Source: a virus (lineage: Duplodnaviria; Heunggongvirae; Uroviricota; Caudoviricetes). Taken from it: a DNA stretch of 64,000 bases. The notes beneath the pieces are model-generated. The model did no database searches. It saw nothing but the letters and a program-made list of their open reading frames with translations, and had not been told where the DNA came from. The stretch lies in IMG/VR virus record IMGVR_UViG_3300029267_003506. One strand, given 5' to 3'. Every line of letters begins with the position of its first letter. Positions within the stretch are counted from its first letter, which is position 1. The translations under genes were made by a program, and so were the position numbers. Of the stretch, positions 1 to 64,000 are shown one piece after another.

Positions 1-420
1 CGATGAAGAAGAAGAGGAAGAAGACCTGCTGCTCGACGAATTGCTGCTGTGAGACTCGCTACTCGTCGAGGAACTACTTGAGGAACTGCTTGAAGAGGTG
101 AGAGCGCAAGCCCCACCAAATACATCAGGAGGCGGATTGAGACCGGTAAACTCCACCCATTCTCCATCGTCGGGAGCGGTAGTGCCTGGCGTGGCGGGAG
201 GAATGGCGTGATAGTCTTGAATCGTCCCGCGTTGCCCGAGAGCCCATTGATTCGTCTCGGCCCAGAACAACTCCATGCCGTTGCTGTTTTCGTAGTAGGG
301 ATACTCATTGAAGTAAGAACCAGTAGCCGTGTAGGTGCCATCGTAGAGAAGATTCCCCGCGCCACGAACGCAATAGTCCGAGAGCAAAGGCACAGTTGAA
401 GAAGAACTTGAAGATGAACT
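1..420 (-). CDS. Ser-rich protein, partial (C-terminus lies beyond the window start)
   Basis: ATG at 420..418, translating MASSSSSSSTVPLLSDYCVRGAGNLLYDGTYTATGSYFNEYPYY... The reading frame stays open to coordinate 1. Absent from the ORF track because it runs off the window edge. Confidence 0.35.
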
Positions 421-447
421 GGACGCCATTTTTTACCCCGCACGCTC

Positions 448-720
448 CTACTCCGGCTTATCCTCACCACCGAACACCTGCATCGCTTCCATGACATCCG
501 CGAAGTAAGGATTGATGGCAGTGTCAAACAAGTCTCCGATTTTCCGCTTGGCTTCCTCTTCTTGAGGCGTCGAGGCAGCCACTTTCGGGAGAGTTTCCTC
601 GATGACCTGGATGCTAAGAAGAATGGCGTCAATAGCCTTGTCAATCTCCTCAAGGGCTGGGTCGCTTCCTTCGTCAGCGGCAATGCGAGTAACCATTTTG
701 TCAAGCCTCTCTTCGTTCAT
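448..720 (-). CDS. small acidic hypothetical protein
   Basis: 90-aa ORF directly downstream of the repeat protein. Acidic composition. ATGA stop/start overlap with the upstream gene at 717..720. Confidence 0.4.
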   Translation of the reverse strand: MNEERLDKMVTRIAADEGSDPALEEIDKAIDAILLSIQVIEETLPKVAASTPQEEEAKRKIGDLFDTAINPYFADVMEAMQVFGGEDKPE

Positions 721-3077
721 CTCATGCGTCTCCCTACGGCCGAAACTTTCAAATCGGGGTCCTGGTCAACGTCCTTATCTTGCTCAGACGGCTTCTTGTG
801 CTTCTTGCTCCAGGGCTTTTTCAGGTCTTCGCGAGGTGGCTTTTCCTTGGGCTCCGTCTTCTTGTACGAGCCGCCACCCGTATCTTGCATGAGGTCCTTG
901 TCTTTGCGATTCATCTGAAGACCTCGTGCGCCGGTAATCACCATGTCTTCCGCTGCACCGTTCCCTTCCGGTGCCTTTTTGCTCATCACCTTTTCAACCA
1001 ACCTGTCTATTTGCTCGGGAGAAAGCGTGGAAGAGTCGTTCTCGTCCTGACCCATCAAGAAGGCGGAGGCGACGCGTTCCTCGGCTGCACGACGTTTCTT
1101 GGCTTTCGGTCTTCCTTTCTTGCGGCGCGTGCGTTCCTCCTTCCGTTGCTTCTGTATGGTTTTCTTGCTGGGTTTTGTCCTACTCTTTGTGGCGACAGCG
1201 GAAGGATTAGACAACAACTCGTGAAAAAGCGTTCGTGTGGTCATTCCTTTTTCAATGGCTTTGGTGAGTTCCATGTTGCCGCTCATTAAGCCATCCAAGC
1301 CCTTCAAAACACGTTCGTTGACCTGCGAGGGCGTCTCTCCTGTTTTTTCCGCTACAGCCTCTACGGACTGCATGTGCTGCTTTTCGTCTGGTTCCTTCGG
1401 GTTCACCTTCTCAAGCGATTTTTTGGCTTCCGTGGTCTGTTTTTCGGTAACCTCTGGTGGGTTGCCGGTCCTTGGAGTTTTGAGCCCGAATTGTTTCAAG
1501 ACACCTTCGAAGAATTTCCGAGCATCCATGGTACCAGTGCTGGAATCTCTGGAGTCAATCCCTATCTTATCAATGGCATCCAGATCCTCCGCTGACATTT
1601 TTCGAGTCGCCTCTTCGAATTGCCCACTGAGTCCCGACCATTTTGCCATTGTTGCAGCAAGGTTCATTTCCGGACGCTTCTTCAAGGCGCTCCGGATCTC
1701 CTTGAGGCTCATCGGCTTCTTCTCAGGTTTTGCTTCCGGCTTTGCTTCCGCTTCTGGTTTTGCTTCCGCTTCTGGTTTTGCTTCCGGCTTCTTCTCAGGT
1801 TTTGCTTCCGGCTTTGCTTCCGCTTCTGGTTTTGCTTCCGGCTTCTTCTCAGGTTTTGCTTCCGGCTTCTTCTCAGGTTTTACTTCCGGCTTTGCTTCCG
1901 CTTCTGGTTTTTCCTCCGGCTTCATCTCCCGACCCATGCCTTTGTTGAATTTTTCCAGGTCGCTTCGAAAAACAGCAGCCTCGTCCTCGTCACCTCGCTC
2001 AGTAGCCGCGTCAATCTGCTTCTGGATAGCCGCCTCTACTTCGTCCGGGCTATGCTTCTCCAGTGGATTCTCATCACCAGGAAAATAGTTCTTGGCGATA
2101 CCTTCAGCCGTCTGTTCCTTTGGCTTCTGTGCGGCAGGAGCCTTCCATGTCTGACCCGCCTTCACCTTCTCGGAAAGCCTTTTTTTGGCTGCTTCTGGAA
2201 GATCACCAAAGCGGTAACTCTTGCCCGTTTTCGCATTGGTCATGATAGTGTCATCGCCAATTGGATAGTCACTTTCCGCCTTGGTAAATCCTTTGTCTGT
2301 CATGGCTTTTTCATCAGACAAGTCGAGCGGGTTGTCTTTGTCATACCAATCCGGAGATGGTCGGTCGAGTGCCTTCATTTCTGACTGCGACGGCTGCTTG
2401 CCCGACTCAGGCTTGACTTTCTCTTTCTGAGAGACTTTTCCTGGCTCCGTCTTCTGATAGACGACCTTTCCGGTCTCTGTATTTTTCCAGCCGGGCAATC
2501 CCTTCTTGTTTTTCGTCTTCATTGGTTGCCACTTCGCCAGCATCATCCGGGCAACCTCGATGTATGCGCTTGCAGCCTTGTCGATTTCCTGCTCTGACGC
2601 TTCTTTTACCGGCGTTCTTCCCGGCTTCGCATAAAGAAGCGCCATCACCATGTCAATCAGATCCCTCACCAAGGCAACCTCATCACCCGGGGTCTCACTA
2701 GGTTTCTTTGCCGGTTTGGGACTCTCCGCCTCTGTCTCGTCGCCCAGTCCCTCTACTACTGCCTTCCCGTCAAAGGTTCCCTCGCCGGCAGCCTCTTCCT
2801 GCTTTTCCTTGGGTTCGAGTTGGTCAAATTGCTTCTGGATATCCCTAGCCACCGCGTCATCGTAGCCCTTGGCTAACTCGTTCAAGCTACTTGCCACGTC
2901 AGCAATGTTGTCTTTCGTTACCTCGGCATCCCAATTGACGTCTTCTGCAGCCGTTCGGATGACAAGAGAACCGAGTCCCGCCTTTTCCAGGACACGATCA
3001 AGGATCTGGCTCTGATTAGCATTCGTCAGCCAGTCAACGGCACTCATGCGCACCAATGCTGATGTAATTTCGCTCAC
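717..3077 (-). CDS. large acidic head-module protein with (KPEA)n tandem repeats; possibly scaffold or minor head protein
   Basis: 786-aa ORF immediately after the putative portal. Low-complexity EAKPEKKPEAKPE... run encoded by DNA tandem repeats at about 1730..1920. The function is inferred from position only. Confidence 0.5.
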   Translation of the reverse strand: MSEITSALVRMSAVDWLTNANQSQILDRVLEKAGLGSLVIRTAAEDVNWDAEVTKDNIADVASSLNELAKGYDDAVARDIQKQFDQLEPKEKQEEAAGEGTFDGKAVVEGLGDETEAESPKPAKKPSETPGDEVALVRDLIDMVMALLYAKPGRTPVKEASEQEIDKAASAYIEVARMMLAKWQPMKTKNKKGLPGWKNTETGKVVYQKTEPGKVSQKEKVKPESGKQPSQSEMKALDRPSPDWYDKDNPLDLSDEKAMTDKGFTKAESDYPIGDDTIMTNAKTGKSYRFGDLPEAAKKRLSEKVKAGQTWKAPAAQKPKEQTAEGIAKNYFPGDENPLEKHSPDEVEAAIQKQIDAATERGDEDEAAVFRSDLEKFNKGMGREMKPEEKPEAEAKPEVKPEKKPEAKPEKKPEAKPEAEAKPEAKPEKKPEAKPEAEAKPEAEAKPEAKPEKKPMSLKEIRSALKKRPEMNLAATMAKWSGLSGQFEEATRKMSAEDLDAIDKIGIDSRDSSTGTMDARKFFEGVLKQFGLKTPRTGNPPEVTEKQTTEAKKSLEKVNPKEPDEKQHMQSVEAVAEKTGETPSQVNERVLKGLDGLMSGNMELTKAIEKGMTTRTLFHELLSNPSAVATKSRTKPSKKTIQKQRKEERTRRKKGRPKAKKRRAAEERVASAFLMGQDENDSSTLSPEQIDRLVEKVMSKKAPEGNGAAEDMVITGARGLQMNRKDKDLMQDTGGGSYKKTEPKEKPPREDLKKPWSKKHKKPSEQDKDVDQDPDLKVSAVGRRMR
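1730..1920. repeat. degenerate 12/24-bp tandem repeats encoding (KPEA/KPEK)n
   Basis: GGTTTTGCTTCCGGCTTTGCTTCCGCTTCT... periodic repeats inside gene 717..3077. Confidence 0.7.
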
Positions 3078-5089
3078 GACACTCCAGCCCCCGCCAACTC
3101 CTCAACCACTTCCCTGACTTCTCCCTCGTCCGCGTCCTCCGGCAATTCCTCTGCAATGCTCGTTGCCATCTCATCCAACGCAGATTCCTCTTCTGCCGCA
3201 GGTTCCTCCGCACCGAACCCACCCTCAAAGCCTCCACCGAATCCGCTCTCTCCGAATTCACCCTCGCCCTCACCTTGGGGCGCGGACACTTTGAGACCCA
3301 GGTACTTGCCAACCTTGTCCACGACGTCGGAACGCTCCACAAGCGCACGACCCACCTCGTCATCCACGTTCTCAATGGTACGATTGAAATTCGGGTCCTT
3401 GACCGTGAAAAGTTGCTCCTTGATTTTTTCATGAATGTAATCACTATCAAGATTGAACAACTCGTAGAGCACGTCGATATCCATAGAACCTTTCTGGTAG
3501 AGTTGAAACAGGTTCTCGAAGACCTCCTGATTATCCCTAATGCTCAAGCGGTTAAAGGCAACTCGCGGATACCAATATTTGCGCACGCCGTATCTCGTGT
3601 CCTCATACCACTTGTGCGCCTCTGCCACCGGCCGGAACAAACTCCGCTCCACATAACGCTGAAGCATCTGACGAGTGAGCAAAAAGATAGTGTTCAGGAT
3701 CTCAACAGTAATCCGATTGCCGCTATACGTGCCTTCGCCAGTCAACAACTCCCTCGTCACCCCCAACCCAGCGAATACCTGATTCTCGATCATCTCATAT
3801 TCGCTGGCAAGATCAAGCAAGCGAGCATCAGCGCCAATCTGCTCCCAATCCCACTCGTAGTTCGTGACTACAGAGTATTCAGGGTCCATGTAGGACAAGT
3901 CGATTTGAGCCCGCAATTGTTCAATTTCCGACTCATTCAAACCTGGAGCCGAGATCTTGTTTTTCGGCGTCATGTTTCTCGTAGCCAAGGCAAGTTGCGT
4001 GTAGCGGTAGTTTTCCTTCTGCAGCATGGGGACCAAGACGCGTTCTAACACGGAGGCACCCAAATCCATGTACGGACTGCGACGACGAGCAAAATGATAC
4101 GCAAAGGAACCAGGTCTGCCTCCAGCCATGGGATCGGTATCCATGACGATACAATCCTGCTCCCTTATCATCTTCACGACCTCGGGAGGGATATTCTTGA
4201 CCAGTGTTTTCATCATTTCAACTCGACTACATGCCGCCTTGTCTTCCTGCGGCACATCGTAACCTGTCACATCAGCCGATGCCTTGACAATTTGCATCAG
4301 TTTTTCAGGACGATACTCAATGCGTGCGTTATCACTGAACGGATAGGTAAAACAATTTACCTCTTCCGGCGGCAGCATCACAATTTTGTTCCATCGCTTC
4401 TCTTTCGCGGACCACTCATGAAAGAGGAAGGAGTTTCCGATCATGTTCCATTCCCACAAGATTTCCTGCAGGCGCTCAAAAAGATTCAAATTCTCGCACA
4501 TGTCCTGAAAGAATTCATAGATTTCGTTTTTGAGTCCTTTCTTCGGTATCTTGGGCATGTTCAGTGTGATTTTGCTCATCGGCAGGTCAGACAGCAACTC
4601 CAACGCCCGTCCAACATAAGCATCCGTTCTTGAGAAGTACCTATACCATTCGTACTTCTCACGGAGGCTAACGGGCCAGTAGAGAACGCCCCCGTTTTGC
4701 TGGTTCATCATCACAAAATAGGTCGGAACATCACGAACGCCGCCTCCATAGAGCGTATTTCCAGAGGCGTAACTTGTGTGATATGCATCGAGAGACGAAC
4801 TGCCCCAAAGGCCATCCATCCCCGTGGATTGACTCATCATCATTCCGGCAGTACGCATTCTCGGAAGCCCAGAAGCGATTAAACCGTTCTTTTCGCGGAC
4901 AGCAGCAATGCGTGCCTTGACATCATTTACCGGTCCACGCTGGAGTCCCGGGGAGGGAATGCCACCAATAGCGTCATCAGTTCGCGCAGAGGCTTCGGAC
5001 AATGCCTGTTCTACTGCCGCGTCCCGAAGCGTCGCTGTGCGTTTTCTCTGCGGGGTTCTTCTCTTCACCGGTGTTTTCCTCTTCGCCAT
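3074..5089 (-). CDS. putative portal protein
   Basis: 671-aa ORF two genes downstream of the large terminase. Size and acidic Gly-rich C-terminal tail (GEGEGEFGESGFGGG...) fit a portal. No specific motif was recognised. Confidence 0.5.
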   Translation of the reverse strand: MAKRKTPVKRRTPQRKRTATLRDAAVEQALSEASARTDDAIGGIPSPGLQRGPVNDVKARIAAVREKNGLIASGLPRMRTAGMMMSQSTGMDGLWGSSSLDAYHTSYASGNTLYGGGVRDVPTYFVMMNQQNGGVLYWPVSLREKYEWYRYFSRTDAYVGRALELLSDLPMSKITLNMPKIPKKGLKNEIYEFFQDMCENLNLFERLQEILWEWNMIGNSFLFHEWSAKEKRWNKIVMLPPEEVNCFTYPFSDNARIEYRPEKLMQIVKASADVTGYDVPQEDKAACSRVEMMKTLVKNIPPEVVKMIREQDCIVMDTDPMAGGRPGSFAYHFARRRSPYMDLGASVLERVLVPMLQKENYRYTQLALATRNMTPKNKISAPGLNESEIEQLRAQIDLSYMDPEYSVVTNYEWDWEQIGADARLLDLASEYEMIENQVFAGLGVTRELLTGEGTYSGNRITVEILNTIFLLTRQMLQRYVERSLFRPVAEAHKWYEDTRYGVRKYWYPRVAFNRLSIRDNQEVFENLFQLYQKGSMDIDVLYELFNLDSDYIHEKIKEQLFTVKDPNFNRTIENVDDEVGRALVERSDVVDKVGKYLGLKVSAPQGEGEGEFGESGFGGGFEGGFGAEEPAAEEESALDEMATSIAEELPEDADEGEVREVVEELAGAGVS

Positions 5090-5120
5090 TGTAAGGCTCC
5101 TCTATATTGTCATCGAGTTA

Positions 5121-5723
5121 TCAAGATCCATCTCGCTCAATGCGCTTGTCATTGAGTTTCGACGTAGTCAGTCCCCGATGCGTTGCAAGAAGCAATCTTT
5201 GCAGTCGTGTTGCCTTCACCATTGCACCTCCAATCAGGTCTTTTTCCAGGACCTGCACAGTACCTCCCACCTCCGCCGCATGCGTTGCCAGGGCATCAAT
5301 GGAACCGTTCACTTCCTTCATATGCTCCATCAATTTTCCCACCTCATCGCGTACTGTCGCGGTATGTTCAGCCAGTTCGTCCAGTGCCCGGTTCGTTTCT
5401 CCTGCGGCTTTCTGACTGGCTTTGTCAGCGCTATCCTCTGCCGCCCGCCGAGAGTGCCTCTTCTGTGCTCTCTTAGCGCGCCTAGCCTTCATACGCTCAA
5501 CAGCCTCGTGTTGCTGTTTCTCAAACTCCTGGCGCTGCTCAAACTGCTCACGCGCGCGCTCCATCGCCACACGCATTGGATGTCCCGCAGGCAGATCCTC
5601 CGCAGTTTCTCTTCCTTCTCTCCTACGTTTTTCTTTTTGGATGCGCTCTTGCTCGTCCAGTTGTGTCGCTGCTTGTATCACACTGGACAAATCCTCATCC
5701 GACAAACTTCCGTGCTTTTTCAT
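5121..5723 (-). CDS. coiled-coil hypothetical protein
   Basis: 200-aa charged, coiled-coil-like ORF between the terminase and the portal. Confidence 0.45.
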   Translation of the reverse strand: MKKHGSLSDEDLSSVIQAATQLDEQERIQKEKRRREGRETAEDLPAGHPMRVAMERAREQFEQRQEFEKQQHEAVERMKARRAKRAQKRHSRRAAEDSADKASQKAAGETNRALDELAEHTATVRDEVGKLMEHMKEVNGSIDALATHAAEVGGTVQVLEKDLIGGAMVKATRLQRLLLATHRGLTTSKLNDKRIERDGS

Positions 5724-5744
5724 ATTCCCACTCCTTTCAGAGTG

Positions 5745-7586
5745 CTAAACAAATCGCGTCCGCGTGTGGCTTCTTTCTACCCTCCTCGGATGCGCGCCGT
5801 GCATTCTGGACTGCGCTCGTTGGTGATTTTTCATCGCCATTGTCATTCCACGACTTCCAATTGCCGCTGCGCCGGCTCCTCCTGTCAGATTCGTGTTTTT
5901 TGGACCGTCAGCACCATACGCCTCAAAAATGGCTCGGGCGCAAGCATCGGCGAGGTCATCGTGCGCACCTCGCTTGTTAGGAGCCCGCACTTCTATCCTG
6001 GCTTTGGATTTGCGTTCAGCCTCCAACCCTAGAATCTCGGATTCCAGCGTTTCATCATCGTAAAACTCGATCATCTGTTCACTATACAAAGTCTTGAACA
6101 GTTGATAGGTGTCGCTGTTCATCCTGTCTGTCACTTGCTCCATGCGAAATTGCTTCAAGCCCATGGAGTGCAGGATTTCCAGAAGCGAATATCCATTCCA
6201 TTGATCAAACCACCCAGACTTGATTGGAAACCAGCGACACAAATTCTTAATCTCTTCGGCAATAAGAGCCACTGGAATCACGTCGTGTTCGGCATATTTA
6301 TTGCAACCCTTATAGATGTTGTTGGAAACCTCCCACACGTCAGAGGAGCCCGAGAACCAGACTTGCGCCCAATCCACGATAATGCGTGAGGGAGTGCCGG
6401 CAAACACCTTCCCCCGGCGATTGATGCCCTGTTCGCGGTGACAAATGACAATTGCTGTGCCGTCGTTCTTGACGCCCAGGTCAACACCCATGAAATAGTC
6501 TGTTCCCGTCTGTCCGCGCACCGGCTTGGGACGACCTCTAACGATGCACGCTTTGAATTTATCTTCGTCATCAACCCAACTTGTGACCTTATCGCTGAAC
6601 TCACCAGCGTACTCGGTCATGAAGCCAATGCGATCCCTCTGACGTTCCGCACGGAGAAACGCAGACGGAATGGTTGGATTGACGAGGGATGAATACATCT
6701 GAAACATGATAGTATTTTCACACTGATTGAAACTATCAACATACAAGTCCCAAAACTGTCCGTATTTGGCATAGGGAGAACTGATACCTACCATCTTGCC
6801 GTCGCCCTTGAACGAGCCAATGGAGGGTTTCAGAGCCTTGTAAACCTCGGAGCCAGAAAATCGACCGTTGTTGTCGATGAAGTGCGCCATCTCGTCCATC
6901 ACGACCACGATATTGTTATGCCCGCGCAGGCTGTTAGAAGCACAACCACCAGCCAAGGACATGATGCTAGCCCGGCGCTTTTTACTCGGAAGGTTGCGAT
7001 CAGAATCAGTTTGCACGTTGAAATAGGTCAGCGTTTGATTCACTATCCGGTCACGCAAGAAAGGGCAACCGAGAACGTTCTTCTGCAGCATATTGAAGAC
7101 AATGCTGGCTTGGTCATCAGTCGGCGCAACGTTCGTGATGGCGACAGTGGTGTCGGGGGGGAACCCGTAGAAAGCCGAAGGGTCGCCCCTTTTGACGAGT
7201 TTGTACACCTCGTAGCAAGAGATACAAGAGGCTATTGTTGACTTGCCACTTCGCCTGCCCATGACCAGAATGAGTTCGGTATACGGAGCCTCGATGATTT
7301 CTCGGCTGTTGCAACGACCTTCCTCATAAAGCCACTTCAGGAACTCAACCTCGGTAAATTCGTAGAGTATCTTGTCATTGATGATATTCGGGACCTGGAT
7401 GCTACGTTCCTGATTATCTAATGGGAGCCCGTAATACACCTTGAGTACGCACTTTTGGACCGGGAAAAGCGTCAGATTGAGACCCCATGGAGCCTCCACA
7501 AACGTAATCACGTCGGCTACATCCGTCGTGTTTCCGGAAAGAAACTCCTCGGTGAGTTCGTCCATGAAGTCGTTTTTTTTAGTCAT
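5745..7586 (-). CDS. terL: terminase large subunit
   Basis: Walker A (VMGRRSGKST), Walker B (VVVMDEMAHF), and a C-terminal RNase-H-like nuclease region (GVDLGVKNDGTAIVICH). 613 aa. Confidence 0.85.
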   Translation of the reverse strand: MTKKNDFMDELTEEFLSGNTTDVADVITFVEAPWGLNLTLFPVQKCVLKVYYGLPLDNQERSIQVPNIINDKILYEFTEVEFLKWLYEEGRCNSREIIEAPYTELILVMGRRSGKSTIASCISCYEVYKLVKRGDPSAFYGFPPDTTVAITNVAPTDDQASIVFNMLQKNVLGCPFLRDRIVNQTLTYFNVQTDSDRNLPSKKRRASIMSLAGGCASNSLRGHNNIVVVMDEMAHFIDNNGRFSGSEVYKALKPSIGSFKGDGKMVGISSPYAKYGQFWDLYVDSFNQCENTIMFQMYSSLVNPTIPSAFLRAERQRDRIGFMTEYAGEFSDKVTSWVDDEDKFKACIVRGRPKPVRGQTGTDYFMGVDLGVKNDGTAIVICHREQGINRRGKVFAGTPSRIIVDWAQVWFSGSSDVWEVSNNIYKGCNKYAEHDVIPVALIAEEIKNLCRWFPIKSGWFDQWNGYSLLEILHSMGLKQFRMEQVTDRMNSDTYQLFKTLYSEQMIEFYDDETLESEILGLEAERKSKARIEVRAPNKRGAHDDLADACARAIFEAYGADGPKNTNLTGGAGAAAIGSRGMTMAMKNHQRAQSRMHGAHPRRVERSHTRTRFV

Positions 7587-8188
7587 CGCTGGTTCTTCTC
7601 TGGATTCAACACCGAACTACCTTGCAATTCCGTCTTTAGTTCACCTTCCCATGCATCCATGACACTCGCAAACGTCCGAAAGAAAGTGTCGGAAGCCTCG
7701 TCACTGTACTTGAGAAGTTTGAACACATGTCTCACCTTGGACATGAAGAATTTGAAGATAACCCGCATGGCTGGGCTCTCCACGTCAATGCCATGGTCAC
7801 GGTCGAAAACCAGTTTTGTCTGTACCGCCTTGAGCGCCCTATCCAATACCTCTGCACGCTTTGTAGAGATAACCGAAGCGTCTCGTAATTCGCCGTCCTC
7901 AGTGGCTACCAACTCATTCCCGAGGAGATGATCCGTTTCCTGGATAATCTCAGCCACGATAGCCATAACCATGGCTTCGCTGTTATCCCGACCCTGGAGG
8001 CGCAATTTCTCAGCCAGCGAGGAAGCCCCGTGGTGGTAGTCACGCACCAGGTTTGCCCGATGCTCCCTCATGTTGGTAGCCGGCGGGGGAGTTTCGGTCG
8101 GCAGGTTAGTCTCGGGACTGGCAACTACAAGTTCGGTCGTCGGTCCCTCGTCAAAACCCTCGTCCCGGCTGAAATCGTCAGCAGCCAT
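7583..8188 (-). CDS. hypothetical protein; positional candidate for the terminase small subunit
   Basis: 201-aa ORF directly upstream of terL, with a 4-nt overlap. No motif was recognised. Confidence 0.35.
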   Translation of the reverse strand: MAADDFSRDEGFDEGPTTELVVASPETNLPTETPPPATNMREHRANLVRDYHHGASSLAEKLRLQGRDNSEAMVMAIVAEIIQETDHLLGNELVATEDGELRDASVISTKRAEVLDRALKAVQTKLVFDRDHGIDVESPAMRVIFKFFMSKVRHVFKLLKYSDEASDTFFRTFASVMDAWEGELKTELQGSSVLNPEKNQR

Positions 8189-8250
8189 TTAGTCCCTTCT
8201 CGTCGTTCCCAACTCAATTTTTCAGGCAGCACTTCATGCAGAAAACAACA

Positions 8251-9465
8251 TCAACCAAAGTCGATTTCTGCCGTCTCTTCAATGTCGAGAGGCGCGATTT
8301 GCTCTGCGGGTTCGTCCAGCCCAATGTCGGAGATGCCCTCAAACTCAGGATCAAGAACCACTGACGGGTCGATATCAAGATCCATCTCTGCTACTGCTGC
8401 GAGCACGATGTCTTCCTGCTCTACGTGCTGCACTTCAACATCTTCGACCGCGACCTTTTCGACTTCCCGGTCACTTTCGACCGTCAAACTCGCGACATCA
8501 ACCCCAAAGGTCTCAATCTCAGGAGTCGGCGCGTTACCAACCTCCGCCGTCACGATAGACGCTTCCATTGCGTAGTCGTTCGCCTTATCCGCAGCATTGA
8601 CGTTGCGATTCATATCCGCTGTCGCTTTGGCTTTGCGCTTACGATTGACGAGACGAAATGCTTGGCGCAATTTCTCAAAGTTGTCGGCTGATTCGCGGCT
8701 CTCAATCTCCTTGATTTCGTCATCATTCAACTCGCCAAATTGAGCCAATTCAAGCATGGTGGTGCCGTAGTTCTCGTCGCTTATGCTCTCCTCGTGTGGA
8801 CCCGAAGACATAACAATGATGGGCATGTTCAGAGGCTTGTAAACAGCCTGCTCCATAGTGCGCCTCTCGTCGTTACCCAAAAGCCCATCAATGGAGCCGT
8901 TTTCCATACTGGCTCTCGTCGCATAGTGCCTTTCCACGAGTGCGCTGGACTCAATCTGCTCAGGGGTCATAAGCACGTAACTGATGAAGCGTTTATAGGG
9001 CGACCTGCGGGATGCCTTGAGTGCTGCTTCGTGGTCTTTTTGTCCCCGCAGGTCCAGCGCCACACAGCCGATGATACCTTCCGCCGCCGTGAGTTTCTTC
9101 AACTCAGGAATAGCAGCCTTAATCACGTCGGGGGCGAAATGCGTCCGAAGAGCCGCAACCAAGTCACCGTGCATGAATCCCTGATGCATCAACACACGCG
9201 CTGCCGCCACACATGATTCCGTCGCCTGCCAGGGCATCTCGACATCCATTTCATCCTCAATGGTGGTCGGCGGCAGGTCCTCCGGGGAATTTACACTGCC
9301 ACGCCCCCACTCTACGGCGAGGTCATCCTTGGTGTTAATGTCCTTGTCTGCCGGCTCGAAAGTCTCTGCGTTCTGCAGCCAATCAAGGTTGGCAAGCGGC
9401 TCCTCAGCCATCATCCTGGTCAAATCCATATTGGCACCCTCTCTACTCGGAGAAGCCTTCAGCAA
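8251..9465 (-). CDS. acidic hypothetical protein
   Basis: 404-aa ORF with a D/E-rich C-terminal half. Confidence 0.5.
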   Translation of the reverse strand: MLKASPSREGANMDLTRMMAEEPLANLDWLQNAETFEPADKDINTKDDLAVEWGRGSVNSPEDLPPTTIEDEMDVEMPWQATESCVAAARVLMHQGFMHGDLVAALRTHFAPDVIKAAIPELKKLTAAEGIIGCVALDLRGQKDHEAALKASRRSPYKRFISYVLMTPEQIESSALVERHYATRASMENGSIDGLLGNDERRTMEQAVYKPLNMPIIVMSSGPHEESISDENYGTTMLELAQFGELNDDEIKEIESRESADNFEKLRQAFRLVNRKRKAKATADMNRNVNAADKANDYAMEASIVTAEVGNAPTPEIETFGVDVASLTVESDREVEKVAVEDVEVQHVEQEDIVLAAVAEMDLDIDPSVVLDPEFEGISDIGLDEPAEQIAPLDIEETAEIDFG

Positions 9466-9718
9466 GGTCTTCCTCGGTCAAAACATCTGTGTCAAAAACC
9501 GGCTCAATAGAACCACCATCCTCACTCACGCGCCAGAGAGCCTGAGTAGTGCGATGAATGAGCAATTTGCCGTCCCCAGCCGCGCGGAAAAACATGCTCC
9601 TGGCTTTGCGTGTATTAGGCAAGCGCGTACAAAACCGTTTGTGCCCGTCTACCACGCTGTCAATTCCGATAGCCGAATGCCAGACGAAGTCGCTGTAAAA
9701 TTCCTTACCCACGACCAA
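9443..9718 (-). CDS. hypothetical protein
   Basis: 91-aa ORF with protein-like composition. Confidence 0.3.
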   Translation of the reverse strand: MVVGKEFYSDFVWHSAIGIDSVVDGHKRFCTRLPNTRKARSMFFRAAGDGKLLIHRTTQALWRVSEDGGSIEPVFDTDVLTEEDLAEGFSE

Positions 9719-9786
9719 CCCCTCCTCGTGATAGACCGTCAGACCACGACAGCAGGAACACTGCTGTAACCCTCTAAAAAGACAGC

Positions 9787-9804
9787 ATTATCAAAAAAAT
9801 ATGC
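9787..9804 (+). promoter_or_regulatory. AATATCAAGAAAATATG-class motif (ATTATCAAAAAAATATGC)
   Basis: Intergenic. One of six copies, all in the same orientation. Confidence 0.35.
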
Positions 9805-9806
9805 AG

Positions 9807-10418
9807 TCAGGAGGCGCTATCGCGTGACTTATAAAGCCGCTTGACCTTATTCTTGTTACGGGCTATGGCGGCAAATATCTCGTAAGCGTCCCAATGTTTT
9901 CTCTCTCGCAACTGCTTTATGGCTTTGTCAAATGTATATCTGACATAGATTTGTGGCTTTCCGAGGACCTCTGAGGACTGGGTATACGAAGTGGTATAAT
10001 ACATGACGATGAGCGCTTCGATTATCTCGGGTTCGTACTCCTCCGCGCGAAATTCCAAAAAATCCAAAAAGATATCAAAAACGCGCTTGAGATAAACGAT
10101 GAACTCCATGCGTTCGCGTATGCGTCTAATGTCATACACCAGCATAGGTTGCGACCGCCGCAGGATACGGCGCACGGCTTGTTGTTTTTTTCTCGACACG
10201 TAGACGAGATAGAGCACATCCCGGTCTTTGGCGTTCAGCAGGTCAAAAAGGGCTTTGTTCTCCCGGACCTCGCTAACGTCAAAGTGTGGCCGTTGCCGGT
10301 AACTCTCTCTTCCCCACCGTCTTTTCCTGTCTCCATGCCGTCCTACGTGCCTTATTTTCAAGACTATCCCTCGCGCCTTTCCCAACTTGCGGTGAAAGCA
10401 ATCTGATATCAACAGCAT
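9807..10418 (-). CDS. hypothetical protein (start uncertain)
   Basis: 203-aa ORF whose 5' 140 nt overlap the 3' end of the upstream gene. The true start is probably a GTG or TTG near 10280. Confidence 0.3.
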   Translation of the reverse strand: MLLISDCFHRKLGKARGIVLKIRHVGRHGDRKRRWGRESYRQRPHFDVSEVRENKALFDLLNAKDRDVLYLVYVSRKKQQAVRRILRRSQPMLVYDIRRIRERMEFIVYLKRVFDIFLDFLEFRAEEYEPEIIEALIVMYYTTSYTQSSEVLGKPQIYVRYTFDKAIKQLRERKHWDAYEIFAAIARNKNKVKRLYKSRDSAS

Positions 10419-10977
10419 CGCCGATTGCTTTCACTCGGACCTTTACACCGTGGTCCCGAAACACGCTACCCCGCGCTGACAAGTTTCTTTCCGACACCTC
10501 TTCGATGAAATGCCGGGTGTGTAACCTGAACATGACCTCAAACCGGTCTTTTTTCCCCTCGCGCACAACCACGCCGTACAAGTTCTCCAAATAGCCACTG
10601 CGCACCAAAACAATATCCCCGACCGAAACGGGACTGTTATTGCCACACTTGACCCGAGCCGCCCGGTCAAACGTTTCAATGGCATCTTCAGAAACTATGT
10701 CGGGGCTATGGAAAGAAGGGAGAACAAGTTGAATGAGGGACGATGCTTTGAGACGTTGTGCGTGGTGTTCGTAACTGCGGCATTTCACAAAGGCGTAACT
10801 CTCGGAGTACAACTCGTAGGCGTCCTCGTCGAGCCGTTCGCCTATCAAGCGCACATCTTCAAAGTCATCGCCAAATATGAGACCCATCTCGCGCCAGAGA
10901 TGACGCTCGATGTCCTTGATTCCGCGCAATCTCTGGGAATCAAGCAGTAGGCAGTACCAATGCGCCGCTACGCCCAT
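10279..10977 (-). CDS. KOW-motif protein, NusG/Spt5-like
   Basis: VGDIVLVRSGYLENLYGVVVREGKKDRFEVMFRL matches the NusG C-terminal KOW pattern. Confidence 0.5.
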   Translation of the reverse strand: MGVAAHWYCLLLDSQRLRGIKDIERHLWREMGLIFGDDFEDVRLIGERLDEDAYELYSESYAFVKCRSYEHHAQRLKASSLIQLVLPSFHSPDIVSEDAIETFDRAARVKCGNNSPVSVGDIVLVRSGYLENLYGVVVREGKKDRFEVMFRLHTRHFIEEVSERNLSARGSVFRDHGVKVRVKAIGDAVDIRLLSPQVGKGARDSLENKARRTAWRQEKTVGKRELPATATL

Positions 10978-10981
10978 CCAG

Positions 10982-11431
10982 TCACCACCATCGGCATCGA
11001 ATTAAACTCCAAACCTCCCTGATGCTCGATAGCAGTGCCCTGATAAAACGGCGACGCCGGCTCCGGTCTTCCGGCATCTCCTGCAAGCACCAAAGGAGGA
11101 TTGCCAACTTCGGATGTTTCTGACCGCACAACGCGGGGTTCCGAAGTTCCTCGTGGAACTCAGCCCTTACCGAGTCCTCTGTGTGCTTACATTCGTAGCA
11201 TTCGCATTTTTCGGCAGTTTCGTCATCGTTGCAGACGAACAGGAAGCGTTGCCTCCTGGTAACGACTTCTGGGTTCACGCAAAAACCAACCCAGCCGTTC
11301 TTCCTAACACGTTTGACACTATTAAACTTACAATTTCTGTAACCCATAGTCAAGTAAGCATTTTGTCTTTTCTGCAAGACACGCCGATAAAGCATGTCAA
11401 ACTTGTCTCGGATGGTCTGCTCTGGCTGCAT
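10982..11431 (-). CDS. Cys-rich hypothetical protein
   Basis: 149-aa ORF with a CxC...CxxC cluster (CECYECKH). Confidence 0.45.
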   Translation of the reverse strand: MQPEQTIRDKFDMLYRRVLQKRQNAYLTMGYRNCKFNSVKRVRKNGWVGFCVNPEVVTRRQRFLFVCNDDETAEKCECYECKHTEDSVRAEFHEELRNPALCGQKHPKLAILLWCLQEMPEDRSRRRRFIRALLSSIREVWSLIRCRWW

Positions 11432-11433
11432 GC

Positions 11434-12066
11434 CTAACCTCGTTCCATATTTTCGATAAACCTCTGCAGAGCCTTACTCGTCCGGTGAATTTCCAAGAGC
11501 ATTCGGAGGTCGAGTTTTGCCTTCTTGCACTCGCCACCCGTTGGCCACCTGCCCAGTTTATCTCGCAATCTCACGTAATGCTCCAGGGTCTTCCAAGCCG
11601 ACCACCTTTCAGCGCAGTAAACGGCATTTGACCATCTGCCAAATTGATAACGCAGCCGGCTGATAGACGGCACAACCTCCGGACGCACCTGTCGCGCTCT
11701 TTCGTAGTCCTTTTGTCGCCATAGTTGAAACTGCACAATGACTTCCATGATATATTTCGCGTCATTCGGTGGCTCGTGCAAAAAGGGGTCTACTGCCTCC
11801 CTTCCGTATGCCATCTCCTTGAAAGCATTCCAAGAACCAAACACCTGCTTGAAAATGTAAAACGTTGGGTCGCCTTTCTCGCGCACAGCATCGAGTTGGC
11901 GCGTTGTTTTGATGTTGCGTTCTTTTGCCCACTCCAGCAACTCCTCTTGTGTATATTCGCGACGTGCCGCCGGTCGATATCGCTTGTGGCGTCTCACGTC
12001 GATACGCAGTCGCCGACGCTGCTCTGCCGGCATTTTGAGTATTTCCGTCAGAAACTTGTTCTTCAC
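11434..12066 (-). CDS. hypothetical protein
   Basis: 210-aa ORF tightly packed against its neighbours. Confidence 0.5.
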   Translation of the reverse strand: MKNKFLTEILKMPAEQRRRLRIDVRRHKRYRPAARREYTQEELLEWAKERNIKTTRQLDAVREKGDPTFYIFKQVFGSWNAFKEMAYGREAVDPFLHEPPNDAKYIMEVIVQFQLWRQKDYERARQVRPEVVPSISRLRYQFGRWSNAVYCAERWSAWKTLEHYVRLRDKLGRWPTGGECKKAKLDLRMLLEIHRTSKALQRFIENMERG

Positions 12067-12557
12067 GCGGTAGCCCCGGCAGCAACCCCCGCTGTCGTCA
12101 CCGCGCGCTTAGGAGTGCTGCTCTTTTTCTTCTCCAAGGGGTCTTTGGCTTCCGGATTCTCCATCCAGTTTGGCACCCCTCCGGCGGCTGCGAATTCTTC
12201 CGCAAACAACTCGTAGTCAGGCTTTTTGACCTTACCGTATTCCCTACTTTCCTTGTCAAATGCGCCTTCTGGAATAGCACACATCGTATGAAAAACAGCC
12301 AAATGACGTTGGGTTGGCGTCATCTCATTCCAAGTCGCGTCAGCCACCTGGATGATGTAAACCTTGTCAACCAGCATGTCAAACGGGTCGCGAACGGGCT
12401 TAATCTTCAAAGGACGACGCGTATCCTCTTTGCCTTTGTAGTGGAAGCACACTATCTCGTTGACGTCGAACCCCTCGAAGACCTCCGGATACGCCCGCAG
12501 GTGTTTCTCCATGATGTCAGCGACAGCAGGACTTACGAACCGCTCAGGTGTTGCCAT
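12063..12557 (-). CDS. hypothetical protein
   Basis: 164-aa ORF with a 4-nt overlap with the upstream gene. Confidence 0.5.
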   Translation of the reverse strand: MATPERFVSPAVADIMEKHLRAYPEVFEGFDVNEIVCFHYKGKEDTRRPLKIKPVRDPFDMLVDKVYIIQVADATWNEMTPTQRHLAVFHTMCAIPEGAFDKESREYGKVKKPDYELFAEEFAAAGGVPNWMENPEAKDPLEKKKSSTPKRAVTTAGVAAGATA

Positions 12558-12570
12558 TCCTTTTCTCCTC

Positions 12571-12972
12571 TTAACTGGTCACTTCGTTGTCGGCATCTTC
12601 GGGCTGCACGGTGCCGCTCTCGTCGCCCGTCATAGTAGTGGAGTCTGCGCTACTGACCGCGTTATCCTTTCTTCCCAGTCCCTTGGGCAACTCCAACACG
12701 AGACCTTCTTCCTGCTTCATCACATCGCTAAGGCTTACCAACACGACACTGTAAGGCGGCGATGCATCAAGGCTTATTTTAACCACCTTTTCATCGTGGC
12801 AACCTTCAGCCTGGGCAGCAACAATGACTCCGCGTATTTTATTGCGAATTTGATTGGCAATCGAAGGTAACTCTTGCGGGGTCGGGATGGACTTCACCGT
12901 TATGTAATCGTCGTATTCCTCGCCCGCGTGAGCCCCAATTGTCTCCTCAGTCGCAACCAACAGCGTTCTCAT
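12571..12972 (-). CDS. hypothetical protein
   Basis: 133-aa ORF. Confidence 0.45.
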   Translation of the reverse strand: MRTLLVATEETIGAHAGEEYDDYITVKSIPTPQELPSIANQIRNKIRGVIVAAQAEGCHDEKVVKISLDASPPYSVVLVSLSDVMKQEEGLVLELPKGLGRKDNAVSSADSTTMTGDESGTVQPEDADNEVTS

Positions 12973-12993
12973 CTTGCCTCCCCATGATCAATC

Positions 12994-14307
12994 TCAGGCA
13001 ACTTTTGCCTTATTATCTTCAATCTTGATGTATCTTCCCCACTTGTAAGGAAACCGGTCACGCGTCAGTTCGGTAGTCAGCACCCACAAGATAGGAATAT
13101 TATACCGCCTGTCGATGTGAGGCGCATAAAAATCGGTGAAATAAATAAGCGCGTCGTATTTTCCTTCTGTTTCCTTCAAGACCGGTTCCAAGTCCGTACC
13201 GCCGCGACCATGTATCTCTCCGGTGAACTTACCCTTGAATTTGTAGACCGCCTGGATATCGGCGTCGGCTTCGTAGACGGTCACAATAGAACCATTGCGC
13301 CATATCCAGCGAACCTCATTAAAGAACAACACCAACTGCGAATCGCTAATTGACCCGCTTGTATCGACGGCTACGGCAAGGTTGAGCACGTCTTCTTTTC
13401 GCGTGCCCGGTCGCGTACCGAAACGCTTACTTACGCGTTTCATCGTGTAATCCAAACTTGATTCCGTAGCACTCGCGGCGAAGTTCCGGAGCACCTTATT
13501 CCAGGGGACAATGGGTCGTCTTTTCTTGAACAAATCCTCTATCTGCTCGATTACCGCCCCTGGTATGTCACCGTACTCCTTACCAACGAGTTCCCGGGCT
13601 TTGCTGACGAGGTCTTTGCAAAATTCCTTCAGCAATGGGTCCTGCGCCGCTCGGTCCCACATTTCATGCGACCCAGACATATCCAGATCACCACCTTTTC
13701 CCTGTTTTCCACCTTTTCCCTGTTCTTCCTGTTTTCCCTGTTTTCCGCCTATTCCCTGTTTTCCGCCTTTTCCTTTGCTTTGTTGTTTTTGATTTCCCAT
13801 ATGAACGGCCAGTGTTTCATCCGCCAACTGCTTTTGGTAGTGCTCATTATCCACCAAGTGCGTGTAGTACCACATGGCGCTTTTGCCCTGCGCAAGGTTG
13901 TAGTCATTCGGAAAACAACAACCAGGAGGGAGGTGCTGCTCAGGAAGGTAGGAATTGACCGCCAAATCCACAGCCACAGCGCCGCGTGTTTTATCGTAGA
14001 ATTGGAGACTCAGGTGGTCAAAGACAATGTGTAAAACCTCGTGCTCCAGGATACAGCCTAGCCATTGTCTGGCCTGCTCGCTGTTTGCGGCTCTTTTCCA
14101 AATTTCCCGCACGAACTGCTCGTTTACACAAAGTTTTATCAAGAGATCATTGGCTTCCTTCCCGACTCCCATGGTCGGTATTCCCCATTTTTCGGCATTA
14201 TACACTTTGGGTATCTGTTGAAGTATGTGCCCGTAAAACAACTTGTGCCGAATCAAATCGACCGAGCCCCGCATCACCTCTCTTTTCACGTTAATATCGG
14301 GCATCAT
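12994..14307 (-). CDS. zincin-like (HEVLH) N-domain plus von Willebrand factor A domain protein (DUF2201-like architecture)
   Basis: HExxH motif (ILEHEVLHIVFDH). vWA MIDAS motif DxSGS (VAVDTSGSISDS). Gly/Lys/Gln-rich low-complexity linker between the two domains. Confidence 0.7.
   Translation of the reverse strand: MMPDINVKREVMRGSVDLIRHKLFYGHILQQIPKVYNAEKWGIPTMGVGKEANDLLIKLCVNEQFVREIWKRAANSEQARQWLGCILEHEVLHIVFDHLSLQFYDKTRGAVAVDLAVNSYLPEQHLPPGCCFPNDYNLAQGKSAMWYYTHLVDNEHYQKQLADETLAVHMGNQKQQSKGKGGKQGIGGKQGKQEEQGKGGKQGKGGDLDMSGSHEMWDRAAQDPLLKEFCKDLVSKARELVGKEYGDIPGAVIEQIEDLFKKRRPIVPWNKVLRNFAASATESSLDYTMKRVSKRFGTRPGTRKEDVLNLAVAVDTSGSISDSQLVLFFNEVRWIWRNGSIVTVYEADADIQAVYKFKGKFTGEIHGRGGTDLEPVLKETEGKYDALIYFTDFYAPHIDRRYNIPILWVLTTELTRDRFPYKWGRYIKIEDNKAKVA
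13686..13800. repeat. degenerate tandem repeats (CCTGTTTTCC-like) encoding the GKQGKGG linker
   Basis: Periodic CCCTGTTTTCC/ACCTTTTCC units inside vWA gene 12994..14307. Confidence 0.6.
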
Positions 14308-14316
14308 GGTCTCCCA

Positions 14317-14640
14317 CTATTCACTCGGTAGCACGATACACTGTCTGCCCTCTTCTTGACGGTGCATCTCGCTACATCGCTCTCTGATAATGTGAGCCAA
14401 CCTGTCATCGGGCTCCCGCATCGCCATCACACCAAGTTCGCTTGGCTTAAGGTTCTGGATAAGAAACAGGCGATGTCCCACTTTCATCTTCTCGCGAATG
14501 AAGGTAGACAACATTGACTCTACAAACCCATACGACCGCACGACATCCCCAAAATCTGCCGCCTCCCTCAACTCAGAATGGGAAAAAGTCTTACCAAATA
14601 TCTCCGTCCAATCTTCGCCCTCATCTGCTGGGTGACGCAT
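14317..14640 (-). CDS. hypothetical protein
   Basis: 107-aa ORF 20 nt downstream of the TGGTATAATG element at 14660. Confidence 0.5.
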   Translation of the reverse strand: MRHPADEGEDWTEIFGKTFSHSELREAADFGDVVRSYGFVESMLSTFIREKMKVGHRLFLIQNLKPSELGVMAMREPDDRLAHIIRERCSEMHRQEEGRQCIVLPSE

Positions 14641-14659
14641 TTTTTGTCCTCCACAGATG

Positions 14660-14669
14660 CATTATACCA
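14660..14669 (-). promoter_or_regulatory. sigma70-type extended -10 element TGGTATAATG
   Basis: Reverse complement of cattatacca. Sits 20 nt upstream of the start of gene 14317..14640 and just after a bidirectional terminator. Confidence 0.55.
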
Positions 14670-14686
14670 ATTGCTCCCCGAAATTC

Positions 14687-14720
14687 GTGAAAAAAGGCCG
14701 CCCGAAAGCGGCCTTTGTTG
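14687..14720. terminator. bidirectional intrinsic terminator
   Basis: GGCCGC-CCGAAA-GCGGCC stem-loop flanked by A6 on one side and TTTGTTG on the other. Confidence 0.6.
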
Positions 14721-14742
14721 AAAATTCTTCGAAAAATATCCC

Positions 14743-15810
14743 TTAACCAACGGGAAGCCCCTCTAGCATCCCCTCGCTGCTGCAGTTGAATTCCTTGATG
14801 CCGCCCTTTTTCACGATTTTCCTGAACTCCTCCTCGAAACAGAAGTAGAGACGAATAACGGCAGAGGGTCTTTCCTGCCAACCCTCCAAACCCAGGCTGT
14901 CGACCATCAATCCTTGACGAATCTTTGCGCCTGCTCCGATGCTTACCGACGCAGAACGCTTTTCGTTCGTGCTGCAACTTATGCTGCTTGTCCTGACGAG
15001 GTCGCTGTCCTGTGCCCCCGCCAAACTCTGTGCCGTGAAACTGGCAACGCCCATATCAACCGTTTGCGAGTACACATCCGGCTGCCTGTGGGAATACTTG
15101 ACGGAGGAACCGACATAATTGACTTCGTGGGGTACGAAAGACTTTTTCCAGCCAACACCCCTGGTCATACGAGGCGGCGGTGTACGGGGATTTTTGGGGC
15201 AGTAGAAGGCAAAACCAAAAGCAGGGACTGTGTTCTCTTTGCCAATCAATGCCGAAGCGATATCGCGCCTGTCTTCGTCTGTGAAGAAAAACTGGCGAAC
15301 GGTGCCATCCGGTTGCCTGAAACCATCCCACCACATCGTTGATTCGTAGGTGATATATCCTTGCGGTGGCCATTCCCAACCACATTCTTCGCAAAAACGA
15401 CCACCACCCTTGAATCGGGTGCCGTGCTTGGGACATTTTTCCACGTAACTTTCGAGGTACATTCCATCCAGCGGCATCCCAGTCAACGGATTCATTCCTT
15501 TGACTGAGGGAACAACTGCCGTGTTCATGTCCCTCTCGGCACCATTTCTCCAGTCGAACCAGATTCCTGTTCCCGTCTCCACAGGAACAACGTAGGAACC
15601 CCTCCCGCGCACCCAGGACTCCGGCACTCCCGGCAGACAGTCCACCTGCACAACTTCGGCAGCCCTCCCTGGTGGTAATCCGTGAGTAGATTTCCCTTCT
15701 AGTCTCTCGGCAAACATGATCTTTGCCACAAACCCGTCCAAGCGCATCTCACGCATCACAACATCTTTGCAGTCCTCAACCCACGGAAGAGGCTTATCCC
15801 ATGCTACCAT
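14743..15810 (-). CDS. hypothetical protein with Zn-ribbon (CPKHG...CEECGWEW)
   Basis: 355-aa ORF. Confidence 0.5.
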   Translation of the reverse strand: MVAWDKPLPWVEDCKDVVMREMRLDGFVAKIMFAERLEGKSTHGLPPGRAAEVVQVDCLPGVPESWVRGRGSYVVPVETGTGIWFDWRNGAERDMNTAVVPSVKGMNPLTGMPLDGMYLESYVEKCPKHGTRFKGGGRFCEECGWEWPPQGYITYESTMWWDGFRQPDGTVRQFFFTDEDRRDIASALIGKENTVPAFGFAFYCPKNPRTPPPRMTRGVGWKKSFVPHEVNYVGSSVKYSHRQPDVYSQTVDMGVASFTAQSLAGAQDSDLVRTSSISCSTNEKRSASVSIGAGAKIRQGLMVDSLGLEGWQERPSAVIRLYFCFEEEFRKIVKKGGIKEFNCSSEGMLEGLPVG

Positions 15811-15849
15811 TTTCGCTCCTTTCGGTCAGTTGCGCTGGTCATTCAGTCG

Positions 15850-16812
15850 TTAAAAGCGCCTCTTTCCGAAGGGGTCGGCAGAATTAGCCTGGTTCGGCTC
15901 CGATAGGCGGACTTTGAGATTTGGCAGATTGTCCGCTTCTTTGCGCTCCTGAAAAATGAGTGCGACATGCGGATAATCACGAGACAGACCCGACAAACCC
16001 TCTCCGCGCGCCGTGGCTATGAATTGGCGAATGTCAGGCTTGCTTTGTCCGGCTTCGCCTTCCTCCTGGGCAATTCGCGCAAACTGCATACATTCGTAGT
16101 CCACGCCTTCCCACGTCATCTTTGACTCGTCACAGTAACCATCCGTGAGAATGACATCGTGAAAAGGACACCGGAGGTCCAAGACACCTGGAAACTCCCC
16201 GGCACGATACAGCCGTTTCAGGCTATCGGACACCTGATACATGACCGGCATCTCACGCCGGCGCGTCTCACGGAGCATTCGGCAGCTTGTCTCTACGTCC
16301 ACACTCCCGTCCTGATTGAAAACCAAGAACGGACGGTTTTGACTCCGCTTTCTTAGGGCATCCACAATAGTAAGTTCGCAGTCAAAACCATAGGCTGCTA
16401 CGAGTTCTGTGTCTCTCCAATGCTCGATTGGACGAGTCTTACCCAACGCCTCAAGGAGGGCATCTGAGACATCGGATGCCCTCTCAGGCTCATGCTTCGC
16501 CTCGCCGCCACGAAGAATTGACCACATGCGCTTGAATCGCACAGGTGGGACGTTAGGGTCGCCATTCTCGCAAAAGGTACGCCGAACCTCTCCCTCCTGG
16601 CAATCATCCGACATCAGGAGATCATGTGAATTCTCGTCTTGATAAATGCCAAGTTGTGCCAAACGCGCCCAGACGTATGCCTGTGTGCGCTCAGCCAGGG
16701 TGCCGTCAGTATCGAGTGCATCGCAAAAGCCAGGAATGCTCTCTAAAACCTTCGCGGCTTCGACAACCTTTTCATTCAACGAGTCAAGAGTGGGTACAGT
16801 GTCGCTAGGCAT
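15850..16812 (-). CDS. hypothetical protein
   Basis: ATG at 16812 with RBS GAGAGGAAAAAA. The ORF track extends to 16830 through a GTG. A long 5' leader follows a sigma70-like promoter. Confidence 0.5.
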   Translation of the reverse strand: MPSDTVPTLDSLNEKVVEAAKVLESIPGFCDALDTDGTLAERTQAYVWARLAQLGIYQDENSHDLLMSDDCQEGEVRRTFCENGDPNVPPVRFKRMWSILRGGEAKHEPERASDVSDALLEALGKTRPIEHWRDTELVAAYGFDCELTIVDALRKRSQNRPFLVFNQDGSVDVETSCRMLRETRRREMPVMYQVSDSLKRLYRAGEFPGVLDLRCPFHDVILTDGYCDESKMTWEGVDYECMQFARIAQEEGEAGQSKPDIRQFIATARGEGLSGLSRDYPHVALIFQERKEADNLPNLKVRLSEPNQANSADPFGKRRF

Positions 16813-16837
16813 GATTTTTTCCTCTCTCACACGCTAC

Positions 16838-16940
16838 TTGCTTTCTCAACCGCCCTTTGCGGATGATTTCGCAGAGTAGTATTACCTGCCTGCTTTCTCA
16901 AACGCATCCTTTGCGAATGATTTCACACGGCAGTACCGCG
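16838..16940. repeat. two about 50-bp imperfect direct repeats in a 5' leader
   Basis: TGCTTTCTCAACCGCCCTTTGCGGATGATTTCGCAGAG... versus TGCTTTCTCAAACGCATCCTTTGCGAATGATTTCACACGG... Confidence 0.6.
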
Positions 16941-17005
16941 CACCACAATTTCAGGTCATCTTTCTCCCTCCTTAAAATGACAACGTCTCATCAAAATTCA
17001 GCACC

Positions 17006-17034
17006 GAGTCTCCCGCATTATACCACCTGGCTAC
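17006..17034 (-). promoter_or_regulatory. sigma70-type promoter: -35 TTGATT, 16-nt spacer, extended -10 TGGTATAAT
   Basis: -10 at 17007..17012 and -35 at 17029..17034. Drives the about 190-nt leader of gene 15850..16812. Confidence 0.6.
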
Positions 17035-17040
17035 CTTAAA

Positions 17041-17086
17041 TCAAACAAAAATCTCGGCTGCCCCACAAAAAAGTGAAGCAGCCGAG
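17041..17086 (-). terminator. intrinsic terminator (minus strand)
   Basis: CTCGGCTGC...GCAGCCGAG 9-bp stem. A U-tract (ATTTTTGTTTGA) follows on the minus strand, after gene 17096..17473. Confidence 0.55.
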
Positions 17087-17095
17087 ACAGGTTCC

Positions 17096-17473
17096 TTAAT
17101 CACTCGGAACGGGAGCAACAGTTTCCGCACTCGGTTCGGCAGGCAGCGCAGTTTCTTCGGGAAGTGGGGGCAAAGCAATCTTGAACAACAAGGCGATTCT
17201 TTCCGCCTCCGCTCTTACGTTGCCCAGCGCTTCTTCGGTTTTCTTGAGATTCTCCTCCTGCTTCGGGCTCAGGTCGGGCAACGTCGCCTTGAGTTGCGCC
17301 ACGCTTTTCTCCCCGAGCGCAGCAACGACGTAGGCTTCCTGCACTGCGTCCGTCACAGCGTCTTTTGGGTTCTCGTCAAAACCGAAGATGTATCCAACGG
17401 CGACTACCAGGACGATGATTGCCCCCGAACCAAATCCCTTCAGAAATCCTCCGGGCTTTCCTGTTTCAGTCAT
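17096..17473 (-). CDS. small membrane protein
   Basis: Start MTETGKPGG at 17473. One hydrophobic helix (GSGAIIVLVVAVGYIFGF). Confidence 0.45.
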   Translation of the reverse strand: MTETGKPGGFLKGFGSGAIIVLVVAVGYIFGFDENPKDAVTDAVQEAYVVAALGEKSVAQLKATLPDLSPKQEENLKKTEEALGNVRAEAERIALLFKIALPPLPEETALPAEPSAETVAPVPSD

Positions 17474-18275
17474 TTTCTTCCTCCTTTGCAACGTACTCCT
17501 CGCAAACAAATGACAAGGCTTCAGCGTTTGTCTTGAACCCGTATTTTTCCTTTGCCACGGTAATAGCCGATAAAACATGTTCGCGCTGTTGTACCGTTAC
17601 AGCATAGGAAATAGGGAAAAGTTGTTCGCTAGGCATTTCCGATTCATCCACCGGAGGCGTTGGCGGCTCTACCACATCCCCGTCCACAACGTCACCAACA
17701 CCGTCTGCCTCATCGCTGGTGTGTATTGCCTGGCTACCTGGTTCCCCTTTGAACTTATTGGAAACCGGGGCATCTTCGCCAGCCGCTTCTTCATTTTTCG
17801 CGGGTTTCCTTGGCGGTTCGGCTTCGCTATCCAGAAAACTCAAGTCAGCGTCGATATCCTCGAATCCTAAACTCTCAAAGCGTACCGAATCTTCTGTTTT
17901 GATACTAGCCAGGAGGTCATCCAATTCTTCCTGGATGAAGTCTCCTTGTGCCTCACGGTTGTTTAAGGCGACATTCAGCGCCTTTTCGGCAACAGAATTC
18001 GGCTCCAACGAAACCCAGGTAACATCTGCGCCACACACCCAGTCTTGCCCGAGAGCCTTCAGCGCCTTTAGTCGTTGGTGACCTCCCACAACACGGTTGC
18101 CCATGCGATTTACCGTCACCGTCATAGCCAACCGAAACCCCTCGTCGCGTTCTTCTTCTGTAAATGCGTTGCTTCCTTCTCTCACTGATGCTTTAAGGTT
18201 CTCAAGGTTCCGCGAACTGATTTTTCGCGGGTTGTATGGCAGTTCATTAAGACTGTCAATTTGTACTCTGTCCAC
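17466..18275 (-). CDS. ParB-like nuclease domain protein
   Basis: LPYNPRKISSRNLENLKASVREGSN...VVGGHQRLKALKALG resembles the ParB/Srx N-terminal fold. Confidence 0.55.
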   Translation of the reverse strand: MDRVQIDSLNELPYNPRKISSRNLENLKASVREGSNAFTEEERDEGFRLAMTVTVNRMGNRVVGGHQRLKALKALGQDWVCGADVTWVSLEPNSVAEKALNVALNNREAQGDFIQEELDDLLASIKTEDSVRFESLGFEDIDADLSFLDSEAEPPRKPAKNEEAAGEDAPVSNKFKGEPGSQAIHTSDEADGVGDVVDGDVVEPPTPPVDESEMPSEQLFPISYAVTVQQREHVLSAITVAKEKYGFKTNAEALSFVCEEYVAKEEEND

Positions 18276-18301
18276 CCCCGCCTCCTTGCTGTCGTGCTCT
18301 C

Positions 18302-19642
18302 TTAGTCAAACATTTCTAAGATCAACCCGCGCAATGCTGAATTATTGAGAAGCCACTTCTGATTTCTACCGTCCGCATCTGCACGCCTGGAGAGACGATT
18401 GCAAAGCGCATGACGACAATCTTCAGGGATGTGCTGGTTGGTGATAAACCTCTGAAAATTCTCAATGCGTTCGGGAGTTTGCTTGGTGCTTGGGTCAACC
18501 ATGGTCCCGAACAAGCGCTCTATCATGACACCGAGAATGTCACTACGCGGTTCGTGTTTGTCGCTGGACATCAGTTCACACAACCGTGCGGCTACGTCCG
18601 TCCGACCATCCAAAATATCTTCGGGCTCGACTATGTCCTCCATCTTGCGAGTGCAGAAGACGATAAAAGCGGTGACAGTTTCTTCGTCCAACAACGAATG
18701 AGCATGGAGCATTGCCTGCTTCCGAGCGTCCTCGTTCTGAAGGTTGCCAATGGCTGTCAGTTTCCGAAAGAAATGAGAAAGCGTCCGCAGATTCGTCCGT
18801 TCCTTGCCGTGCATCATTTCGGGCTGATATAACACCCACGAAATCCCGCGATGGTCAAGTTTTTGCTTCGCTGCCCACTCTGCCCACAGTTTGGCATCTT
18901 CAACCAGCGTGACGTGCTCGATGCGCGTTAGAATGGCTTTGTCAATGGTTGTGACCAGGTAATTCTGTTCGTCCGGGTTGCCAGTCAAAACAATATTGCA
19001 GCCCGCCGGGAGCGACCACGATACCATGCCGTAGTTTTGCAGAAGTTGCATGATACCCTTGATGATGCGAATGCTGGCGCGATTCCAGTCATCCAACAGC
19101 AAAATCGCAGGTCCTGGTTTCAAAGGAACCCAGTCAGGAGGAGCCATGATGGTACGGGGCTGAATGCTGGTGTCTACTTCCCAGCCGTCGTCTCGGAACG
19201 CCGCAATGGTCATCTCGTTCTGCGGCACCCATTGTTCTTCGCTCTCGGAATCGCCGTCTCGTCTCCGGCGCATCATGAGGCTATCCATAGGAATGCCGTG
19301 AAGGTCGCCCATCTCCTCGAACTGCGCAATCGGAACGTCATGCACGTCCCATCCAGGGTATTGTTTTCCACGCCATTCTACCGGCGTTTCGCGGAGTTGC
19401 TTGATAATTGAGGTCTTGCCCGTCCCTGGATGTCCCCACACACACTGAGCAATGCGCGGATTGCCGGCTTCTTCTTCGATGTCGTTAAAGCGAAAATTCG
19501 TAGTCAGAAAGTCAACAAGCCTATCCGCCTTGACCTGTAGACCATAGCAGCCTTCGTAGGTGCGCTCGTACTCGTTGAGCCGCTTGTCGTCGTTCGTTCC
19601 CATTCCCTTCCTTTCATTCACTTTCCGGTTGTTACCACTCAA
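18302..19642 (-). CDS. AAA+ ATPase, MoxR/CobS-like
   Basis: Walker A VWGHPGTGKTSI. Walker B ILLLDDWNR. Confidence 0.65.
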   Translation of the reverse strand: MSGNNRKVNERKGMGTNDDKRLNEYERTYEGCYGLQVKADRLVDFLTTNFRFNDIEEEAGNPRIAQCVWGHPGTGKTSIIKQLRETPVEWRGKQYPGWDVHDVPIAQFEEMGDLHGIPMDSLMMRRRRDGDSESEEQWVPQNEMTIAAFRDDGWEVDTSIQPRTIMAPPDWVPLKPGPAILLLDDWNRASIRIIKGIMQLLQNYGMVSWSLPAGCNIVLTGNPDEQNYLVTTIDKAILTRIEHVTLVEDAKLWAEWAAKQKLDHRGISWVLYQPEMMHGKERTNLRTLSHFFRKLTAIGNLQNEDARKQAMLHAHSLLDEETVTAFIVFCTRKMEDIVEPEDILDGRTDVAARLCELMSSDKHEPRSDILGVMIERLFGTMVDPSTKQTPERIENFQRFITNQHIPEDCRHALCNRLSRRADADGRNQKWLLNNSALRGLILEMFD

Positions 19643-20123
19643 ATTTGACCGCAGTCGTCGTTTTTACCTTCGTTGCCTTCTCCAAGATAGCCTTCGCCTC
19701 CGGAGAGTTAACCGCCACTACATCCTGCGCCCTCAGACTCCAGTTTACCTCGTATCCGTAGTTGTTTTCACCGAGAAAGTCCAAAAGGGACTCCATCTTC
19801 CCAGGTGCTACGCGAACAACAACTTGGCTACCGACTGCAGTGCTGAATTTTTCCCCTTCAAAGACGTTCCTGAACCGTTCCTCATCCTCTGCCCCGTCGA
19901 AACCAAGACTCACGGACTTCCGACACGTAACCACCGCGCTGTCGTTCTCTCCGGCTACGCGCACGCTGCTCTCGCCTTCCTCAAAAGAAACAGCGCCTGT
20001 CAATTCCTCCTTAATTTCTTTCAAGCGCGCTTGGTGCTTTTTGCTTTCTGCGTCGAGTTGCGCCCCCTCATCGACCAACCTCGTCACATCATCATCCACA
20101 CTCGCTGTTCTAATTTTCGCCAT
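19632..20123 (-). CDS. hypothetical protein
   Basis: Start MAKIRTAS chosen to limit overlap with the upstream gene. The ORF track extends to 20168. Confidence 0.4.
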   Translation of the reverse strand: MAKIRTASVDDDVTRLVDEGAQLDAESKKHQARLKEIKEELTGAVSFEEGESSVRVAGENDSAVVTCRKSVSLGFDGAEDEERFRNVFEGEKFSTAVGSQVVVRVAPGKMESLLDFLGENNYGYEVNWSLRAQDVVAVNSPEAKAILEKATKVKTTTAVKFEW

Positions 20124-20859
20124 CTCTCTTTGTTGCCTCCCCTTCTTCGTCGATAAATTCGCTGACATCTATCATTCGCACGACCGAGGTACCGTCTTTA
20201 TCCGTCACGTGCCAAGCAGAATCCGCCACTTCATGCATTGCCACGTGGTGCGACAGCATGATAACCTGCAAAGCCAAGCGATGTGAAACGTCGCACATAA
20301 ACTCGGCAACCCTGTCTACGCGCGTCAAATCCATGTGTTTGTAGCACTCATCCAGAATGCAGACGGGATCAGTTTGCCGTGACGCGAGAAGAACCAAAAG
20401 ACGGAGAGGCACGCTGATGGTGTCTGAAACACCGCCGCCAAAACCATCCATCTGCCTCCGGACAGGACCTTGGGGTGTTTCCTTCACCAATTCAATTTCC
20501 ATAAAACTCCGGTTGTTTTTCACGTCGTAAACCAACTCGATGCGATAGGTGTCCCCGTAGATAAACGACAAGGCTTCCGTGACAACATTTTCAATTTGCG
20601 CCTTCATCGCCCCTCGACGACTGTTAGCCACGTTCTCTAGGAACTGTAGGGCTTCTTGTCCCATTTCGAGTTGAGACACGCGCGATTTCACCTTTTCCAC
20701 GTGCTGTGCAATCTGGCGGTCGAGCGTTTGGTTCTCAATCTGAAGCCGGGTCAAAGTCGTCCGTCGCCCTTTGAGAATCCCTTCTACCATTGAAACATCC
20801 ACAAGTTCCGCCTTCCATTTTTCAACCAGCGCACCACTATCAGCGCGTCGCCTTGTCAT
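20110..20859 (-). CDS. coiled-coil plus ABC/SMC-like ATPase C-terminal-half protein (no Walker A); start uncertain
   Basis: Signature-like FGGGVSDT, Walker B CILDE, H-loop IMLSHH. The annotated ATG lies 2 nt downstream of a TATAAT box. Confidence 0.45.
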   Translation of the reverse strand: MTRRRADSGALVEKWKAELVDVSMVEGILKGRRTTLTRLQIENQTLDRQIAQHVEKVKSRVSQLEMGQEALQFLENVANSRRGAMKAQIENVVTEALSFIYGDTYRIELVYDVKNNRSFMEIELVKETPQGPVRRQMDGFGGGVSDTISVPLRLLVLLASRQTDPVCILDECYKHMDLTRVDRVAEFMCDVSHRLALQVIMLSHHVAMHEVADSAWHVTDKDGTSVVRMIDVSEFIDEEGEATKRDGEN

Positions 20860-20860
20860 C

Positions 20861-20870
20861 CATTATACCA
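20861..20870 (-). promoter_or_regulatory. extended -10 element TGGTATAATG overlapping an annotated start
   Basis: TATAAT ends 2 nt before the ATG at 20859. Confidence 0.45.
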
Positions 20871-21031
20871 ACGAAAGAGAAAATTGAGCGAAAAATAAAA
20901 CCGCACGAAAAATTCGCCCGGGAGTGCCCTCTTTCTCGACTTCCGTCACGCCCTATCCTTCTCCTGTAAAGCCACACTAACTTTGTGGTTACGACCAAAT
21001 AGGCTCCCGGCTTGGGATCTGTAGAGGCAAC

Positions 21032-21889
21032 CTAAACAACGACCAATTCGGAAATGCGCTCCGTCACCGTCTTGATTGCATCCTCAATAGTTGCTGAGAT
21101 TTCTTCCGCCTCTTCTCCGAATCCAGTGAGTTCGGAATAGGCTTCCAGCAGTGCGTTCTGTTCGCCAAGTTCCCCGCTTTTCCGCTGGAGGGAACTCTCG
21201 CGTTTGCTGATTTGCGCAACTTGAGACATGATCTTGTTTATCTGGGACGTCACCTCACGCTTTGCGGAGTCCCACAGCCACTCCATCGTCTCGCGGCAGT
21301 CCACCTTTGGCTCATACCAAAGCCGACCGACGCACAATTCCCTCAAAAAAGCATCCATGGACTGCAGGACAGGCAACTTGGAAGCCGGCACAAAGTAGAG
21401 ACCGCCAGTGGGTACAAGCCCAACGCCATTGCAGAAGCGACGCACAACGCGATAGAGAAAACTGCGCAAGTCGTTAGTAGTTAAGCCGTTTTCGTATTTC
21501 TCCTGGTACGTCCAGAAACGCTGCACCATCGCCTCGTTCCCCTCCGCCGTAACGCACCCGCTGTTTTTGTCGAAACGAATGGTCGCACCCTGATGATAGT
21601 AATTGCGGTCATGGCTTTCGTCATGTTGCTCGTCTAGGATACACCAACTTGCTTTTTCGGGGTTATTCGCAACCGAGCGCGTCAGGTGATCACGAAAGCG
21701 CCGATGAGTCTTGGCGGCTTCGTTAGCAGCACGAGCCGTCGCACGTTTCTTGGATGGGATGCAGAGATAGCCAAGGGGAAGATTGTGTTTGGCAGCCGCC
21801 GCCTTGACAAGGTCCGCACTGATTACCGTCGTTGTCAACTGGGCTTTGACCTGGTAGCCAATGATCTCTCCTTCAATCCGCTTAGCCAT
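21032..21889 (-). CDS. hypothetical protein
   Basis: Start MAKRIEGE at 21889 with RBS AAAGGGGAAAC. The ORF track extends to 22024, overlapping the upstream gene. Confidence 0.45.
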   Translation of the reverse strand: MAKRIEGEIIGYQVKAQLTTTVISADLVKAAAAKHNLPLGYLCIPSKKRATARAANEAAKTHRRFRDHLTRSVANNPEKASWCILDEQHDESHDRNYYHQGATIRFDKNSGCVTAEGNEAMVQRFWTYQEKYENGLTTNDLRSFLYRVVRRFCNGVGLVPTGGLYFVPASKLPVLQSMDAFLRELCVGRLWYEPKVDCRETMEWLWDSAKREVTSQINKIMSQVAQISKRESSLQRKSGELGEQNALLEAYSELTGFGEEAEEISATIEDAIKTVTERISELVVV

Positions 21890-22403
21890 TTTGTTTCCCC
21901 TTTCTCTGGTTGCTCTCCTTTCGCTTTTTATCTTTTCGCGCCGTTTTTGATGCTCCGATATTCCTGGCGCGCCCCGAAGAACCGCGACCCCTATTCCTGC
22001 GGGTATTCCGGGGAGGCGCAGCAAACAACGAAAAAAAGATGTGCTGCTTTTCCCGTTCCAACTCCCTCAAGGCGGCGTCTACCCCACTTCCTTTTCCCGA
22101 CGCAGTTTTGAGCGCCTCGAAGAATTCCTCGTCTGTTGGGTCCTCTTCGTCACCGTATACGAAGACCAAAGAAGCGTCTTCCTCCAAGTAAATGACAGAG
22201 TCAGGCTCACGGAAGACGTAGCGAACTTGACCAATTTCAATTTCGATTTGCTTATTCACCACGTCGCGATAGACGCTATCAACCACGCCCTCCACCGGCT
22301 TGTTTGTTCGCGCGCGCGGAAGACGAAAATTCACCATTTTTCCCATCATCTCGTAAATTGCGTATCTGTCTCTCTTCATGATTTCCCCAAGGCTGGAGTT
22401 CAA
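21882..22403 (-). CDS. hypothetical protein with basic C-terminal tail
   Basis: 173-aa ORF. C-terminus rich in R, K and G. Confidence 0.4.
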   Translation of the reverse strand: MNSSLGEIMKRDRYAIYEMMGKMVNFRLPRARTNKPVEGVVDSVYRDVVNKQIEIEIGQVRYVFREPDSVIYLEEDASLVFVYGDEEDPTDEEFFEALKTASGKGSGVDAALRELEREKQHIFFSLFAAPPRNTRRNRGRGSSGRARNIGASKTARKDKKRKESNQRKGKQNG

Positions 22404-23639
22404 TCAAACGTAATCCATGTCGGAATCGTCCGCCGCACTCTTCAGCACGTCAATACCGAAGATTTGCATTGCCTGCTCATTGTACACAGCCAGTTCGCCG
22501 CCGGGAACATTCGGATCTGGACTGTCATCCACAAGTTTCCCAAAGACCGCGTCATGCAACGCCCAAGCGATATCTTCGTCGTATTCCCGGTAGAGGTCGC
22601 AAACGCTCACGATGAGGCGCGTTGAGAATGGGGTTGTCACTTCTCCCTGTCGTTTGAGATTCCGTATGGCGTCACGGAACCGGAGCAACTTGCGGACCAT
22701 GCTGTCATTGCCGATCTTTTCTCGCAAGATCGATTCTTCAGCGCGGCGGTTATACCCGTAGTGAAAAATCGCGTCAATACGGTCAAGGGTACTGTCGTCT
22801 AGTGCGTCTCCCTGCGCCACGTAGCCTGCATCCCGCGTACTGAGGATCCCCCTCCCAATCGTATTGCCCAGCAACACAATCCGGAATCCACTGTGGCTCG
22901 TTACTACCCGAGCGCCATCAGCGTCAACCCGGATCTGCCGCCGTGGACTGAAGTTGTCAAGCAGGTTATTCAACCCTATGGCAATCCAACTCGGTATCAT
23001 CGGAAATTCGTCAACAACCAGGAGGGCTGGATTCCCAACTTCGTTGCCTTTTTCGTCAAGACCGCACTTCATGGCGCGGATGACAGGTCCTTCGAGAAAT
23101 TTGATGATACTCTGTTCCGTCTTCTCGTCTACCTCAATGGTTTTCTCGCCAATAAACGAAGCGGTGTCCATGTCCCGCTTGCAGTTGATGAGTTCTAGTT
23201 CCATGTTCAATTCTTCAGCCATCAGCCGCATATGTGTGGTCTTCCCACACCCGGTCGGACCCACGCCGCACACCACCAAGGACGAAGGGCTCTGAATGAG
23301 TTTTTTCATGCGCTGATGCAGGCGTGGCTTGATGTAGGTGTGCTGAATCTTCTTTTTGGACGTCCTTTTCTTGCCTCGTTCTTTTTGTCGCCCCTCTGAG
23401 TGAGTTCCCGAGATGGCAAAGAGCCGGACAGTTTTCGTCGTGTCGTAAATGTCCACAACGATGCTGTCTGCCCCTTTGACAAGACAGCGACGAACTTTGG
23501 ATTTCCGGAGTACGTCAAAGTGGTCGGCAACAACAGGATCGTCCCACCCCACCTCAACAGTTCCGTGTTCAGCAACGAGTTTTTTGACTGCCTCGACTAC
23601 TCGTTGCTCCTCATCTGTAAGACTGGCTTTTGTGGGCAT
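22404..23639 (-). CDS. AAA+ ATPase, MoxR/CbbQ-like (AAA_5-type)
   Basis: Walker A VVCGVGPTGCGKTT. Walker B LLVVDEFPM. Sensor-1-like RIVLLGNT. Confidence 0.75.
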   Translation of the reverse strand: MPTKASLTDEEQRVVEAVKKLVAEHGTVEVGWDDPVVADHFDVLRKSKVRRCLVKGADSIVVDIYDTTKTVRLFAISGTHSEGRQKERGKKRTSKKKIQHTYIKPRLHQRMKKLIQSPSSLVVCGVGPTGCGKTTHMRLMAEELNMELELINCKRDMDTASFIGEKTIEVDEKTEQSIIKFLEGPVIRAMKCGLDEKGNEVGNPALLVVDEFPMIPSWIAIGLNNLLDNFSPRRQIRVDADGARVVTSHSGFRIVLLGNTIGRGILSTRDAGYVAQGDALDDSTLDRIDAIFHYGYNRRAEESILREKIGNDSMVRKLLRFRDAIRNLKRQGEVTTPFSTRLIVSVCDLYREYDEDIAWALHDAVFGKLVDDSPDPNVPGGELAVYNEQAMQIFGIDVLKSAADDSDMDYV

Positions 23640-23670
23640 CTCGTTCCCTTCTCTTGAGTGCGCCTACATC

Positions 23671-23683
23671 TATAACCGGTCTC
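23671..23683 (-). promoter_or_regulatory. conserved phage motif GAGACCGGTTATA(GATG)
   Basis: About 30 nt upstream of the AAA+ gene start (23639). One of 8 copies. Confidence 0.5.
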
Positions 23684-23708
23684 ATTCTCCATTTGCCGCC
23701 CAAAAATC

Positions 23709-24362
23709 TTATTTTTTTCTCTTTTTTGAAAACCTGTCCATGCCGTAGCCTTTTTCCTCGCCAGCATCATTTTTCAATGTCACGATAGCACCCTCTCTTG
23801 CCACCGGAAGATACGACTCTCCCACGGTAAGTTCTCCCGGCTTTCCGTTCGCGTCGATGCAGTACAAAACAGGAAAATCCACTACCGCACCGTCTACTAC
23901 CGCAAGTGAGAATCCGGCAACCGACCTAAATTCCTCTGGATTCCCGTCGATAGAGACGTTGAAATCCTCATCTACGCGACTCACCTTACGCCATTGCCCA
24001 TTCTCTTCGTCGCAGACAACAATCCCCGGTCGCAGATTCGTGGCGTCAAGCAGTTCAATGCAATCACCGCCAAAATATCCGTATCCGGCAACCTCCAAAA
24101 ACTGTCCATCTACGCCCGTTATGGACAACACCTCTCCAGCGTCAAAGTTGCCATCCTCGCACACCCAGACCCCATAGACGGTCATCACCCTCTCGAAACA
24201 CCGGTCACTGTATTTCATCTTCAAACGCTCGTCGTTATCATCTACAATCATGAACCTATCGTCTGTTTTCGCGTCTGTTTCCATCTCATCTTTTACCGCG
24301 TAGATACGACCTACTGTAAACTCGCCTTCGGTCGTAAGCGCGGTACATCGCATGAACTTCAT
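23709..24362 (-). CDS. hypothetical protein
   Basis: 217-aa ORF. Confidence 0.45.
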   Translation of the reverse strand: MKFMRCTALTTEGEFTVGRIYAVKDEMETDAKTDDRFMIVDDNDERLKMKYSDRCFERVMTVYGVWVCEDGNFDAGEVLSITGVDGQFLEVAGYGYFGGDCIELLDATNLRPGIVVCDEENGQWRKVSRVDEDFNVSIDGNPEEFRSVAGFSLAVVDGAVVDFPVLYCIDANGKPGELTVGESYLPVAREGAIVTLKNDAGEEKGYGMDRFSKKRKK

Positions 24363-24748
24363 TTCGGCTCCCCTGCTGCTTCAAACTGTTCCCAATCGCA
24401 ATCAACCGGAACACCCTGGTTATCGGTTACTCGCAAATACTCTTCATCGTCATCATAGTAAAAAGCGGCATCGTAGACCGCTCCCACAGTGAACCTTTCC
24501 GCGATGCCTTCGTTGTTGATGCAGCGCACTCGTCTATCTACCATATTTCTTTCAAAATGAGGGCAGCCAACGGGTCTCCTTTCGCCCGCAGAGTACGCGC
24601 GGCAATGCTCGCCCGATTCACTCTTCGCCCAATTCCGGCAGTCAGGACAATTAGACTCGAAACCACATCGCTCTGCCAGGTTCGTGGCTTCGCGCTTCTT
24701 ATGTCTCCGGCGGGCAATTTCTTTGAGTTTTCTTGCACCTGTGCTCAT
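24359..24748 (-). CDS. Zn-ribbon hypothetical protein
   Basis: CPDCRNW...CPHF... Cys cluster. Confidence 0.45.
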   Translation of the reverse strand: MSTGARKLKEIARRRHKKREATNLAERCGFESNCPDCRNWAKSESGEHCRAYSAGERRPVGCPHFERNMVDRRVRCINNEGIAERFTVGAVYDAAFYYDDDEEYLRVTDNQGVPVDCDWEQFEAAGEPK

Positions 24749-25314
24749 TCTTCCACCACCACGCGAAAACGGTCACGATAACACTCGATTTCCCTCCCGC
24801 GCTTATCCGAGACCACAAACATCTCCTCGTCAATCTCATTCTCGACCACGTAGGTAACGCCGCTGCTGAAGTTGTCCTCCATCCCCGTGTTGTCAAGACA
24901 CATGACAACTATATCCTCACCATTCTGGGGTACGGGCACAGGTTTCCTGCCAGATAGAACTGCCCCGTCTACTACCGCTTCATTGTTATCCGTTTCGTCG
25001 CTATCCTGCTCTGCCTCAATATCATGTTCCAGGTATTCCGACATACGCGCAAATGTTAGCGGACCATCGTAGTCGGGATCTTCGATGTTCTGATAACCTT
25101 TTTTTATCTTGCTGCGGAACAATTGCAGAGCCTTGTCTTGCGCTTCCTGGAACGTCTGCGTGACGTGCTTAATCTGTTGGTGGAGGGCAGTTCCAGTCCT
25201 TCCCCACTTACCACCAACTCGATATTCACCGTCAGTCACTTTGATGACATAGACGAGATATGTCTTGTTGCTGCTGCCTCCTCTGTAGTGGCATATCTTG
25301 TTAAGCGCCATCAT
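24745..25314 (-). CDS. WGR-domain protein
   Basis: N-terminal KTYLVYVIKVTDGEYRVGGKWGRTGTALHQQ matches the WGR motif (W-G-R). Acidic C-terminus. Confidence 0.5.
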   Translation of the reverse strand: MMALNKICHYRGGSSNKTYLVYVIKVTDGEYRVGGKWGRTGTALHQQIKHVTQTFQEAQDKALQLFRSKIKKGYQNIEDPDYDGPLTFARMSEYLEHDIEAEQDSDETDNNEAVVDGAVLSGRKPVPVPQNGEDIVVMCLDNTGMEDNFSSGVTYVVENEIDEEMFVVSDKRGREIECYRDRFRVVVEE

Positions 25315-25320
25315 GTACTC

Positions 25321-27183
25321 CTACGCCCTGAAACGACCTCTTGTGATGATGTCCGCAAACCGACGGAAGAAATCTTGTCCCATTTGTCGCTCATCTTTCA
25401 GGTAGACAAAATAATCCCTCCCGTAAAACTTCCTCGGTTCTATTGTGCGCACACCGAACCCATATACCTCGACTCCCGCTCTTCGACTGCGCTCACAAAC
25501 GTACTTGAGAAACTGACCCATTTCCTGCTCGTTGTTATGTCCTGCTTCGGGACAACCATCGCTCAAACTGAAAATGATCCTACGGCGCTCTCGGCACGTA
25601 GACAAGCGCGCGACAGCCATCTCAATTGCCTCACAGTCCACATTGTGCTTGAAGGCTGAAATGCGAACTATGCGTGTTTTGACGGCTTCCCATCTCTCGG
25701 TGAAGGTCTTATAAATACGCAACCTGAGAGGGTTTGTTCGATCATAGCCCGGAATTAGTAACTTTCTGGGAATTTCGCCGCCAAAGTATTTCGTGGTACT
25801 TCCGACAATCTCAAAGCGAACCCCCAGTTTGTTCAGGGTCTCCCCCAACGCCGCAACAAGCCGCTGCATGGCGTATCGTGAAGCAGACATCGAAGCGCTT
25901 TCGTCCACAATAATGACTACCGCTGTATCCAATTTCTCACCGTCTCGAACCTGGTAAAAGACCCGTTTGTCCAATCCGGCTGCCGCATCCACAAGCCGCC
26001 GCATGTCAAGTTTTCCGCGTCGCATGTATTGTTCCTTACGAGAGCGACTAAGTGTGCGGAGAGCCTGGTCCAGTGCTCGACTGATACCCATAATGCTGTT
26101 TGCCACTTCTTCGCGGACTGCGTTGAACTGAGCCACACTGGTGCTATCGGGCACCTCGTATGCGTCGTTTTCCCTAATACTGCGATAGCGACGATCTGCC
26201 TCGGGAACTTCGTCGATTTGCGCTTCAAGTTCGCGCCGCAGGAATTCTCCCAGGTCCTCGCCTTCTGCCTCCTTCTCAAGCGCACCAGCAACCTCTTCGT
26301 CTGTTCGATCATCCTTCGTGTTTTCGACCTGTCCACTTGTTTCGTTGTCTGTACTCTCGCCTTCCCTGGGGTCCGCTGTTGCTGTCTCCTTCCCTTGTTG
26401 TCCCTCTTGTTGTCCCTCTTGTTGTCCCTCTTGTTGTCCCTCTTGTTGTCCCTCTTGTTGTCCCTCTTGTTGTCCCTTTTGTTCCCCTTGTTCCCCTTGT
26501 CCTTGCTGCTCTTTCTTTATTGCCTTAATGATGTCGTAAATCTTTCTGGCGATCACCAGGCAATCCCCTGTGGATTCTGCTCCACGCACCTCTTGGTATG
26601 TCTCATAGGCAGCGCTGATGTACTCTGCCGCGAGCCCCTCAGCGCGCCATGCCAACCGCGCCCCCTTGCACATTATCTCCATGGCGCATGCGGCTTCCCA
26701 AAGTGGAATCTCAACGGTTTCCCCACGTTGCACTTGTCCTGCAATTTTCTTGTTGTGGTAGTCCCGGCTCCAGTTGAAAACCACCCGGCAGCCTTCGTAT
26801 TTTCTTGCACCCTTCGCTTCAATTCGGTAATCATCCAGAGAATTCAAAATTGTCTTCAGAGCCTTGTTCTCACGGATTTCCTCCCACTGAGACTCCGAGA
26901 GATGGCTGTGAGCAATGTGGAGTACCTCGTGATAGTAGTAAGCCCGTGCCAACATAAGATCCTGTAGACCGTTGAGTGGCGGCATGAAAATGGTGCGGGT
27001 TTTCACATTGGCACAAGGGGGATTGCCGGGAGCCACATGCTTGATGGTTACCCTACCGTCCCGGCACATGTGTGGGATGATTACTTTGAGGGCACGCTCG
27101 ACCTCCTGAACGGCTTTGAGTTGTTTTTGCCGCTCAACATAGCGAGCATTCTTCTTGCTGTGTTTCGTCGTTGTGGCGCTCAT
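25321..27183 (-). CDS. zincin-like (HEVLH) N-domain plus vWA domain protein with (QEGQQ)n linker
   Basis: HExxH (YYHEVLHIAHSH). vWA MIDAS VIIVDESASMSAS. Low-complexity QEGQQ repeats. Confidence 0.7.
   Translation of the reverse strand: MSATTTKHSKKNARYVERQKQLKAVQEVERALKVIIPHMCRDGRVTIKHVAPGNPPCANVKTRTIFMPPLNGLQDLMLARAYYYHEVLHIAHSHLSESQWEEIRENKALKTILNSLDDYRIEAKGARKYEGCRVVFNWSRDYHNKKIAGQVQRGETVEIPLWEAACAMEIMCKGARLAWRAEGLAAEYISAAYETYQEVRGAESTGDCLVIARKIYDIIKAIKKEQQGQGEQGEQKGQQEGQQEGQQEGQQEGQQEGQQEGQQGKETATADPREGESTDNETSGQVENTKDDRTDEEVAGALEKEAEGEDLGEFLRRELEAQIDEVPEADRRYRSIRENDAYEVPDSTSVAQFNAVREEVANSIMGISRALDQALRTLSRSRKEQYMRRGKLDMRRLVDAAAGLDKRVFYQVRDGEKLDTAVVIIVDESASMSASRYAMQRLVAALGETLNKLGVRFEIVGSTTKYFGGEIPRKLLIPGYDRTNPLRLRIYKTFTERWEAVKTRIVRISAFKHNVDCEAIEMAVARLSTCRERRRIIFSLSDGCPEAGHNNEQEMGQFLKYVCERSRRAGVEVYGFGVRTIEPRKFYGRDYFVYLKDERQMGQDFFRRFADIITRGRFRA
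26390..26480. repeat. 15-bp tandem repeat (CCCTCTTGTTGTCCC x about 6) encoding (QEGQQ)n
   Basis: Perfect tandem copies inside vWA-zincin gene 25321..27183. Confidence 0.8.
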
Positions 27184-27213
27184 ATTATCGCCCCGGCAAA
27201 GTCCTCTACTTCC

Positions 27214-27226
27214 TATAACCGGTCTC
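27214..27226 (-). promoter_or_regulatory. conserved phage motif GAGACCGGTTATA(GGAAG)
   Basis: 30 nt upstream of the vWA-zincin gene start (27183). Confidence 0.5.
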
Positions 27227-27237
27227 GCGGCGCAGAT

Positions 27238-27558
27238 TCAGTTACTTTTTTCGAATTTCTGGACTAAACCAGACAAGATCTTGGTTTTCGCCTCCACAAT
27301 CACCCCTTCTGGGTCAGGATATCTCAGTTTCACGAGGGTCATTCGCGGCTTTCTGCCTTTTTCTTCCTTGTGACAGTTATCGAAAGACTCCTCGCCGTCC
27401 GCGTTGGTCGCCACCGCCTGCACGCCCACCTCGCCAGTTTCGTACTCGATAATCACCAAAGCCAACTCGTCCCTCATAACCTGTTCCTCAGAATGTAGGG
27501 CTCCGAATAAGCCCACATGCCCGTCTTCTCGTCCTCGGCTTCGGCTTCGCACCACCAC
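27238..27558 (-). CDS. hypothetical protein
   Basis: 106-aa ORF. Confidence 0.3.
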   Translation of the reverse strand: MVVRSRSRGREDGHVGLFGALHSEEQVMRDELALVIIEYETGEVGVQAVATNADGEESFDNCHKEEKGRKPRMTLVKLRYPDPEGVIVEAKTKILSGLVQKFEKSN

Positions 27559-27634
27559 CAGCCCTTGTTGTAGTGTTTCCCTTTCACCACGAAAATAACA
27601 TCAGCACTCGTCTCTCTAAATCGGGTGCCCTCTT

Positions 27635-28057
27635 CTATCTCAGCCACACTCGGACTTTGATCTTTCTGCGCCCCCATTCCTTCGCCTCCTGGTGTGTTCT
27701 AAAACGCACGTCAATTTGCGTCCCTTGAATCGCCCGACCCGTATCATCCGCCCGTATCCACGAGCCATTTCCGTTTGGTCCGCGATTATAACCAGGGATG
27801 TCAAAGTGTGTTCCTAGTGGAAAACCCTCTGGAAACGTCCCCGGGTCAACCGCAACACCAGCCTTATACGCATCGGTGCCTGTAGCCGTCAATCCGTCAG
27901 CGTTTTCTCCGCAGCACTTTTCGCATGGGCAATAAGCCGTCGCCACCACAGTCACATAGACAGCACGACGCTTCTCTTTCGCAACGGTGCTGTTCGTCCC
28001 CAATACAAACGTCAACACGGTGCCAATGATCAGAATTACTCTCCTGGCGTTCCTCAT
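27635..28057 (-). CDS. secreted 3D-domain (MltA/YuiC-like) peptidoglycan hydrolase
   Basis: N-terminal signal/TM segment. TAYCPCEKCCG...AVDP...IPGYN...ADDTGRAIQGTQIDVRFRT matches the 3D-domain pattern, with three conserved Asp. Confidence 0.7.
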   Translation of the reverse strand: MRNARRVILIIGTVLTFVLGTNSTVAKEKRRAVYVTVVATAYCPCEKCCGENADGLTATGTDAYKAGVAVDPGTFPEGFPLGTHFDIPGYNRGPNGNGSWIRADDTGRAIQGTQIDVRFRTHQEAKEWGRRKIKVRVWLR

Positions 28058-28059
28058 GC

Positions 28060-28386
28060 CTAGCGTCCGAACCGGTTACGCAATCGCTCTCGGATAGCCA
28101 ATGGCAGCGACTCGTCATCGCATGCCATCTTGCGACAAGACGGTTTGTCATCGCATGTCGGCTGCCCTTCGTTCGCGAGCATGTCTGCCAGTTCGTGGAC
28201 GCTCTGCGCAGGATTGCCGTCCAAACCAACGCCAGCACTCAAGAGATTGTCAGCCAAACGCCAATACGCCTTCCCGATTCGTCGCAGCAGCCCGATCTCT
28301 GGAACACCCGTGCTGCGGACTTGTTTGATTACTTCGGCGCTCATTTCCCGAATCGCGTTCATTGTCTTTGCTGTCTCATTGTCCAT
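28060..28386 (-). CDS. hypothetical protein
   Basis: 108-aa ORF next to the 3D-domain gene. Confidence 0.4.
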   Translation of the reverse strand: MDNETAKTMNAIREMSAEVIKQVRSTGVPEIGLLRRIGKAYWRLADNLLSAGVGLDGNPAQSVHELADMLANEGQPTCDDKPSCRKMACDDESLPLAIRERLRNRFGR

Positions 28387-28873
28387 GATGTTCTCCCAGC
28401 CTGTCGTCTAGGAACTCTCGTTTGTTGAGACGACCGGTCAACAGTGGCCAACCGTTTTCCCAGTTATCGATCACGCCATACTTCTCGCGCGTCAAAACCA
28501 CCTCAATCACGAACTCCGTGCGAAACGGGACGCCCATGTAAAACGCGCGCCGCTTGGGCAACATGGCACCCCAGGTTACGTCTATCACCGTTCCCTCTTC
28601 AGTTGCGACCCAAGCGTGGTGCATCGGGATCAGCCCCTCGCATAGCCCGTAGCCCTCGCAATAGATAAGGGACTTGTCATCAAGTAGTTCAAAGGCGTTA
28701 GCAAAACACCTGCGAGGCTCAGCGGGTTCAAAACCCTCTGGGAGTCCCTCGGCACTGAAGACAATCCCGTGCTGAAGGACAAAATCTTCCATGCACACGT
28801 ACAGGTACTCGGTCCTTGTCATGTTCCGGCGACACATGTCCACCACCGATGATAAATATTCTCTGAGTTCCAT
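28376..28873 (-). CDS. possible papain-fold (transglutaminase/NlpC-like) cysteine peptidase
   Basis: CFANAFELL...HHAWVATEEGTVIDVTW suggests a Cys-His-Asp arrangement. Start MELREYL at 28873; the ORF track extends to 28954. Confidence 0.35.
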   Translation of the reverse strand: MELREYLSSVVDMCRRNMTRTEYLYVCMEDFVLQHGIVFSAEGLPEGFEPAEPRRCFANAFELLDDKSLIYCEGYGLCEGLIPMHHAWVATEEGTVIDVTWGAMLPKRRAFYMGVPFRTEFVIEVVLTREKYGVIDNWENGWPLLTGRLNKREFLDDRLGEHHGQ

Positions 28874-28874
28874 C

Positions 28875-29426
28875 TCACACCACGCGAAATAGACCCTTCG
28901 GTCCCATACCCCACTTCCCAGGAAAAAACCTACGCAGGAGCGCCCACAAGGCAACTCGTTCCTTGCTCGGGACGCTGTTCATCCGGCGCTCAGAATCAAA
29001 ACGGCGTCCAGGTATGTCCCTCCACGCCTGAATGAACTCTTCCTTTTCACCGCGCCGAAAGGGAGTATCGACGAGAAGCCGGTCCCCGTCCTCCTCAATC
29101 GTAATCTCGTATTCTTGGCGGTCCCGAGCCTTAACGAAACGACGGCGCATGCGATTAGCCAGAGCAACGAGATTTTCGTCCAGTTTTTCCACCAGGTCAG
29201 CGTACTCAAGAACTTCCTGAGCCTTCCCTGCCATTGCTGCCTCAGCCGCGTGGTAGACATGCTCATTGGCAATCGTGCGGATATCCGGCTCCAAAAGTTC
29301 GAGCCCTCCCCGACATTCAGGTCCGATTCCTTGCGCGACGCTGTCAGCATCCAAAAGAAGCCGTCCGCAACACACACAGTGAACTTGGAGCATCTGGCAC
29401 GCCGGCGCTTTAACGTAGTCAGCCAT
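28875..29426 (-). CDS. Zn-ribbon hypothetical protein
   Basis: Start MADYVKAPACQ at 29426 with RBS AAAGGAGAC. VHCVCCGRLL. Confidence 0.5.
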   Translation of the reverse strand: MADYVKAPACQMLQVHCVCCGRLLLDADSVAQGIGPECRGGLELLEPDIRTIANEHVYHAAEAAMAGKAQEVLEYADLVEKLDENLVALANRMRRRFVKARDRQEYEITIEEDGDRLLVDTPFRRGEKEEFIQAWRDIPGRRFDSERRMNSVPSKERVALWALLRRFFPGKWGMGPKGLFRVV

Positions 29427-29456
29427 TTTCAGTCTCCTTTCTGAAGTGTCCACCTG

Positions 29457-29469
29457 TGTAACCGGTCCC
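29457..29469 (-). promoter_or_regulatory. conserved phage motif variant GGGACCGGTTACACAGG
   Basis: 30 nt upstream of the start at 29426. Confidence 0.45.
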
Positions 29470-29497
29470 AAAATACAAATGACCCGATTTTCTCAGT

Positions 29498-30139
29498 TTA
29501 TTCTGGTTTTTTCCTCTCAGTAGATTCCGCAAAGGCACGTCGAACGCTTGCAGGGAGGGCACTGCATGTCCTCACTCTTAAACACCACGAGCAGTATTTG
29601 CAGAGACAGGGCTTTTTCTCGGGATTTTTTACAGCAGCGACAATCGGCAGAACTATCTCCTCCGCTTCTGCATTGGAAAGGACTTCACTGACAATTTCCT
29701 CGGTTTTCCCGTAAAGCAAAGTCAGGCGCGCCTCAGATGTTCCCATCTTGCGCATCATAATCAGACCATAGACCGCGAGTTGAGGCAGATAGTGTGCCTC
29801 GCCGCCGGATTTGTAGTCAACGATGTGAATTCCGTCGCTGGTATCCAAAACGTCAATGAATCCGCGTCCCACAACCGCAATATCAGATCTTGAGGGGCGC
29901 ACCTCTACCTCGACCTGGCGTTGGCTGGAGGTATTCTTCTCAATCCATCGAATCGCCCATCGCACTTTCTTTTTTTCAGATGGCCAAAGGGACTTCCATG
30001 ATGGCTCGTTGCCTAGAAAGTGTTCCTCAATTACTGCGTGTTGTATCGACCCTCTTTCTGCCGCCAAGCCCGCCTCTGTTGACTGAAAGCACGGGCATTC
30101 GGCTAGCATCGGCAACTTTGACGGGGAACAATGACCCAT
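29498..30139 (-). CDS. PD-(D/E)xK nuclease, Cas4/RecB-like, with Cys cluster
   Basis: GFIDVL...IHIVDYKSG core. C-terminal CLCKYCSWC plus N-terminal ECPC. Confidence 0.55.
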   Translation of the reverse strand: MGHCSPSKLPMLAECPCFQSTEAGLAAERGSIQHAVIEEHFLGNEPSWKSLWPSEKKKVRWAIRWIEKNTSSQRQVEVEVRPSRSDIAVVGRGFIDVLDTSDGIHIVDYKSGGEAHYLPQLAVYGLIMMRKMGTSEARLTLLYGKTEEIVSEVLSNAEAEEIVLPIVAAVKNPEKKPCLCKYCSWCLRVRTCSALPASVRRAFAESTERKKPE

Positions 30140-30165
30140 CCGTGATTTCCCTTTCCTCTCAGACG

Positions 30166-31101
30166 TTACAGCAATGTTAACTGAACCATTGGCTTCTGCC
30201 TGCTCTTGCTCGCCTCCCGGTATAAGTCGAAAAGCCTGCTTGCCTCTGTTTTCAGCCCTGCATCACGAGACAAACCGGGGCTGAGTCGTCGTTCGTCAAG
30301 TGAGAGCCACTCACTGTCAAAATAAACTCTCCACTTCCCATATTTCAACCACTCATTCGAACCAGGGCGCAATGCCAATACGCGCCTGAGTTGGCTGTAA
30401 AACTCTTTGCGCGGCGCTTCGTTATAGAAAGCGCATTTATCAGCAAATGGACAAACATGACAACGCGCATGAAAACCACAAACATCCTGCCCGAAGTCTA
30501 CGAACGAACGGGAAAAATGCCCCAACTTCTCTGATCTGGTGTGCCTTCTAATTTCACGCTCAATTTTATAGTCACCTCCGCTCGGCTTGACGATTCCCAT
30601 TCGCTTTGTTATGCGCCGCACGTGAAGGTCAATGCCAAACTCCTCCTCGCCAAAGATAGTTGCCATCATGATGCTCGCGATATGTTTTCCGACTCCTGGC
30701 AATGATTCTAGTCCTGCTCGGCTAGACGGGACCTCGCCTCGTCGTTTGGCAACTTGGCGGGACAAACCAACAACAAAGTCAGCCTTTCGGTCAGCAAACT
30801 TGATCCTGGCTTTTTGGAGCGTCGCAGCCACTTGCGTTTGGTCAGCGTGTCCTAACTCATAAGCATCCTGGAAATCGCGGAACAGCGGCTCGATAGCCCT
30901 GAATGCAGCCTCTTCACTGCTGCCGCCGGTAAGGACAGTTTTAACAATGTGCCGCCAAGCCCATCTCATCGGTTTTTGGAAAGAGTGATTTCTCAGGTTT
31001 GCGCCCACTGGAATCTTGCCCTCTTGAGAAAGACCAAAATGCCAACGTCGCCACGGATATAGATGCGTCAGTTTTTCGCTGAGATGTTCGATGAGGTTCA
31101 T
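30166..31101 (-). CDS. HhH-GPD DNA glycosylase, endonuclease III-like, with [4Fe-4S] cluster loop
   Basis: LESLPGVGKHIASIMMA...GIDLHV (HhH motif plus Asp). C-terminal CGFHARCHVCPFADKC. Confidence 0.6.
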   Translation of the reverse strand: MNLIEHLSEKLTHLYPWRRWHFGLSQEGKIPVGANLRNHSFQKPMRWAWRHIVKTVLTGGSSEEAAFRAIEPLFRDFQDAYELGHADQTQVAATLQKARIKFADRKADFVVGLSRQVAKRRGEVPSSRAGLESLPGVGKHIASIMMATIFGEEEFGIDLHVRRITKRMGIVKPSGGDYKIEREIRRHTRSEKLGHFSRSFVDFGQDVCGFHARCHVCPFADKCAFYNEAPRKEFYSQLRRVLALRPGSNEWLKYGKWRVYFDSEWLSLDERRLSPGLSRDAGLKTEASRLFDLYREASKSRQKPMVQLTLL

Positions 31102-31451
31102 TCTTCGTCCTCATCTTGGGGCTCTTGAAAACGCAGGTGCCAGGCGTCCTCTGGCATCTCTTCAGCATGTTTTATTGTCCACCCATATACGCACCGATCA
31201 GATTCTGCGATTTGTAACGTGGATGCATCCCGGCGTACACACAAGACGCCTCTCTCGCAGGCAGGACACTCTCTCTTCCACCGCGACGTACCATCCGCGC
31301 TGCCTAAATCAACGTGCCGAACATGTTGGGGCGGCTCAGAAATCCTCGATCCTGCTATTTTTTCGTCCACTGCAATACCCTCCTCAAAGAAAGCCCCGCC
31401 GGAAAACCAGCGGGGCTCAGAAAATCGCGTGTTTTCCGGCAAGAATCTCAA
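31098..31451 (-). CDS. hypothetical protein
   Basis: 117-aa ORF with 4-nt overlaps to both neighbours. Confidence 0.35.
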   Translation of the reverse strand: MRFLPENTRFSEPRWFSGGAFFEEGIAVDEKIAGSRISEPPQHVRHVDLGSADGTSRWKRECPACERGVLCVRRDASTLQIAESDRCVYGWTIKHAEEMPEDAWHLRFQEPQDEDEE

Positions 31452-32551
31452 TTATCGTTCTGCATCTGCGATGTCGGTGCGCTCATTCGTGGCGCGTCCA
31501 ACCCAAAGAGAAACTGGCTTCCTTGCGGCAGAATCTGAGACGGCACGTTCCCGTTCCACTTCTCTGCCGCGATAAGTGCCGCCTTAGCCCGCATCTTCTC
31601 GATTTCCAGGCGCACCTGTTTAATACGTTCCTCAGCAGCCGCCGCAAATGCCTTGGCTGCTCTTGCTGACGCCTCGGCCATTTCAACCTCTTTCTTGTTG
31701 ACCTCCGCTTGTGCCAGACGCTCTTGGCGCTTTGCCTCGACTTTCATCTCTTCTTCATAAGCGTGGTCAATAGCGTCTTGAATTCTCTGGTTGTGATAGG
31801 TCAAGCCACCGACAATACCGACGTTCTCTACGGTCACGCCCCTGGATGAGAAATCCTCCTTCACTTCCTTCAGCATGATCTCCGTAATATCTCGCTTGTC
31901 GGTCTTACAATCTTTCAGAAGCCGGCTGCCAAACTCACGAGACAAAATAGCCGCCACAGCCCCGCGCACATTGGTGTCGATAACCTGCGCCAATGACTTC
32001 CCCGGATAGTAGTAGAGAAACCTGGATGCATCCTTCTCGGTCACAAACGCCGTGATGTTAATACCCACGCCGAACGAAATGCTATCTTTCGACTCTACGT
32101 CAATATCCTGTTTGGTGGTGTCGCTACCGGTCTGCATAGAGGCTGTCCATTCCCGCGTCACTGGTGTTCTGTTCACCCGAATCACGCGCACGGTCGGCAC
32201 CCACTCAAAATCCCCCAGGCTTGGCCAGCGTCCTGTCGTCTTTTTGCGCAATGGGATGTTGATGCGTTTGGTTGCTACCTTTGCTGCCTCAAGATATTCC
32301 ACCGAGCCGAATTTTCCCTGGACGGTTTTGTTTGCGCCCTCCAGAGGCACCACAAAGGCTGTCTCGTATGGCTGGATTTCTTCAAACCTCTCCACGCACG
32401 GAGGTCCCATCAACGAAGCAATAATCAACCACGCTACAATTCCCACCACCACAATCCCAACCAAAATCCCAATCACCTTAGTCACTTGCTTCTCCCTTCT
32501 CTTCATCCTTCTTGTCGATGTCCCACGCAGACACCGCCTTCGATAAGACAC
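31448..32551 (-). CDS. SPFH/band-7 (stomatin/prohibitin-like) membrane protein
   Basis: N-terminal TM helix, SPFH core, and a long coiled-coil C-terminus (EAKRQERLAQAEVNKKEVEMAEASARAAKAFAAAAEE). Confidence 0.65.
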   Translation of the reverse strand: MSYRRRCLRGTSTRRMKRREKQVTKVIGILVGIVVVGIVAWLIIASLMGPPCVERFEEIQPYETAFVVPLEGANKTVQGKFGSVEYLEAAKVATKRINIPLRKKTTGRWPSLGDFEWVPTVRVIRVNRTPVTREWTASMQTGSDTTKQDIDVESKDSISFGVGINITAFVTEKDASRFLYYYPGKSLAQVIDTNVRGAVAAILSREFGSRLLKDCKTDKRDITEIMLKEVKEDFSSRGVTVENVGIVGGLTYHNQRIQDAIDHAYEEEMKVEAKRQERLAQAEVNKKEVEMAEASARAAKAFAAAAEERIKQVRLEIEKMRAKAALIAAEKWNGNVPSQILPQGSQFLFGLDAPRMSAPTSQMQNDN

Positions 32552-32810
32552 TCAGCCACACCCATGCCAGAACTACGATTACGAGTCCCTGTTCCACACA
32601 AACCACCACTCCCCTCGTTACCACTCGACCGGCTACATAAGATGCGTCGTCGTCCTCCAGTTGCTTCACCGCCGCTGAACCCTCTATTGGCCCGCGCACG
32701 TTCTCGTAGACAGCGTCAAATACCAAATGCGCCGCCACAAGCAACACCGTCGCCAGCAATGCAAACCTGATAACCTGCCAGGGCGTTCGCTCACACTTGC
32801 ATTCGCTCAT
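32478..32810 (-). CDS. small membrane protein, partner of the SPFH protein (NfeD-like position)
   Basis: Two hydrophobic helices. Immediately upstream of and overlapping the SPFH gene. Preceded by the TGGTATAATGG element at 32843. Confidence 0.5.
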   Translation of the reverse strand: MSECKCERTPWQVIRFALLATVLLVAAHLVFDAVYENVRGPIEGSAAVKQLEDDDASYVAGRVVTRGVVVCVEQGLVIVVLAWVWLSVLSKAVSAWDIDKKDEEKGEASD

Positions 32811-32842
32811 CTGCGTTCCTCCGAAAACTGAATTCTGCCACC

Positions 32843-32852
32843 CATTATACCA
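32843..32852 (-). promoter_or_regulatory. extended -10 element TGGTATAATG
   Basis: About 30 nt upstream of the start of the membrane/SPFH operon (32810). Confidence 0.55.
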
Positions 32853-32989
32853 TCAAGGATGAAAAAAGAACCACAATTTTTCATTTTAGTTGCAACGTCT
32901 GGGCTAACTAGATATGCTGCCCTGTTTTAGGACAGTTGTTCTTGGGACTGGGGTTTCAAGGACTCTCTTGTCTCGGGTGTCCTAACTGC

Positions 32990-33583
32990 TTATGTGCCGA
33001 GAATGCGCGTCGCCAAACGCAGCAATTTCCTCACGGTTGCCTGCCTCTGTTTCTTCGCTTTCTCGTCCTTGTATTGCCTCAATAATCCTGGGAGAGCCTT
33101 CCAGCATGCCCTCTTTTCCTCGTCCCAGTCGTGTCTCAGTTCCTCGTCGCTACCACGCGGCACAAAACCGTCTTTCGTCCGCATGAGCCACCAGTTGCCC
33201 TCTTCCCTGGGCACGATGATACAAAACCTTTCCCCCGAACTAATGGGTCCGCCGCCCTCGTACTTCTGAATCCGAAAATAGTAGGTGCCTTGCTGCCAGT
33301 CTCCGCCCGCAGCGCATAGTTCGCACTTGCACCTCATCTTGTCGTTTACTGGTTTTCCGTCCTTCGCAGACTCAAAGGCATCTTCAGGAGTGTCGATAGC
33401 AACACGACGCTGCTCGATTGCATCGTCGTTCTCCAGGTTAAACTGAATACCCTGGCTTTTTTGAGCCTCTTTAACCTTCTCGCGCCAGTCGTCCCTGGCA
33501 AGGTCGCTCACGTCAAAGAAGTGCTTATCAAGTCTAGCCATGTCTCTCTCAATCCAGTGGTTCAAACCCAAAACTGTCCACAA
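32990..33583 (-). CDS. hypothetical protein
   Basis: 197-aa ORF. Confidence 0.5.
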   Translation of the reverse strand: MWTVLGLNHWIERDMARLDKHFFDVSDLARDDWREKVKEAQKSQGIQFNLENDDAIEQRRVAIDTPEDAFESAKDGKPVNDKMRCKCELCAAGGDWQQGTYYFRIQKYEGGGPISSGERFCIIVPREEGNWWLMRTKDGFVPRGSDEELRHDWDEEKRACWKALPGLLRQYKDEKAKKQRQATVRKLLRLATRILGT

Positions 33584-33971
33584 TCCACGCTTTGTTGCCG
33601 ATTTTGATTACGTCGCCGACAGACATAGACGTGTGATGTGCGCCTGACTTGCGAATGAAATCACGCGCCTCCCCGCCGGGTGACCACCTCTCACCTTGCA
33701 TCATGGCGAATATCTTGTTCAGGTTCGCCTCCTTGATGGAACCCAAAAGCACGTGTGTCTTTTTGAGCACCTTCGGGTCGGGCACTAATCCTTGCTTGCG
33801 CAGCCAATTCATTCCCATCATCCCGTCCCGCGCAAAACGGTCGTTCTGATACCAAATTTCGGTGCGTCCCGGAGCCAGTCCCTTCTCAAAAACCTCGAAA
33901 TCATTCAAGGTCCGAAACTGGGCAATTAGAAGCCTCGCCACAGCCAATATTTCTCTTGCGATACGTTCCAT
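33549..33971 (-). CDS. peptide-box family member (divergent N-terminal box MERIAREILAVARLL)
   Basis: N-terminal amphipathic box, then a unique C-terminal part. Confidence 0.5.
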   Translation of the reverse strand: MERIAREILAVARLLIAQFRTLNDFEVFEKGLAPGRTEIWYQNDRFARDGMMGMNWLRKQGLVPDPKVLKKTHVLLGSIKEANLNKIFAMMQGERWSPGGEARDFIRKSGAHHTSMSVGDVIKIGNKAWIVDSFGFEPLD

Positions 33972-33980
33972 GGGATCCTC

Positions 33981-36900
33981 CTATGCATATTTCCGCTTAA
34001 GATCAGCAACCATCTTCTCAACCTGCCTGATGCCCTCTTTGGTTTCAGGGATGCTCACCGTCTCTCCCCTATCAATGCGCTTGTGACGCTGGTAGATGCC
34101 ATTGACGCCCCACCCGGGTGTGCGCATGATAACCCACCGATAGAGCAACAACCGCACATCCTCTTCCTCGTTCAGGGGGATGCTATACATGTCCTTCGCG
34201 TGATATTTCATCCCCAGACGTCTTTCAAGGAGCGCGATGAAATCCTTTGGTCGTATCCTGTCTTCTTCCCCGGACTGCTCGCCAAATATCTTCTCCAGGC
34301 GACGAGCCGGCAGTACCACCTTCGGGTCGGCAGCATCCTTTGTCTCGTCCAGCGTCACAAACTTCGACTTGAAGATGTTAGTCTTCCTGCCGCCCACGAA
34401 AGCAACCGAATTGTAGAGCGCAGCATTGTCGTGGTGGGCGTACTTGTAGACGTCAAACGAAACGTAGTCATCTCCCTCCAGGTCTATCAGCACCTTTACC
34501 GTCCAGCCGTCTCTCGTCGCATGTGCCCTCTTGATGCCTGCCTTTTTGACTGGCGCGAATTTCTCAACCCATGCGCTGAATCTAGGAAGTGCGGATTTCA
34601 TAGTCCCCACGAAATCTTCCATCTCATCCTTTTGTTTCTTTTCCCTTTCTTCCTTTTCTTCCTTGGATTTCTCGTAGCGCTTTTCTAGTTCCTCACGCCG
34701 GCGTTGCTCTCTGACATCCTGGAGATTGATGATGTTCGGAGCCGTCGCCAAAATCGCCTGGGCAACCCTCTCCTCTACAGTCATCTCGGAAGAAAGCCTC
34801 ATGAGACCAGTTGTGCGCTCTCCGGTCTCCCTTGCGCGCTGTCTCACTTGTCGCATTGTAGGACCGCGCTTGACCCAATCCACGAGTTTCTTAAGGAGTG
34901 TTTCGTCGCCGCCTCGCTGCTTGATTGACCAGAAATCATGCTCGTTCCAGCGCTGGTCTCTCCCATCTACCAGCAAGTAGTTCGCCATGAAATCACGGGA
35001 ACCCACCCCAACACGCCGGGCACTATCCGGGAGTCCCATCTGCATGCCAGCCTTCCCGTGTCTCTCTCCCAAGTACTTCAACCCCAGTTCATGGAGTTTC
35101 TCTTTCAAAACCAGTGACCGTTCTTCCATTGTCTCATTGCGCTTCTGAGGCTCGACCCGGAAAACATTGACATAGGGCTCCTTGGTAAAAACATACGTGT
35201 CTTTCTCTCCCCGGTTGCCAATCACGGTCACAACGAGCGCGTCGTCCCGCACCTCAGCATACGGAATTTCTTGGACACCAATCTCGGCAAGGGCTTCATC
35301 TAACGGCTTCCCAAGTGGCTTTCTGGAAACCGCTTTGGGTCTCTTCGCGCGGTGTGTTTTGCCAGGAAAGATGGCAGCGTGAGACCATTTTGACCCGTTC
35401 CCGTATTCACGCACGACTTTGGCAAAATCCTTATGCGTCGGAACGTCCAAAACGGCAGCAGCAACCCTCTCGGCGATGCTGCTTTGGTCCAGAAAGCCAA
35501 TCTCTTCCTGGTCGTCGATTCCCGCCTCGCACGCAACAGTATCAGCAAGAAGACTCAACTCCGTCGCAATAACCTGCATATCCATAAGATCCTCCTCACT
35601 CGCCACCTTGAGCCCGTTAACTTTTCTGAACAAATATACCAGACGCTCAGGCATCGGTTTGTTCGTGATGTAATGCGCAAATGCCTCAGCGTAATCTTCC
35701 CGCGTATTGTTTTTCCCGTATTCCGTCGTGCTCTCCAGTTCAACAAGTGTCGCGCCGATTGATTTCCTCGCCGCATCCTTAAGACGCCCGAAAGGCTTGT
35801 GGACGTATTTTTTCATGAATTCATAGTCTTCCCTCGGTCGACCACGCATCCTGCTGGGAAGAATCTCCGGGTCTTGCTCGCCGGCTAATACCTCAGCCAC
35901 AGGCGGAATCCACTTGGCATCCCAGTAAGAACCGCCAAATGATCCCTCTTCGACTAGGTAGCCGATGTACTTCCTGCGAGCCGTCTTGATGTTGCCGCCT
36001 GAAAAACCGTGGGCGCTCCTCACTATCAAATCGTACACGTCTAGTAGCGCGTGCTTCGCCTGCCCCCTTCTAAGCGCAGCCAGAAATCTCTTGTATCCGA
36101 ACTCTGTCCAATTCGGATACTCAAACCCTAGCGCGTCTTTCTCGAACGGAACAGCCTTCTTGAACAACGCATAAACCATGTCCACCTGCTGCTTACTCAC
36201 TCTCGTCGCCCGGTTCTCAAAGTCCCCCTCCCACATCGCCCGCTGCGTCGAGCCCATCTTCTTGTACCAATGTCTGTGCCCCAGTTCATGTGCAAACAAC
36301 GTAGGATTTATGCTGTCCGCATTCACCACCACGATGTCCCTCGACTGGTCATAGTAGGCACCCGCCGTCATGCTCTTGTACTTCTTCGCCTGGTCGTTGT
36401 AAACGCTGAACCCGTCAAGCTTGCTAGAGACGACAATTATTGGACCATACAATACATTGCCGAAGCCGAGTTTCTTCATCTTGGCAATGACAGGCTTTAA
36501 CTCAGAAAGAGCCCTAGCCATGTGGTCATCATTTAGACCAGCATTGACAATCGTGAATGGTCCGTACTCGAACTTCTCTTTTATCTTACCGTAACCAGCG
36601 GCACCCTCTCCCTTGCCTGTCCCAAAGACGTAGCCGTGCTTCTCCAAGAGCGCCCGGAGCGTATCGGCACCTTGTTCGGCTCGCTGCAATAGGCTCGGGC
36701 GCTCAGACGATTCGAGACTCACCATGCTTGGGTCGTAGCCTTCCTTGAGAAGATAATCGAGTTTTTTGACTACCTCGCGTGTGTTATCGTCCTGCAGCAC
36801 GGCGTGGGCTAACGTCGATTTCTCGTTCGGTCCATAGAGACCATTGACCATCATGCCAAGTGAAACGCCATGGTCGCGTTTGAAATCAGTCATCGCGTTC

Positions 36901-37037
36901 TTGAGGTCGGACAAAGAACCACTCTTGGCTGCGTCGTACAAGATGGTCTGAAGATAATCGTTGACGGTGGGCTTGTCTGCCGCCTCTTCAGCAGAATGTT
37001 TAACGAAGGCTTCGGCAGTCGTGGATACGCACCTCAT
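33981..37037 (-). CDS. giant ankyrin-repeat plus zincin (HELGH) metallopeptidase protein; polyvalent-protein-like
   Basis: N-terminal ANK-like repeats (TLAHAVLQDD...VVKKLDYLLKEGYDP). HExxH at LFAHELGHRHWY. 1018 aa. Confidence 0.65.
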   Translation of the reverse strand: MRCVSTTAEAFVKHSAEEAADKPTVNDYLQTILYDAAKSGSLSDLKNAMTDFKRDHGVSLGMMVNGLYGPNEKSTLAHAVLQDDNTREVVKKLDYLLKEGYDPSMVSLESSERPSLLQRAEQGADTLRALLEKHGYVFGTGKGEGAAGYGKIKEKFEYGPFTIVNAGLNDDHMARALSELKPVIAKMKKLGFGNVLYGPIIVVSSKLDGFSVYNDQAKKYKSMTAGAYYDQSRDIVVVNADSINPTLFAHELGHRHWYKKMGSTQRAMWEGDFENRATRVSKQQVDMVYALFKKAVPFEKDALGFEYPNWTEFGYKRFLAALRRGQAKHALLDVYDLIVRSAHGFSGGNIKTARRKYIGYLVEEGSFGGSYWDAKWIPPVAEVLAGEQDPEILPSRMRGRPREDYEFMKKYVHKPFGRLKDAARKSIGATLVELESTTEYGKNNTREDYAEAFAHYITNKPMPERLVYLFRKVNGLKVASEEDLMDMQVIATELSLLADTVACEAGIDDQEEIGFLDQSSIAERVAAAVLDVPTHKDFAKVVREYGNGSKWSHAAIFPGKTHRAKRPKAVSRKPLGKPLDEALAEIGVQEIPYAEVRDDALVVTVIGNRGEKDTYVFTKEPYVNVFRVEPQKRNETMEERSLVLKEKLHELGLKYLGERHGKAGMQMGLPDSARRVGVGSRDFMANYLLVDGRDQRWNEHDFWSIKQRGGDETLLKKLVDWVKRGPTMRQVRQRARETGERTTGLMRLSSEMTVEERVAQAILATAPNIINLQDVREQRRREELEKRYEKSKEEKEEREKKQKDEMEDFVGTMKSALPRFSAWVEKFAPVKKAGIKRAHATRDGWTVKVLIDLEGDDYVSFDVYKYAHHDNAALYNSVAFVGGRKTNIFKSKFVTLDETKDAADPKVVLPARRLEKIFGEQSGEEDRIRPKDFIALLERRLGMKYHAKDMYSIPLNEEEDVRLLLYRWVIMRTPGWGVNGIYQRHKRIDRGETVSIPETKEGIRQVEKMVADLKRKYA

Positions 37038-37046
37038 AATCTCTCT

Positions 37047-37076
37047 CTGAAAAAGGGGGGCATTTAAGCCCCCTGA
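37047..37076 (-). terminator. intrinsic terminator or attenuator hairpin immediately 5' of the giant gene
   Basis: GGGGGC-ATTTAA-GCCCCC stem followed by TTTTTC on the minus strand. It ends about 10 nt before the RBS and ATG at 37037. Confidence 0.5.
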
Positions 37077-37112
37077 CCGGTGTTGTCCCGGCGTGTGGGT
37101 GCGCGGCGTTCC

Positions 37113-37700
37113 TTATGACCGCGCCCCAAATCCTTCCATTTCCAGCAACTCAACCGCTGCTAGTTCGTCTTCCGGCATCGTCTTCGACAGCGCCAGGACC
37201 CGTACCGTCACCCCTCGCGAATCGCCCACAATCCATGCCGGTTCCTTCCGAAAATCCAATTCCGGAATGTCACGCTCGATGGCAAACACTTCACGCTTTA
37301 ACCGCTGACGAAGTTCCTTCTCTGTCGCCGTCGCCCAACCAACAGAAACCAGGGAACCAGCAGGACCAATCGTCGTCTCAAATCCCAAAACAAACCCGCG
37401 CGCCGTGTAAGAGTAGAACTTCTCCGTGCGCACTGCAGCCGTTTTCTCGACCTCGGAGGCTACTTTCCGTTCTTCCAAATCCGGGAATTGGGACTGAATC
37501 TCCCTGGCTAACCACAGAGTGCCCTTTTCCTCTGCCTTTTCAAGCATCTGGTCAATCCTCCGCGCCGTCGCCGGAGAAAGCCCCCGTAGCCGGTTCCCGT
37601 CGTCGCGTAGCATCCACATGGCAAGGTTCAATGCCCACTTCTCGACACGAGCCGCTAGACAGATGACCTCATTCGCGATACGTTCTGCGATGCGCTTCAT
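37113..37700 (-). CDS. peptide-box family member (divergent box MKRIAERIANEVICLA)
   Basis: N-terminal box variant. 195 aa. Confidence 0.5.
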   Translation of the reverse strand: MKRIAERIANEVICLAARVEKWALNLAMWMLRDDGNRLRGLSPATARRIDQMLEKAEEKGTLWLAREIQSQFPDLEERKVASEVEKTAAVRTEKFYSYTARGFVLGFETTIGPAGSLVSVGWATATEKELRQRLKREVFAIERDIPELDFRKEPAWIVGDSRGVTVRVLALSKTMPEDELAAVELLEMEGFGARS

Positions 37701-38122
37701 CGGAACCCCTTTATCAGCGGAACTATACCCTTATCTGGCAGCCCTGTTTCCTTCTTGCCGAGAATCTTGTCCTTGTCGAGACCCAATCCGAAGATGTCCG
37801 AGAACTCAATCAGCCCACGCGGCCCCTCGCCGCTGTAGCCCCATGAGAACCCATCGAAATTGTGCGTCGCCCTGTGGCCGTCGCTCGGGCGCACAAAGTC
37901 CACCTCCAGGTCCCAGTTGACACCCGTCTTGTCGTACTCGTAGACCGGGTCATCTGCAATCTCATAGCCAGCGCCCTTGATGAGCCGGGCGTTCGCGATG
38001 CTGGCTCTGGTTGCCCCCTCGGTCTTTAGCTGTAGGGGTCTCATAATCGTGAACGGGCTTTTCACAGCCTCCAGCAGCTTGGCCACCCGTATGAGTTCAC
38101 CCGCAATGCGCCTGTCGTCCAT
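37697..38122 (-). CDS. peptide-box family member (MDDRRIAGELIRVAKLL)
   Basis: Canonical N-terminal box. RBS GGAGGAA. Confidence 0.6.
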   Translation of the reverse strand: MDDRRIAGELIRVAKLLEAVKSPFTIMRPLQLKTEGATRASIANARLIKGAGYEIADDPVYEYDKTGVNWDLEVDFVRPSDGHRATHNFDGFSWGYSGEGPRGLIEFSDIFGLGLDKDKILGKKETGLPDKGIVPLIKGFR

Positions 38123-38163
38123 CTCATTTCCTCCAAGGGCTTACGTTCACTCACCCGTACCAG

Positions 38164-38180
38164 AATATCAAGAAAATATG
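38164..38180 (+). promoter_or_regulatory. AATATCAAGAAAATATG motif
   Basis: Divergent intergenic region, 43 nt upstream of the ATG at 38223. Confidence 0.4.
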
Positions 38181-38222
38181 ACTTTTCAGGGACGTTCTAC
38201 GCTCGACCCTGATTAGAGGAAA

Positions 38223-38573
38223 ATGGAAAGGAGACCGTCCATGGGTGGACAAGCCGCAAGAAGACCATGTAAGCGCGTCGGACAGCAACTATACACGCAC
38301 CGACCATACGAGACGCAAGTCGTGCCAGACTATCTACTTGCGAACGCTAAGGAGCTGACTGGCTCGCGCATAGACGGTTACACCTGCGTGCGCTACGACG
38401 TAGACACGAAGGACGTGGCATTCCAGTTCTCGCCGGACTTCGATACCGCCGACGAGCCAACCGTCAGATACCACGACGGCTCCGTTGTGGGTCACTCCGC
38501 AGAGGGGGGACCCACAAATCTAGCACCACAAATGGATGTGGCTTACGGACGACTATCCCGGCTTCGACGTTGA
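38223..38573 (+). CDS. hypothetical protein
   Basis: 116-aa ORF with RBS AAAGGAGA. First gene of the plus-strand island. Confidence 0.5.
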   Translation: MERRPSMGGQAARRPCKRVGQQLYTHRPYETQVVPDYLLANAKELTGSRIDGYTCVRYDVDTKDVAFQFSPDFDTADEPTVRYHDGSVVGHSAEGGPTNLAPQMDVAYGRLSRLRR

Positions 38574-38632
38574 GGCAGCAAGCGCCACGAAGGAGGGGAA
38601 ACGGCATATTGGGACGCGCTCATCTACACGAA

Positions 38633-38649
38633 AATATCAAGAAAATATG
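38633..38649 (+). promoter_or_regulatory. AATATCAAGAAAATATG motif
   Basis: Upstream of the GAGACCGGTTATA motif and gene 38706. Confidence 0.4.
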
Positions 38650-38673
38650 GGATTTTAACGTCACCTACGATTT

Positions 38674-38686
38674 GAGACCGGTTATA
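38674..38686 (+). promoter_or_regulatory. conserved phage motif GAGACCGGTTATACAGG
   Basis: 19 nt upstream of the ATG at 38706. Confidence 0.5.
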
Positions 38687-38705
38687 CAGGCAGAAAGGAA
38701 AACCA

Positions 38706-39011
38706 ATGATCTGCCTACGATGTGGCTACTGTTGCAAACACTCATTCGTGGTCATCATCGACGACCCCGAACAGGGCTATGACCCCAACGACCCCGATTG
38801 CCAAGACAACATGGCGGTCGTCCTGGGAGATGGGACGCCCTGTAAACACCTGCGTGGGGAGAAACCAGGAGAATACTACTGTGCCATACATGACAAGCCC
38901 TGGTACAAACACACCCCTTGCGCCAAGCATCAGCAAATCGAACAGAAAAACTCGAACTGTCGCATGGGAGAGTATATTCTCTCCAGGGAAAATCAAGAAG
39001 GGAGGAAGTGA
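38706..39011 (+). CDS. Cys-rich hypothetical protein
   Basis: CLRCGYCCKH...CQD...CKH...C. Confidence 0.5.
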   Translation: MICLRCGYCCKHSFVVIIDDPEQGYDPNDPDCQDNMAVVLGDGTPCKHLRGEKPGEYYCAIHDKPWYKHTPCAKHQQIEQKNSNCRMGEYILSRENQEGRK

Positions 39012-39012
39012 T

Positions 39013-40038
39013 ATGTACCGCAAATTGGCTCTTTTGCTCGTGCTCTTTGGCTATTCGGTGACTCACGCTGGGGACGCCTATGTCATCACGCCAACATTCG
39101 TCCACGCAGGTCCCAACGCCACCCCTGAAAACCGCATCTGCCGACTCCACAAAGGCACCAAGGTCGCCGTCAAAGGAAACGTCGGTGACCTCTCCATCAT
39201 CAAATACAGCGGCTACGACCTCACCCTCACTGGCTACCTGCCCAAAGAATCCATCACCGACCAGGCACCCGAAGAACGCACCCCACCCGAGGAAACGACG
39301 CCTACCCATTACGTCAAGGAAGCCACCAAACTCATGAAGAGCGGCAGGCTTTCCGGGACCTTGGCTGAAATCACTGGCTATGGTCCGGGGGTCACTATTC
39401 TGGCTGCGGAGGGCGGTTTTCGGCGTGTTGCTTACTGTAGCCCTGATTTTGAAGTGCGTGGCTGGGTGGAGGAAGGTGTGCTAGTGTCTCAAAGCGAATG
39501 GGAGGCGGTGAGGACCAAACTCGCTACCGCTGCCAAGAAAGAGGCTGCTGAGGCGTCTAAGTACGGAAAGGTGACGGACCTGCCTCTCAAGAAAGAAAAA
39601 GCGCTGACTATGCCTCAATTCGTGCGTATCAATGAACGCAGTGACCAAGAACATGTCCGCGTCCACTCTATGCCAGTCCCGACTCGCGCCGACTGGGAAA
39701 AGCGAAAAGAGAGCCTGAAAACAATCAAGAACCGTCTTCTCTGGCGTCGGGTTACTGACACTTTTTTCGTCATAGGCACTTTCCATCATCCTCTAAGCAA
39801 AAACAAACCTGTCGTCATCAACGGTATCAGCCTGCGTAACTACATCGGCGTCAAGTTGGGTTGCAGTAAAGTAAAAAAGGCTAAAAAACTCGCAAAGCGA
39901 GTAGTTAGCGGCTACTCCGGTGACCAAAGATCTCTGAAACTCAAAGTGGGAGACAAGGTTAAAGCCAGTTTCATAATCTACAAAACGTCCTCCAACGGCG
40001 TCCCTTCAGCCGTTTATTTCGACGTTTGCCACAAATAA
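39013..40038 (+). CDS. secreted hypothetical protein (signal peptide)
   Basis: Start MYRKLALLLVLFGYSVTHAGDA at 39013 with RBS AAGGGAGGAAG. The ORF track's longer frame from 38722 overlaps the previous gene. Confidence 0.55.
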   Translation: MYRKLALLLVLFGYSVTHAGDAYVITPTFVHAGPNATPENRICRLHKGTKVAVKGNVGDLSIIKYSGYDLTLTGYLPKESITDQAPEERTPPEETTPTHYVKEATKLMKSGRLSGTLAEITGYGPGVTILAAEGGFRRVAYCSPDFEVRGWVEEGVLVSQSEWEAVRTKLATAAKKEAAEASKYGKVTDLPLKKEKALTMPQFVRINERSDQEHVRVHSMPVPTRADWEKRKESLKTIKNRLLWRRVTDTFFVIGTFHHPLSKNKPVVINGISLRNYIGVKLGCSKVKKAKKLAKRVVSGYSGDQRSLKLKVGDKVKASFIIYKTSSNGVPSAVYFDVCHK

Positions 40039-40067
40039 ATCCGAGATTTTGACCGCGTATTGATTTT

Positions 40068-40080
40068 GGCACCGGTTATA
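40068..40080 (+). promoter_or_regulatory. conserved phage motif GGCACCGGTTATACAGG
   Basis: 31 nt upstream of the ATG at 40112. Confidence 0.5.
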
Positions 40081-40111
40081 CAGGTAGTCCAAGGATAGAA
40101 AGGAAAAAGAC

Positions 40112-40351
40112 ATGACTACCAAAGCCCAGGAAGAGCGCGACCTTGTGGTCTCGTACATGTGCTGCACTGGCGAGAACTTTGGCAAACTCACCTCGCAACA
40201 GCACACCGAGGTTTACTTGCTCGGTGACGGCTTCGGGACCATCGACTTCTCCTTCGCGAACGAGCAGTGCTTTGATTGGAGCCATGTGCGAGATAGTTCG
40301 CCGGCAGCCTTCGCGCGCATGGCTGCTCACATCCGCCAATTGACCATCTGA
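40112..40351 (+). CDS. hypothetical protein
   Basis: 79-aa ORF preceded by the GGCACCGGTTATACAGG motif and RBS AAAGGAAAAAG. Confidence 0.45.
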   Translation: MTTKAQEERDLVVSYMCCTGENFGKLTSQQHTEVYLLGDGFGTIDFSFANEQCFDWSHVRDSSPAAFARMAAHIRQLTI

Positions 40352-40497
40352 GCCGTCTCCCTCCCTCACGCCGGGGGCTTCCCTCGCGGAGCCCCCGGTG
40401 CCCTCCTTCACCAAAATTCCAAACATTCCTGATTTTCGCCCAACCAAAAAGAGACACTGTTGGTATAATGCAGGGAAAATCACCCAAGGAGCAAAAA

Positions 40498-40812
40498 ATG
40501 CGTACCATCACCGTTCAAAAATTCGTTGCCGAAGCCAAAAGACGCTTCGGAGAAAAACCAGCGCTTTGGAAGGTCAAATGTCCAAGGTGCGGCACCCCTC
40601 AAACCGCCGAGGATTTCCGCGAGTATACGGACCTGGACGATGCGACAATTGCCACTCAAATCGGATATTCATGCATCGGACGCCACACCGAAGAAATGGG
40701 CTGTGACTGGACGCTCGGGGGGCTCTTCAGGATACATGAACTGGAGATAATCGACCCCGAGGGAAACCCCCACCCCCATTTTGAATTAGCAGACCCGGAG
40801 GCTACAGAATGA
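40498..40812 (+). CDS. Zn-ribbon hypothetical protein
   Basis: Start MRTITVQ with RBS AAGGAG. CPRCGTP...C...C. Confidence 0.45.
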   Translation: MRTITVQKFVAEAKRRFGEKPALWKVKCPRCGTPQTAEDFREYTDLDDATIATQIGYSCIGRHTEEMGCDWTLGGLFRIHELEIIDPEGNPHPHFELADPEATE

Positions 40813-41390
40813 GGTATTACGACAGGATGCTATACTGGATGCGCCGGTACCCAACAATTATGACCTGCGAGGCAACTACCCTTTGCCATATGCTTCTCTC
40901 AAAGGGTCTGGAATTCGACTGGCGCAAAAACGGCACTCTGGATAGCGCCAAGAAGCCTCAACCAAAACCGCTCATTTCACGAGCCTGGGCAGCACAACTT
41001 TTCATTCAGAAACACCTCATGTTCTACCCGCGCCCCACCCAGTCCGCCCCGCTGTTCCATCTGCCAGCCAACATCCGTATCGACTGGCTCATGGCTGTTC
41101 AGGATTTTGTCACCCTCATCGTCATGGAGACTACCGAGAAAGACTACCGCGCGATGCTACGGGGTCACTACCTGCTCAAATTTCGCCCCGACTCTACACA
41201 CGCTGCCAACCTCATCAAGAAGGGCGATAAAGCCTTCACAGAGACCAAAGTGATGGTCGAAACCCTGACCGTCCCGAAACTCAAAGAACTGAAACACATC
41301 CGCAAACGAGAAATCGTCGAGTTTTACCACAGTTCGGACTATGGCAGAGGACTAGCCGAGGTAGACAAATACCTGGCAGAGGGAAACTAG
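40809..41390 (+). CDS. hypothetical protein
   Basis: 193-aa ORF. Confidence 0.5.
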   Translation: MRYYDRMLYWMRRYPTIMTCEATTLCHMLLSKGLEFDWRKNGTLDSAKKPQPKPLISRAWAAQLFIQKHLMFYPRPTQSAPLFHLPANIRIDWLMAVQDFVTLIVMETTEKDYRAMLRGHYLLKFRPDSTHAANLIKKGDKAFTETKVMVETLTVPKLKELKHIRKREIVEFYHSSDYGRGLAEVDKYLAEGN

Positions 41391-41392
41391 AC

Positions 41393-41851
41393 ATGCACAT
41401 CATCTTGTCAAACGAGGAGGCAAATGCGCTCTGGGTACACTGCGATTCCCTCCAGACAGGTCCAAGACACATCATGCGAGAAATCTGCAACACAATTGAA
41501 AACGGCGAAGGATACGTGGAACTGCCCTTTGACGCGCTCGCTGGTTCTGCGCTGGAAGAATCAATCCAAGAAGCCATCGACCGCATTCAGAAGTGTGATT
41601 TTTTCCCTTTCGGCGTCGCTTTTGACCTGAATGACGAAGAAATTAGCGCCATCCTGGGACGCGACCCTGGTACCCGGAAACGCCCGAGACAGTGTCCTGT
41701 TTGCGGCTGTTCGACGCTCACAAAAACCAGTTCTGATATTGCAAGCGACATGATTCGGGTTCACGTGCCGGGTCGGAAAACATGTCTCGACGTTGTTGAC
41801 GCCTACCAATGTGCTGAGGGGCACGTCTTCTACATTGGGGCAGGAACTTGA
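41393..41851 (+). CDS. hypothetical protein
   Basis: 152-aa ORF. Confidence 0.5.
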   Translation: MHIILSNEEANALWVHCDSLQTGPRHIMREICNTIENGEGYVELPFDALAGSALEESIQEAIDRIQKCDFFPFGVAFDLNDEEISAILGRDPGTRKRPRQCPVCGCSTLTKTSSDIASDMIRVHVPGRKTCLDVVDAYQCAEGHVFYIGAGT

Positions 41852-42438
41852 TATATTTCTCAGCAGATACCCATTTTCGACATGCAAACATAGCACGTCA
41901 CTGCAACCGTCCTTGGGCTGCCGGCTACGTCGATGAAGACAACGAATGGCTCAGCAAAGAAGCCAAAAACACATGCGCCGTCGAAATGGACGAGGCTCTG
42001 ATAAGCATCTGGAATCAAATAGTAAGCCCAGAGGACGACGTGTATCACCTGGGGGACTTTGCTTTCCATGGCACGCGTGTGACCGTTGAGCCCCTGGTTG
42101 CACGGCTCAACGGACGCATTCGCCTCATCCTGGGAAACCACGACGCACGGGGAGTCAGAAACGCCACTGAGTTTGTGTGGGTCAAGAAAGAGCACACGAT
42201 GATTCTGGACGGCGTCAAACTCTATCTAAGCCACCGATACAACTGGCAATGGACTGGCAAGGAAAGCGGAACCTGGCATTTGCACGGTCACTCGCACAGC
42301 AAGTATTTCAGGAGCAATCTGTCTCTGGATGTTGGGATAGACGGCCACGACTATGAGCCGATGCCCTGGGAGCGGGTACAAGAAATCATCCATCAAAGCT
42401 ATCGCCCCAGCCGTTTCCAGCCAGGGCGATGTAATTGA
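41848..42438 (+). CDS. calcineurin-like metallophosphoesterase (phage Ser/Thr phosphatase-like)
   Basis: Motifs DTHF, GDFAFHG, LGNHD, GHSH. Confidence 0.75.
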   Translation: MIYFSADTHFRHANIARHCNRPWAAGYVDEDNEWLSKEAKNTCAVEMDEALISIWNQIVSPEDDVYHLGDFAFHGTRVTVEPLVARLNGRIRLILGNHDARGVRNATEFVWVKKEHTMILDGVKLYLSHRYNWQWTGKESGTWHLHGHSHSKYFRSNLSLDVGIDGHDYEPMPWERVQEIIHQSYRPSRFQPGRCN

Positions 42439-42456
42439 ATCTCTACGCTTGGCAGG

Positions 42457-42840
42457 TCAGCCTTTCAGCGGGCCTGTCTTCTCGTAGCCCCTGTCCCGAA
42501 GAATTTCCTCTCCGCTGTTCTCGTCGGCAAACTCGACAATGCCGTTCAGGATAACATACAGACCTTCTTTCGGAATGACCAGCGCCGTCTTCGCCCAGTA
42601 AATATCCTTCGCCTCGGGACTCAATCCTTTCACCTCGGACATGGCCACCTTTTTGATGTCTTCCTCGGTGTCTATGATTCCTTTGACTGTCCGGCTGCGC
42701 CCCAATGTTGCCCTCACGTGCCCGCGAATCTGGATGTGGAATTCGCCGTCACCTTTCGACAAATAGGTCTTGGTGCCTTTGTAGGCCGTCAGGTTCTTGG
42801 CCAATTGCACCAGATCTCGTGCTACCCGTCTCTTGTTCAT
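42457..42840 (-). CDS. peptide-box family member (MNKRRVARDLVQLAKNL)
   Basis: Start at the box Met, 42840, with RBS GGAGAAAACC. The ORF track extends further upstream in frame. Confidence 0.55.
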   Translation of the reverse strand: MNKRRVARDLVQLAKNLTAYKGTKTYLSKGDGEFHIQIRGHVRATLGRSRTVKGIIDTEEDIKKVAMSEVKGLSPEAKDIYWAKTALVIPKEGLYVILNGIVEFADENSGEEILRDRGYEKTGPLKG

Positions 42841-42850
42841 GGTTTTCTCC

Positions 42851-43936
42851 TCAGTCCAACAGACTCGTAACGGTACCGCCCTTGTACGGACCTTTGACGT
42901 GCAAATTCTTACGGCTCGACCCCCACACCCACTCGCCCCGGAACAAGTCGGCTGTGAATGCGACCTTGTCGAGCTTGTCCTGGAAGTTGGGCTTGAAAGT
43001 CTCCCGGTCGAGTTCATTGCGAGGAGCAAGGGTCCTCCCGAACTGCTGCACGATGAGTCCGCCCTTCGGTGTGACCTTGAGAATCTTGCCCACCCGCTCG
43101 CGCATGAGCCGGTACATGTCAATCACCACAAGACCACCTACGCCGCCAAACTCGTCCTGGGCTGCCTGAACCGCATCACGACCCTTCTTGTCGAGCATGG
43201 GAGCATCAGCCTTCACAAGATTCTCGCCGCCAATGGTCATCTGCTTTTTGTTGTTCACTCCTTTGAGATTGTACTTCACATGGACATACCGAATGCGGTA
43301 ACTCTGTCCCGCTTTGCCGTAGTTGGAATCGCGTTTCATCACAATATTGTCACCCACTTCGCCATGCCCGTACTTACCGGAAGGTCTACCATCAAACTGA
43401 AAAATCTTCCCCAGGGCTACGTGCGGGAGGCTAAACAGGTACTCGGTTTTGCCGGTGCGAGGGTTCGGTCCTTCCAGGGCATACTCGACGCTGAAGCCCA
43501 TCACCTCAAAGATGTTACGACTCCGACCCTCGAATTTCACAAGGTCTCCCGGCTGGAACTTGACAACATCGTGAGCCGTCCTCTGTCCGGCTGTCACAAG
43601 AAGCGACGCAATGCCCTGCAGTTCGTGGGCTACGGCAATGTTCGACGCCCGCAAAACACCCTCGTATCTCTCGGCAATGGCTTTGGCAAGGAACCGCAGA
43701 AAGTGGTTAACATCGCCATTTGCGAAGTCAATTTTGCGCAAGGTGTCCTCGATTTTCTTACGCTCCCCACCAGAAGTCAGAGCGATGTGTTCCACCACAA
43801 CTTCATTGGGGATAGTATGCAAGACGCCGTGAGAATCCTGGACGTCGAACAGCCTATCCGGAACGTCCTTCTCTGCAAAGAAATTGTAGAGATACGTCCC
43901 TTTACGAAAGTTCTTGTAGGCGTCTCGCATTGCCAT
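42851..43936 (-). CDS. hypothetical protein
   Basis: 361-aa ORF with protein-like composition. The antisense 394-aa ORF was rejected. Confidence 0.55.
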   Translation of the reverse strand: MAMRDAYKNFRKGTYLYNFFAEKDVPDRLFDVQDSHGVLHTIPNEVVVEHIALTSGGERKKIEDTLRKIDFANGDVNHFLRFLAKAIAERYEGVLRASNIAVAHELQGIASLLVTAGQRTAHDVVKFQPGDLVKFEGRSRNIFEVMGFSVEYALEGPNPRTGKTEYLFSLPHVALGKIFQFDGRPSGKYGHGEVGDNIVMKRDSNYGKAGQSYRIRYVHVKYNLKGVNNKKQMTIGGENLVKADAPMLDKKGRDAVQAAQDEFGGVGGLVVIDMYRLMRERVGKILKVTPKGGLIVQQFGRTLAPRNELDRETFKPNFQDKLDKVAFTADLFRGEWVWGSSRKNLHVKGPYKGGTVTSLLD

Positions 43937-44087
43937 CTCGCTCTCCTGTCTCCCAAATTGACCTCACAAGGTGCCTCTTAGACTCACCAGAAGGCTACAG
44001 AAGCCCGCTGTGCGTCCCAAGTGCCAAAAAGGCTCTGGTACACCGCCAGACACTCAAAAACCATCAGAGCGGCTTACAGAAAGCCAC

Positions 44088-44107
44088 AATATTAAGAAAA
44101 TATCATG
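44088..44107 (+). promoter_or_regulatory. AATATTAAGAAAATATCATG motif variant
   Basis: Immediately 5' of the terminator hairpin at 44112. Confidence 0.35.
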
Positions 44108-44147
44108 AAAAAGGGCTAATTCCCACATAGGAATTAGCCCTTTTCTT
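44105..44147. terminator. bidirectional intrinsic terminator
   Basis: AGGGCTAATTCC-CACATAG-GGAATTAGCCCT 12-bp stem, flanked by A5 and TTTTCTT. Confidence 0.65.
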
Positions 44148-44465
44148 GGCTAGTTGCCCTGTTTTATTCCTCGGACAGATCCCCCGTCCTCAACACTTCC
44201 GATATCTCTTTTCCGATGCGCTTCCCCAACAAAAACAAAAGTGTCTCAGCGACTCCCGCCGGGCTTCCCTCGATAACCGTCCCCTTCGGAAACGTGACTG
44301 TGACTTGTTTTGCAGCCTCTCTCTTAGCCTGACGTTCGGCTTCATCCGCCCGCAGTGATTCCACCTTTTGGCAACTCAATCCAGCAGGGTTCCTCATCCC
44401 GCTCCACTCGTCTGGTTGCGCTCTCGAAAGGTGTCCTTCTCCATCGGCACTTTTCGCATATCCAC

Positions 44466-44651
44466 CTAGCGACGCTCATCACCTTCTCTCATCATTTCAG
44501 AGTTAACTTTAGTCAGGCTCACCTCGTGCTCCAGTTGCTGGCGTATGCACAACAAGTATTCAATATAGCAGCCGTCGCAATACACGCCCTCCACGAAGCC
44601 ACAATACTCCCTGGGTTGTGCCGAGTAATGTTCACAAGTATCGCACTTCAT
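44466..44651 (-). CDS. small Cys-rich protein
   Basis: MKCDTCEHY...CGF...CDGCY. RBS AAAGGGG. Confidence 0.4.
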   Translation of the reverse strand: MKCDTCEHYSAQPREYCGFVEGVYCDGCYIEYLLCIRQQLEHEVSLTKVNSEMMREGDERR

Positions 44652-44697
44652 GGATGCCCCTTTCATGTGGTCAAGCAACGCCGTAACGATTCCTTTC

Positions 44698-44707
44698 GAT
44701 TATACCA
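44698..44707 (-). promoter_or_regulatory. extended -10 element TGGTATAATC
   Basis: Upstream of small gene 44466..44651. Confidence 0.45.
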
Positions 44708-44722
44708 ACAAAAAGTGAATTT

Positions 44723-44911
44723 TTACGCCCCGGATTCCATGAGATGTTCCAGCAAGAACGGACAATCTATCGGCACATCACGCTCGTCATATGGTTCCTT
44801 GGCTTTCAAACACTCTGCTCTCGCTCGCAGGCGCTCGTTCATGCACCGAAGCCAACGAGCCTCTTTGCACCTGTTGCAAACCATAAGATTGTGGTGGACT
44901 TGACTTTCCAT
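44723..44911 (-). CDS. small Cys-rich protein, CPFxLEHL family
   Basis: CNRC...C...DCPFLLEHLM C-terminal motif shared with three paralogs. Confidence 0.45.
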   Translation of the reverse strand: MESQVHHNLMVCNRCKEARWLRCMNERLRARAECLKAKEPYDERDVPIDCPFLLEHLMESGA

Positions 44912-44916
44912 AGCCC

Positions 44917-44928
44917 CATTTTATACCA
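44917..44928 (-). promoter_or_regulatory. extended -10-like element TGGTATAAAATG
   Basis: 8 nt upstream of the ATG at 44911. Leaderless candidate. Confidence 0.4.
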
Positions 44929-44990
44929 AGATCAGCCATTTTGGGATGCAAACATGAAAAAAATCCAGAATTCAACGGCATTTGCTCTTT

Positions 44991-45003
44991 GAGACCGGTT
45001 ATA
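44991..45003 (+). promoter_or_regulatory. conserved phage motif GAGACCGGTTATAAGG
   Basis: 22 nt upstream of the ATG at 45026. Opens the second plus-strand island. Confidence 0.5.
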
Positions 45004-45025
45004 AGGAAAGTAAGGAGGAAACCCG

Positions 45026-45193
45026 ATGAAAGCCGTGCTGATTGACGTTCGCAACAAACAAATCCGGGATGTGCATTGCGACGGTACGCTCGAAAACATC
45101 TACTCCCTCACAGGCTGCAGGCTCATCCAACCGCTGGACAGAAAGGAAATGAAGTTTGGGAGTGGTGTAGCCAAGAAACTGGTCAATGCTTAG
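45026..45193 (+). CDS. small hypothetical protein
   Basis: 55-aa ORF, too short for the ORF track. RBS AAGGAGGAA. Preceded by GAGACCGGTTATAAGG. Confidence 0.35.
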   Translation: MKAVLIDVRNKQIRDVHCDGTLENIYSLTGCRLIQPLDRKEMKFGSGVAKKLVNA

Positions 45194-45206
45194 AAAGGGT
45201 AAAACC

Positions 45207-45683
45207 ATGGGATATGAAACGCACATTGTTATAGGTTTCCTTGGAGATCCTGTACCAGAACTGGCAAAAGATTTGACTAACCCATATGAAGATGGGTCTG
45301 GGTATCCATATAAAAAGGATAAAGCCGGAAACCCAATCAAGACGGGGCGTATGCAACGATACTTGATGCCTGCTGTGCATCTTGACCTTAGCAAAATCGA
45401 CTATAGCAACCTCGACTTGTTGCATGATAAGTACCTTAAGGTCACCGAAGAAAATCAAAATGAGTTTGTGTATTTTTATCACAGTGACAGGTGTACCGAG
45501 TTTTCTGAAGACAACTATGGCGATCCACTTGTCTTGGTTCCTTTCAAGGATGTCTTAGAGGCGGTGCGCACTGACGTGCAGAACAGCGATTATCGCCGCT
45601 TTCGGTGGTTGCTGGGACTGATGGAAGCCATGGCACTAACCGATAACTCAAAACACCTGGTATGCGTCTTCTATGGAACGTGA
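45207..45683 (+). CDS. hypothetical protein
   Basis: Start MGYETH with RBS AAGGG. Confidence 0.45.
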   Translation: MGYETHIVIGFLGDPVPELAKDLTNPYEDGSGYPYKKDKAGNPIKTGRMQRYLMPAVHLDLSKIDYSNLDLLHDKYLKVTEENQNEFVYFYHSDRCTEFSEDNYGDPLVLVPFKDVLEAVRTDVQNSDYRRFRWLLGLMEAMALTDNSKHLVCVFYGT

Positions 45684-45918
45684 TAACATTACACAAGAGG
45701 CTTTTCTCCACTCCGAAACGCAGGGCTTTCTTGCCCGGTTTTCGCCTCGCCCTATTCTGGAGAGCGCTCTGATTCTTGGCACGGACCCTAAAACCGGAGA
45801 AGCCACCGACACAACTCTCAACGCAAACGACATCGAGGTTCAGTTCCTAAAATTCGACACTGCGCCCGAGCCACCGCCAGCCATTTTCCTGGTTTTGGAG
45901 GATGACCAAGATGCCTGA
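45673..45918 (+). CDS. hypothetical protein
   Basis: 81-aa ORF. Confidence 0.4.
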   Translation: MERDNITQEAFLHSETQGFLARFSPRPILESALILGTDPKTGEATDTTLNANDIEVQFLKFDTAPEPPPAIFLVLEDDQDA

Positions 45919-46252
45919 CACGAAAACAGCCCCGGAAACCGTACCCAAATGCCACGGTAACTACGACAGCCGTTTTTCCTGCGAGGACTGCGGATTCCAG
46001 CAAAGTTGCCGCAAAAGCCGCGCGTTTGTGCAGCACATACAATCCATTGCACAATGCTACGGCGAATACGAACCGGAAAACCAAAATTGCGAACAATGCT
46101 TACTTGTGGAGCACTGTCAATCCGCCACAGACGGCTGTCCCCGGGAACACTGCGGAATAGAGACGGGAACGCTTGCCGGTCTGAAATCCGCAATTGAGGC
46201 GTCCACCGCAGAAACACCGTTCTTCCTGGAACCGCCCAAAGGCGTATCCTGA
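45902..46252 (+). CDS. Cys-rich hypothetical protein
   Basis: CHGNYDSRFSCEDCGFQQSC...CEQC...C. Confidence 0.45.
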   Translation: MTKMPDTKTAPETVPKCHGNYDSRFSCEDCGFQQSCRKSRAFVQHIQSIAQCYGEYEPENQNCEQCLLVEHCQSATDGCPREHCGIETGTLAGLKSAIEASTAETPFFLEPPKGVS

Positions 46253-46283
46253 CAATTTGAAGCCTTTTAGAAAGGAAAGAACC

Positions 46284-46631
46284 ATGGAACTCGTCATCAC
46301 GGCTGTCCCCACAAACGAGAACCGCATACCAGCCATCAAAGCGCTCCGCGAAGTCACTAATCTGGGGCTCAAGGATTCAAAACTCATCATTGACTCGGTC
46401 GCAGCCGGTGAAACACGGCAAATCTCCCTCAACAAGGAAAAAGCCACCCGAGCGACAACAACACTCCACAACGCCGGCTTCACCTTCTCCACCTACGACC
46501 CAAGTGACGACATTATCCAACACATCAAGGCAGCCATCCAATTGGCAACTCAGCGAGAAATGCCTTCCGTGCTGCCGCATCTCACCGTGGCTTTTGCAAA
46601 AGCGCTTGAACTGAAAGAACAAATCACATGA
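46284..46631 (+). CDS. ribosomal protein L7/L12 C-terminal-domain homolog (stand-alone CTD)
   Basis: IPAIKALREVTNLGLKDSKLIIDSVAAGE...LNKEKATRATTTLHNAGFTF aligns with the bL12 CTD ([26 protein letters not shown]...). No N-terminal dimerisation or L10-binding domain. Confidence 0.6.
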   Translation: MELVITAVPTNENRIPAIKALREVTNLGLKDSKLIIDSVAAGETRQISLNKEKATRATTTLHNAGFTFSTYDPSDDIIQHIKAAIQLATQREMPSVLPHLTVAFAKALELKEQIT

Positions 46632-46840
46632 AATATCTCATTTGGAGCATCGAGCACAATGCCTGGTGGGCTCCCAACTCGCGGGGATACTCAACCGAAC
46701 TCAGCGGAGCCGGTATCTACGAACGGAACGAGGCGAGTAAAATCATCCGAGGCGCAAACAGGTGCGGCGAAACCAACGAATGTATGATTCCGGTCGCCGC
46801 GATGCTCTCTGGGCTCCACGCAGAAACAGAAACAGAGTAG
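46628..46840 (+). CDS. hypothetical protein
   Basis: 70-aa ORF. Confidence 0.4.
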   Translation: MKYLIWSIEHNAWWAPNSRGYSTELSGAGIYERNEASKIIRGANRCGETNECMIPVAAMLSGLHAETETE

Positions 46841-47009
46841 GTGAAAACGTCCCTGATCCAAACAGTAGAACTCAAGGGACCGCTCGAATAATCAGCAACT
46901 GTCCTGACACGCCTTCACATGAGTGGATTCAAAGCCACAAGGGGAGGTCCAGACGCAGATGACCCCGCCAACCGTTATCATGTGATTGCTGACAGGCGAG
47001 TACTCTAGG

Positions 47010-47189
47010 TCACGAGCCCGGCGTTCGCTTCATCAGGTGTTCAAGCACGAAAGGACACCAGGACGGCAATTCCTCCGGTTTCCTCGCGATAACTCTCACT
47101 GTGCCATCTGCCTCTCGCAAGTGCTTCCTTTTGAAACACCTGTGGGCACGGCGGCAATGTTTCTTGCACAACTCATAATCCGGCTTCAT
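47010..47189 (-). CDS. small Cys/His-rich protein, CPFxLEHL family
   Basis: MKPDYELCKKHCRRAHRC...SWCPFVLEHLM, not in the ORF track. The ATG sits 6 nt downstream of TGATATAAT, implying a leaderless transcript. Confidence 0.4.
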   Translation of the reverse strand: MKPDYELCKKHCRRAHRCFKRKHLREADGTVRVIARKPEELPSWCPFVLEHLMKRTPGS

Positions 47190-47194
47190 GTTTT

Positions 47195-47204
47195 CATTAT
47201 ATCA
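47195..47204 (-). promoter_or_regulatory. extended -10 element TGATATAATG
   Basis: 6 nt upstream of the ATG at 47189. Leaderless candidate. Confidence 0.45.
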
Positions 47205-47301
47205 CCTCAGCGCGACACCGGACACAAAAAATGATCCCCACTCTTGCGAGCAGGGATCACGTGAGGAGAACAGCCGCTGGGAGAGGCTGGTTCCGTGAAT
47301 T

Positions 47302-47439
47302 TCAGGTGGCTTTTTTCAGGTCCTTGGCTAGCGTATCCATTGTCCTCGAAACGGTGGACAGTTTACCAGACAGTTCCCCACACAAGTTGCGCAGTAAAAA
47401 TGCCGCATCTTGCGTGTCGTAAAAATCCATTTTGTCACC
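47302..47439 (-). CDS. tiny hypothetical ORF
   Basis: 45 aa (MDFYDTQDAAFLL...) with RBS GGCAGAGGTGA. Speculative. Confidence 0.2.
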   Translation of the reverse strand, partial: GDKMDFYDTQDAAFLLRNLCGELSGKLSTVSRTMDTLAKDLKKAT

Positions 47440-47489
47440 TCTGCCACTATCCAGCGCTTTCAACGCCTCTCGGAGTTCTCGGAAGGTAC

Positions 47490-47924
47490 TCAGAACGTCA
47501 TCTGACCGCGCATTCTCTTTTCGAATTGCTTCAGTTCCCTGCGTTCTGCGGAGGTCAGGTCAGGTTCTTTGTCCCAGAGTTCCTTGACCCTCTGGCGTTC
47601 TCTCTTGTTCAGGTTGCTCGGTTCGTCCGCCGCTACGATTTCCTTCGCCAACCGCAGCAACTCGGATGCTACCGCAGAGGCAGACAGGTTCCTCATCAAG
47701 CCCTTCTTGTTTTTGATGACTTGTTGCAGCCCTCGGATTACGCTCTTGGCTCCGTCCTCGCTCAGGTTCTCCACTGATTCGCCCCTCTGAATCTTCTTCA
47801 GGGCATCTTCGTACCAACGCAGGTCAGCCTCGTCCTTTTTCAATGCGGCTTCCCATTCCTTCTTCGTCGTCCTGGGCATCTGACTCCTCCATCTAACCGT
47901 CGCGCAAGTTTTCTTACGCGACAA
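47490..47924 (-). CDS. peptide-box family member (box internal: SAVASELLRLAKEIVAA)
   Basis: The box lies at about aa 84-97. An alternative start MRNLSAS at 47696 would make it N-terminal. Confidence 0.5.
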   Translation of the reverse strand: MSRKKTCATVRWRSQMPRTTKKEWEAALKKDEADLRWYEDALKKIQRGESVENLSEDGAKSVIRGLQQVIKNKKGLMRNLSASAVASELLRLAKEIVAADEPSNLNKRERQRVKELWDKEPDLTSAERRELKQFEKRMRGQMTF

Positions 47925-48094
47925 TTTCTCGGTTCAACTCAATTTGCACTTCATCTGATTCTTCTTCGCCGCACCTGTTTCGCAAGATGCGCTGAACGGA
48001 GTATAGCATACTCAGCAGCGTATTACATGACCGAATGACTTGCGTTTCCGAGGTGGGCTCATCGGTCAAGTCTGACACACTCATCGCACACCTC

Positions 48095-49444
48095 CTAGAA
48101 CATCATACTCGGCAATTTTATTCCCAAAGCGTGTGCTGCCTTGAAGATGTTGTTTCTGTGAAGGTCCGCTCCCCTTACATGACCGCTCACGCTCATCTTT
48201 AGTCGGTTTATGGCTTCCCTCTGATTGCGGTCAGGCGTGAAATCCTTAGCAAGTTGAACCGCAACCTTGAGTGCCAGTTCATACGTCTGCTCGTCTACTT
48301 CGCTTTTCAATTTGTGAATGTCCTTCGGGTCAATCAGGGCATAGAACAAACTTTCAGATGCTTGCCTGTTGCCTTCTTCTGAGGCGCTTTTCTTCTTCAG
48401 TGCTGCGAGGTCCTTTTTTAACGCAGTTTCGACCTTCTTGATGTCAACGTCGTCAAGATCAAGATGTCCAGCAAGAGCCTTCAGACTGGCAACGTCTTCC
48501 CTGAGCGCCTGTTGTACCCGGTTGCGCAAGAGTTTGAGGTCGAGCTTGTCACCTTCGGCTTTCGTTGCCTTGTCGTGAAGAGCCTGCATTTCCTTCACAG
48601 CGTCTTGGACCTTTTTCTTGGCTTCCTCTGGCGTCATGTTTTTGGTGGGTGCGTAGGTAATCCTCTTTGCCAGCCGCACCAATTCTCTCGCGACCTGTCT
48701 CATCTCTGCTCCTTCTCTCGGATGTTTCCAGACCCGTTCCTGCCGGCTACATCCCTTCGGTTTTCCGTGGCACGTTCTTTTCCGCTGCTTTTCCATTTCT
48801 CTCTGGATTTGCTGCTTGTGTTTCTGGTTGTATTTCCGTTGCTCTTTGATTTTTTTCTTGCGCTGGATTCCCTTTAATGGTGGTTCCTTGGTTACAGCCA
48901 TTTGCGTCGCCGAAGAAGTTACCATCTCCGTCATGACCTTCGTAATCTTTTCCTTCAGTTTTCTGAGGATGTACGCCGGCACCTTCCTTAAAGCGAGGGG
49001 TATCGTCCTGATTATGCTACCCATTTCGTCATCCATCAAGAGGGCGCGCGCATGGTGCATTCTGCTGCTTATCTCCTTTTCACCATTTTTCTCCATGACC
49101 ATTAGCAAGCCATCGTATGCCTCTCGCGCCAGCTCCCCGACGAGGGCATTTTTGAACGTTTTCATAGCCTGCTCAAAGCGCTCCTGGATACCCTTAATCT
49201 CCTTCTGTACTCGGTGTTTACCATCCGGAGTGTAGTAGTGTGTGAACCAGTACCACAGCCCAGCAGACTTTACGATGCCAAACCAGGCACGTCGTAGTGA
49301 TTTCGACGTTAAAATCACGTCAGCCCACCAATTCAGCGGCAACCGGTCAAGGCAAATCGTCATACAGCTCGCGTGAACGGGACCATATTTCCCCTTCACG
49401 CGCTTGCATGCTGCCAAAACAAAATCAGGGACCTCGTCTGTCAT
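48095..49444 (-). CDS. peptide-box family member (box internal: MRQVARELVRLAKRI at about aa 248)
   Basis: 449-aa ORF. There is an in-frame ATG at 48702 with RBS GGAG, so it could be two products or one protein with an internal box. Confidence 0.5.
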   Translation of the reverse strand: MTDEVPDFVLAACKRVKGKYGPVHASCMTICLDRLPLNWWADVILTSKSLRRAWFGIVKSAGLWYWFTHYYTPDGKHRVQKEIKGIQERFEQAMKTFKNALVGELAREAYDGLLMVMEKNGEKEISSRMHHARALLMDDEMGSIIRTIPLALRKVPAYILRKLKEKITKVMTEMVTSSATQMAVTKEPPLKGIQRKKKIKEQRKYNQKHKQQIQREMEKQRKRTCHGKPKGCSRQERVWKHPREGAEMRQVARELVRLAKRITYAPTKNMTPEEAKKKVQDAVKEMQALHDKATKAEGDKLDLKLLRNRVQQALREDVASLKALAGHLDLDDVDIKKVETALKKDLAALKKKSASEEGNRQASESLFYALIDPKDIHKLKSEVDEQTYELALKVAVQLAKDFTPDRNQREAINRLKMSVSGHVRGADLHRNNIFKAAHALGIKLPSMMF

Positions 49445-49454
49445 TTTCCAGTCC

Positions 49455-49799
49455 TTATCCGGTCACAACAATCCTGGCTATCTTCACCAGTTCAGAAGCC
49501 ACGTTAAGCGCCAAACCGGTAGGAACAGTATGGTATCTCGCCAGACTAATGGGATAGCGCCGGTCGTTCGTCAAACGCACTCTTAATGCCGTTTGTTGAT
49601 CCTTCAGCATGATCTCTTTTTGACTGCGCTTCGACACTTTCCAGCCGGCAGAAGTCAAAACATCCACAACGCCGAAAATGTCATCGCTCGACACTAAGAA
49701 TCGTTCTATCGCGCCACTCATCGCGTCGGGTTTCTCAACCACGCGAAAGCCTGCCCGCTTGAGAGTGTAGGGTATCGCAGGTTTGGCTCGTCGCTTCAT
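49455..49799 (-). CDS. peptide-box family member with the box at the C-terminus (ALNVASELVKIARIVVTG-stop)
   Basis: 114-aa ORF. Confidence 0.5.
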   Translation of the reverse strand: MKRRAKPAIPYTLKRAGFRVVEKPDAMSGAIERFLVSSDDIFGVVDVLTSAGWKVSKRSQKEIMLKDQQTALRVRLTNDRRYPISLARYHTVPTGLALNVASELVKIARIVVTG

Positions 49800-51307
49800 T
49801 TTCTCGTGTCCCAGCGCGTCACAGTCAAATCAGGATCGACCGTGAACAAAAAAGCACCCGAGTTGTTTATCGGATTCAATGCCTCGTTTTCCTTGAACGT
49901 CACTCTCCACACCGCCGTTCCGTAGGAGTTACCAGGATAGACATACGCTCTTTGCTCGTGCTTTCCGGCATAGTAGCCCCCAGAGATAACCGCGCTGTTA
50001 ACATCTCCCTTGTTCCGAGCCTTGAGTTTCATTCCCTGGAGTTGCTCGGTTACTCGCTTTTCGGCACGTCCATTCGTCATCCGCAATTTCATGCTAGCCC
50101 TTTTTGCGATTTTCACCATCTTCAGTCGGGCGCGCTTCACTTTTTTGATGACCTCGCCGTCTGATTCGAATTCCCCCGCGATGGTCATGGTCTTGCCCTT
50201 AAGCACTGGTCTGGGAGAAACATCCTCGTATCCATTGAGCCACGCATCAAAATCATCTGCCATGTCTTGAGGCAAGTTCCTGTCCAACCAATCAGCGCTT
50301 ACCATGATAAAACAACGTTCAGGGTAACGCTTATCCACTCCTCCTAAACCGACCGAGGTTCCGTACTGTCCTTCGTAAACCTTCACGAACTGTATCTTCA
50401 GTTCTAGTTCAGTCTTAGTAGGAGCCCGTGGAAATCCTTCGAGTGCGTCCTTTGTACTCTCCCTCTCGGCATCTTCTAACATGCGTTCCCACATCTTGTC
50501 TGGAATACGCACACCGTCATCTAATTCCCCCAGCCATTTCTTCCAGAAATCGTTGTCGCCCAACCATTCTTTGGCAAAGTCGATTTCTTTCCGGTGCTCA
50601 TCAAACCACGGATCTTCTTTCTCTTCTTGAACGAGCCCGAGATTTGCTGGGCGGTCAAACGTAACTTGGAAACCGACAAGTTCAGGACCTAGCCCCTCCT
50701 TCTCGTTGTACTTCATCTTGCCTTTTAACTCTCGCACAATACCGTAATCATCGACAAAATACACGTAGAGCATGTATCGCTGCTTTTTGCCCCAGTTTCT
50801 CCCGTGCCAGTATTCCGTACCAACAATGCCCGTGTAAGGCTGGGAAGGTGCCTTGGCAAGCATCTTAGCAGAAAAATAGCCACTCGTCGGGCTCTTGCCA
50901 CCTCTCTGAATCATACGTTTGATGAAGTCACGTTGCTTCGGGGACTCCCAAAGACCATTGTTGCTCTTTGTCAAAGACCTCAGTGACCGATATAGCCGTC
51001 CCTGCGGTTCTCCTCCCCCTGCTTCATCCATCAAGAACTTTGCCCTGGAACCCAACAGCAAGTCGGCAACTCTGATTAGTTCGACAGCAATACGCCTGTC
51101 TGTTGTCTCACCGTCTTTTTTCACCGACATCCTTGCCGTGCGTTTCCGGGCTTTCAGTCTGGGCTTCTGCCTGTCTATTTCCCACTGCCCCTTTCGCATG
51201 ATCCAAGGCACACCTTCATACCAAAACAACGTCGCCCCCATCTGCGCCGCCGTTGCTTTGGCTTTTTGGAAAGTAATGTTGGTATATGTGACGTCAGCGA
51301 TACTCAT
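49796..51307 (-). CDS. peptide-box family member (box at aa about 70: TDRRIAVELIRVADLLLG)
   Basis: 503-aa ORF. ATGA overlap with the upstream gene. Possible alternative start MSVKKDGETTDRR. Confidence 0.55.
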   Translation of the reverse strand: MSIADVTYTNITFQKAKATAAQMGATLFWYEGVPWIMRKGQWEIDRQKPRLKARKRTARMSVKKDGETTDRRIAVELIRVADLLLGSRAKFLMDEAGGGEPQGRLYRSLRSLTKSNNGLWESPKQRDFIKRMIQRGGKSPTSGYFSAKMLAKAPSQPYTGIVGTEYWHGRNWGKKQRYMLYVYFVDDYGIVRELKGKMKYNEKEGLGPELVGFQVTFDRPANLGLVQEEKEDPWFDEHRKEIDFAKEWLGDNDFWKKWLGELDDGVRIPDKMWERMLEDAERESTKDALEGFPRAPTKTELELKIQFVKVYEGQYGTSVGLGGVDKRYPERCFIMVSADWLDRNLPQDMADDFDAWLNGYEDVSPRPVLKGKTMTIAGEFESDGEVIKKVKRARLKMVKIAKRASMKLRMTNGRAEKRVTEQLQGMKLKARNKGDVNSAVISGGYYAGKHEQRAYVYPGNSYGTAVWRVTFKENEALNPINNSGAFLFTVDPDLTVTRWDTRK

Positions 51308-51594
51308 TTCACGGTTGCCTTTGCCTGCTCAAAGAGACCATGCACCGTCGAATTCATTGTGCGCAGAGCCGGAATGATGTGGGCGTCAATAATATCCGGA
51401 GAAATCGTCCTGCCTGCTCCTGCCCGCTGCGCTCCCTTAAGTTGCCTCTGAGCAGCGTCCACGGCTTTCTGCACCCGATCTAAGTCCTGCTGCAGAATCT
51501 TCACCAACGAGTCACCGCTCTCGATAAGCCGGGTTGCCTGTTCCCACTGCTTTTCGCTATATGCTACGCGCTCGGCAATTTCGTTTTGATTCAT
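51304..51594 (-). CDS. hypothetical protein (MNQNEIAERVA...)
   Basis: Start at 51594. Its N-terminus resembles that of gene 58176..58526 (MNQEQVADRVA...). Confidence 0.45.
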   Translation of the reverse strand: MNQNEIAERVAYSEKQWEQATRLIESGDSLVKILQQDLDRVQKAVDAAQRQLKGAQRAGAGRTISPDIIDAHIIPALRTMNSTVHGLFEQAKATVK

Positions 51595-51607
51595 GCCACA
51601 ATCTCCA

Positions 51608-52024
51608 TCAAAAAGCCTGCAGACGGAATTTCTGTCTCTTAACGACTTTCTCCGCAGCAGCAACATCGTCAGCAGAAAACGAAGCGCCCCCGGAGACGTA
51701 CATGCGACCACCAACATTCAACAAGACAGCATCCGTCGGCTTCTCGGTTATCCTGTACGCCGAACCATTTCCCTTCAACCCAGCCTCGACAGCGGAGAGT
51801 TTCTTAGCCATCTGCTTGACTGCATCATTGGCGTCGGCGTTGACGTCCTTGAGAATGTCACCAGTTCTTACCTCCCTGAGTGCTTGCAGGATAATTGAGT
51901 CACCGATAACGTCATACACGAAAAACATCCCAGCCGCTTCTTTTGCCCCGCCAACGAGTTCCTTGGCTAGGCGCACCAATTTCTCGGCTACCATCTTATC
52001 TGAAACACGCGCCTTCTTACTCAT
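51608..52024 (-). CDS. peptide-box family member (MSKKARVSDKMVAEKLVRLAKELVGG)
   Basis: 138-aa ORF. Confidence 0.55.
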   Translation of the reverse strand: MSKKARVSDKMVAEKLVRLAKELVGGAKEAAGMFFVYDVIGDSIILQALREVRTGDILKDVNADANDAVKQMAKKLSAVEAGLKGNGSAYRITEKPTDAVLLNVGGRMYVSGGASFSADDVAAAEKVVKRQKFRLQAF

Positions 52025-52047
52025 CCTTTTCCTCCGTCTGCAGAATC

Positions 52048-52524
52048 TTAAACCGATGCCTCAACGCTCACCATCTTACTCATCACATCCTTGAATGCAT
52101 CCAAGGCAACATTGAGTTTTTTGACAGTGTTCCGGATAACAGGCTCCCGGCTCCGCTTCATCTTATCCCTGACCGCAGTAAACTCGTCCTGCAGCCTTTC
52201 TAGCCGTGAAATAGCCATTGCGATTACTGAGCCCATGTCCGCGCCAGCAACAGGACGATGAGAAGCCGTCAAGTACAAACTCTCAGCACTCCTTTTCAAC
52301 CGAGCCAGCAAAGTCACCATGCTCTTGAGGGCGTCATTTAACAAACTCGCGGCGTCAGGATTGGACTGGCGCAGGTCACGATACCACCGATTCAGGGAGT
52401 TGTATTCAGTGTCGAGTTTGTCAATCAGTTCATAGGGAAACTTCGTTTGCCACTCGTCCACTTCAGGAGAAATATCTCTGGCGATGGCAACCAGTTCCTT
52501 GGCGATCTGAATGTTGTTCATCAA
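52048..52524 (-). CDS. peptide-box family member (variant MMNNIQIAKELVAIARDI)
   Basis: 158-aa ORF. Confidence 0.5.
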   Translation of the reverse strand: MMNNIQIAKELVAIARDISPEVDEWQTKFPYELIDKLDTEYNSLNRWYRDLRQSNPDAASLLNDALKSMVTLLARLKRSAESLYLTASHRPVAGADMGSVIAMAISRLERLQDEFTAVRDKMKRSREPVIRNTVKKLNVALDAFKDVMSKMVSVEASV

Positions 52525-52583
52525 GTGCTCCTAAAACAGACTGGCTTTGATTTTCGAAGTTGTCACGCCAGAGCCCGTCCCCC

Positions 52584-52979
52584 TCATGTAAAAACCGCAG
52601 CCAGGTGAGCAGCGATCCTACGAACCGGAAGAACACCCTCACCCTTCACCCAGTTCATCATATCGGCTTCGTCGCTCCAATCAGACCGTTTCCCGCTCAG
52701 GTGGATTTCGAACTTTTCACCCTCGAAAATGATACTCAGCGTCGCCGTCGCAGCAATGTCACTCGCCGCGTAACCACTCATGAACATATTGTATTCCCGC
52801 GCGGCACGATGGGTACGCTGAATTTGCCGGATGCCTTTGAACTCGGACTTGATCTGCTTCTCCAGGTCATCCATTAGATCGCTGTAGGCACGATGGAGAT
52901 ACGCCGTCACACGCAAATCGTCAGCCTTCGCCATCAGCGTCTTCGCCATCCTCAATAGCGCACTGGCTACCTCTTTCAT
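52584..52979 (-). CDS. peptide-box family member (MKEVASALLRMAKTLMAK)
   Basis: Start at the box Met, 52979. The ORF track extends to 53051. Confidence 0.5.
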   Translation of the reverse strand: MKEVASALLRMAKTLMAKADDLRVTAYLHRAYSDLMDDLEKQIKSEFKGIRQIQRTHRAAREYNMFMSGYAASDIAATATLSIIFEGEKFEIHLSGKRSDWSDEADMMNWVKGEGVLPVRRIAAHLAAVFT

Positions 52980-53022
52980 CTTCCCGCCTTTCTGTGCCGA
53001 GTACAATCGCAAAAACAACGTC

Positions 53023-54642
53023 CTACGGAACCGGACCCACGTGCGTTGCAATGCGGTTTATCGCCGTCGCAACGTCAACAGGCGGAGAACCACCCCAATC
53101 AGCCGGATTCGCAGTCAGACCCAACCCAATCGCATTCTGGGTCAAACTCAGCGTGCCACCAAAGCCGCCGGCAATCAAGCTACTGGCAGATCTCGCATCC
53201 GCATAGGCTGTGCTGCTCAAGTTGTACGTCGAGCCCCCAAACTCACAAAACATGAATGGAGCCCAACTGTACGTCCAAACCCCTACCACCGAACCACCAG
53301 TCACAGCAGTCGTAGCATCAATGTCACTGTACGTCACCTGCTCCGCTCCGTAAATCTTGGCATTACCCCTGATCGGCACCCCAAGATACGAGTCCAAAGC
53401 AGACACCTCCAGCGATGAATACACGCTGCTGAATTGCGACCCCATCTCCGACGAACTATCCCCGTTGCGAATGGAAGCGCTCCGGAACTCAGCATACCAC
53501 GAGAGATTGGATAGAGAAGCGTCCCCGGCAGGTTGCACAATGACGCCACCCTGCGGCAGCCTGGTTCTTTCGCAGTAAAACCACTGGTGATGACTTCCGT
53601 AGTAGCCCTCGCTGATGAGACGCACCCCATCCTCGATTGACAGACCAAAAGGCACATAAGCCGTCGGCGCGTGTCCCAGCAGGTGATAGCCAATGAATGT
53701 CTCGGCTGAGGTATTGGCAGCGTTGTTCAGTGGCTGTGGCACCATGCTTGTGACAGTGCCGCTGATGGTCGCCGGTCCTGTCCCCGAGTGCAATGTCAGA
53801 TTTCCAGACGGTGGGTGGGCACTGCCTATCCAACCGCCAACGTAAGCAGCCGCAGGGCGCACGTAAATCGTCATGAGGTCGTCTGCGTAGCCAATGGCGA
53901 CATACTCGTTTGACGCCCCATCCCGATAAACTGCTCCGAATGTTGAAGTTGCGTAATTTGACCCGTATGTAACGCTGATGTCCGGAGCACTTGCCGCTGC
54001 AGCCGACAGGTGATATGCCCAGCAGTCTGCCAGAGGGGGTCCAGTAATAACGGTGGCGGGATACGGCAACACATCCATGAAGGCAATCGCATTCGGCAAG
54101 TCAGCAATCGCATTCCGGCACGTGAGTTGCCCAGTGAAATACGCGAACTTACCCTCAACCCTGGTCACTCGGCGATGAGCACGCAGGGTAACGTTACCCT
54201 CATCATATACCCCGTCAGCCAGGTAGTAGGTCACACCCCGGGTCGCCCATTCGTCGTAATCGTTGCCGTGCGGGAAGTTGGCTGCGAACCACGTCTGCGC
54301 AGCCCCCAGCGTCAGGAAAGGCAATCCTCTTGAGCCGTCCGCTGTAGAGTCGTCGCCCCGAGCCGCGTCAATGTAAATCGAGTAGGGATACACACCACTT
54401 GCTGTGTAAAGACCGCCGAGTGCATTTTCTGCTCGTGATTCCGTATGAGTGCAATACGTCTGCCAGCCGGTATTTGCAATCGACAACCACCGACCCTTCA
54501 CCAGCAATGCCTCCCGCTCCTCTGATTCGTAGATAACCTCGCCGGCGGCAATGTTCAGGATGCTCCGATCATGCACCGGAATAACCTGTTGACCGATTTC
54601 TCCCAGTTGAAACGCCTGGTCTGCTGTCCATGTCTTTATCAC
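53023..54642 (-). CDS. tail fiber / tailspike-like structural protein
   Basis: 539 aa, rich in Gly, Ser, Thr, Ala and Tyr, with a beta-helix-like composition. GTG start with RBS GAGAGGAGAGAG. Assignment rests on composition only. Confidence 0.45.
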   Translation of the reverse strand: MIKTWTADQAFQLGEIGQQVIPVHDRSILNIAAGEVIYESEEREALLVKGRWLSIANTGWQTYCTHTESRAENALGGLYTASGVYPYSIYIDAARGDDSTADGSRGLPFLTLGAAQTWFAANFPHGNDYDEWATRGVTYYLADGVYDEGNVTLRAHRRVTRVEGKFAYFTGQLTCRNAIADLPNAIAFMDVLPYPATVITGPPLADCWAYHLSAAAASAPDISVTYGSNYATSTFGAVYRDGASNEYVAIGYADDLMTIYVRPAAAYVGGWIGSAHPPSGNLTLHSGTGPATISGTVTSMVPQPLNNAANTSAETFIGYHLLGHAPTAYVPFGLSIEDGVRLISEGYYGSHHQWFYCERTRLPQGGVIVQPAGDASLSNLSWYAEFRSASIRNGDSSSEMGSQFSSVYSSLEVSALDSYLGVPIRGNAKIYGAEQVTYSDIDATTAVTGGSVVGVWTYSWAPFMFCEFGGSTYNLSSTAYADARSASSLIAGGFGGTLSLTQNAIGLGLTANPADWGGSPPVDVATAINRIATHVGPVP

Positions 54643-54695
54643 GGCTCTCTCCTCTCACGAAAGATGCAAATCCTTCAAACTCCATTGAAAGCCGA

Positions 54696-54712
54696 AATAT
54701 CAAATAATTATG
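54696..54712 (+). promoter_or_regulatory. AATATCAAATAATTATG motif variant
   Basis: Intergenic between minus-strand genes, upstream of the tail-fiber-like gene start. Confidence 0.35.
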
Positions 54713-55034
54713 CGGCTTTGAGTAATGCCCGCAGCCTCACCACGCGTCCCATCAACGTTTCCAACTCCTCGCCCACAACCCCAGCCGCCTGATTGTACGC
54801 CTCCGCCATCTCCCTGTTTCCCCGCTCCAGCATCCAATCCTCCATGCCCAAAAGTCGATCAAATTCCATCTTTTTCATGTCATATTCTCTCAGGTTCTCT
54901 CTTAAAGCACGGCGTATTCCAGTTAGAATTCGGTCATACATGCCATTTCTCCTTCCAGCGCGTAAAGTCTCACAATGTCCGATAAGCATTCCACAGCGTC
55001 CGATAATGATTGCCACGGAAGCCTTATCGACCAT
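54708..55034 (-). CDS. hypothetical protein
   Basis: 108-aa ORF. Confidence 0.4.
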   Translation of the reverse strand: MVDKASVAIIIGRCGMLIGHCETLRAGRRNGMYDRILTGIRRALRENLREYDMKKMEFDRLLGMEDWMLERGNREMAEAYNQAAGVVGEELETLMGRVVRLRALLKAA

Positions 55035-55500
55035 TCCGCTTTCTGGAATTCAATTTTTCCGGGTAATTAGCAAAGGAAAACGGAGAAGAGGACACATGCA
55101 CAAGCCACTCGTCCGGCTCACGCCCACCGATTCCACCGTCAGAATCATCAAGAAGATTCACGGAGCCTTGTCAGGTGTCGCTGCCCGAGATTGGCACAGA
55201 GAAGCCCAGGTCGCATGCCGCAGCCTTGGCGTTTTGGGCGTTCTGAATACTGCCCCGCGCTTTGTACACATCGTCGTCGGAAACGACATTATCTGCTGAC
55301 ACCGCGAGACTATATCTCTTCCCCGTGACTGCCTTTATACCAGCACCAATCAGGGGGCACTTGGTCGACCGAAACGCCTCTTCCGCTGATGACCATGCCC
55401 AGCCTGCAGCATACCGTTCTCTCCAACCTCCAACGCTCCTCGTCGAAATGGACCCACCCACCGCGATGTTCTTGGATGCACTGTTGGCATACTTCCTTCT

Positions 55501-55965
55501 TCAGCACCGGTATTCCCCTGGCTTGTATGGGTTCCCGGGCACACCCTCTGCGCGCTCGGGACCACAAGCGTCAAACAACGCCCATAGGCTCTTGTCTTTG
55601 GGATATGCTGCGCCCTGGGGACGTGTTCTCCTCGTCCTGGCACAAAAGAGGTCCAACGCCTCGTCCACGGCGTCTTCCTGTATCACCAAAACATCCCCAA
55701 TAGCCTTGCGAAGTTCAGGGAGGCTTTCCGCCGTCACCTCAACCAAATCCGCAGTCCCCCACGCGAAGAGGTCGTTACACAAGATGCAAAATGTCACCAA
55801 TCCATAACACCCTCCGCACCTCCAAAAGACGCGGTCCCTGATATCGTACTCATCCGTCAAAGCCAAAAACGGATAAACCAGGTCAATCGCAAGTTTCTCT
55901 GCCTGTGTCATCTCCTCATCCTTCCCTGCACGCTGAAAAAAGCACCCGACAAACGGAAAACCCAT
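55501..55965 (-). CDS. hypothetical protein
   Basis: Start MGFPFVG at 55965 with RBS GGTGGGGAAG. The ORF-track ATG at 56004 lies inside a TGGTATAATGG box. Confidence 0.45.
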   Translation of the reverse strand: MGFPFVGCFFQRAGKDEEMTQAEKLAIDLVYPFLALTDEYDIRDRVFWRCGGCYGLVTFCILCNDLFAWGTADLVEVTAESLPELRKAIGDVLVIQEDAVDEALDLFCARTRRTRPQGAAYPKDKSLWALFDACGPERAEGVPGNPYKPGEYRC

Positions 55966-56001
55966 CTTCCCCACCAAAGAGACTTCTCTTCTGCCGGCTG
56001 C

Positions 56002-56011
56002 CATTATACCA
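56002..56011 (-). promoter_or_regulatory. extended -10 element TGGTATAATG
   Basis: Contains the ORF-track ATG (56004). Likely the promoter for gene 55501..55965. Confidence 0.5.
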
Positions 56012-56074
56012 TCTGGGTTGATTTTTGAGCAAGTTTTTAGACGATTTCTCGGATTTTTCCCGACATTTTGGATT

Positions 56075-56087
56075 GGAACCGGTTATA
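56075..56087 (+). promoter_or_regulatory. conserved phage motif GGAACCGGTTATACATG
   Basis: 57 nt upstream of the ATG at 56145. Confidence 0.45.
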
Positions 56088-56144
56088 CATGTCGAAAGGA
56101 GCCCAGGTCCGTAAAACGCCACCTCAGAACAAGGAGAAACCCAA

Positions 56145-56288
56145 ATGAAGAAGATGCAATGCTCAACCGAAGGATGCGAAGAGGTCGAACAAGTAAACGA
56201 CAAGTGCCAATCGCTCAGGTGTTGGAAATGCACCGCCGGGCTCTACCCGACCGAAACAAAGGACGAACCCGAGCAGCAGTCAGAATGA
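56145..56288 (+). CDS. small Cys-rich hypothetical protein
   Basis: 47 aa (MKKMQCSTEGCEEV...CQSLRCWKC). RBS AAGGAGAAAC. Preceded by GGAACCGGTTATACATG. Confidence 0.35.
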   Translation: MKKMQCSTEGCEEVEQVNDKCQSLRCWKCTAGLYPTETKDEPEQQSE

Positions 56289-56297
56289 GATCCTGAC

Positions 56298-56843
56298 TCA
56301 CCTTGGCGTCGGTATTTCTGTCAGCGCCGCGTCACCAATGGGGCTCTTCCCCTCCTTGATGAGTCTGCTTGCTGCCACCACTGCGAAACAACTCTTGCTG
56401 TCATGAATCGTCGAATACAAAGATAGCAAGAACTCCGGCTCGACAACACGCCAGCCCCTCACCTCAATGCTCGGCACATCCCTCACAAAGAGGTCAATCG
56501 TCATCCGGATGTCCTTGTCGCCTACCAGAGTATATTTTTCATAGCGACGGAAATCCTCGGCGCTCGGCATCTTGTCAAACCGGGTCCTAACCTTCCGAAA
56601 GCCGTTAGCCTCTAAGTCCGCGATAACCTGCCAAAGAACCGGGGGCGAAACAAAGATATCCGCGTCCTTGTGATCATGGGCATGCTTCAGTTCCGTGTGC
56701 CCTGCCGGGGACATGAAATGCCACGCCCAGCCGCCAGACAACACCACGCGCTCCCTCAGCCTCTCTAAGTCAGCGAGATATGCGTCAATGCGCTCTTGAC
56801 GCCAAGTTTCTCCATACCGCCCTGGGTTGTGCGGTGCTGCCAT
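56298..56843 (-). CDS. hypothetical protein, possible nucleotidyltransferase fold
   Basis: LSGGWAW...(about 20 aa)...HDHKDADIFV, G[SG]...DxD-like. Weak. Confidence 0.4.
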   Translation of the reverse strand: MAAPHNPGRYGETWRQERIDAYLADLERLRERVVLSGGWAWHFMSPAGHTELKHAHDHKDADIFVSPPVLWQVIADLEANGFRKVRTRFDKMPSAEDFRRYEKYTLVGDKDIRMTIDLFVRDVPSIEVRGWRVVEPEFLLSLYSTIHDSKSCFAVVAASRLIKEGKSPIGDAALTEIPTPR

Positions 56844-57283
56844 GATACCTCCCTTCCCAGATTTTGACCGCCCCTAAAACCAGTTCCCCTGACTATCCTG
56901 CATGACCTCTTTTCCGCACCTCGAACACGTTGCATGAATAGAGCAGCCATCAAAGGAACGTTTGCCGCCGCTCCCGTCATGCCATCCCATTACCAAACAA
57001 AACGACTTGTCCTTGAAGCCAACCACCCAGTCATAGACGCCCACCAACCAGAAACCGCCAAAAACCACAAACAAGAAAATCCATATGTCAAACATGCCGT
57101 TCCCCTCCACACAAATCTCGCCATTTAACACGACTTATCGAAAACCACCATCTCAAATTATACGCTCTACCTAAAAAACCACGCACGAAAAAACCCCCTT
57201 TTCCCAAGGAGGTCAAGATAACTCCAAAACTCGTCACTACAGGCGATTTATCTCTACATCAAAAGCGCCCGACTTGCAGACCG

Positions 57284-57733
57284 TCAAATCTCACACTCAT
57301 CTCCCAGCAGCATGTCAAAATCAATCAGGTCCCCCAATTCACGCGGTGCAATCTCGGCCAATTTCGACGGGTCTACTATTATCCACTCATCACGCTCATC
57401 GCTCACACAATCGCGGAGACTATCAACTCTCTGGGCTTCCCTGGGCTCTCCTCGCTCCGGCTCCCCTGCCTGGTGCGCCGAATTACAGCGTTTTGCCATG
57501 AACCTCTCGGCTAAAACCAATGCCACCGGGTCGATACCTTCCTCTCCCTGGTCAGCCTGGGCTCGTAGTTCCCTCAGCGCATTTGGTCCCAGGTTGACAT
57601 ACCTGAACGCCGGCTCGGGATTCTGGTCGAGCAGTGGTTCGGCTCCATAGTCATCCGGGATGTATTCAGCCTCAATACCTTCTGGAGGCACCCCTGAAAT
57701 CATCTTCCTGAGCACTTCGTCGCGCGAGGTCAT
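57284..57733 (-). CDS. acidic hypothetical protein
   Basis: 149-aa ORF. Confidence 0.45.
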   Translation of the reverse strand: MTSRDEVLRKMISGVPPEGIEAEYIPDDYGAEPLLDQNPEPAFRYVNLGPNALRELRAQADQGEEGIDPVALVLAERFMAKRCNSAHQAGEPERGEPREAQRVDSLRDCVSDERDEWIIVDPSKLAEIAPRELGDLIDFDMLLGDECEI

Positions 57734-57736
57734 GTC

Positions 57737-58165
57737 CTACCAAGAGCCTTTCACGACTTTGAACCCGTGATTGCTGGATGCCTTCTGTAGCCGAGCCATA
57801 ATCTCGTTGCTCCACTCCAGGTCTTGGTCATCGTCGATGCTCCACCGAATTCTCGTTGACGCGACAAACCACTCGCTTTTTGCCCAGAATCGCAGGGGAC
57901 GAAAATATTCGAAGCGAGCCATGTGCTGGAAGGATTTCACAGCGTCATTCAATCTCTTGAAATCGCCCTCTGAGTCGCTGGCTTTTGTCTGGAGACTGCG
58001 CACTACATCTTTCCACTCGTCCCCCTCTTCCAACTCGACAACCCAGCGGAACACAATATCAACGAGTTTGCCCTTGCTGTTGATAAAAACTTGTTTGCCC
58101 GTCCAGGAACCAGCGAGTTCCTTGGCCATCCTCACGAGATTGCGTGCTACTCGTCTGTCGTCCAT
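57737..58165 (-). CDS. peptide-box family member (MDDRRVARNLVRMAKELAGS)
   Basis: Start at the box Met, 58165, with RBS GGGGAGG. Confidence 0.55.
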   Translation of the reverse strand: MDDRRVARNLVRMAKELAGSWTGKQVFINSKGKLVDIVFRWVVELEEGDEWKDVVRSLQTKASDSEGDFKRLNDAVKSFQHMARFEYFRPLRFWAKSEWFVASTRIRWSIDDDQDLEWSNEIMARLQKASSNHGFKVVKGSW

Positions 58166-58175
58166 TGTGCCTCCC

Positions 58176-58526
58176 CTATCTCGGAAAAATCTCTCTGCGC
58201 TGTTTGTCAGCGTAATCATCCGGTGTGCCGAATTGCTTGATGAATTTGCGCTCTGCCCCTGCGACGCGGTCAAACGCCTTGGTAGTCAGTGCATTGATGT
58301 GTTTGAGGAGTTTCCCAATGAGCACCACCATCTCCTTGGCATCCCTCTCCCCTGGTCCGCCGGAATAAGAGGCAGCAATGTCGTACCTGTCCCCCACCTG
58401 CCGCAGGGCTGTCTCGGCATCGTGCAACTTGTTCCATATTGGGTCAAGCGCCTCATTCACGGTCTCTGGTCCCATTAGAGCCACGACATGATTTGCCACC
58501 CTGTCAGCCACTTGTTCCTGGTTCAT
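58176..58526 (-). CDS. hypothetical protein (MNQEQVADRVANHVVALMG...)
   Basis: 116 aa. ATGA overlap with the upstream gene. The out-of-frame 296-aa ORF-track ORF that contains it was rejected. Confidence 0.45.
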   Translation of the reverse strand: MNQEQVADRVANHVVALMGPETVNEALDPIWNKLHDAETALRQVGDRYDIAASYSGGPGERDAKEMVVLIGKLLKHINALTTKAFDRVAGAERKFIKQFGTPDDYADKQRREIFPR

Positions 58527-59188
58527 GTCACCACCTCCCTTACCTTGCCCGGCTCTATTGCCTGCCAGCCGCTCATCATCCGCAAGAACCTCTTCACCGC
58601 GAAGTCGTCCCCGCGCATTAGCAAGTCCTTCGACTTGTTCCACAGCCAAACCACAGGCCGCTTGCCCATGAGCGGATGGCTGCCGTACTTGCTGAAGGCG
58701 ATGTTGGCTTGCTGCATCGCCTGCTTCGGGTCGCCCTTTATCTTGAAGGCCCTGAGTTTGACTTTCTGTTCGTACTCCTCGCGCTGTCTCTTCTCTTCCT
58801 TGGCTTGGGCTTCGAGGTTCGTCACCTTGCGCTGGATGCCCTCGACCTGGGACTTGCTCAACTCGCGCCGGTATCCCAGGGCGACATGCAGGTGGTCGGC
58901 TCCGTAGGGCTCGACCTTCCCGGTTTCCTTGTCCTTCACCCAGTAGACGTGGACAATCTTCCGGCCACAGCTCTTGCACTTCTCGGCGTTGTCCCAGTCG
59001 CTCACCTTCGCGGAGACAAGGCCGTCCTCGCGCTTGCTGTATACCTCGTCCCATTTCCAGCGCCACTCGTATGCAACAGCCTCATTACCGTTTGGACCTT
59101 CAAATGTCTTGCTAAATGAGCGAGGTGGTCCGGATGTGAGAATCCGGGCTACCTTTAGCAACTCTTGGGCGAGGAGGCAGTCGTCCAC
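58523..59188 (-). CDS. peptide-box family member (variant MDDCLLAQELLKVARIL)
   Basis: 221-aa ORF. Confidence 0.55.
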   Translation of the reverse strand: MDDCLLAQELLKVARILTSGPPRSFSKTFEGPNGNEAVAYEWRWKWDEVYSKREDGLVSAKVSDWDNAEKCKSCGRKIVHVYWVKDKETGKVEPYGADHLHVALGYRRELSKSQVEGIQRKVTNLEAQAKEEKRQREEYEQKVKLRAFKIKGDPKQAMQQANIAFSKYGSHPLMGKRPVVWLWNKSKDLLMRGDDFAVKRFLRMMSGWQAIEPGKVREVVT

Positions 59189-59194
59189 GGTTCA

Positions 59195-59677
59195 TCAGTC
59201 CAAATCAAAATCGCTCAGAGTCGCCGTCCACTTGATCTTCGCTTTCTGATAGTCCGGGAAATTGCGCAAAAACGGCCCCACTTCACTGGCATGTTTGAAG
59301 TAAAGCGGCTCGCCAAAGTCACCATCAACCGTTGTGATTTGCACGATGTAGTTGTATCCCTTCGCCTGCATCTTCTTGGCGACAGCCTTCTCCTTGTTGG
59401 AAAGAGCCGGAGCACCTGCAACCAGCGCCTTCGCCAGTCGCACAAGTTCCGTCGCCAACTCCTCTTTCGCCATCGGACACTCATCCGTACCACCCATCGG
59501 TCCTGTGCCATCCTGGGGACCTCTGCGAAGGTAACGTCTCCCTCGTGCCATCGGAGCATCATCTGTCATCGGGCACTCATCCGTACCACCGCAAGGACCA
59601 CTGCCATCAGGAATACCAGGTCCCATGATGCTGCCCGCAAGCCGCACAAGTTTCTTCGCCAATTCTTTCCTGTCCAT
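59195..59677 (-). CDS. peptide-box family member with two boxes and an internal duplication
   Basis: MDRKELAKKLVRLAGS...GSGPCGGTDECPMTDD // ...GTGPMGGTDECPMAKEELATELVRLAKALVAG. Confidence 0.55.
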   Translation of the reverse strand: MDRKELAKKLVRLAGSIMGPGIPDGSGPCGGTDECPMTDDAPMARGRRYLRRGPQDGTGPMGGTDECPMAKEELATELVRLAKALVAGAPALSNKEKAVAKKMQAKGYNYIVQITTVDGDFGEPLYFKHASEVGPFLRNFPDYQKAKIKWTATLSDFDLD

Positions 59678-59769
59678 CTCTTGCTCCCCTATGTAATCTC
59701 AATGTCCTCAACCAATTATAGCCCCGGGCGAATGACCACAAACTTCTCACAGGCGATGAGACCCGCGCA

Positions 59770-60201
59770 TCAGTCCAGCCAATTCGTGAACTTCCCTACG
59801 TTGGGGTTCTTTTCCAAGTACTCAACGACGGCTCCCGCGCCTTTTGCACCGCCGAATTTGACCACATACGGCACCGTCAACAACACAGAACTCGGTTCAC
59901 TCGCCTTTGAACCCATGCGCACGTCACCATCCGGTCTCATTTCCGCAGGCGACTTTGAAGCCACTTTCTCGACCCGTTCCCCAAAACGCTTCATTATGGT
60001 CGCAATGCCCTTGGCGTCTTCGCGGATGAAACTCACCTCCTGGCGAAAATACACACTGCCAGTCACCTCACCGCCATCAAGTGTGACCCAGAGACCACGA
60101 TAGGCAGCCTTCCTCGCTCGGGGTGTTCCGGAAACGTCAACTTTTGCCGTCAGTTCCTTTGCCAGTCGCACCAGTTCAGCAGCCACTCGTCTCTCATCCA
60201 T
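59770..60201 (-). CDS. peptide-box family member (MDERRVAAELVRLAKELTAK)
   Basis: 143-aa ORF with the canonical box. Confidence 0.6.
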   Translation of the reverse strand: MDERRVAAELVRLAKELTAKVDVSGTPRARKAAYRGLWVTLDGGEVTGSVYFRQEVSFIREDAKGIATIMKRFGERVEKVASKSPAEMRPDGDVRMGSKASEPSSVLLTVPYVVKFGGAKGAGAVVEYLEKNPNVGKFTNWLD

Positions 60202-60216
60202 CCCTCAACTCCTGCT

Positions 60217-60561
60217 TCAGAATGCCATGTAAATACGCTCGGCGGTTTCTTCATCAAACTCGCGCCTTACCTGTTCGATGCCCTTTTTGTAGAATTTGTC
60301 GTAAACCACCTTGCGAAGTCCAGCCGGCATGCTCCCAAAATAGTCTCGCAGGGCAATCACCGCACGCATCGCACTGGCAGCCTCCCTGTCCCGCAGCACC
60401 TTCGCGAATAGGTACAACAATGACTCCGAAAACCTATTCGAATCCGTCATGCGCTGAATAGTCTTGATGTGTTTTTCAACATCCACCGCCGTGCGTTTAC
60501 GGTCACTGCTTACCCCTTTCGCCAGCCGCACCAGTTCAGCAGCCACTCGTTTTTTGTCCAT
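60217..60561 (-). CDS. peptide-box family member (MDKKRVAAELVRLAKGV)
   Basis: Start at the box Met, 60561, with RBS AGAGGGA. Box DNA is almost identical to that of gene 59770..60201. Confidence 0.55.
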   Translation of the reverse strand: MDKKRVAAELVRLAKGVSSDRKRTAVDVEKHIKTIQRMTDSNRFSESLLYLFAKVLRDREAASAMRAVIALRDYFGSMPAGLRKVVYDKFYKKGIEQVRREFDEETAERIYMAF

Positions 60562-60607
60562 CTCAATCCCTCTCTTCGCGCAAACCTTGTTACCCGCTAC
60601 TTCCTCT

Positions 60608-60964
60608 TCAGACATCAACGACCACACCGATAAATGCCTCGCGCCCGTCGAGACCTGCCTGCACCTTCCCAGTACCACCAAATCTCTCGATTACGCTCCC
60701 GTCGTCGTCAAGCCCATCCATCTCAAACGTGAAACCGTGTTCCGAGCCCGACAACATCGGATTCTGCCAAATCTTCGTAAACTTCAATGAACCTTTGACA
60801 TAGCGAACATTTGGCGTGAAAGCATTGGGCACTTCCTTTTCCAGCATGCGTTCCACTCTGCGCTGGTACTTCACTGGCTTCCCAAAAGTCCCGAGACTGT
60901 AAACACCAGAAACGAGTCTTTTAGCCACCCGGACAAGTTCTCGCGCTACCTGTTTCTTGTTCAT
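60608..60964 (-). CDS. peptide-box family member (MNKKQVARELVRVAKRLVSG)
   Basis: Start at 60964 with RBS AAGGGGA. Confidence 0.55.
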   Translation of the reverse strand: MNKKQVARELVRVAKRLVSGVYSLGTFGKPVKYQRRVERMLEKEVPNAFTPNVRYVKGSLKFTKIWQNPMLSGSEHGFTFEMDGLDDDGSVIERFGGTGKVQAGLDGREAFIGVVVDV

Positions 60965-61023
60965 AATTCCCCTTTCGCTCGCCTGCTTTTCAGGAGGGTG
61001 AACGGCAACCAATCAACGTCTCC

Positions 61024-61371
61024 TCAGTCAATCTTGTCTTCTACTTCTCCGGCACCGTCATCCAACATCTCTTGTTCATCCGGCACCAACTCATTGAGAA
61101 GCCTTTGAAATTCACCAACATGCACCCGCTCCTCGTCGGCGATATCCTGAACGACACTCCGGACAAGTTCATTATCCGTCGCATCAGCAATGAATTCGTA
61201 GAGGTGAACCGCTTCCTCCTCCGCCGCGAGACCCTGACGCAGTAGCCTGGTCAACTCACGCTCGTTCACCTTGCGATCAGGGTCCAGGCAAACGCTCGGA
61301 TTGACAAATTGACCACCACTCAGAACCTTGGCAATGCGTACCAACTCTGCTGCAACGCGCTTGTTCGTCAT
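61024..61371 (-). CDS. peptide-box family member with ferritin-like ExxH pair
   Basis: MTNKRVAAELVRIAKVLSGG... then EEEAVHLYEF...DEERVHVGEF (two E-x-x-H motifs). Start at 61371 with RBS AGGAAGAG. Confidence 0.5.
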   Translation of the reverse strand: MTNKRVAAELVRIAKVLSGGQFVNPSVCLDPDRKVNERELTRLLRQGLAAEEEAVHLYEFIADATDNELVRSVVQDIADEERVHVGEFQRLLNELVPDEQEMLDDGAGEVEDKID

Positions 61372-61381
61372 CGGTCTCTTC

Positions 61382-61666
61382 CTATCTGAGTTTCTTGAGT
61401 TCTCCGAGGTAATTGGAACTACTGAGGGCATCAATCGCCTTCTTGATGACCGCCCGGATTGCCTTGATTGCCTTGTCGCGCTCTGACGGCTCTCCTCCCG
61501 GTTTCGCCACAAACGAATCTGAAAGCCTGTCATCGAGTTTCGCCAAAACCGTGAAAGCCTTGCCTATCTCCTTCCGCACATCGCCATCCAAGCCGGCTAT
61601 GCGCTCTGCAGCAATCATTTCCTTGGCAATCCGCACCAGTTCTCCTGCAATCCGTCTCTCGTCCAT
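61382..61666 (-). CDS. peptide-box family member (MDERRIAGELVRIAKEMIAA)
   Basis: 94-aa ORF. Confidence 0.55.
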   Translation of the reverse strand: MDERRIAGELVRIAKEMIAAERIAGLDGDVRKEIGKAFTVLAKLDDRLSDSFVAKPGGEPSERDKAIKAIRAVIKKAIDALSSSNYLGELKKLR

Positions 61667-61731
61667 CGCTTAGCTCCTCAAATAAGCAACTCGGTCCCTA
61701 CCGCCCAGAAAGGACAGCGCGACTCATTCAC

Positions 61732-61748
61732 CATACCAAGGAATATCA
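61732..61748 (+). promoter_or_regulatory. AATATCAAAGAATTATG motif variant
   Basis: Intergenic between minus-strand genes, at the boundary of the peptide-box array. Confidence 0.35.
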
Positions 61749-61753
61749 AAGAA

Positions 61754-61960
61754 TTATGAAGGTTTTTTGCCGGTCAGAAGATGCTCTAGCCGGAAGGGGC
61801 AATCAGACGGTGGAACCCGGATGGTGTCCACGCGAGGGTTACGAACAAACCACACTGAACGACAGCGATAGTTGCACGGATTGTCCTCTCCGCCGCCCGT
61901 GTAAAAAACCTTGCGGCATTTGAGACATACGTTAGGATTCACCGCTTTGTTTCCCGACAA
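61754..61960 (-). CDS. small Cys-rich protein, CPFxLEHL family
   Basis: CLKC...CNYRC...SDCPFRLEHLL. Confidence 0.45.
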   Translation of the reverse strand: MSGNKAVNPNVCLKCRKVFYTGGGEDNPCNYRCRSVWFVRNPRVDTIRVPPSDCPFRLEHLLTGKKPS

Positions 61961-62048
61961 CTACCAAAAGTGCAACAGGCTGCTGCATTTTTCTAATTCC
62001 TTTCCATAGCCCACTTTATGCTTTGTCAATTGTGCCGTCTGTAGCCAA

Positions 62049-62279
62049 TTAGTAGCCGTTCTTGCAAGGTGTAGCCTTTTCGGGAGGCGTACTGTTGCAC
62101 CCACAAGAACACGGCTCGCTCGGATAAAAACACCAACTTTTGTGATGGCTCTCCTCATGCTCGCGTTCGGTTCTGCAGCAACACGGTTCGCTTGGATAGA
62201 AATACCAATTCTCGTGGTGGTTCATCTGACCGGTATTTTGAAGCCCAGCGGTTCTCTCACGCCCACCGTCTCTTTTCAA
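62049..62279 (-). CDS. small Cys-rich protein with internal tandem duplication
   Basis: HHENWYFYPSEPCCCRTERE / HHKSWCFYPSEPCSCGCNST. Confidence 0.35.
   Translation of the reverse strand: MKRDGGRERTAGLQNTGQMNHHENWYFYPSEPCCCRTEREHEESHHKSWCFYPSEPCSCGCNSTPPEKATPCKNGY
62100..62235. repeat. about 63-bp tandem duplication inside a small Cys-rich gene
   Basis: CACGGCTCGCTCGGATAAAAACACCAACTTTTGTGATGG // CACGGTTCGCTTGGATAGAAATACCAATTCTCGTGGTGG. Confidence 0.55.
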
Positions 62280-62541
62280 GCCAAGCCAGCATCTCCCTTT
62301 CTCAACAAACGTGACGCCCTCTAGTATATCAAAATGCCCATCTCGTCTGAATCGCCCATCCCGCTTGCCCCCTTGATTGCCAAGATTGCCTCTCGCTTTC
62401 CCTCGGCTGCCCCCTCCTCAAGCGACGCCATGATTCCCTTCATTGTTGCCATCGTCAAAGCATACGTCGGCACAACAAACTTCGCGCCATCTGACAACCG
62501 AGAAACAACCGCCTCCCCCGTTACCACCTTCGCCCGAATCC

Positions 62542-62727
62542 TCACTCGTCACCGTCCTTCCAACCGCATTCCTCACACATTAACACCACCTCAACACACG
62601 AAGAGCAAGGAGCATGCCCAAGATGACAAGAGCAATTTTCAGACGCAGGATACCTCAACACTCCCTCTCCGCATCCAGGACACACGCCGCCCTCTTCTGG
62701 CTCCGCTGTCATCTCGCGCTCCTTCAA
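62542..62727 (-). CDS. Zn-ribbon hypothetical protein
   Basis: CPGCGEG...CSCH...CSSC...CEECG. Confidence 0.35.
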   Translation of the reverse strand: MKEREMTAEPEEGGVCPGCGEGVLRYPASENCSCHLGHAPCSSCVEVVLMCEECGWKDGDE

Positions 62728-62734
62728 AACGCCG

Positions 62735-62944
62735 TCAAACCTTCTGACTCCTCACATAATCATCCCATTCCTGACCGAGTGCCCTTCTCGCCTTCAACAT
62801 GTCGCAATTCTCGTCGTGTTCCCCTTCGTCAAGGTCCCTATCGCAAAACGCACAACACCGGTACATCCGATTGTCATACTCGCTCTCGTATTCAATCCCC
62901 CTTCGCAACCAGAAATGCGAATTCCTTGAAATCCGGCATCGCAA
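62735..62944 (-). CDS. Cys-rich hypothetical protein
   Basis: 69-aa ORF with CCAFCD...C. Confidence 0.35.
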   Translation of the reverse strand: MRCRISRNSHFWLRRGIEYESEYDNRMYRCCAFCDRDLDEGEHDENCDMLKARRALGQEWDDYVRSQKV

Positions 62945-62953
62945 ACCTCCTGA

Positions 62954-63133
62954 CTACAAAGCAAACCACTGCGCCTTTGTGGGAATGTCAGCATCCTCTA
63001 AACCCACGGCACACTCGCGGCACAGCGGCACATCCTTCGGCGTGTACCAATAAGCCGTCTCCCTCTCACACTTGCAACAATGCTCATACGGCTCAACACT
63101 TATCTCCATTGGCTCGTGCTCAACAGTAACCAC
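62954..63133 (-). CDS. small Cys-rich protein (start uncertain, GTG)
   Basis: The ORF-track ATG is embedded in a TGGTATAATGG box. Likely GTG start (VVTVEHEPMEISVEPYEHCCKCE...) with RBS AAGGAGA. Confidence 0.3.
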   Translation of the reverse strand: MVTVEHEPMEISVEPYEHCCKCERETAYWYTPKDVPLCRECAVGLEDADIPTKAQWFAL

Positions 63134-63172
63134 CGCTCTCGTCTCCTTCAAAAACCACCGTTGCTCGATTCC

Positions 63173-63182
63173 CATTATACCA
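63173..63182 (-). promoter_or_regulatory. extended -10 element TGGTATAATG
   Basis: Embedded in an ORF-track ORF. Likely the promoter for gene 62954..63133. Confidence 0.45.
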
Positions 63183-63519
63183 TTTCGGTTGTCTTTTTCG
63201 CTCGGTTTTTTCGTTTTTCTCGCTTCTTTCGTTGCCCTGCTTCCAGTAGTTGTTCCAGGTAGTACGGACACTCAGGTGACAATTCTACCTCCCGCACCCA
63301 CTTCCGTCTCACTTTTCGTAGCACCCACCAAACCAAAAGAGTCGCCCTGTTCCATTGCCTTTTCCACCGCCGCCGCAACCATCCCGGGCTCAATAGGCAT
63401 TCTACCTTCTCGCTCCAGAGATATTGATTCATTTGCCGGCAATACACCGAAACAAGATCATGACTCCGAACCATTGCAAACCCAGTGCAACGCTCGCAAA
63501 AATACGCGCGTACCTTCAT
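63175..63519 (-). CDS. Cys-rich protein, CPFxLEHL family (ECPYYLEQLL)
   Basis: 114 aa. N-terminal CERC pair plus the C-terminal family motif and a basic tail. Confidence 0.4.
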   Translation of the reverse strand: MKVRAYFCERCTGFAMVRSHDLVSVYCRQMNQYLWSEKVECLLSPGWLRRRWKRQWNRATLLVWWVLRKVRRKWVREVELSPECPYYLEQLLEAGQRKKREKRKNRAKKTTEMV

Positions 63520-63639
63520 CTAACTTATCTCCTTATAACGCTTTATAGGCAACAGCATAATCCATCTGACTTCTGGTCCTCGTCCAAAGTATACCGGAAA
63601 TCAGACATTTTTTTCGAATTTCAACAGCAAATCCGATTT

Positions 63640-63652
63640 GAGCCCGGTTATA
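63640..63652 (+). promoter_or_regulatory. conserved phage motif GAGCCCGGTTATAAAG
   Basis: 35 nt upstream of the ATG at 63688. Confidence 0.45.
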
Positions 63653-63687
63653 AAGAAGACAAAGGGCTCTCACTGAAAGGAAAAGTC

Positions 63688-64000
63688 ATGGAAATCATCA
63701 GGCACGAGGGAAATGGAATAGCGCCTCTGTACGTCCACTACGAGCGCCAATCAGAACCGCAAGGGGCGTACATCGAAATTGACCCGGAACAGCAGACAAT
63801 CAGCGCCAACTACAATTGCGAAATCGGTACCATGGTCCCTGCCGAGGTCTACTATGACCGCGTCTTTCGCCTCCCAATCTCCCCATGCATCAGCGCCGAA
63901 GCGTTATCCGAAACCATGGAAGCGATTTTGCCACACGCAAATCGTATCGCCAATGGATACGAATGCAAACGGGAGAAGGGCAAAGTAACCGGACACCTGA
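63688..64000 (+). CDS. hypothetical protein, partial (continues past the window end)
   Basis: MEIIRHEGNGIAPLYVHYERQ... with RBS GAAAGGAAAAG. Preceded by GAGCCCGGTTATAAAG. Confidence 0.45.
   Translation, partial: MEIIRHEGNGIAPLYVHYERQSEPQGAYIEIDPEQQTISANYNCEIGTMVPAEVYYDRVFRLPISPCISAEALSETMEAILPHANRIANGYECKREKGKVTGHL

Follow-up and report, generated by a model that had tools for sequence, protein, structure and literature searches.

The late promoters of phage T4 (TATAAATA; gp55/gp33), which are without a -35 block, and those of SPO1 (gp28, gp33-34) are read by replacement sigmas that steer the host core RNA polymerase (RNAP). The T7, T3 and SP6 promoters are contiguous elements of ~17-19 bp: the 5' edge is AT-rich (ATTT), the middle is specific, and TATA precedes a purine-rich start. 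In the Thermus phage P23-45, extended -10 promoters serve the middle and late genes. The closest known case to the motif studied here appears to be that of phiEco32, whose gp36, a divergent phage sigma ('distant homolog'), directs transcription from middle/late promoters with AATGTA centred at -11.5, and a contact in the -35 region contributes (PMC12276001).

We analyzed 64,000 nucleotides of DNA (the window) from a Caudoviricetes phage, IMG/VR record IMGVR_UViG_3300029267_003506, which belong to a genome of ~116.7 kb. As in phiEco32, a phage-specific motif other than TATAAT lies in multiple copies just before phage genes, and sigma70-type promoters of the host seem to stand alongside it in the same genome. 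Unlike in phiEco32, no gp36 homologue or sigma2-containing protein was found in the ~99.5 of 116.7 kb covered (the covered part), and the conserved block, known here from its sequence, is longer (TTGAGACCGGTTATA) and is joined by an UP-like tract. As in T4 and SPO1, short phage-specific motifs stand ahead of gene clusters, but the sequences are unrelated to those of T4 and SPO1, and neither Pfam nor PHROGs gave homologues of gp55, gp33, gp28 or gp34. We call this motif class 2 and the host-type promoters class 1.

The earlier note had described class 2 as eight copies of a 17-bp motif upstream of start codons on both strands. All eight sites exist, and the 9-mer CCGGTTAYA recovers exactly these: 23671(-), 27214(-), 29457(-), 38678(+), 40072(+), 44995(+), 56079(+) and 63644(+). 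The exact 17-mer, however, is present at only one of them, and conservation continues for ~50 nt further upstream. With up to three mismatches allowed, the 17-mer gave 7 matches as compared to 0.10 expected from shuffles, far from the expectation for this composition. CGGTTATA occurs 8 times (0.45 expected); a copy of it at 22747(+), within a gene and with flanks that have no similarity, is probably due to chance. In a weight-matrix scan the eight sites scored 21.7-34 bits and everything else at most 11.8. Intergenic DNA makes up 9.4% of the window and holds seven of the eight cores; the eighth, 40072, falls under one of two rival ORF calls and is ambiguous. The placement reported before was confirmed, since at 8/8 sites an ORF with an SD sequence and ATG begins 19-57 nt past the core, with the core pointing towards it. 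Two further copies with the same layout, GCGGTTATA and TCGGTTATA, were found outside the window in the same genome. Thus, the ~117-kb genome carries ten copies, each just before a gene start and all co-oriented with the downstream gene. The core had also been called palindromic. ACCGGT is present at six of eight sites, with AACCGGTT at 56079 only and CCCGGT at 63644.

On the minus strand, core GAGACCGGTTATAGATG (23667..23683; 27.2 bits), whose upstream conservation reaches ~23729, heads the gene of a MoxR-like AAA_5 ATPase (22404-23639, minus strand; ATG 31 nt past the core). Core GAGACCGGTTATAGGAA (27210..27226, minus strand; 21.7 bits) has the weakest upstream match of the set and heads a CobT-like vWA gene (25321-27183, minus strand; ATG 30 nt past the core). 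Core GGGACCGGTTACACAGG (29453..29469, minus strand; 29.6 bits) heads a DUF6011 gene (28875-29426, minus strand) and the cluster of the 3D-domain gene, again with the ATG 30 nt past the core.

On the plus strand, the sole exact 17-mer, GAGACCGGTTATACAGG (38674..38690; 34.1 bits), heads the island genes 38706-39011 and 39013-40038 (plus strand) with the ATG 19 nt past the core. Core GGCACCGGTTATACAGG (40068..40084, plus strand; 29.8 bits) is followed by a plus-strand ORF of 79 aa, with an SD sequence and ATG at 40112, which conflicts with a minus-strand ORF (40076-40414) in the public gene calls; a putative class-1 copy of TGGTATAATG lies at 40461, downstream of both the core and this ORF start. 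Core GAGACCGGTTATAAGGA (44991..45007, plus strand; 29.4 bits) stands before the plus-strand island 45026-46840 (one gene of which is ribosomal L7/L12-like) and is divergent from a predicted class-1 promoter at 44698-44707 (minus strand). Core GGAACCGGTTATACATG (56075..56091, plus strand; 27.8 bits) heads a purine-rich ORF for a Cys-rich product of 47 aa (56145-56288, plus strand) and stands back to back, ~70 nt apart, with another predicted class-1 promoter at 56002-56011 (minus strand). Core GAGCCCGGTTATAAAGA (63640..63656, plus strand; 30.1 bits) heads a DUF8280 gene, with an SD sequence and ATG at 63688 (plus strand), that runs past the window end, and then a 122-aa gene. The sites therefore head the islands and the AAA+ and vWA genes, as had been noticed, but the ORFs at 40072 and 56079 are small.

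Conservation exceeds the 17 bp first described: the unit spans ~60 bp, ends in CCGGTTATA and is made up of four parts. The first, ~26-45 nt before the core at an UP-element-like position, is rich in A/T and partly palindromic (AAAAATCCGAGATTTT-like). A weak -35-like pentamer, CGGCA, begins 19 nt before the core and reads CGGCA, CTGAA, GGTCA, CGTCA, CCGCG, CGGCA, CCGAC and CAGCA at the eight window sites. TTGAGA abuts the core on its upstream side, and the last part is an almost invariant C-CGGTTATA, which would act as the -10 region. The contiguous block of the window sites is tTTGaGACCGGTTATA, with conservation continuing to about -55; the stretch from the core to the SD sequence shows no sequence conservation. 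The -35-like block of the window sites is weak, and the strongest conservation is in a contiguous 15-19 bp ending in TATA, which taken alone also resembles a promoter of a single-subunit RNAP.

The misfit to sigma70 spacing pointed out previously holds. TAnnnT is absent from CCGGTTATAca in every register, and the best fit, TATACA, ends in A at all sites. TTGAGA is only 4 nt from TTATAC, there is no conserved sequence at 17 nt past TTGAGA, no -35 element stands at 17 bp, and in a scan with the canonical -35/-10 consensus the matches were not enriched. For sigma54, TGGCAC was found at 40068 only and TTGC at -12 in none of the sites, which have ATAC or similar; judged by the missing -12 TTGC, a sigma54 promoter is excluded. 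The ECF pattern (GGAAC-N16-17-CGTC) is not present either, the window sites carrying CGGCA and CGGTTATA in place of GGAAC and CGTC. The block spacing of 19-22 nt, start to start, is nevertheless similar to that of ECF promoters, and one relative (L016, see below) has CCGTTCTG.

Class 1 is different. The extended -10 sequence TGGTATAATG has 7 exact copies, and 11 with at most one mismatch, as compared to 1.4 expected. These copies are gene-oriented and occupy other intergenic regions than class 2, which suggests that host-type promoters coexist with class 2 in this genome. Class 1 precedes the packaging/structural genes and most other clusters and has no -35 element. This is like the -35-independent promoters of P23-45, although no gp39- or gp76-like proteins of that phage were identified here. 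An archaeal BRE/TATA reading, raised by a match of TerL to Pfam MJ0330_N, was dropped because the SD sequences are strong and the extended -10 class TGGTATAATG is present.

The module of 3D, CobT, WGR, AAA_5 and DUF6744 genes keeps its synteny in relatives of this phage. In seven relatives, seven different motifs stand before the CobT-like and AAA_5 (MoxR-like) genes: CACGGCAA-N11-GCGGTTAAGTC in 4 copies (L013), CGGGGTGG-N12-CCGTTCTGTA in 11 (L016), CCCCTTT-N14-CGGTTAWGTA in 2 (L177), the TGCAATATG type in 2 (L178), TTCCGTAT-N14-GCAATGTA in 6 (L099), GYCAGAWWT-N12-CGATAGT (L100) and, in the most distant relatives (L101/L102), the canonical TTGCAA-N17-TGTATAGT. Several of them consist of two conserved blocks, 19-22 nt apart from start to start, around a non-conserved spacer of fixed length. 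This geometry suggests recognition of the sigma70-family type. The -10 blocks of the relatives include AATGTA, TATGTA, TAAGTA and TCTGTA, and that of the window is TATACA; these blocks resemble the phiEco32 AATGTA. Three relatives with a GC content of 42-52% have CGGTTA in common. The group is widespread, its phage-G-like major capsid protein being 69-94% identical over 80 metagenome contigs of 30-64% GC from many habitats. Differing hosts, each with its own alternative sigmas, could likewise account for the divergence of the motifs among relatives. Repeats near the capsid-protein genes of the relatives were considered as promoters and rejected, for they are coding tandem repeats or tRNA arms. 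GenBank phages gave no match to 12 kb of this DNA by megablast or to the tandem-HTH protein (see below) by tblastn.

These data make it very probable that class 2 is a promoter. The proposal of a phage-specific, non-sigma70 promoter is supported by the intergenic position, the strict co-orientation, the closeness to an SD sequence and ATG, the lack of a sigma70 -10 hexamer and -35 element, the contrast with class 1 and the differing motifs of the relatives. In addition, the islands on the plus strand are divergent and have no co-directional upstream gene, and the sites that head them fit initiation rather than RNA processing. We infer from the sequences that a phage sigma-like specificity factor would direct the host multisubunit RNAP core to these sites, and that factor and motif would evolve together. 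Transcription would start a few bases past the core, near cAGG, and a leader of ~10-50 nt would hold the SD sequence. Class 2 would serve the small genes of the plus-strand islands as well as the CobT-like/MoxR-like module, and the host-type extended -10 TGGTATAATG would head most remaining gene clusters. We give about even chances to this picture of a lineage-specific promoter read by the host core with a phage-encoded, co-evolving factor. Of the possibilities listed in the earlier note, the best fit is a phage sigma or specificity factor, given the two-block motifs of the relatives and the UP-like tract of the window sites. Like the promoters of known phage sigmas, class 2 is multi-copy, co-oriented, adjacent to genes and unlike the host consensus, and the relatives have different motifs at syntenic promoters; no sigma2-containing gene was detected in the covered part.

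We searched for the recognizing factor with Pfam, PHROGs, a PDB sequence search, jackhmmer and phmmer. In the covered part, no sigma region 2, ECF sigma, gp36-like or T4 gp55-like protein was detected. With E. coli RpoE, B. subtilis SigW and phiEco32 gp36 as queries, neither jackhmmer nor phmmer gave a match below E = 0.02 in 12,219 ORFs, drawn from the window and all loci; very divergent sigmas could escape such searches. The sole sigma-related protein, encoded at 9807-10277 (minus strand; the ORF 9807-10418, minus strand, has a weak Sigma70_r4 match), contains tandem sigma4-like and LuxR-like HTH domains and no sigma2 domain. A phage whose promoter motif is unrelated has almost the same first recognition helix, which makes this protein an unconvincing specificity factor; since it lacks a sigma2 domain and is also conserved in phages whose promoter motifs are unrelated, it was rejected in that role. 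Class 2 is an ordinary type of phage feature whose trans-acting partner was not found in the covered part. It is possible, if rather doubtful, that phages with this phage-G-like capsid have a factor family missed by current profiles, or a cryptic polymerase, and that this factor evolves so fast that close relatives carry unrelated two-block promoters before the same genes.

A phage RNAP would be an improbable reader of class 2. It could be a T7-like single-subunit enzyme or a divergent two-barrel one (as in N4, crAss-like phages and P23-45), unrecognizable or encoded past the ~99.5 kb covered. Like the T7, T3 and SP6 promoters, the window sites have a contiguous 15-19 bp block, with ATTT at its 5' edge, that ends in TATA before a purine-rich start, and specificity diverges between related phages. 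Such an ATTT edge and TATA block are much like those of the SP6, T7 and K11 promoters. Class 2 would also drive early-looking islands of small ORFs, with the structural genes on the extended -10, and such a split between early-like and structural promoters resembles P23-45. However, no conserved G follows TATA, the A/T tracts are conserved to about -55, the relatives have two blocks around a non-conserved spacer, and the most distant of them carry canonical sigma70 promoters in the corresponding places. The UP-like tract suggests contact with the C-terminal domain of the host alpha subunit. The absence of an RNAP gene from the window had been reported previously, and all searches agree with it: in the covered part there was no RNA_pol match in Pfam, including the T7 type, or in PHROGs and no catalytic motif, and no single-subunit RNAP or sigma gene was found there outside the window. 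DxDGD/NADFDGD is absent from every ORF of at least 150 aa in the window and flanks, and the catalytic motif is absent from 2.8 Mb of the relatives' loci. The string D-x-D-x-D occurs only in two large proteins of unknown function, neither resembling an RNAP active site, and a 1018-aa protein contains HExxH instead of the active-site motif. Because the relatives are two-block, the tract is UP-like and no RNAP was found in ~85% of the genome, the T7-like reading is disfavored.

Recognition by an alternative sigma of the host, with no phage factor and with relatives that differ since their hosts differ, seems unlikely as well, though it would agree with the two-block geometry and with the lack of a detectable phage sigma in the covered part. 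The range of GC content (30-64%) and habitats in the group implies diverse hosts, and the sharing of CGGTTA by the three relatives of 42-52% GC is in keeping with this explanation. On the other hand, we know of no host sigma that the motif fits, none of the consensus sequences of sigma54, sigma28/SigD, ECF (GGAAC/CGTC), SigB (GTTT/GGGTAT) and the sporulation sigmas being suitable. A lytic phage would not usually place ~10 operons under a stress or specialized sigma, and the only lead to a host is one 3-kb contig binned in a Gemmatimonadota MAG.

We regard it as quite improbable that the motif is mainly the site of a phage activator or repressor over a weak host sigmaA promoter with TATACA as the -10, and that it represents no new core-promoter specificity. 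The binder could be the tandem-HTH protein (9807-10277, minus strand), which is conserved, or another HTH protein, and the phage also encodes a KOW (NusG-like) protein. ACCGGT is a 6-bp palindrome, the A/T tract is partly palindromic (AAATC-N3-GATTT), and TATACA matches TATAAT at 4/6 positions with a G at -14. However, symmetry is confined to the 6 bp of ACCGGT between asymmetric flanks, and the motif takes the same orientation to the downstream gene in every copy, unlike a dimeric operator. The key T at -7 is absent from all sites, the -10 blocks CCGTTCTGTA and GCAATGTA of the relatives are wholly unlike sigmaA, and the first recognition helix of the HTH protein is kept between phages with unrelated motifs.

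A non-transcriptional role is very unlikely, whether as an RNA processing or translation signal in the 5' leader, as a repeat used in replication or packaging, or as what is left of a small mobile element. Three sites do lie within co-directional clusters, where read-through transcripts would include the motif, and elsewhere in the genome the AAAAAATCCGAGA element and GGTCGGTTAT recur in an intergenic region rich in repeats. However, the sites stand at the head of divergent gene islands, the conserved sequence precedes the likely leader and does not extend into it, the copies lose similarity within ~60 bp and lack both terminal inverted repeats and target duplications, and the window contains no Rfam family at threshold. 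A search of the window for tRNA genes gave none.

If the preferred reading, host core with a phage specificity factor, is true, this would be the first transcription map of an uncultured ~117-kb phage of a widespread lineage. It would have two promoter classes, an extended -10 before the packaging genes and most clusters and a private class before the small-gene islands and the CobT-like/MoxR-like module. Because the motif differs at syntenic positions and neither a sigma nor an RNAP is recognizable, the lineage suits a hunt for a new promoter-specificity factor by covariation. Comparison of motif variants with genes across the dozens of related genomes could reveal the factor, and the motifs could serve as orthogonal promoter/factor pairs.

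The motif with core CCGGTTATA, here called class 2, was proposed as a promoter in the earlier note from eight copies, and all eight are confirmed. The 9-mer CCGGTTAYA matches the window at precisely these sites (cores at 23671, 27214 and 29457 on the minus strand and at 38678, 40072, 44995, 56079 and 63644 on the plus strand), and a weight matrix built from them scores them at 21.7-34 bits, with the next-best window position at 11.8 and no grey zone. The count is above that expected from composition, which had been set as a test: the 17-mer GAGACCGGTTATACAGG with up to three mismatches gave 7 matches in the window versus 0.10 expected from dinucleotide-preserving shuffles. CGGTTATA occurs 8 times versus 0.45 expected; its copy at 22747(+) is intragenic, lacks flanking similarity and is probably due to chance. 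Intergenic DNA makes up about 9.4% of the window and holds seven of the eight cores, the eighth (40072) lying beneath one of two rival ORF calls. Orientation with the downstream gene holds at all eight sites: on its own strand, each precedes a Shine-Dalgarno sequence and then an ATG ORF that starts 19-57 nt past the core; the ORFs after 40072 (79 aa) and 56079 (47 aa) are small.

The conserved unit is longer than the 17-mer, which is exact at one site only: alignment shows that about 60 bp are conserved. Some 26-45 nt upstream of the core is an A/T-rich, partly palindromic tract resembling AAAAATCCGAGATTTT; a pentamer of weak conservation (CGGCA, CGTCA, CAGCA and similar) starts 19 nt upstream, and TTGAGA stands immediately 5' of the core, which is followed by cAGG; the stretch from core to Shine-Dalgarno sequence is not conserved. 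The palindrome reads ACCGGT at six of the eight sites; AACCGGTT is found at 56079 only, and CCCGGT at 63644. No TAnnnT -10 hexamer occurs at class-2 sites in any register, and TTGAGA is in the wrong place for a -35 element. Canonical sigma70 and sigma54 promoters are excluded by sequence.

The window sits in a genome of about 116.7 kb (ENA ERZ27256778 k141_1556585 with overlapping JGI, ENA and Logan contigs); an outward contig walk added about 20 kb of sequence on its left and 16 kb on its right. Two extra class-2 copies, GCGGTTATA and TCGGTTATA, were found on the right, with the same upstream layout followed by Shine-Dalgarno sequence and ATG; the genes that they precede are again small and lie on the strand that is plus in the window. 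There are no copies in the 20 kb on the left. A degenerate ninth unit with a decayed core (38163-38219(+), matrix score below 10) lies upstream of the gene at 38241(+); its GAATATCAAGAAAATATGACTTTTCAGGGACGTTCTACGCTCGACCCTGATTAGAGG parallels the 38.62-kb site, and its GAAAATAYCAAGAAA is also conserved in all four promoters of the related phage L013. On the right-hand contig L179, a repeat-rich divergent intergenic region of 336 nt (5397-5733, some 10.4 kb beyond the window's right end) contains a unit of about 45 nt (GAAAAAATCCGAGAATCCTTTTTTTGAGTGCGTTTGGAACGAAAAGG) three times and AAAATAGGTCGGTTAT twice, reusing the UP-like element of class-2 promoters; this region could be an origin or a regulatory hub.

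Reading of all intergenic regions revealed a second sequence, the extended -10 element TGGTATAATG (class 1), with 7 exact copies and 11 with at most one mismatch versus 1.4 expected. Eight sites are intergenic, gene-oriented and without a -35 element (minus strand, 14660-14669, 17016-17025, 20861-20870, 32843-32852, 44698-44707, 56002-56011 and 63173-63182; plus strand, 40461-40470). They lie upstream of the terminase and portal (packaging/structural) clusters, of several genes for ATPases and of further clusters on the minus strand. Because TGGTATAATG is enriched and canonical -35/-10 matches are not, host sigmaA-type promoters needing no -35 appear to coexist with class 2. The two classes are divergent at three places (44.7/45.0, 56.0/56.08 and 63.2/63.6 kb). 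Locus L202, a packaging region from a related phage, likewise has the class-1 sequence, and the packaging region of the L099 phage carries TGGTATAAT; thus class 1 is shared between phages, whereas class 2 is private.

Syntenic loci were reached through CobT-like homologues (40-51% identity), and more distant relatives through a profile scan of IMG/VR. The syntenic gene order is 3D domain, CobT, WGR, AAA_5 and DUF6744. CCGGTTATA is absent from every relative examined, and each has its own multi-copy motif before the same genes: CACGGCAA-N11-GCGGTTAAGTC in L013 (4 copies, inside a conserved unit of about 70 nt), CGGGGTGG-N12-CCGTTCTGTA in L016 (11 copies in 22 kb), CCCCTTT-N14-CGGTTAWGTA in L177 (2 copies), GGATTTTTGSGGACTC..TGCAATATG in L178 (2 copies), TTCCGTAT-N14-GCAATGTA in L099 (6 copies), GYCAGAWWT-N12-CGATAGT in L100 (5-6 copies), and canonical TTGCAA-N17-TGTATAGT in L101 and L102 (7-10 copies). 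Promoter position is therefore conserved and promoter sequence private to each phage. The promoters form a continuum, canonical sigma70 in the distant relatives and private motifs in the close ones. Several relatives have a motif that plainly consists of two blocks with a spacer of fixed length but non-conserved sequence, 19-22 nt from start to start. This geometry is that of sigma70-family recognition.

The gene content is very dark. Recognisable products are the large terminase subunit, portal, major capsid protein, a DUF2201 vWA metallopeptidase, a MoxR-like AAA_5 ATPase, a CobT-like vWA protein, a ParB-like protein, an exonuclease, HhH-GPD, SPFH, 3D-domain and L7/L12-like proteins, NrdD and NrdG. 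The capsid protein shares 69% identity with its counterpart in a 485-kb uncultured phage, 48% with the one in Tunturiibacter phage Tunturi_5 and 38% with that of Bacillus phage G. The protein (286 aa; encoded at 18573-19433 of left contig L005, some 8.5 kb before the window begins) shows 69-94% identity over 80 JGI metagenome contigs; capsid-bearing fetched loci of at least 8 kb span 30%-64% GC, contigs up to 338 kb and samples from many metagenome projects. This conservation is unusually strong given the genome divergence. The protein with a ribosomal L7/L12 C-terminal domain (46284-46631(+), Pfam E = 6e-8) belongs to the operon of the putative class-2 promoter at 44991. On left contig L207 (12413-18152, some 12-18 kb before the window begins), a 562-aa ORF of homing endonuclease-like appearance divides nrdD (anaerobic ribonucleotide reductase) into pieces of 955 aa and 198 aa; nrdG and a gene for a caspase-like C14 peptidase come next. 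The largest window ORF (33981-37037(-), 1018 aa) has an HExxH zincin motif (FAHELGHRHWY) and no Pfam or PDB sequence match, and three successive genes at L179 123-2515 encode almost wholly MORN-like repeats (GSWxVENWKDGKxHGK). An in-frame tandem repeat (1713-1928) in gene 717-3077(-) differs in copy number between samples, with products of 786 aa (JGI contig) and 760 aa (ENA contig). Two independent assemblies break within the CobT-like gene 25321-27183(-), at about 26471-26786 (JGI contig end 26786, Logan contig start about 26471), which suggests strain-level variation or a repeat there.

An N-terminal helix, M(D/N)(D/E/K)RR(V/I)AxEL(V/I)R(L/V/I)AKxL, is common to at least 20 otherwise unrelated proteins, one of them rubrerythrin/ferritin-like. 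Their genes start on the minus strand at 33971, 37700, 38122, 42840, 52024, 52521, 52979, 58165, 59188, 59677, 60201, ~60561, ~60964, 61371 and 61666, with others at L008 318-680, 999-1289, 1302-1673 and 5794-6684 and L207 10836-11525 and 11535-11792. No Pfam or PHROG family matches the helix, which looks like a shared targeting/cargo tag (capsid-internal proteins?) or a propeptide.

Neither a sigma region 2, ECF sigma, gp55-, gp28-, gp34- or gp36-like protein nor a T7-type or DxDGD-type polymerase was found in the window, its flanks or 2.8 Mb of relatives' loci, bearing out the claim that the window lacks an RNAP gene. In the sole sigma-related protein (9807-10277(-)), profile alignment shows two HTH domains, the first sigma4-like and the second LuxR-like, and no sigma2 domain. 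Its conserved core gene adjoins a KOW (NusG-like) gene and packaging genes. The L099 phage, despite an unrelated promoter motif, has almost the same first recognition helix in this protein, which therefore probably does not set the specificity of class 2 and may have a conserved target.

The class-2 motif is very probably a promoter. The two-block geometry of the relatives, the UP-like tract and the specificity continuum point to host multisubunit RNAP, which would be steered to class-2 sites by a fast-evolving phage-encoded specificity factor. The closest documented case is phiEco32, whose divergent sigma gp36 uses the element AATGTA centred at -11.5 (PMC12276001); it is resembled by the relatives' -10 blocks (AATGTA, TATGTA, TAAGTA, TCTGTA) and by TATACA in the window. 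Four alternatives follow in falling order of weight. The promoter reading was supported but its T7-like variant is disfavoured, as no T7-type polymerase was found in the window, its flanks or the relatives' loci and several relatives' motifs are two-block, and we regard a cryptic phage RNAP reading class 2 as unlikely. A host alternative sigma reading these sites is likewise unlikely. That class 2 is a binding site for a regulator, overlapping a weak sigmaA promoter, seems improbable. A non-transcriptional role is very improbable. Phage-specific promoter classes are already a known kind; the added interest lies in the missing trans-acting factor and in how rapidly specificity turns over from one relative to another.

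Follow-up and report, generated by a model that had tools for sequence, protein, structure and literature searches.

A Short Helix Common to Many Unrelated Small Proteins of a Phage G-Like Huge Phage: A Probable Portable Docking Helix and Candidate Head-Targeting Tag

The Question

Why should at least 23 otherwise unrelated small proteins of one phage have the same 17-residue helix in common? The question arises from a stretch of 64,000 nucleotides (the window), which is part of an uncultivated, phage G-like huge phage. An earlier note on this DNA had described a recurring peptide box, regarded it as a transferable docking peptide instead of a domain fold, and put its family at a minimum of 19 members. 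The box is real; it is found in frame by regular expression, by a six-frame HMM and by an independent HMM judged against shuffles. Its consensus is M-D-x-R-R-V-A-x-E-L-V-R-L-A-K-x-L, and no description of it was found in the databases and literature searched.

Definition and Detection of the Box

The box usually has the form M-D/N-x-x-R/K-V/I-A-x-E-L-V-R/K-L/I/V-A-K-x-L, the core (V/I-A-x-E-L-V-R-L/I/V-A-K-x-L) starting as a rule at residue 6. It often ends in a small residue or glycine, after which a linker follows. Conservation covers 12 or more residues of the helix and follows a heptad pattern. Its best conserved part in 220 distinct copies is A-x-E-L (A 75%, E 71%, L 75%), and the most conserved positions are two alanines seven residues apart, flanked by leucine or valine and by charged residues.

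A regular expression, fixed before any HMM was built, yielded 17 matches on the minus strand of the window versus a single one over the three plus-strand frames. An HMM seeded with 17 copies and run over all six frames found 19 copies of 11.5–35 bits, the best noise reaching 3.6 bits; two of them (61607-61666 and 59621-59677) had not been in the seed. The 19 copies are confined to the minus strand, from 33.9 to 61.7 kb. For the window the minimum of 19 members holds. Another four to five copies are found within 7.4 kb past its right end.

The region in which the earlier note had placed 11 further copies was scored with an independent HMM, seeded only with 12 copies outside it. Over 33000-53100 this HMM found 7 copies of at least 10 bits and 9 of at least 8.3 bits; 200 composition-preserving shuffles gave a mean of 0.01 matches of at least 10 bits and a top score of 10.3 bits. 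Ten of the 11 copies stood: 52979, 52521, 52024/52006, 51106, 49517, 48709, 47687, 42840, 38122 and 33977. The five described as plainly N-terminal (37697..38122, 42457..42840, 51608..52024, 52048..52524 and 52584..52979) are among them, all seen by HMM. The eleventh, RIAERIANEVICLA in 37113..37700, was detected by neither HMM; it fits another motif, less common than the box, [VI]A[ED]R[VI]A.

Copies at Protein N-Termini

The N-terminal copies, and one second copy within the same gene, are these:

61607..61666, minus strand: box MDERRIAGELVRIAKEMIAA, N-terminus of 61382..61666 (94 aa); 27.0 bits, not in the seed; AGGAG upstream
61312..61371, minus strand: box MTNKRVAAELVRIAKVLSGG, N-terminus of 61024..61371 (115 aa), the remainder an EncFtn domain; 30.9 bits
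60905..60964, minus strand: box MNKKQVARELVRVAKRLVSG, N-terminus of 60608..60964 (118 aa); 35.0 bits
60502..60561, minus strand: box MDKKRVAAELVRLAKGVSSD, N-terminus of 60217..60561 (114 aa); 29.4 bits
60142..60201, minus strand: box MDERRVAAELVRLAKELTAK, N-terminus of 59770..60201 (143 aa); 31.6 bits
59621..59677, minus strand: weak box MDRKELAKKLVRLAGSIMG, N-terminus of 59195..59677 (160 aa); 11.5 bits, not in the seed
59414..59473, minus strand: second box MAKEELATELVRLAKALVAG, same gene 59195..59677, at about residue 69; 24.2 bits
59129..59188, minus strand: box VDDCLLAQELLKVARILTSG, N-terminus of 58523..59188 (221 aa, GTG start); 22.6 bits
58106..58165, minus strand: box MDDRRVARNLVRMAKELAGS, N-terminus of 57737..58165 (142 aa); 31.6 bits
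52926..52985, minus strand: box (GK)MKEVASALLRMAKTLMAK, N-terminus of 52584..52979 (131 aa); 24.8 bits, independent HMM 10.3
52462..52521, minus strand: box MNNIQIAKELVAIARDISPE, N-terminus of 52048..52521 (157 aa); 24.3 bits, independent HMM 8.3
51947..52006, minus strand: box VSDKMVAEKLVRLAKELVGG, core from residue 12 of 51608..52024 (138 aa); 26.8 bits, independent HMM 21.9
42781..42840, minus strand: box MNKRRVARDLVQLAKNLTAY, N-terminus of 42457..42840 (127 aa); 29.9 bits, independent HMM 27.1
38063..38122, minus strand: box MDDRRIAGELIRVAKLLEAV, N-terminus of 37697..38122 (141 aa); 29.0 bits, independent HMM 26.4
33918..33977, minus strand: divergent box (DP)MERIAREILAVARLLIAQ, N-terminus of 33549..33971 (140 aa); regular-expression match, independent HMM 2.4 bits

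The copy at 60142..60201 had the most partners in a de novo search for recurrent short matches. At the position of the weak MDRKELAKKLVRLAGSIMG, the orthologue in locus L084 has VAKQLVKLAGTI; in the same gene a duplicated G-P-x-D-G-T/S-G-P...ECPM segment precedes MAKEELATELVRLAKALVAG. The source record's gene calls for 52584..52979 and 42457..42840 begin at the box Met, and the ATG at 52024 has GGAGGA upstream. Boxed orthologues of 37697..38122 occur in L089 and L097. The divergent copy at 33977 is genuine, because the orthologues of 33549..33971 in L071 and L070 (54% and 48% identical) carry the canonical boxes VALQLVRLAKSL and IAHQLLRLAKSI at the same place.

Internal and C-Terminal Copies

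The copies that had been called internal or C-terminal are likewise present:

51047..51106, minus strand: internal box TTDRRIAVELIRVADLLLGS, residues 68-87 of 49796..51307 (503 aa); 22.3 bits, independent HMM 9.4
49458..49517, minus strand: C-terminal box GLALNVASELVKIARIVVTG of gene 49455..49799 (114 aa), stop codon next; 21.9 bits, independent HMM 14.6
48650..48709, minus strand: internal box AEMRQVARELVRLAKRITYA, residues 246-265 of ORF 48095..49444 (449 aa); 27.5 bits, independent HMM 19.7
47628..47687, minus strand: internal box LSASAVASELLRLAKEIVAA, residues 65-84 of 47490..47879 (129 aa, source's call); 22.4 bits, independent HMM 13.6

For the internal cases the choice had been between an untranslated upstream segment, with in-frame ATGs and ribosome binding sites close to the box, and a box that also works internally. 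Both ATGs exist, and their ribosome binding sites differ. The one at 48703-48701, a possible nested start in 48095..49444, has GAAGGAG 6 nt upstream; the one at 47696-47694, a possible alternative start for 47490..47879, has the weaker GAAGGG. The C-terminal ~100 aa of 48095..49444 form a stand-alone, N-terminally boxed protein in L017, L031 and L081, and the ribosome binding site before the internal ATG is a good one; this copy is a gene fusion or a nested gene. Residues 4-63 of 47490..47879 match a stretch without a box in a 419-aa ORF of L032. The box of 49796..51307, which has Asp in place of the conserved Lys, is truly internal, because the nearest upstream Met lacks a properly spaced ribosome binding site and the ATG of the long ORF (51307) overlaps, by coordinates, the end of the upstream gene (51304). 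In the C-terminal case the stop codon directly follows ...VVTG at 49517; further C-terminal copies were seen in L018 (ERKEIAARLVKLAKYLVR, up to the stop) and in P0112.

Selection and Modularity

Most copies stand at gene starts with AGGAG-like ribosome binding sites upstream, and the genes form tandem arrays. Of course, leftovers of recent duplications would look like this, and so would a conserved recombination site, translation enhancer or similar DNA or RNA element at gene starts whose translated peptide has no function. The codons tell otherwise. In 153 copy pairs the amino-acid identity is 0.53 versus 0.36 at third codon positions, and identical amino acids have the identical codon in 0.37 of the cases versus 0.29 expected from codon usage. 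Third positions are thus near random where the amino acids are kept, and the near saturation of synonymous sites places selection on the peptide and not on the DNA. Nor does a gene-start element or a leftover agree with copies at C-termini and inside proteins, with the unrelated folds of the carriers or with cellular homologues that lack the box. With the upstream DNA unconserved, no pairwise similarity between box-masked carriers (BLASTP, E<0.01) and these codon data, a box without peptide function is contradicted and hardly credible.

In 148 carriers from other contigs, 16 Pfam families were recognised, each in a single carrier, including RNA_ligase (2e-34), PolyA_pol+HD, Rubrerythrin/EncFtn and DUF2958; one carrier has an LPD29 domain. 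A 447-aa carrier in L071 aligns with a region of the window's 1018-aa protein in which a zincin-type HExxH motif is seen by eye. The box is modular and position-independent within the protein. It behaves as an amphipathic helix for docking that can be moved from protein to protein, a kind of address tag, much as the earlier note had it; the modularity, the ferritin comparison and the separate helix modelled by AlphaFold2 (see below) support this view.

Distribution

Across 90 viral and metagenomic loci, 261 boxes were counted. In every one of the 56 multi-box loci all boxes are on one strand, and in 108 of the 182 boxes outside the search pattern a Met stands exactly 5 residues upstream. Only five weak single matches, about as many as chance would give, came from 185,579 species-representative bacterial and archaeal genomes (596 Gb). 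The box is specific to phages and to particular phage lineages: 100 kb of phage G and 50 kb of Tunturi_5 were examined and have none, and the tag system is therefore not general to the clade, a point against the head-targeting reading given below.

A related phage, LR745208.1, has a capsid protein 68.8% identical to that of the window phage and no window-type box in the 100 kb examined. There, MTTLRSKLIRLAHENPALRPQLLPLLKEA heads three unrelated proteins and occurs once more internally. One of its carriers sits between a scaffold-like gene and the decoration and capsid genes; the 351-aa carrier has orthologues in L102, L081 and L078 (38-39% identity, E ~1e-37), and these bear the window-type box. 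The LR745208.1 tag appears to be a lineage-specific equivalent, a different tag on orthologous cargo.

The Encapsulated Ferritin

One carrier, 61024..61371, is an encapsulated ferritin (EncFtn). It scores 32.1 bits with Pfam Rubrerythrin (cut-off 22.8), and its best PDB fold matches are encapsulated ferritins, 5N5E first, then EncC and EncB. In the AlphaFold2 model (mean pLDDT 90.8) the box forms a separate helix (residues 2-18), and an 18-residue linker connects it with the ferritin fold. Cellular homologues (60-69% identical) begin with MPEF(V/L)NPF, without a box, and end with P(T/S)VGDLKE, which is of the encapsulin targeting-peptide type. The phage versions lack this tail and have the box instead, N-terminally in the window and L071, directly after the domain in L099 and L044, and at the very C-terminus in P0112. 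On the captured ferritin the box has replaced the encapsulin targeting peptide in a natural tag swap. In L018 and L012 the ferritin domain is fused into a '488-family' head-module protein.

Encapsulin peptides classically load encapsulated ferritin. Family 1 cargo peptides, such as the native PLTVGSLRRGG of M. xanthus (PMC7925596), are short terminal tags that bring unrelated cargo to an HK97-fold shell, as a head-targeting box would. The box occupies the slot of P(T/S)VGDLKE on the EncFtn domain; it differs in having no GSL-type motif, in being predicted as helical and not extended, and in its mostly N-terminal position. Among the window proteins that were scanned there was no separate encapsulin shell, and the sole HK97-fold protein identified is the phage capsid protein, which matches phage G gp27 (PDB 6WKK, 1.2e-62). 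Purified phage G particles were found to contain a ferritin-like protein, together with many replication enzymes, because of which that proteome may include contaminants (bioRxiv 10.1101/2024.12.16.628780).

Where Might the Box Dock?

Such a set of tags suggests that this phage G-like lineage marks many unrelated accessory proteins for binding to one common partner. The likeliest partner would be the interior of the assembling prohead, be it the scaffold core or the HK97-fold shell on its inner side. Proteins with the tag that are made late in infection would become enclosed in the head, travel in the virion and probably enter the host along with the DNA. In this phage the encapsulated ferritin would be among the cargo; relatives would load a CCA-adding-type nucleotidyltransferase, an RNA ligase and the LPD29-domain protein. 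The job of the box would be that of the capsid targeting sequence (CTS) of phage T4 or of the encapsulin peptide. That the box is a head-targeting peptide working like the T4 CTS strikes us as roughly an even call.

The gene neighbourhoods speak on both sides. Among relatives with an 84-90% identical capsid protein, box genes stand between protease and scaffold-like genes in L018, follow the capsid gene directly in L017 and adjoin the protease in L012. In loci carrying other head genes, they lie between a TerL-side gene and the portal (L035) or between 488-like and 117-like head genes (L069). In the window phage, however, they stand 26-55 kb upstream of the terminase gene, and the arrays of small ORFans that they form resemble arrays of early or accessory genes no less than head genes. 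This distance counts against head targeting, as does the protein at the scaffold position: its box-like helix (AASKAVRLAVLLLGDK) resembles the box only weakly and does not share its register.

The remote arrays would also suit a docking helix for one common, non-structural partner, which might be a chaperone or assembly factor of the phage, the scaffold of a replication factory, or a hub protein of the host that is hijacked early. A MoxR-type AAA+ protein, a CobT/VWA protein and DUF2201 are encoded near the window's box genes, the MoxR/VWA pair being a candidate for such a factor; the RNA-repair enzymes among the cargo could equally work inside the infected cell, and all results on modularity and selection fit equally well. 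Such a hub leaves unexplained why the tag takes the place of the encapsulin peptide on EncFtn, why the ferritin is fused to a head-module protein in other relatives, and why box genes interleave with portal, protease, scaffold-like and capsid genes in several of them. A host hub, moreover, should hold the tag constant, yet the phage with the 69%-identical capsid protein has a different one on orthologous cargo. We consider a non-capsid hub unlikely, though worth keeping in mind.

The helix might also need no separate receptor. The alanine pair, with its leucine/valine and charged neighbours, is of the heptad type typical of tightly packed helix-helix interfaces, and one protein has two boxes; box helices of different proteins could bundle as an Ala-core coiled coil into a mixed assembly, e.g., an inner-body-like mass or a condensate. 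For a stable coiled coil, however, 12-17 residues in a single helix are few, EncFtn oligomerises on its own already, and self-association alone accounts neither for the swap of the encapsulin peptide nor for the linkage to head genes. It is rather improbable.

Comparison with Known Systems

T4-type phages each have roughly a handful of internal proteins that bear a CTS. In T4 itself this short N-terminal peptide directs IPI, IPII, IPIII and Alt into the prohead core; it can be moved to foreign proteins, and its cargo reaches the next host (PMC3012670; PMC9026906). Like the box, the CTS is the sole feature common to diverse, fast-evolving accessory proteins, and both contain a conserved Glu. 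There is, however, no sequence similarity. The CTS has 10 residues and is removed by gp21 after L/I-x-E, whereas the box is an amphipathic helix of 12-17 residues, of which C-terminal and internal copies exist too. At least 23 distinct cargo species per genome exceed the handful of T4-type phages, which counts against head targeting. The box phage, moreover, belongs to the capsid lineage of phage G, not to that of T4.

In T4 and phiKZ, prohead proteases cleave behind L/I-x-E and S/A-x-E (PMC9026906), and a head maturation protease (phrog_18299, 7.8e-15) is encoded 9 kb past the window. The box could be a regulatory tag, i.e., a degron or a site recognised or cleaved by a phage or host protease, that sets the lifetime or processing of an accessory cohort; A-x-E-L is its most conserved part, and tags at protein termini are typical of degrons. 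At least 12 conserved helical residues with a heptad are far more than known prohead-protease motifs need, and the local protease has no detectable relation to solved proteases or Pfam Peptidase families. A purely regulatory tag is very improbable. Cleavage and targeting are compatible, as the T4 CTS does both, and in a head-targeting peptide the nearly invariant A-x-E may be linked to prohead-protease cleavage.

Virion-delivered polyvalent proteins and MuF-anchored effectors are believed to be head-borne and to act on host entry (Iyer et al. 2017, PMC5512222); the Dar proteins of phage P1 belong to the same comparison. The carrier with the LPD29 'large polyvalent protein' domain resembles them. 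Polyvalent proteins, however, unite many domains in one giant polypeptide with a MuF or portal-associated anchor, whereas box proteins are separate, small and individually tagged, and no MuF domain was detected here.

The C-terminus of the phage P22 scaffolding protein is a coat-binding helix-turn-helix, a small basic helical module that attaches to the inside of the capsid; experimenters have exploited it for packing foreign cargo into P22 procapsids. In P22 it belongs to a single, essential scaffolding protein, whereas the box is a tag spread over many genes. The LR745208.1 tag (LIRLAHENP-ALRPQLLPLLKEA) has the look of two helices with a proline turn between them, which recalls the P22 module.

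Detection and extent of the box

The earlier note had claimed that a short helical peptide, here called the box (about 17 residues; core V/I-A-x-E-L-V-R-L/I/V-A-K-x-L), recurs in genes between 33549 and 53051 and makes a window-wide family of at least 19 members. A regular expression for it, fixed before any model existed, matches 17 times on the minus strand of the window and once in the three frames of the plus strand. An HMM built from the regular-expression copies finds 19 copies in the six-frame translation, every one on the minus strand and within 33.9-61.7 kb; they score 11.5-35 bits, well clear of the noise (at most 3.6 bits). The family is thus real. To avoid circularity, a second HMM was built only from 12 copies outside the range of the claim. 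Over 33000-53100 it detects 7 copies at 10 bits or more and 9 at 8.3 bits or more, against a mean of 0.01 matches of at least 10 bits in 200 residue shuffles of the same stretch, which bears out the enrichment. The dominant cluster in a de novo search for recurrent short matches is again the box. Right of the window end, 4 or 5 more copies lie close by, which brings the genome total to at least 23.

Ten of the eleven individual copies listed by the earlier note stand, and its divergent copy at 33977 gains credit from orthologues in other contigs that bear canonical boxes. The gene 37113..37700 is dropped: neither HMM detects a box there, and it fits a second, rarer motif instead. That motif, M-N-Q-x-[EQ]-[VI]-A-[ED]-R-[VI]-A, opens three further unrelated genes, 37113..37700 included, and occurs once within a long ORF.

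Sites of the second motif
51562-51579, minus, N-terminal
58494-58511, minus, N-terminal
37674-37691, minus, N-terminal
35460-35477, inside the 1018-aa ORF

All four are on the coding strand; about 0.3 would be expected by chance in six frames, a rough estimate. One further N-terminal case was seen in 440 kb of related loci (locus L064). The minus-strand ORF 32990-33583 ends in ATVRKLLRLATRILGT and the stop; it resembles a C-terminal box, yet scores 1.8 bits with the HMM, which is within noise, and was rejected.

Selection acts on the peptide

The codons of identical box residues vary freely between copies. Over 153 copy pairs, amino-acid identity is 0.53 and third-position identity 0.36; the same residue uses the same codon in 0.37 of cases, where codon usage alone predicts 0.29. 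This synonymous-site variation rules out a DNA- or RNA-level element; the target of selection is the peptide, not the DNA. An AGGAG-like ribosome binding site precedes the Met of most N-terminal copies by 5-10 nt. The logo of 220 distinct copies reads M-[DN]-[NRK]-x-[RK]-[VI]-A-x-E-L-V-[RK]-[LIV]-A-K-x-L-[VT]-[AGS], with a conserved A-x-E. Its two most conserved positions are Ala residues seven apart, a spacing that fits one face of an amphipathic helix. Such a helix may also serve self-association of the carriers, as the proteins bearing the box are called here.

The carriers have nothing else in common. With the box masked, 21 of them yield not a single pair with a BLASTP match at E<0.01, which rules out residual paralogy. 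Pfam and PHROGs reveal nothing shared among the window carriers, and no family of either collection covers the box region in 20 window carriers and 148 carriers from other contigs. Those 148 contain 16 Pfam families with one member each, including an RNA ligase (2e-34), a CCA-adding-type PolyA_pol+HD enzyme and encapsulated ferritin (EncFtn); an LPD29 domain, the single match of its kind, was seen separately. Carriers are small (median 122 aa, range 60-495 aa) and folded, and enzymes are among them. In 11 of 18 window genes the box core begins at residue 6. We are highly confident that the box is a modular docking helix.

Internal and C-terminal copies

For boxes that do not open an ORF, the earlier note had left two options: an untranslated upstream segment, or a box that also works internally. 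In three other phages the last ~100 residues of a 449-aa ORF are proteins in their own right, ~105-140 aa long and with the box at the N-terminus, and GAAGGAG stands 5' of the internal ATG of the ORF at 48703; this box is that of a fusion or a nested gene. In a 503-aa ORF the internal Met lacks a usable ribosome binding site, and the box there is truly internal; its conserved Lys is replaced by Asp. The four atypically placed window copies form one contiguous run at 47.5-51.3 kb. C-terminal boxes also occur in the locus L018 and in P0112, a phage carrier considered below. The box may also be a degron or a cleavage tag; a head protease is encoded nearby on the source contig.

Identity of the phage and distribution of the box

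The window encodes a portal and a terminase large subunit.

Portal and terminase genes in the window
3074..5089, portal
5745..7586, terminase large subunit

Left of the window, the 116.7-kb source contig encodes the head maturation protease and the major head protein. The latter matches phage G gp27 (PDB 6WKK, 1.2e-62) and is 68.8% identical to its counterpart in LR745208.1, 47.6% to that of Tunturiibacter phage Tunturi_5 and 38.1% to that of phage G. LR745208.1, a 485-kb uncultured phage, is the closest relative with a complete genome. The gp27 match and these identities indicate that the window is part of a phage G-like huge phage.

A search with degenerate DNA patterns for the box brought up 14 loci in IMG/VR and 76 in metagenomes. 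Their 397 kb hold 261 boxes of at least 12 bits, with up to 15 per 12-kb locus, and in all 56 multi-box loci every box is on one strand. Among 182 boxes outside the search pattern, a Met precedes the core by exactly five residues in 108 and by at most six in 150. Species-representative bacterial and archaeal genomes, 596 Gb in all, gave five weak single matches to the patterns, which is about chance. Among 50,697 phage records megablast found no match to 20 kb of the window; tblastn of the consensus box against phage records gave nothing, and a search of IMG/VR with a 141-aa carrier yielded no relative. The box profile had one match (E=1.5) among 5.8 billion proteins; in a database of that size a motif of 20 residues is too short to become significant. 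Neither the window-type box nor a comparable recurrent N-terminal motif occurs in the scanned regions of phage G (1-50 kb and 447-497 kb) and of Tunturi_5 (259-309 kb).

A ferritin with exchanged tags

One carrier is encoded by 61024..61371; its layout is box, linker, EncFtn domain. It scores 32.1 bits with Pfam Rubrerythrin (cut-off 22.8). Its AlphaFold2 model (pLDDT 90.8) presents the box as a separate helix of residues 2-18, followed by an 18-residue linker. The top Foldseek matches in the PDB, 5N5E, EncC, EncB and R. rubrum EncFtn, are without exception ferritins carried as encapsulin cargo. E51, E53, H56, E80, E81 and H84 are invariant in the alignment with its homologues, and the product of 61024..61371 has the half-ferritin two-helix fold with E-x-x-H iron ligands.

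Cellular homologues (60-69% identity) are 'ferritin family proteins' of Brocadiia or Planctomycetota. They begin with MPEF(V/L)NPF, have no box and end in P(T/S)VGDLKE. This end belongs to the LTVGSLRR type of encapsulin targeting peptides (PMC7925596). In the phage copies the P(T/S)VGDLKE tail is gone and the box is present: the window and L071 have it at the N-terminus, the loci L099 and L044 right behind the domain, and P0112, from a related phage contig with a terminase 66% identical, at the extreme C-terminus. In two relatives, L018 and L012, a ferritin domain is instead fused into a protein of the 488-family, named by length and encoded between portal and protease. The same cargo is thus handled in three interchangeable ways: by the box, by a peptide that targets an encapsulin shell, or by fusion to a protein of the head module.

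The 488-family (L012:7627-9408; L018 ~5689-6690; L002:14020-15486, L002 being the source contig beyond the window) has an N-terminal domain with ...RGSSLWG...QHDP.E and a zinc ribbon. L012 has a Ferritin domain inserted into it (1.3e-24) and L018 has an EncFtn domain; the window phage has neither. A motif G-P-G-I-P-D-G-T/S-G-P...C-P-M/F follows the box in some carriers (59195-59677, L084, L018 and several metagenome carriers). It is duplicated in gene 59195..59677 and also ends the L018 EncFtn fusion protein; it is suggestive of the DGTGP motifs of small Cys-containing proteins of anaerobes.

Linkage to head genes and lineage-specific tags

In relatives with a capsid protein 84-90% identical (L018, L017, L012), box genes lie within the head-gene region: between protease and scaffold-like genes in L018, immediately behind the capsid gene in L017 and adjoining the protease in L012, whose head module is syntenic with that of the window phage. 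Two further head-gene loci have them between a terminase-side gene and the portal (L035) and between 488-like and 117-like genes (L069). The main weakness of the head hypothesis is the window phage itself, the box arrays of which lie 26-55 kb upstream of the terminase gene. The box may instead dock on a hub other than the capsid.

LR745208.1 (locus L021) has no window-type box in 100 kb around its head genes. It has a tag of its own, MTTLRSKLIRLAHENPALRPQLLPLLKEA, longer than the box and without a Pfam match, N-terminal on three unrelated proteins and once internal.

Carriers of MTTLRSKLIRLAHENPALRPQLLPLLKEA in L021
4859-5914, N-terminal tag
13137-13541, N-terminal tag
48245-48619, N-terminal tag
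46450-48234, 594-aa ORF with an internal copy

One of the carrier genes is flanked by the scaffold-like gene on one side and by the decoration and capsid genes on the other. The 351-aa carrier is orthologous to window-type-box proteins of three other loci, L102, L081 and L078 (38-39% identity, E ~1e-37), and L-[VI]-R-[LI]-A-[KH] is a core common to both tags. It follows that each lineage has its own tag and that the tags are equivalent in function, which in turn argues for a co-evolving phage protein as the partner rather than a conserved host target.

The head module (L002:7989-21757) comprises the portal, a 488-aa and a 117-aa protein, the protease, scaffold-like proteins of 232 and 348 aa, the decoration protein and the capsid protein. 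Two other head-module proteins deserve mention. An acidic protein is encoded between protease and capsid genes, the usual scaffold position (L002:19035-20081, 9 kb past the left end of the window; L012:942-1970; L021:13672-14940). A helix resembling the box is retained in it: AASKAVRLAVLLLG(D/E)K in two phages whose boxes are of the window type, AAQCIRIASAMLGRK in LR745208.1. The scaffold itself may dock by this helix, or the likeness may be accidental. The 117-aa family (W-x-Y-[AS]-R-W...ATGNRRYG; L002:16195-16548) has its gene a short way upstream of the protease gene and is found again within the box-gene arrays of ten loci (L031, L039, L044, L048, L056, L069, L073, L097, L099, L100). It could be a mere marker of head-module nearness or a candidate partner of the box.

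Comparison with known systems and possible function

In T4, a capsid targeting sequence (CTS) is the shared tag that directs cargo into the head (PMC3012670, PMC9026906). As there, otherwise unrelated proteins of one phage share only a short N-terminal peptide. The T4 tag is clipped off by the prohead protease behind a Glu (L/I-x-E); the box has its conserved A-x-E, at which similar cleavage would be conceivable. The head differs, however: in place of the T4 gp23/gp21 families the window phage has a capsid protein like gp27 of phage G, and its head protease has no Pfam Peptidase match. The box consensus shows no resemblance to the T4 CTS.

The box also differs from the C-terminal targeting peptide of family 1 encapsulins. 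It is modelled as helical, not extended, and its logo lacks the GSL/(T)VG(S/D)L(K/R) motif that the cellular EncFtn homologues contain. Encapsulin cargo genes adjoin a dedicated shell gene; a second, phage-encoded shell was not found, and none of the window proteins scanned belongs to the Linocin/encapsulin family. Polyvalent or MuF-anchored virion effectors are giant multi-domain proteins with a MuF or portal-associated anchor, unlike the small, separate box carriers, and neither the 786-aa nor the 1018-aa window protein has a MuF domain. A Sec/Tat signal, with its hydrophobic h-region or a twin-arginine motif ahead of one, is not apparent: judged from the logo, the core has conserved E, R and K and no uninterrupted hydrophobic stretch. 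RiPP leaders precede a short modified core peptide, whereas the carriers are folded proteins of 60-495 aa.

By analogy with the T4 CTS (PMC3012670, PMC9026906) and with encapsulin targeting peptides, the best-supported destination of the box would be the prohead interior, an assignment that could go either way. Indirect evidence for box proteins in proheads and virions comes from the linkage to head genes and from the EncFtn tag swap. A ferritin-like protein found in purified phage G particles (bioRxiv 10.1101/2024.12.16.628780) agrees with it, although that particle proteome is broad and may include contaminants.

A wider reading is conceivable, and we put it forward tentatively. In phage G-like huge phages the capsid would be a programmable, encapsulin-like cargo container. 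Each genome would use a swappable, lineage-specific helical tag to fill the head with two dozen or more different small proteins; EncFtn would have come from a host encapsulin system by exchange of the targeting peptide, and together with tRNA/RNA-repair enzymes it would enter the host along with the DNA. Tag and receptor would co-evolve, leaving close relatives with different tags on orthologous cargo.

That cargo can enter a shell by means of a shared tag is already known. New are the sequence of the box, its helical nature, its positional freedom, the scale per genome and the ferritin tag swap. The literature searched, by peptide sequence or by capsid targeting, contained no description of the box, and for capsid targeting in jumbo phages it yielded T4 and SPN3US only. 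Genes of huge phages are mostly ORFans of unknown role; a recognisable tag would place dozens of them per genome in one functional class, e.g., virion-travelling proteins, and would allow the ejected proteome of uncultivated phages to be predicted from sequence. Encapsulins and phage capsids have the HK97 fold in common, but not the loading logic, and the ferritin tag swap is a natural experiment that links the two. T4 CTS and P22 scaffold tag are engineering handles already; a short, portable helix with which any protein could be packed into a very large capsid would be another useful one. If the tag addresses another hub, it still defines a docking system not described before, whose clients in environmental viromes number in the hundreds.

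Other genes of the window

Three Cys-rich ORFs of 63-68 aa share the C-terminal motif C-P-F-x-L-E-H-L and may form a small zinc-ribbon-like protein family.

Sites of C-P-F-x-L-E-H-L
61778-61801, minus
44741-44764, minus
47034-47057, minus

The 1018-aa protein (33981-37037, minus), flanked by box genes, has a zincin-type HELGH recognised by eye and no Pfam match. In L071 parts of it are separate genes, and a 447-aa paralogue with HEIGH has an N-terminal box; the protein resembles an unbundled 'polyvalent' virion effector. Four other proteins look like chaperone or cage-type functions.

Proteins resembling chaperone or cage-type functions
12994-14307, DUF2201 VWA/metallopeptidase
22404-23639, MoxR-type AAA+ ATPase (AAA_5 + CbbQ_C)
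25321-27183, CobT-like VWA protein
31448-32551, SPFH/Band-7 protein

Between 38200 and 47000 a plus-strand gene cluster breaks the minus-strand arrays; according to the precomputed annotation of the source, it includes a Ribosomal_L12 Pfam product and a VVA0879-family protein.

Follow-up and report, generated by a model that had tools for sequence, protein, structure and literature searches.

The 64,000-nt window, which is the whole stretch of tailed-phage DNA that was analyzed here, raises the question of what a single 1018-aa ORF on its minus strand encodes and how that ORF comes to be expressed. An initial annotation, made from the sequence, had described an ankyrin-repeat and HExxH zincin protein resembling the polyvalent proteins that phages inject, placed directly after two small genes with a common peptide box and behind a terminator-like hairpin, with attenuated read-through suggested for its expression. 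The ORF itself was found as an identical 1018-aa protein on 8 contigs from JGI, ENA, and Logan assemblies and is therefore not an assembly artifact. The strings quoted from it were recovered, TLAHAV at aa 75 and HELGH, its sole HExxH, at aa 250-254, and EDYAEAF occupies aa 447-453. The protein searched as a single sequence gave no Pfam or PDB hit, with none in Pfam even at E<=10, so that all ankyrin and zincin assignments hang on family profiles and predicted structure.

The 1018-aa gene is the third gene after a divergent intergenic region (Table 1). Several genes around it carry a box, a 16-residue N-terminal peptide of the form M-x-RR-[IV]-A-x-E-L-[IV]-R-x-A-K-x-L. Of the two upstream genes that were taken to be box genes, the first is strong (15.7 bits at aa 4-19) and is preceded by a strong Shine-Dalgarno sequence, GGAGG, but the second is weak and was recovered with a regular expression. 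Another box gene begins 9 nt past the stop codon of the 1018-aa ORF, and SPFH, HhH-GPD, PD-(D/E)XK exonuclease, and CobT/VWA genes also lie downstream. Terminase and portal genes lie ~27 kb away, and the surroundings are genes of DNA metabolism and host takeover.

Table 1. Features of the locus in window coordinates
Feature	Position	Strand	Remarks
1018-aa ORF	33981..37037	-	ATG start; fusion of modules A, B, and C
Degenerate ankyrin-repeat region	36633..36965	-	aa ~25-135; about 2-3 repeats
Lethal-factor/PPEP-like gluzincin catalytic domain	35598..36584	-	module A, aa ~152-480
HELGH	36276..36290	-	H250, E251, H254; predicted two zinc ligands and catalytic base
YGKNNTREDYAEAF	35679..35720	-	Y440...E447...E451; predicted catalytic Tyr and third zinc ligand Glu
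Junction 1, box-like helix DMQVIATELSLLADTVA	35532..35582	-	aa 486-502; end of module A
Junction 2, decayed box QSSIAERVAAAVLD	35445..35486	-	aa 518-531; ahead of module B
Module B	34803..35441	-	aa ~533-745; uncharacterized domain family
J-domain remnant	34668..34760	-	aa 760-790; helices I-II only, within a long charged helix
Module C core, Rki-type C-terminal domain	33987..34637	-	aa ~801-1017; phrog_13942 at E=1e-5
Terminator-like hairpin and T-tract	37050..37073	-	GGGGGC-TTAAAT-GCCCCC (37073..37056), then CTTTTT (37055..37050)
Second, smaller hairpin	37076..37092	-	GCCGG-GACAACA-CCGGT; immediately upstream of the first
Upstream box gene 1	37697..38122	-	141 aa; first gene after the divergent intergenic region
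Upstream gene 2, weak box	37113..37700	-	195 aa; regular-expression match MKRIAERIANEVICLAARV; <10 bits with the box HMM
Downstream box gene	33549..33971	-	140 aa; box 12.1 bits at aa 2-17

An exhaustive HMMER search returned 286 hits, which separated into three non-overlapping sets of standalone homologs, and a local HMM scan placed these sets on the ORF as A (aa 154-473), B (aa 538-743), and C (aa 801-1017). Three genes that stand apart in related phages are fused in the 1018-aa ORF, with module bounds of aa ~25-485 for A (ankyrin repeats and zincin), ~533-745 for B, and ~800-1017 for C. This fusion is a new finding, and it had been overlooked in the initial annotation together with the membership of module C in the Rki family. 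Homolog and locus searches confine the complete fusion to the lineage of the target. Partial linkage was observed elsewhere: the zincin gene adjoins a gene for a J-domain and module C (J+C) in two other phages (L021 and L036), and in L004 module B and the zincin are encoded 3 kb apart on one strand. The adjacency of zincin and J+C occurs in just 2 of 56 zincin loci and is absent from cultured phages with J+C and from the contig of the closest module-A homolog.

The zincin assignment, based originally on HELGH and a downstream Glu, is upheld for module A by the family profile and by structure rather than by the single sequence. HELGH is invariant in alignments of 16 and of 21 sequences and aligns with HEFGH of lethal factor. 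In the same alignments E447, D448, A450, and E451 do not vary and Y440 is conserved to at least 90%, while YGKNNTREDYAEAF aligns with YGRTNEAEFFAEAF of lethal factor with identical Y-x6-E spacing. The downstream Glu exists in the invariant E447, but its location needs correction, as it lies 193 residues beyond HExxH because a helical insert of ~170 aa separates the HExxH helix from the Glu helix. When the catalytic profile was compared with solved structures, anthrax lethal factor was the only family matched, at a marginal E of 0.006, with both catalytic elements (HELGH and Y440/E447) aligned. The predicted structure (AF2) has a module A core with pLDDT >90, HELGH in helix 245-260, E447 in helix 445-457, and the mixed sheet and active-site helices of the zincin fold. 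The top Foldseek hits of module A were all gluzincins, with weak E-values, and standalone jumbo-phage "M34" peptidases in BFVD matched it at E~1e-6.

Assignment to a named peptidase family gave a different picture. Peptidase_Mx (PF15887, gathering cutoff 27 bits) was matched by 11 of 21 family members, all below the cutoff and with a best E of 8.4e-5, and one distant relative (P0066) passes it at 34.3 bits. The target has no hit to Peptidase_Mx and none to ATLF (PF07737)/M34, which 1 of 21 relatives reached at E=0.025. Module A is a structural relative of the anthrax lethal factor family and not a member of it. We predict that it is an active zinc endopeptidase with the anthrax-lethal-factor/Pro-Pro-endopeptidase fold, in which H250, H254, and E447 would bind zinc, E251 would act as catalytic base, and Y440 would assist.

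Ankyrin repeats ahead of the protease were likewise supported by profile and structure and not by the target sequence on its own. A family profile that includes the target matches chains of ankyrin and DARPin proteins over its positions 17-113 (E=1e-20), and the stacked helix-turn-helix repeat fold of the ankyrin type is present in the target. Ank models are passed by 5 of 16 homologs on their own sequence, the target alone having no such hit. A short, degenerate ankyrin domain in this position would most likely select the protein substrate.

Module B carries the pattern GKRP...DTYVFT...LG.R.GKAGEQFG..ARRIAVG.RD.LLN...WVK.GPTM.EVR and has ~30 homologs that stand alone at ~230-250 aa, almost all of them with an N-terminal box. 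No relative of module B was found in Pfam or PDB and none in cultured phages. Two box-like stretches lie between modules A and B. At the end of module A, DMQVIATELSLLADTVA takes the same alignment position as the box at the C-terminus of standalone zincins (P0009, P0010, and P0024) and as the matching stretch of P0002. Ahead of module B, QSSIAERVAAAVLD, which is 3 residues shorter through a deletion, aligns with the box that heads module-B proteins where they stand alone. The box HMM scores neither DMQVIATELSLLADTVA alone nor QSSIAERVAAAVLD.

Homologs of module C are either J-domain+C or box+C proteins. A module-C HMM built free of the J-domain recovered RB43 Rki (aa 93-237, E=8e-20) and KP15_51 (aa 97-316, E=3e-24), and direct BLASTP of the target module against KP15_51 gave E=2.6e-5. 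By this homology, module C belongs to the Rki family and represents its C-terminal domain. Rki (RB43 gp057w) is an early cytoplasmic phage protein that binds DnaK and stabilizes sigma-32, its C-terminal domain is needed for toxicity, and genes of its family are fused in-frame to a neighbor in RB16 and KP15 (PMC3486835). The J-domain remnant of the target scores 12.5 bits with the J HMM over positions 11-39, against shuffle maxima of 5.9 (500 whole-protein shuffles) and 9.6 (1000 local shuffles), and its alignment has a gap over the HPD loop and helices III-IV. Since HPD is absent from the remnant, module C itself is predicted to be unable to activate DnaK. Having lost the loop, it may be functionally decayed or serve something unrelated to DnaK.

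The reading that we favor, with confidence evenly balanced, is that of a cytoplasmic multi-module phage effector made by in-frame fusion, in which a predicted protease with ankyrin substrate selection is joined to module B and to an Rki-type module C with a decayed J-domain, and in which expression is delayed by read-through. Such a protein most likely acts on host proteins. While the host is being taken over, it would direct a protease with site specificity and a host-proteostasis module of the Rki type to one and the same target, and the sporadic zincins of jumbo phages have been considered probable cleavers of host proteins by Iyer et al. (PMC7824862).

The expression part of this reading depends on the hairpin ahead of the ORF. 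It sits in a genuine 75-nt intergenic gap, 38 nt past the TAA of the upstream gene, its sequence is unique and not a repeat, and it has the features of an intrinsic terminator, with 6 G-C pairs, a 6-nt loop, and CUUUUU directly 3' of the stem. The T-tract is short (5 T, with C before and CAGAG after) and is followed by CAGAGAGAGATT-ATG, so that it ends 12 nt and the stem 18 nt before the ATG, close enough to the distance of about 10 nt given originally. The suggested structure proved stable: alone, the hairpin folds at -14.3 kcal/mol, which is not near zero, with 90% ensemble frequency and z=-2.5 versus shuffles, and jointly with the second hairpin it folds at -22.4 kcal/mol (z=-3.7). It ranks 4th among the hairpin+T-tract sites on both strands of the window. 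Terminator-like sites in the region are not above shuffles overall (16 versus 12.6 expected), and any role of this hairpin consequently rests on its individual strength and position. At the equivalent place in L001, no conserved terminator was found. By these features the hairpin is a putative terminator. Attenuated read-through into the 1018-aa gene is plausible and makes logical sense, given a spacing of just 12 nt between T-tract and ATG. RNA polymerase would then read through the hairpin after two small leader genes, which would make the 1018-aa gene a delayed gene.

It is possible, although we hold this tentatively, that the hairpin does not attenuate the 1018-aa gene. It could be a full-stop terminator of the two-gene leader operon, with a weak promoter embedded in the hairpin DNA serving the target, or an RNA processing or stabilizing structure within a polycistronic transcript. 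A weak sigma-70-like pair does lie over the hairpin, GGGACA (37089-37084) and, 16 nt on, TTAAAT (37067-37062), and would start transcripts near the T-tract with an 18-nt leader that contains a GAGAGAG ribosome-binding site. This pair, however, agrees at only 8 of 12 positions, is missing the key A in second place of the -10 hexamer, and falls under the scan threshold, and sigma-70 may not be the promoter type of this phage. A promoter or terminator in this place would have parallels in the Rki family, as a putative terminator is annotated 26 nt upstream of the Rki-family gene in the KP15 record and in RB43 an early promoter of its own precedes rki in the equivalent gap (PMC3486835). Beyond the hairpin the genes continue in one direction for more than 10 genes, an arrangement that an efficient terminator would make unusual.

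Whether the protein is made in the infected cell or delivered to it is a separate matter. A polyvalent, virion-packaged protein would be packed in the capsid and injected with the DNA, and its metallopeptidase would cut the module junctions and free B and C in the new host. We think this unlikely. What holds of the polyvalent comparison drawn in the initial annotation is the multi-modular build, with two or more distinct domains in one phage polypeptide (ankyrin, zincin, B, and C) and a metallopeptidase like lethal factor; MPTase is the hub domain of polyvalent proteins, and autoprocessing or host-protein cleavage has been proposed for it (Iyer et al. 2017, PMC5512222). Distant relatives of module A occur inside multi-domain proteins of very large size that also contain Topo IB, GNAT, or 2-3 HExxH copies, the junctions coincide in position with box helices, and the box, as a peptide tag common to several proteins, recalls the T4 capsid targeting sequence (PMC3012670). 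Other observations speak against membership. PF18818 is touched by 2 of 16 homologs, weakly (E>=0.002), but not by the target, and among 21 family members Peptidase_Mx is matched by 11 and MPTase-PolyVal by 2. None of the hallmark domains (PF18818, SNF2, methylase, ART, ArdC-N, and LPDs) was found in the target by Pfam, BFVD matches to polyvalent entries were non-significant, and the junction "boxes" lack a box-HMM score. In addition, the gene lies amid DNA-metabolism genes and not beside head or MuF genes, and Rki, the one experimentally studied relative, is made early after infection (PMC3486835). The likeness to an injected polyvalent protein is only a resemblance.

The box suggests a different role for the protease. 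In the window, it is carried by at least 15 ORFs that have no other relationship, with 15 hits at >=10 bits and 0 in reversed controls, and once it is masked, box proteins have no similarity to one another. It is conserved at the peptide level and not at the DNA level, and many box genes stand in runs of small genes that resemble early-gene clusters. The zincin could be a tag-processing protease that recognizes or removes the N-terminal box of the phage's own proteins as a maturation or timing step, with its own C-terminal box as a tether or an autoinhibitory pseudo-substrate. Lethal factor cleaves its substrates close to their N-termini. The box, as the sole element common to unrelated proteins, is under selection at the peptide level, and it is C-terminal on the zincins of these phages but N-terminal on their other proteins. 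Box genes also co-occur with the zincin subfamily in the window, L001, L004, and L059. On the other hand, close ANK-zincin homologs are found in phages without box genes within 20 kb (L003 and L005), most zincin loci have no boxes, and the L004 zincin lacks an ankyrin domain yet stands among box genes, and we consider tag processing improbable. A broader proposal, which we regard as a long shot, is that the box is a peptide address tag not described before, which in an uncultivated clade of phages marks at least 15 unrelated ORFans per genome for one fate (capsid packaging, timed removal, or assembly on a hub that they have in common). The C-terminally boxed ankyrin-zincin would read or remove this tag, and the 1018-aa protein would be a polyprotein that processes itself, with cleavage at the decayed boxes of the A/B and B/C junctions releasing module B and the Rki-like module.

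A decaying, non-functional product of accidental read-through fusion of three neighbors, without integrated function, would fit ankyrin repeats too degenerate for Pfam, decayed junction boxes, an eroding J-domain without HPD, and a fusion found in this lineage alone, but is highly improbable given that the target keeps every residue that is invariant in modules A, B, and C and a 3-kb open frame, that the identical protein occurs on 8 contigs from several sources, and that RB16 and KP15 show functional in-frame fusions in the Rki family (PMC3486835).

If the cytoplasmic effector reading is true, the fusion is a "Rosetta stone" that links a lethal-factor-like protease family of large phages, whose function is unassigned, to the Rki family, and that also ties in the third, completely uncharacterized family represented by module B. 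Among the J-domain proteins of phages, Rki is, to our knowledge, the only one for which a host target (DnaK, sigma-32) has been demonstrated. The fusion would then provide a testable hypothesis for all three families, namely that they act on the same host proteostasis pathway. Ankyrin repeats with a protease are the layout of intracellular bacterial effectors, and in a phage this layout suggests targeted cleavage of a specific host protein. The box tag, in turn, may mark a set of co-regulated or co-targeted ORFans in a phage clade known from metagenomes only.

Among the closest known systems, anthrax lethal factor and PPEP-2/3 (MEROPS M34; ATLF PF07737) have marginal sequence similarity to module A (profile E=0.006). 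Unlike lethal factor, the target has the long insert between its catalytic helices and an ankyrin N-domain in the place of the PA-binding and VIP2-like domains, and it is phage-encoded and would be cytoplasmic. Matches of the family to Peptidase_Mx/Mx1 (PF15887, PF15890; 4l7a, BACCAC_01431) fall mainly over the second (Glu) motif, and Peptidase_Mx is itself uncharacterized. The nearest viral structures are the M34-like peptidases of the jumbo phages PaBG (Pseudomonas; S5WBB3), pEa_SNUABM_5 (Erwinia; A0A7T8IVQ4), and Motura (Achromobacter), with Foldseek E=1.5e-6 to 1e-5 and probability 1.00, although tblastn from the target gave no sequence match to them. These are single-domain proteins of ~320-360 aa without ankyrin repeats, module B, or module C. 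[quoted passage not shown] The box and the T4 internal-protein CTS (PMC3012670) are both short conserved N-terminal peptides that form the sole element common to diverse small phage proteins; the two have no sequence relationship, and the box also occurs at the zincin C-terminus. With J helices I-II only and without HPD, the target would not be a DnaK co-chaperone in the manner of Rki, and, unlike Rki, it is fused to a protease and module B. The KP15_51 and RB16 fusions nevertheless mark the Rki family as one inclined to in-frame fusion with its neighbors (PMC3486835), as in the target.

The 1018-amino-acid ORF of the initial annotation was recovered, with an ATG start, in the ORF listing of the window, and it contains each of the peptide strings quoted for it: TLAHAV at aa 75, HELGH at aa 250 (the only HExxH motif in the protein), and EDYAEAF at aa 447. 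JGI, ENA, and Logan assemblies contain an identical protein on eight contigs, the longest 132 kb, which excludes an assembly artifact. Searched as a single sequence, the target matched no family in Pfam, no relative in the PDB and, by tblastn, none of 50,697 deposited phage genomes. A word-indexed protein database returned one distant relative only; the same type of search with a profile was overwhelmed by ankyrin words and retrieved four proteins, and an AlphaFold model from the single sequence was unusable (pLDDT 38). Intermediate relatives of the target locus were not found in the databases. When 185,579 bacterial and archaeal species genomes were searched for a clue to a host or prophage, just two marginal matches were obtained, and the family is essentially absent from them.

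Exhaustive searching of 1.84 billion representatives with HMMER yielded 286 matches in three non-overlapping groups of standalone proteins, each corresponding to one module of the target (see table). Module-specific HMMs align cleanly to it (A, aa 154-473; B, aa 538-743; C, aa 801-1017). The target is thus a fusion of three genes, and among the 59 loci fetched, the fused A+B+C form was seen at the target locus only. Neighborhood linkage between the standalone genes is demonstrated in other phages: one locus (L021) carries adjacent genes in the order zincin, J+C (a J-domain plus the module-C domain in one protein), zincin; in another (L036) the zincin and J+C genes are separated by two nucleotides; and in a third (L004) the zincin and module B lie on one strand, 3 kb apart. 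There are exceptions to this linkage: the module-A homolog nearest to the target (P0003, 43% identity) is a standalone gene next to a T4-type RNA ligase, and no zincin was found near the J+C genes of cultured phages. The phages of L036 and L021 are unrelated, and in both, the first ~14-20 residues are common to the adjacent zincin and J+C proteins (MITSEEMLDFLDEKQ / MITSKEMLDFLEQQ, and MFQLNNSIKRLSEGYK / MFRFNKSFQNLKRGFK). These leaders are shared within the pairs yet differ from the box, the 16-residue peptide found on otherwise unrelated ORFs of the window, so the leader theme recurs with lineage-specific sequences. On the contig of the closest standalone zincin homolog (L059), T4-type RNA ligase 1 lies immediately upstream of the zincin and a TROVE (Ro60-like) protein is also encoded, which suggests an RNA-repair gene set.

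Coordinates of the target, its modules, and other features, in the window unless a locus is named
Feature	Position	Strand	Details
Target ORF	33981..37037	-	1018 aa
Module A	target aa ~90-485		Standalone proteins of 455-590 aa (HMMER scan)
Module B	target aa ~520-745		Standalone proteins of 230-250 aa (HMMER scan)
Module C	target aa ~775-1017		Standalone proteins of 250-366 aa (HMMER scan)
Hairpin 5' of target gene	37073..37056		GGGGGC-TTAAAT-GCCCCC
Box-bearing ORFs	33549..33971	-	Box HMM
Box-bearing ORFs	37697..38122	-	Box HMM
Box-bearing ORFs	47490..52524	-	Box HMM
Box-bearing ORFs	58523..61666	-	Box HMM
ORF with internal box	48095..49444	-	449 aa; box at aa 249-263
ORF with C-terminal box	49455..49799	-	114 aa; box at aa 100-112
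Box-tagged rubrerythrin-like protein	61024..61533	-	PF02915, E=3.8e-7
Bidirectional 12-bp stem	44112 / 44141	- / +	About -18 to -19 kcal/mol
Hairpin followed by T6	47231	-	-19.8 kcal/mol
Gene with Ribosomal_L12 match	~46284..46631 (L002 407..754)	+	115 aa; PF00542
AAA ATPase and CobT-like VWA protein	18302..19642, 22404..23639, 25321..27183	-	AAA ATPase: PHROG 'ATPase' / 'porphyrin biosynthesis'
Large terminase	5745..7586		
Portal	3074..5089		
Rki and 058w, RB43 (L062)	2501..3214 and 3281..4198		
Rki-family fusion gene, KP15 (L063)	2498..4207		
Putative terminator, KP15 (L063)	2451..2472		GenBank annotation
Adjacent zincin and J+C genes, L036	9338..10579 and 10581..12131		
Adjacent zincin and J+C genes, L021	7329..8426 and 8446..9561		
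Noted RNA ligase 1 and TROVE genes, L059	2784..3968 and 12154..13968		

Both parts of the architecture first read from the sequence, N-terminal ankyrin-like repeats and a central zincin motif with a downstream Glu, were supported by family-level comparison. The full family profile matched ankyrin-1, DARPins, and tankyrase at E-values down to 1e-20 (profile positions 17-113), and 5 of the 16 aligned members pass Pfam Ank models individually; the ankyrin copy in the target is degenerate, yet in register with the family alignment. Across the same 16 members, H250, E251, H254, R255, E447, D448, A450, and E451 are invariant and Y440 is at least 90% conserved, and the same residues are conserved when the catalytic domain alone is aligned (21 sequences). 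Without the ankyrin part, the catalytic profile matched anthrax lethal factor as the sole solved family (E=0.006), placing HELGH on HEFGH and EYGkNNtrEDYAEAF on SYGRTNEAEFFAEAF, with the same Y-x6-E spacing in both. In lethal factor, this segment bears Tyr728 and the zinc ligand Glu735. Pfam matches among the 21 members were to PF15887 Peptidase_Mx (11), Peptidase_Mx1 (6), and PF18818 MPTase-PolyVal (only 2). With the family alignment, AlphaFold modeled aa 1-515 at an overall pLDDT of 78.8, rising above 90 across aa 240-470, and all top Foldseek matches in the PDB were gluzincins, at weak E-values. In a viral structure library, the best matches came from the jumbo phages PaBG, Motura, and pEa_SNUABM_5 and are standalone peptidases of ~330-360 aa (E=1.5e-6 to 1e-5), that of pEa_SNUABM_5 being annotated as 'endopeptidase family M34'; polyvalent-protein entries appeared at a non-significant level only. 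A helical insert of ~170 residues between the HExxH and Glu helices accounts for the 193-residue distance from HExxH to the predicted third ligand downstream.

Module B has no relative in Pfam, the PDB, or cultured phages, and a DUF294 match in two of its members probably reflects extra regions. Standalone module-C proteins carry a J-domain (HPD present), a box, or both, N-terminal to the conserved domain IPLG...YR..MR.P.WGVNGIY. A typical member matches 203 cultured phages, mainly T4-like phages of Klebsiella, Aeromonas, Enterobacter, and Escherichia, among them RB43, RB16, and KP15; the RB43 match is gp057w, or Rki. Rki is expressed early, binds DnaK, and stabilizes sigma-32, and its toxicity requires both of its domains (PMC3486835). 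A module-C HMM built without the J-domain matched Rki aa 93-237 (E=8e-20) and KP15_51 aa 97-316 (E=3e-24), and the target's own module C found KP15_51 by BLASTP (E=2.6e-5). In the target, aa 760-790 align with positions 11-39 of the J-domain HMM (helices I-II) at 12.5 bits, a score that exceeds all 500 whole-protein and all 1000 local shuffles, and the alignment is gapped across the HPD and helices III-IV. Module C therefore derives from an Rki-type gene with a decayed J-domain.

In RB16 and KP15, Rki is fused in-frame with its downstream neighbor (PMC3486835). The module-C HMM match extends to HMM position 231 in the fusion protein of KP15, whereas in RB43 it breaks off at HMM position 159, where Rki ends, and the motif resumes at the start of 058w (FYRHVMMRKGAYVFSAVY in KP15). 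Rki and 058w therefore look, from these sequences, as though one ancestral domain had been split, and the KP15 and RB16 proteins would not be secondary fusions.

Our preferred model, to which we give about even odds, is that the target protein acts in the cytoplasm as a host-takeover effector. In this model the ankyrin domain would bring in one specific protein, which the zincin, of the lethal-factor/PPEP type, would cut, and the Rki-type module and module B would work on that same pathway, for which the DnaK/sigma-32 proteostasis network is a plausible candidate. The analysis demonstrates the architecture, the folds, an intact catalytic set, the homology to Rki, and the neighborhood linkage; we infer activity, substrate, and cooperation between the modules.

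The target gene is the third after a divergent intergenic region, ~27 kb from the large terminase and portal genes that mark the window as tailed-phage DNA. Its downstream neighbors encode SPFH/Band-7, HhH-GPD, PD-(D/E)XK exonuclease, and CobT/VWA proteins, and the base composition of the region is uniform, so a horizontal-transfer island was rejected. Elsewhere in the window, an AAA ATPase and CobT-like VWA set is reminiscent of the chaperone pairs of MoxR/CobS-CobT type described for large phages, and a precomputed Pfam match would make one 115-aa gene a phage-encoded ribosomal protein bL12 homolog.

The hairpin upstream of the target gene, whose stability had been named as a check on the initial annotation, proved stable: folded alone it reaches -14.3 kcal/mol (90% of the ensemble, z=-2.5). 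CTTTTT comes next, and then CAGAGAGAGATT-ATG. The hairpin sits within a true 75-nt gap, 38 nt past the stop codon of the upstream gene, and ranks fourth in strength among hairpin+T-tract sites on either strand of the 64-kb window. The strongest terminator-like hairpins are a stem at a convergent gene boundary (AAAAGGGCTAATTCC...GGAATTAGCCCTTTT) and one followed by T6. Terminator-like sites are not enriched as a class in the region (16 found vs 12.6 expected), so the case for this hairpin rests on its own strength and position. Its sequence is unique, which rules out a repeated element, and membership in a known RNA family was rejected too, a SAM_alpha match (E=0.26) being set aside as chance; in L001, no more than a weak hairpin precedes the homolog of the target. 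Since the T-tract ends just 12 nt before the ATG, the target gene is reached either by read-through or by a promoter embedded in the hairpin. The first option, put forward in the initial annotation as attenuated read-through, would correspond to the immediate-early/delayed-early arrangement that is classic for T4-type phages. The second option would use a weak candidate promoter, GGGACA-16-TTAAAT, with agreement at 8 of 12 positions and a score under the scan threshold. That the hairpin is a promoter-bearing or processing element and no attenuator is the less probable, though still serious, account of this part. In KP15, a putative terminator lies 26 nt upstream of the Rki-family gene, the same layout as that before the target.

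The initial annotation also likened the target to injected polyvalent proteins. The resemblance is real, and the wider module-A family genuinely includes polyvalent-style architectures: four distant relatives of 900-1500 aa (P0038, P0100, P0036, and P0131) have two to three copies of this zincin type, with a eukaryotic-type topoisomerase IB in P0038 and a GNAT acetyltransferase in P0100. The target itself, however, fails PF18818 and is without hallmark partner domains, and gene context and the Rki precedent favor intracellular expression, making an injected, self-processing protein unlikely.

The box (consensus M-x-RR-[IV]-A-x-E-L-[IV]-R-x-A-K-x-L) gave 15 matches of at least 10 bits in the window, all on the minus strand, and none in reversed-sequence controls (9103 ORFs); a tandem run of about eight small box genes lies at 58.5-61.7 kb. 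After start codons were re-chosen, nearly all boxes are N-terminal. One 449-aa ORF has an internal box right after an in-frame ATG and may represent either a further fusion or a wrongly called start, and a 114-aa ORF has its box at the extreme C terminus. Box-tagged proteins have nothing else in common and are ORFans almost throughout, a rubrerythrin-like protein being the only one with a recognizable domain. The invariant Ala is encoded by all four codons and Leu by five, and identical residues share the third codon base at a frequency of 0.39; synonymous codons thus vary freely, which rejects a DNA or RNA element and places conservation at the peptide level. Boxes also begin genes in L001, L004, and L059, as well as the majority of standalone module-B proteins. 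By position in the alignments, target aa 486-502 and 518-531 correspond to boxes precisely at the A/B junction; the box HMM finds no match over the target, so these segments were downgraded to decayed relics at best.

Zincins and boxes co-occur, and several standalone zincins end with a box, which would fit a protease that processes the tag. The zincin family is wider than the box distribution, however, with homologs in phages that have no boxes (L003 and L005), and we regard such a role as improbable. An ankyrin domain that binds the box is unsupported, as those box-less phages have ankyrin-zincins and the zincin of a box phage (L004) has no ankyrin domain. Finally, a decaying, non-functional fusion is very hard to credit, as every invariant residue is retained in all three modules.

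Ankyrin repeats are common. Lethal-factor-like metallopeptidases are already known in multi-domain phage proteins (PMC5512222); what is new here is the ankyrin + zincin subfamily with its large insert, the fusion and neighborhood linkage of this zincin to the Rki family and to an uncharacterized family, the decayed J-domain, and the box tag. A literature search for the box peptide strings returned no paper containing them. The T4 capsid targeting sequence, the sole conserved element among otherwise diverse internal proteins (PMC3012670), offers the closest documented analogy to the box.
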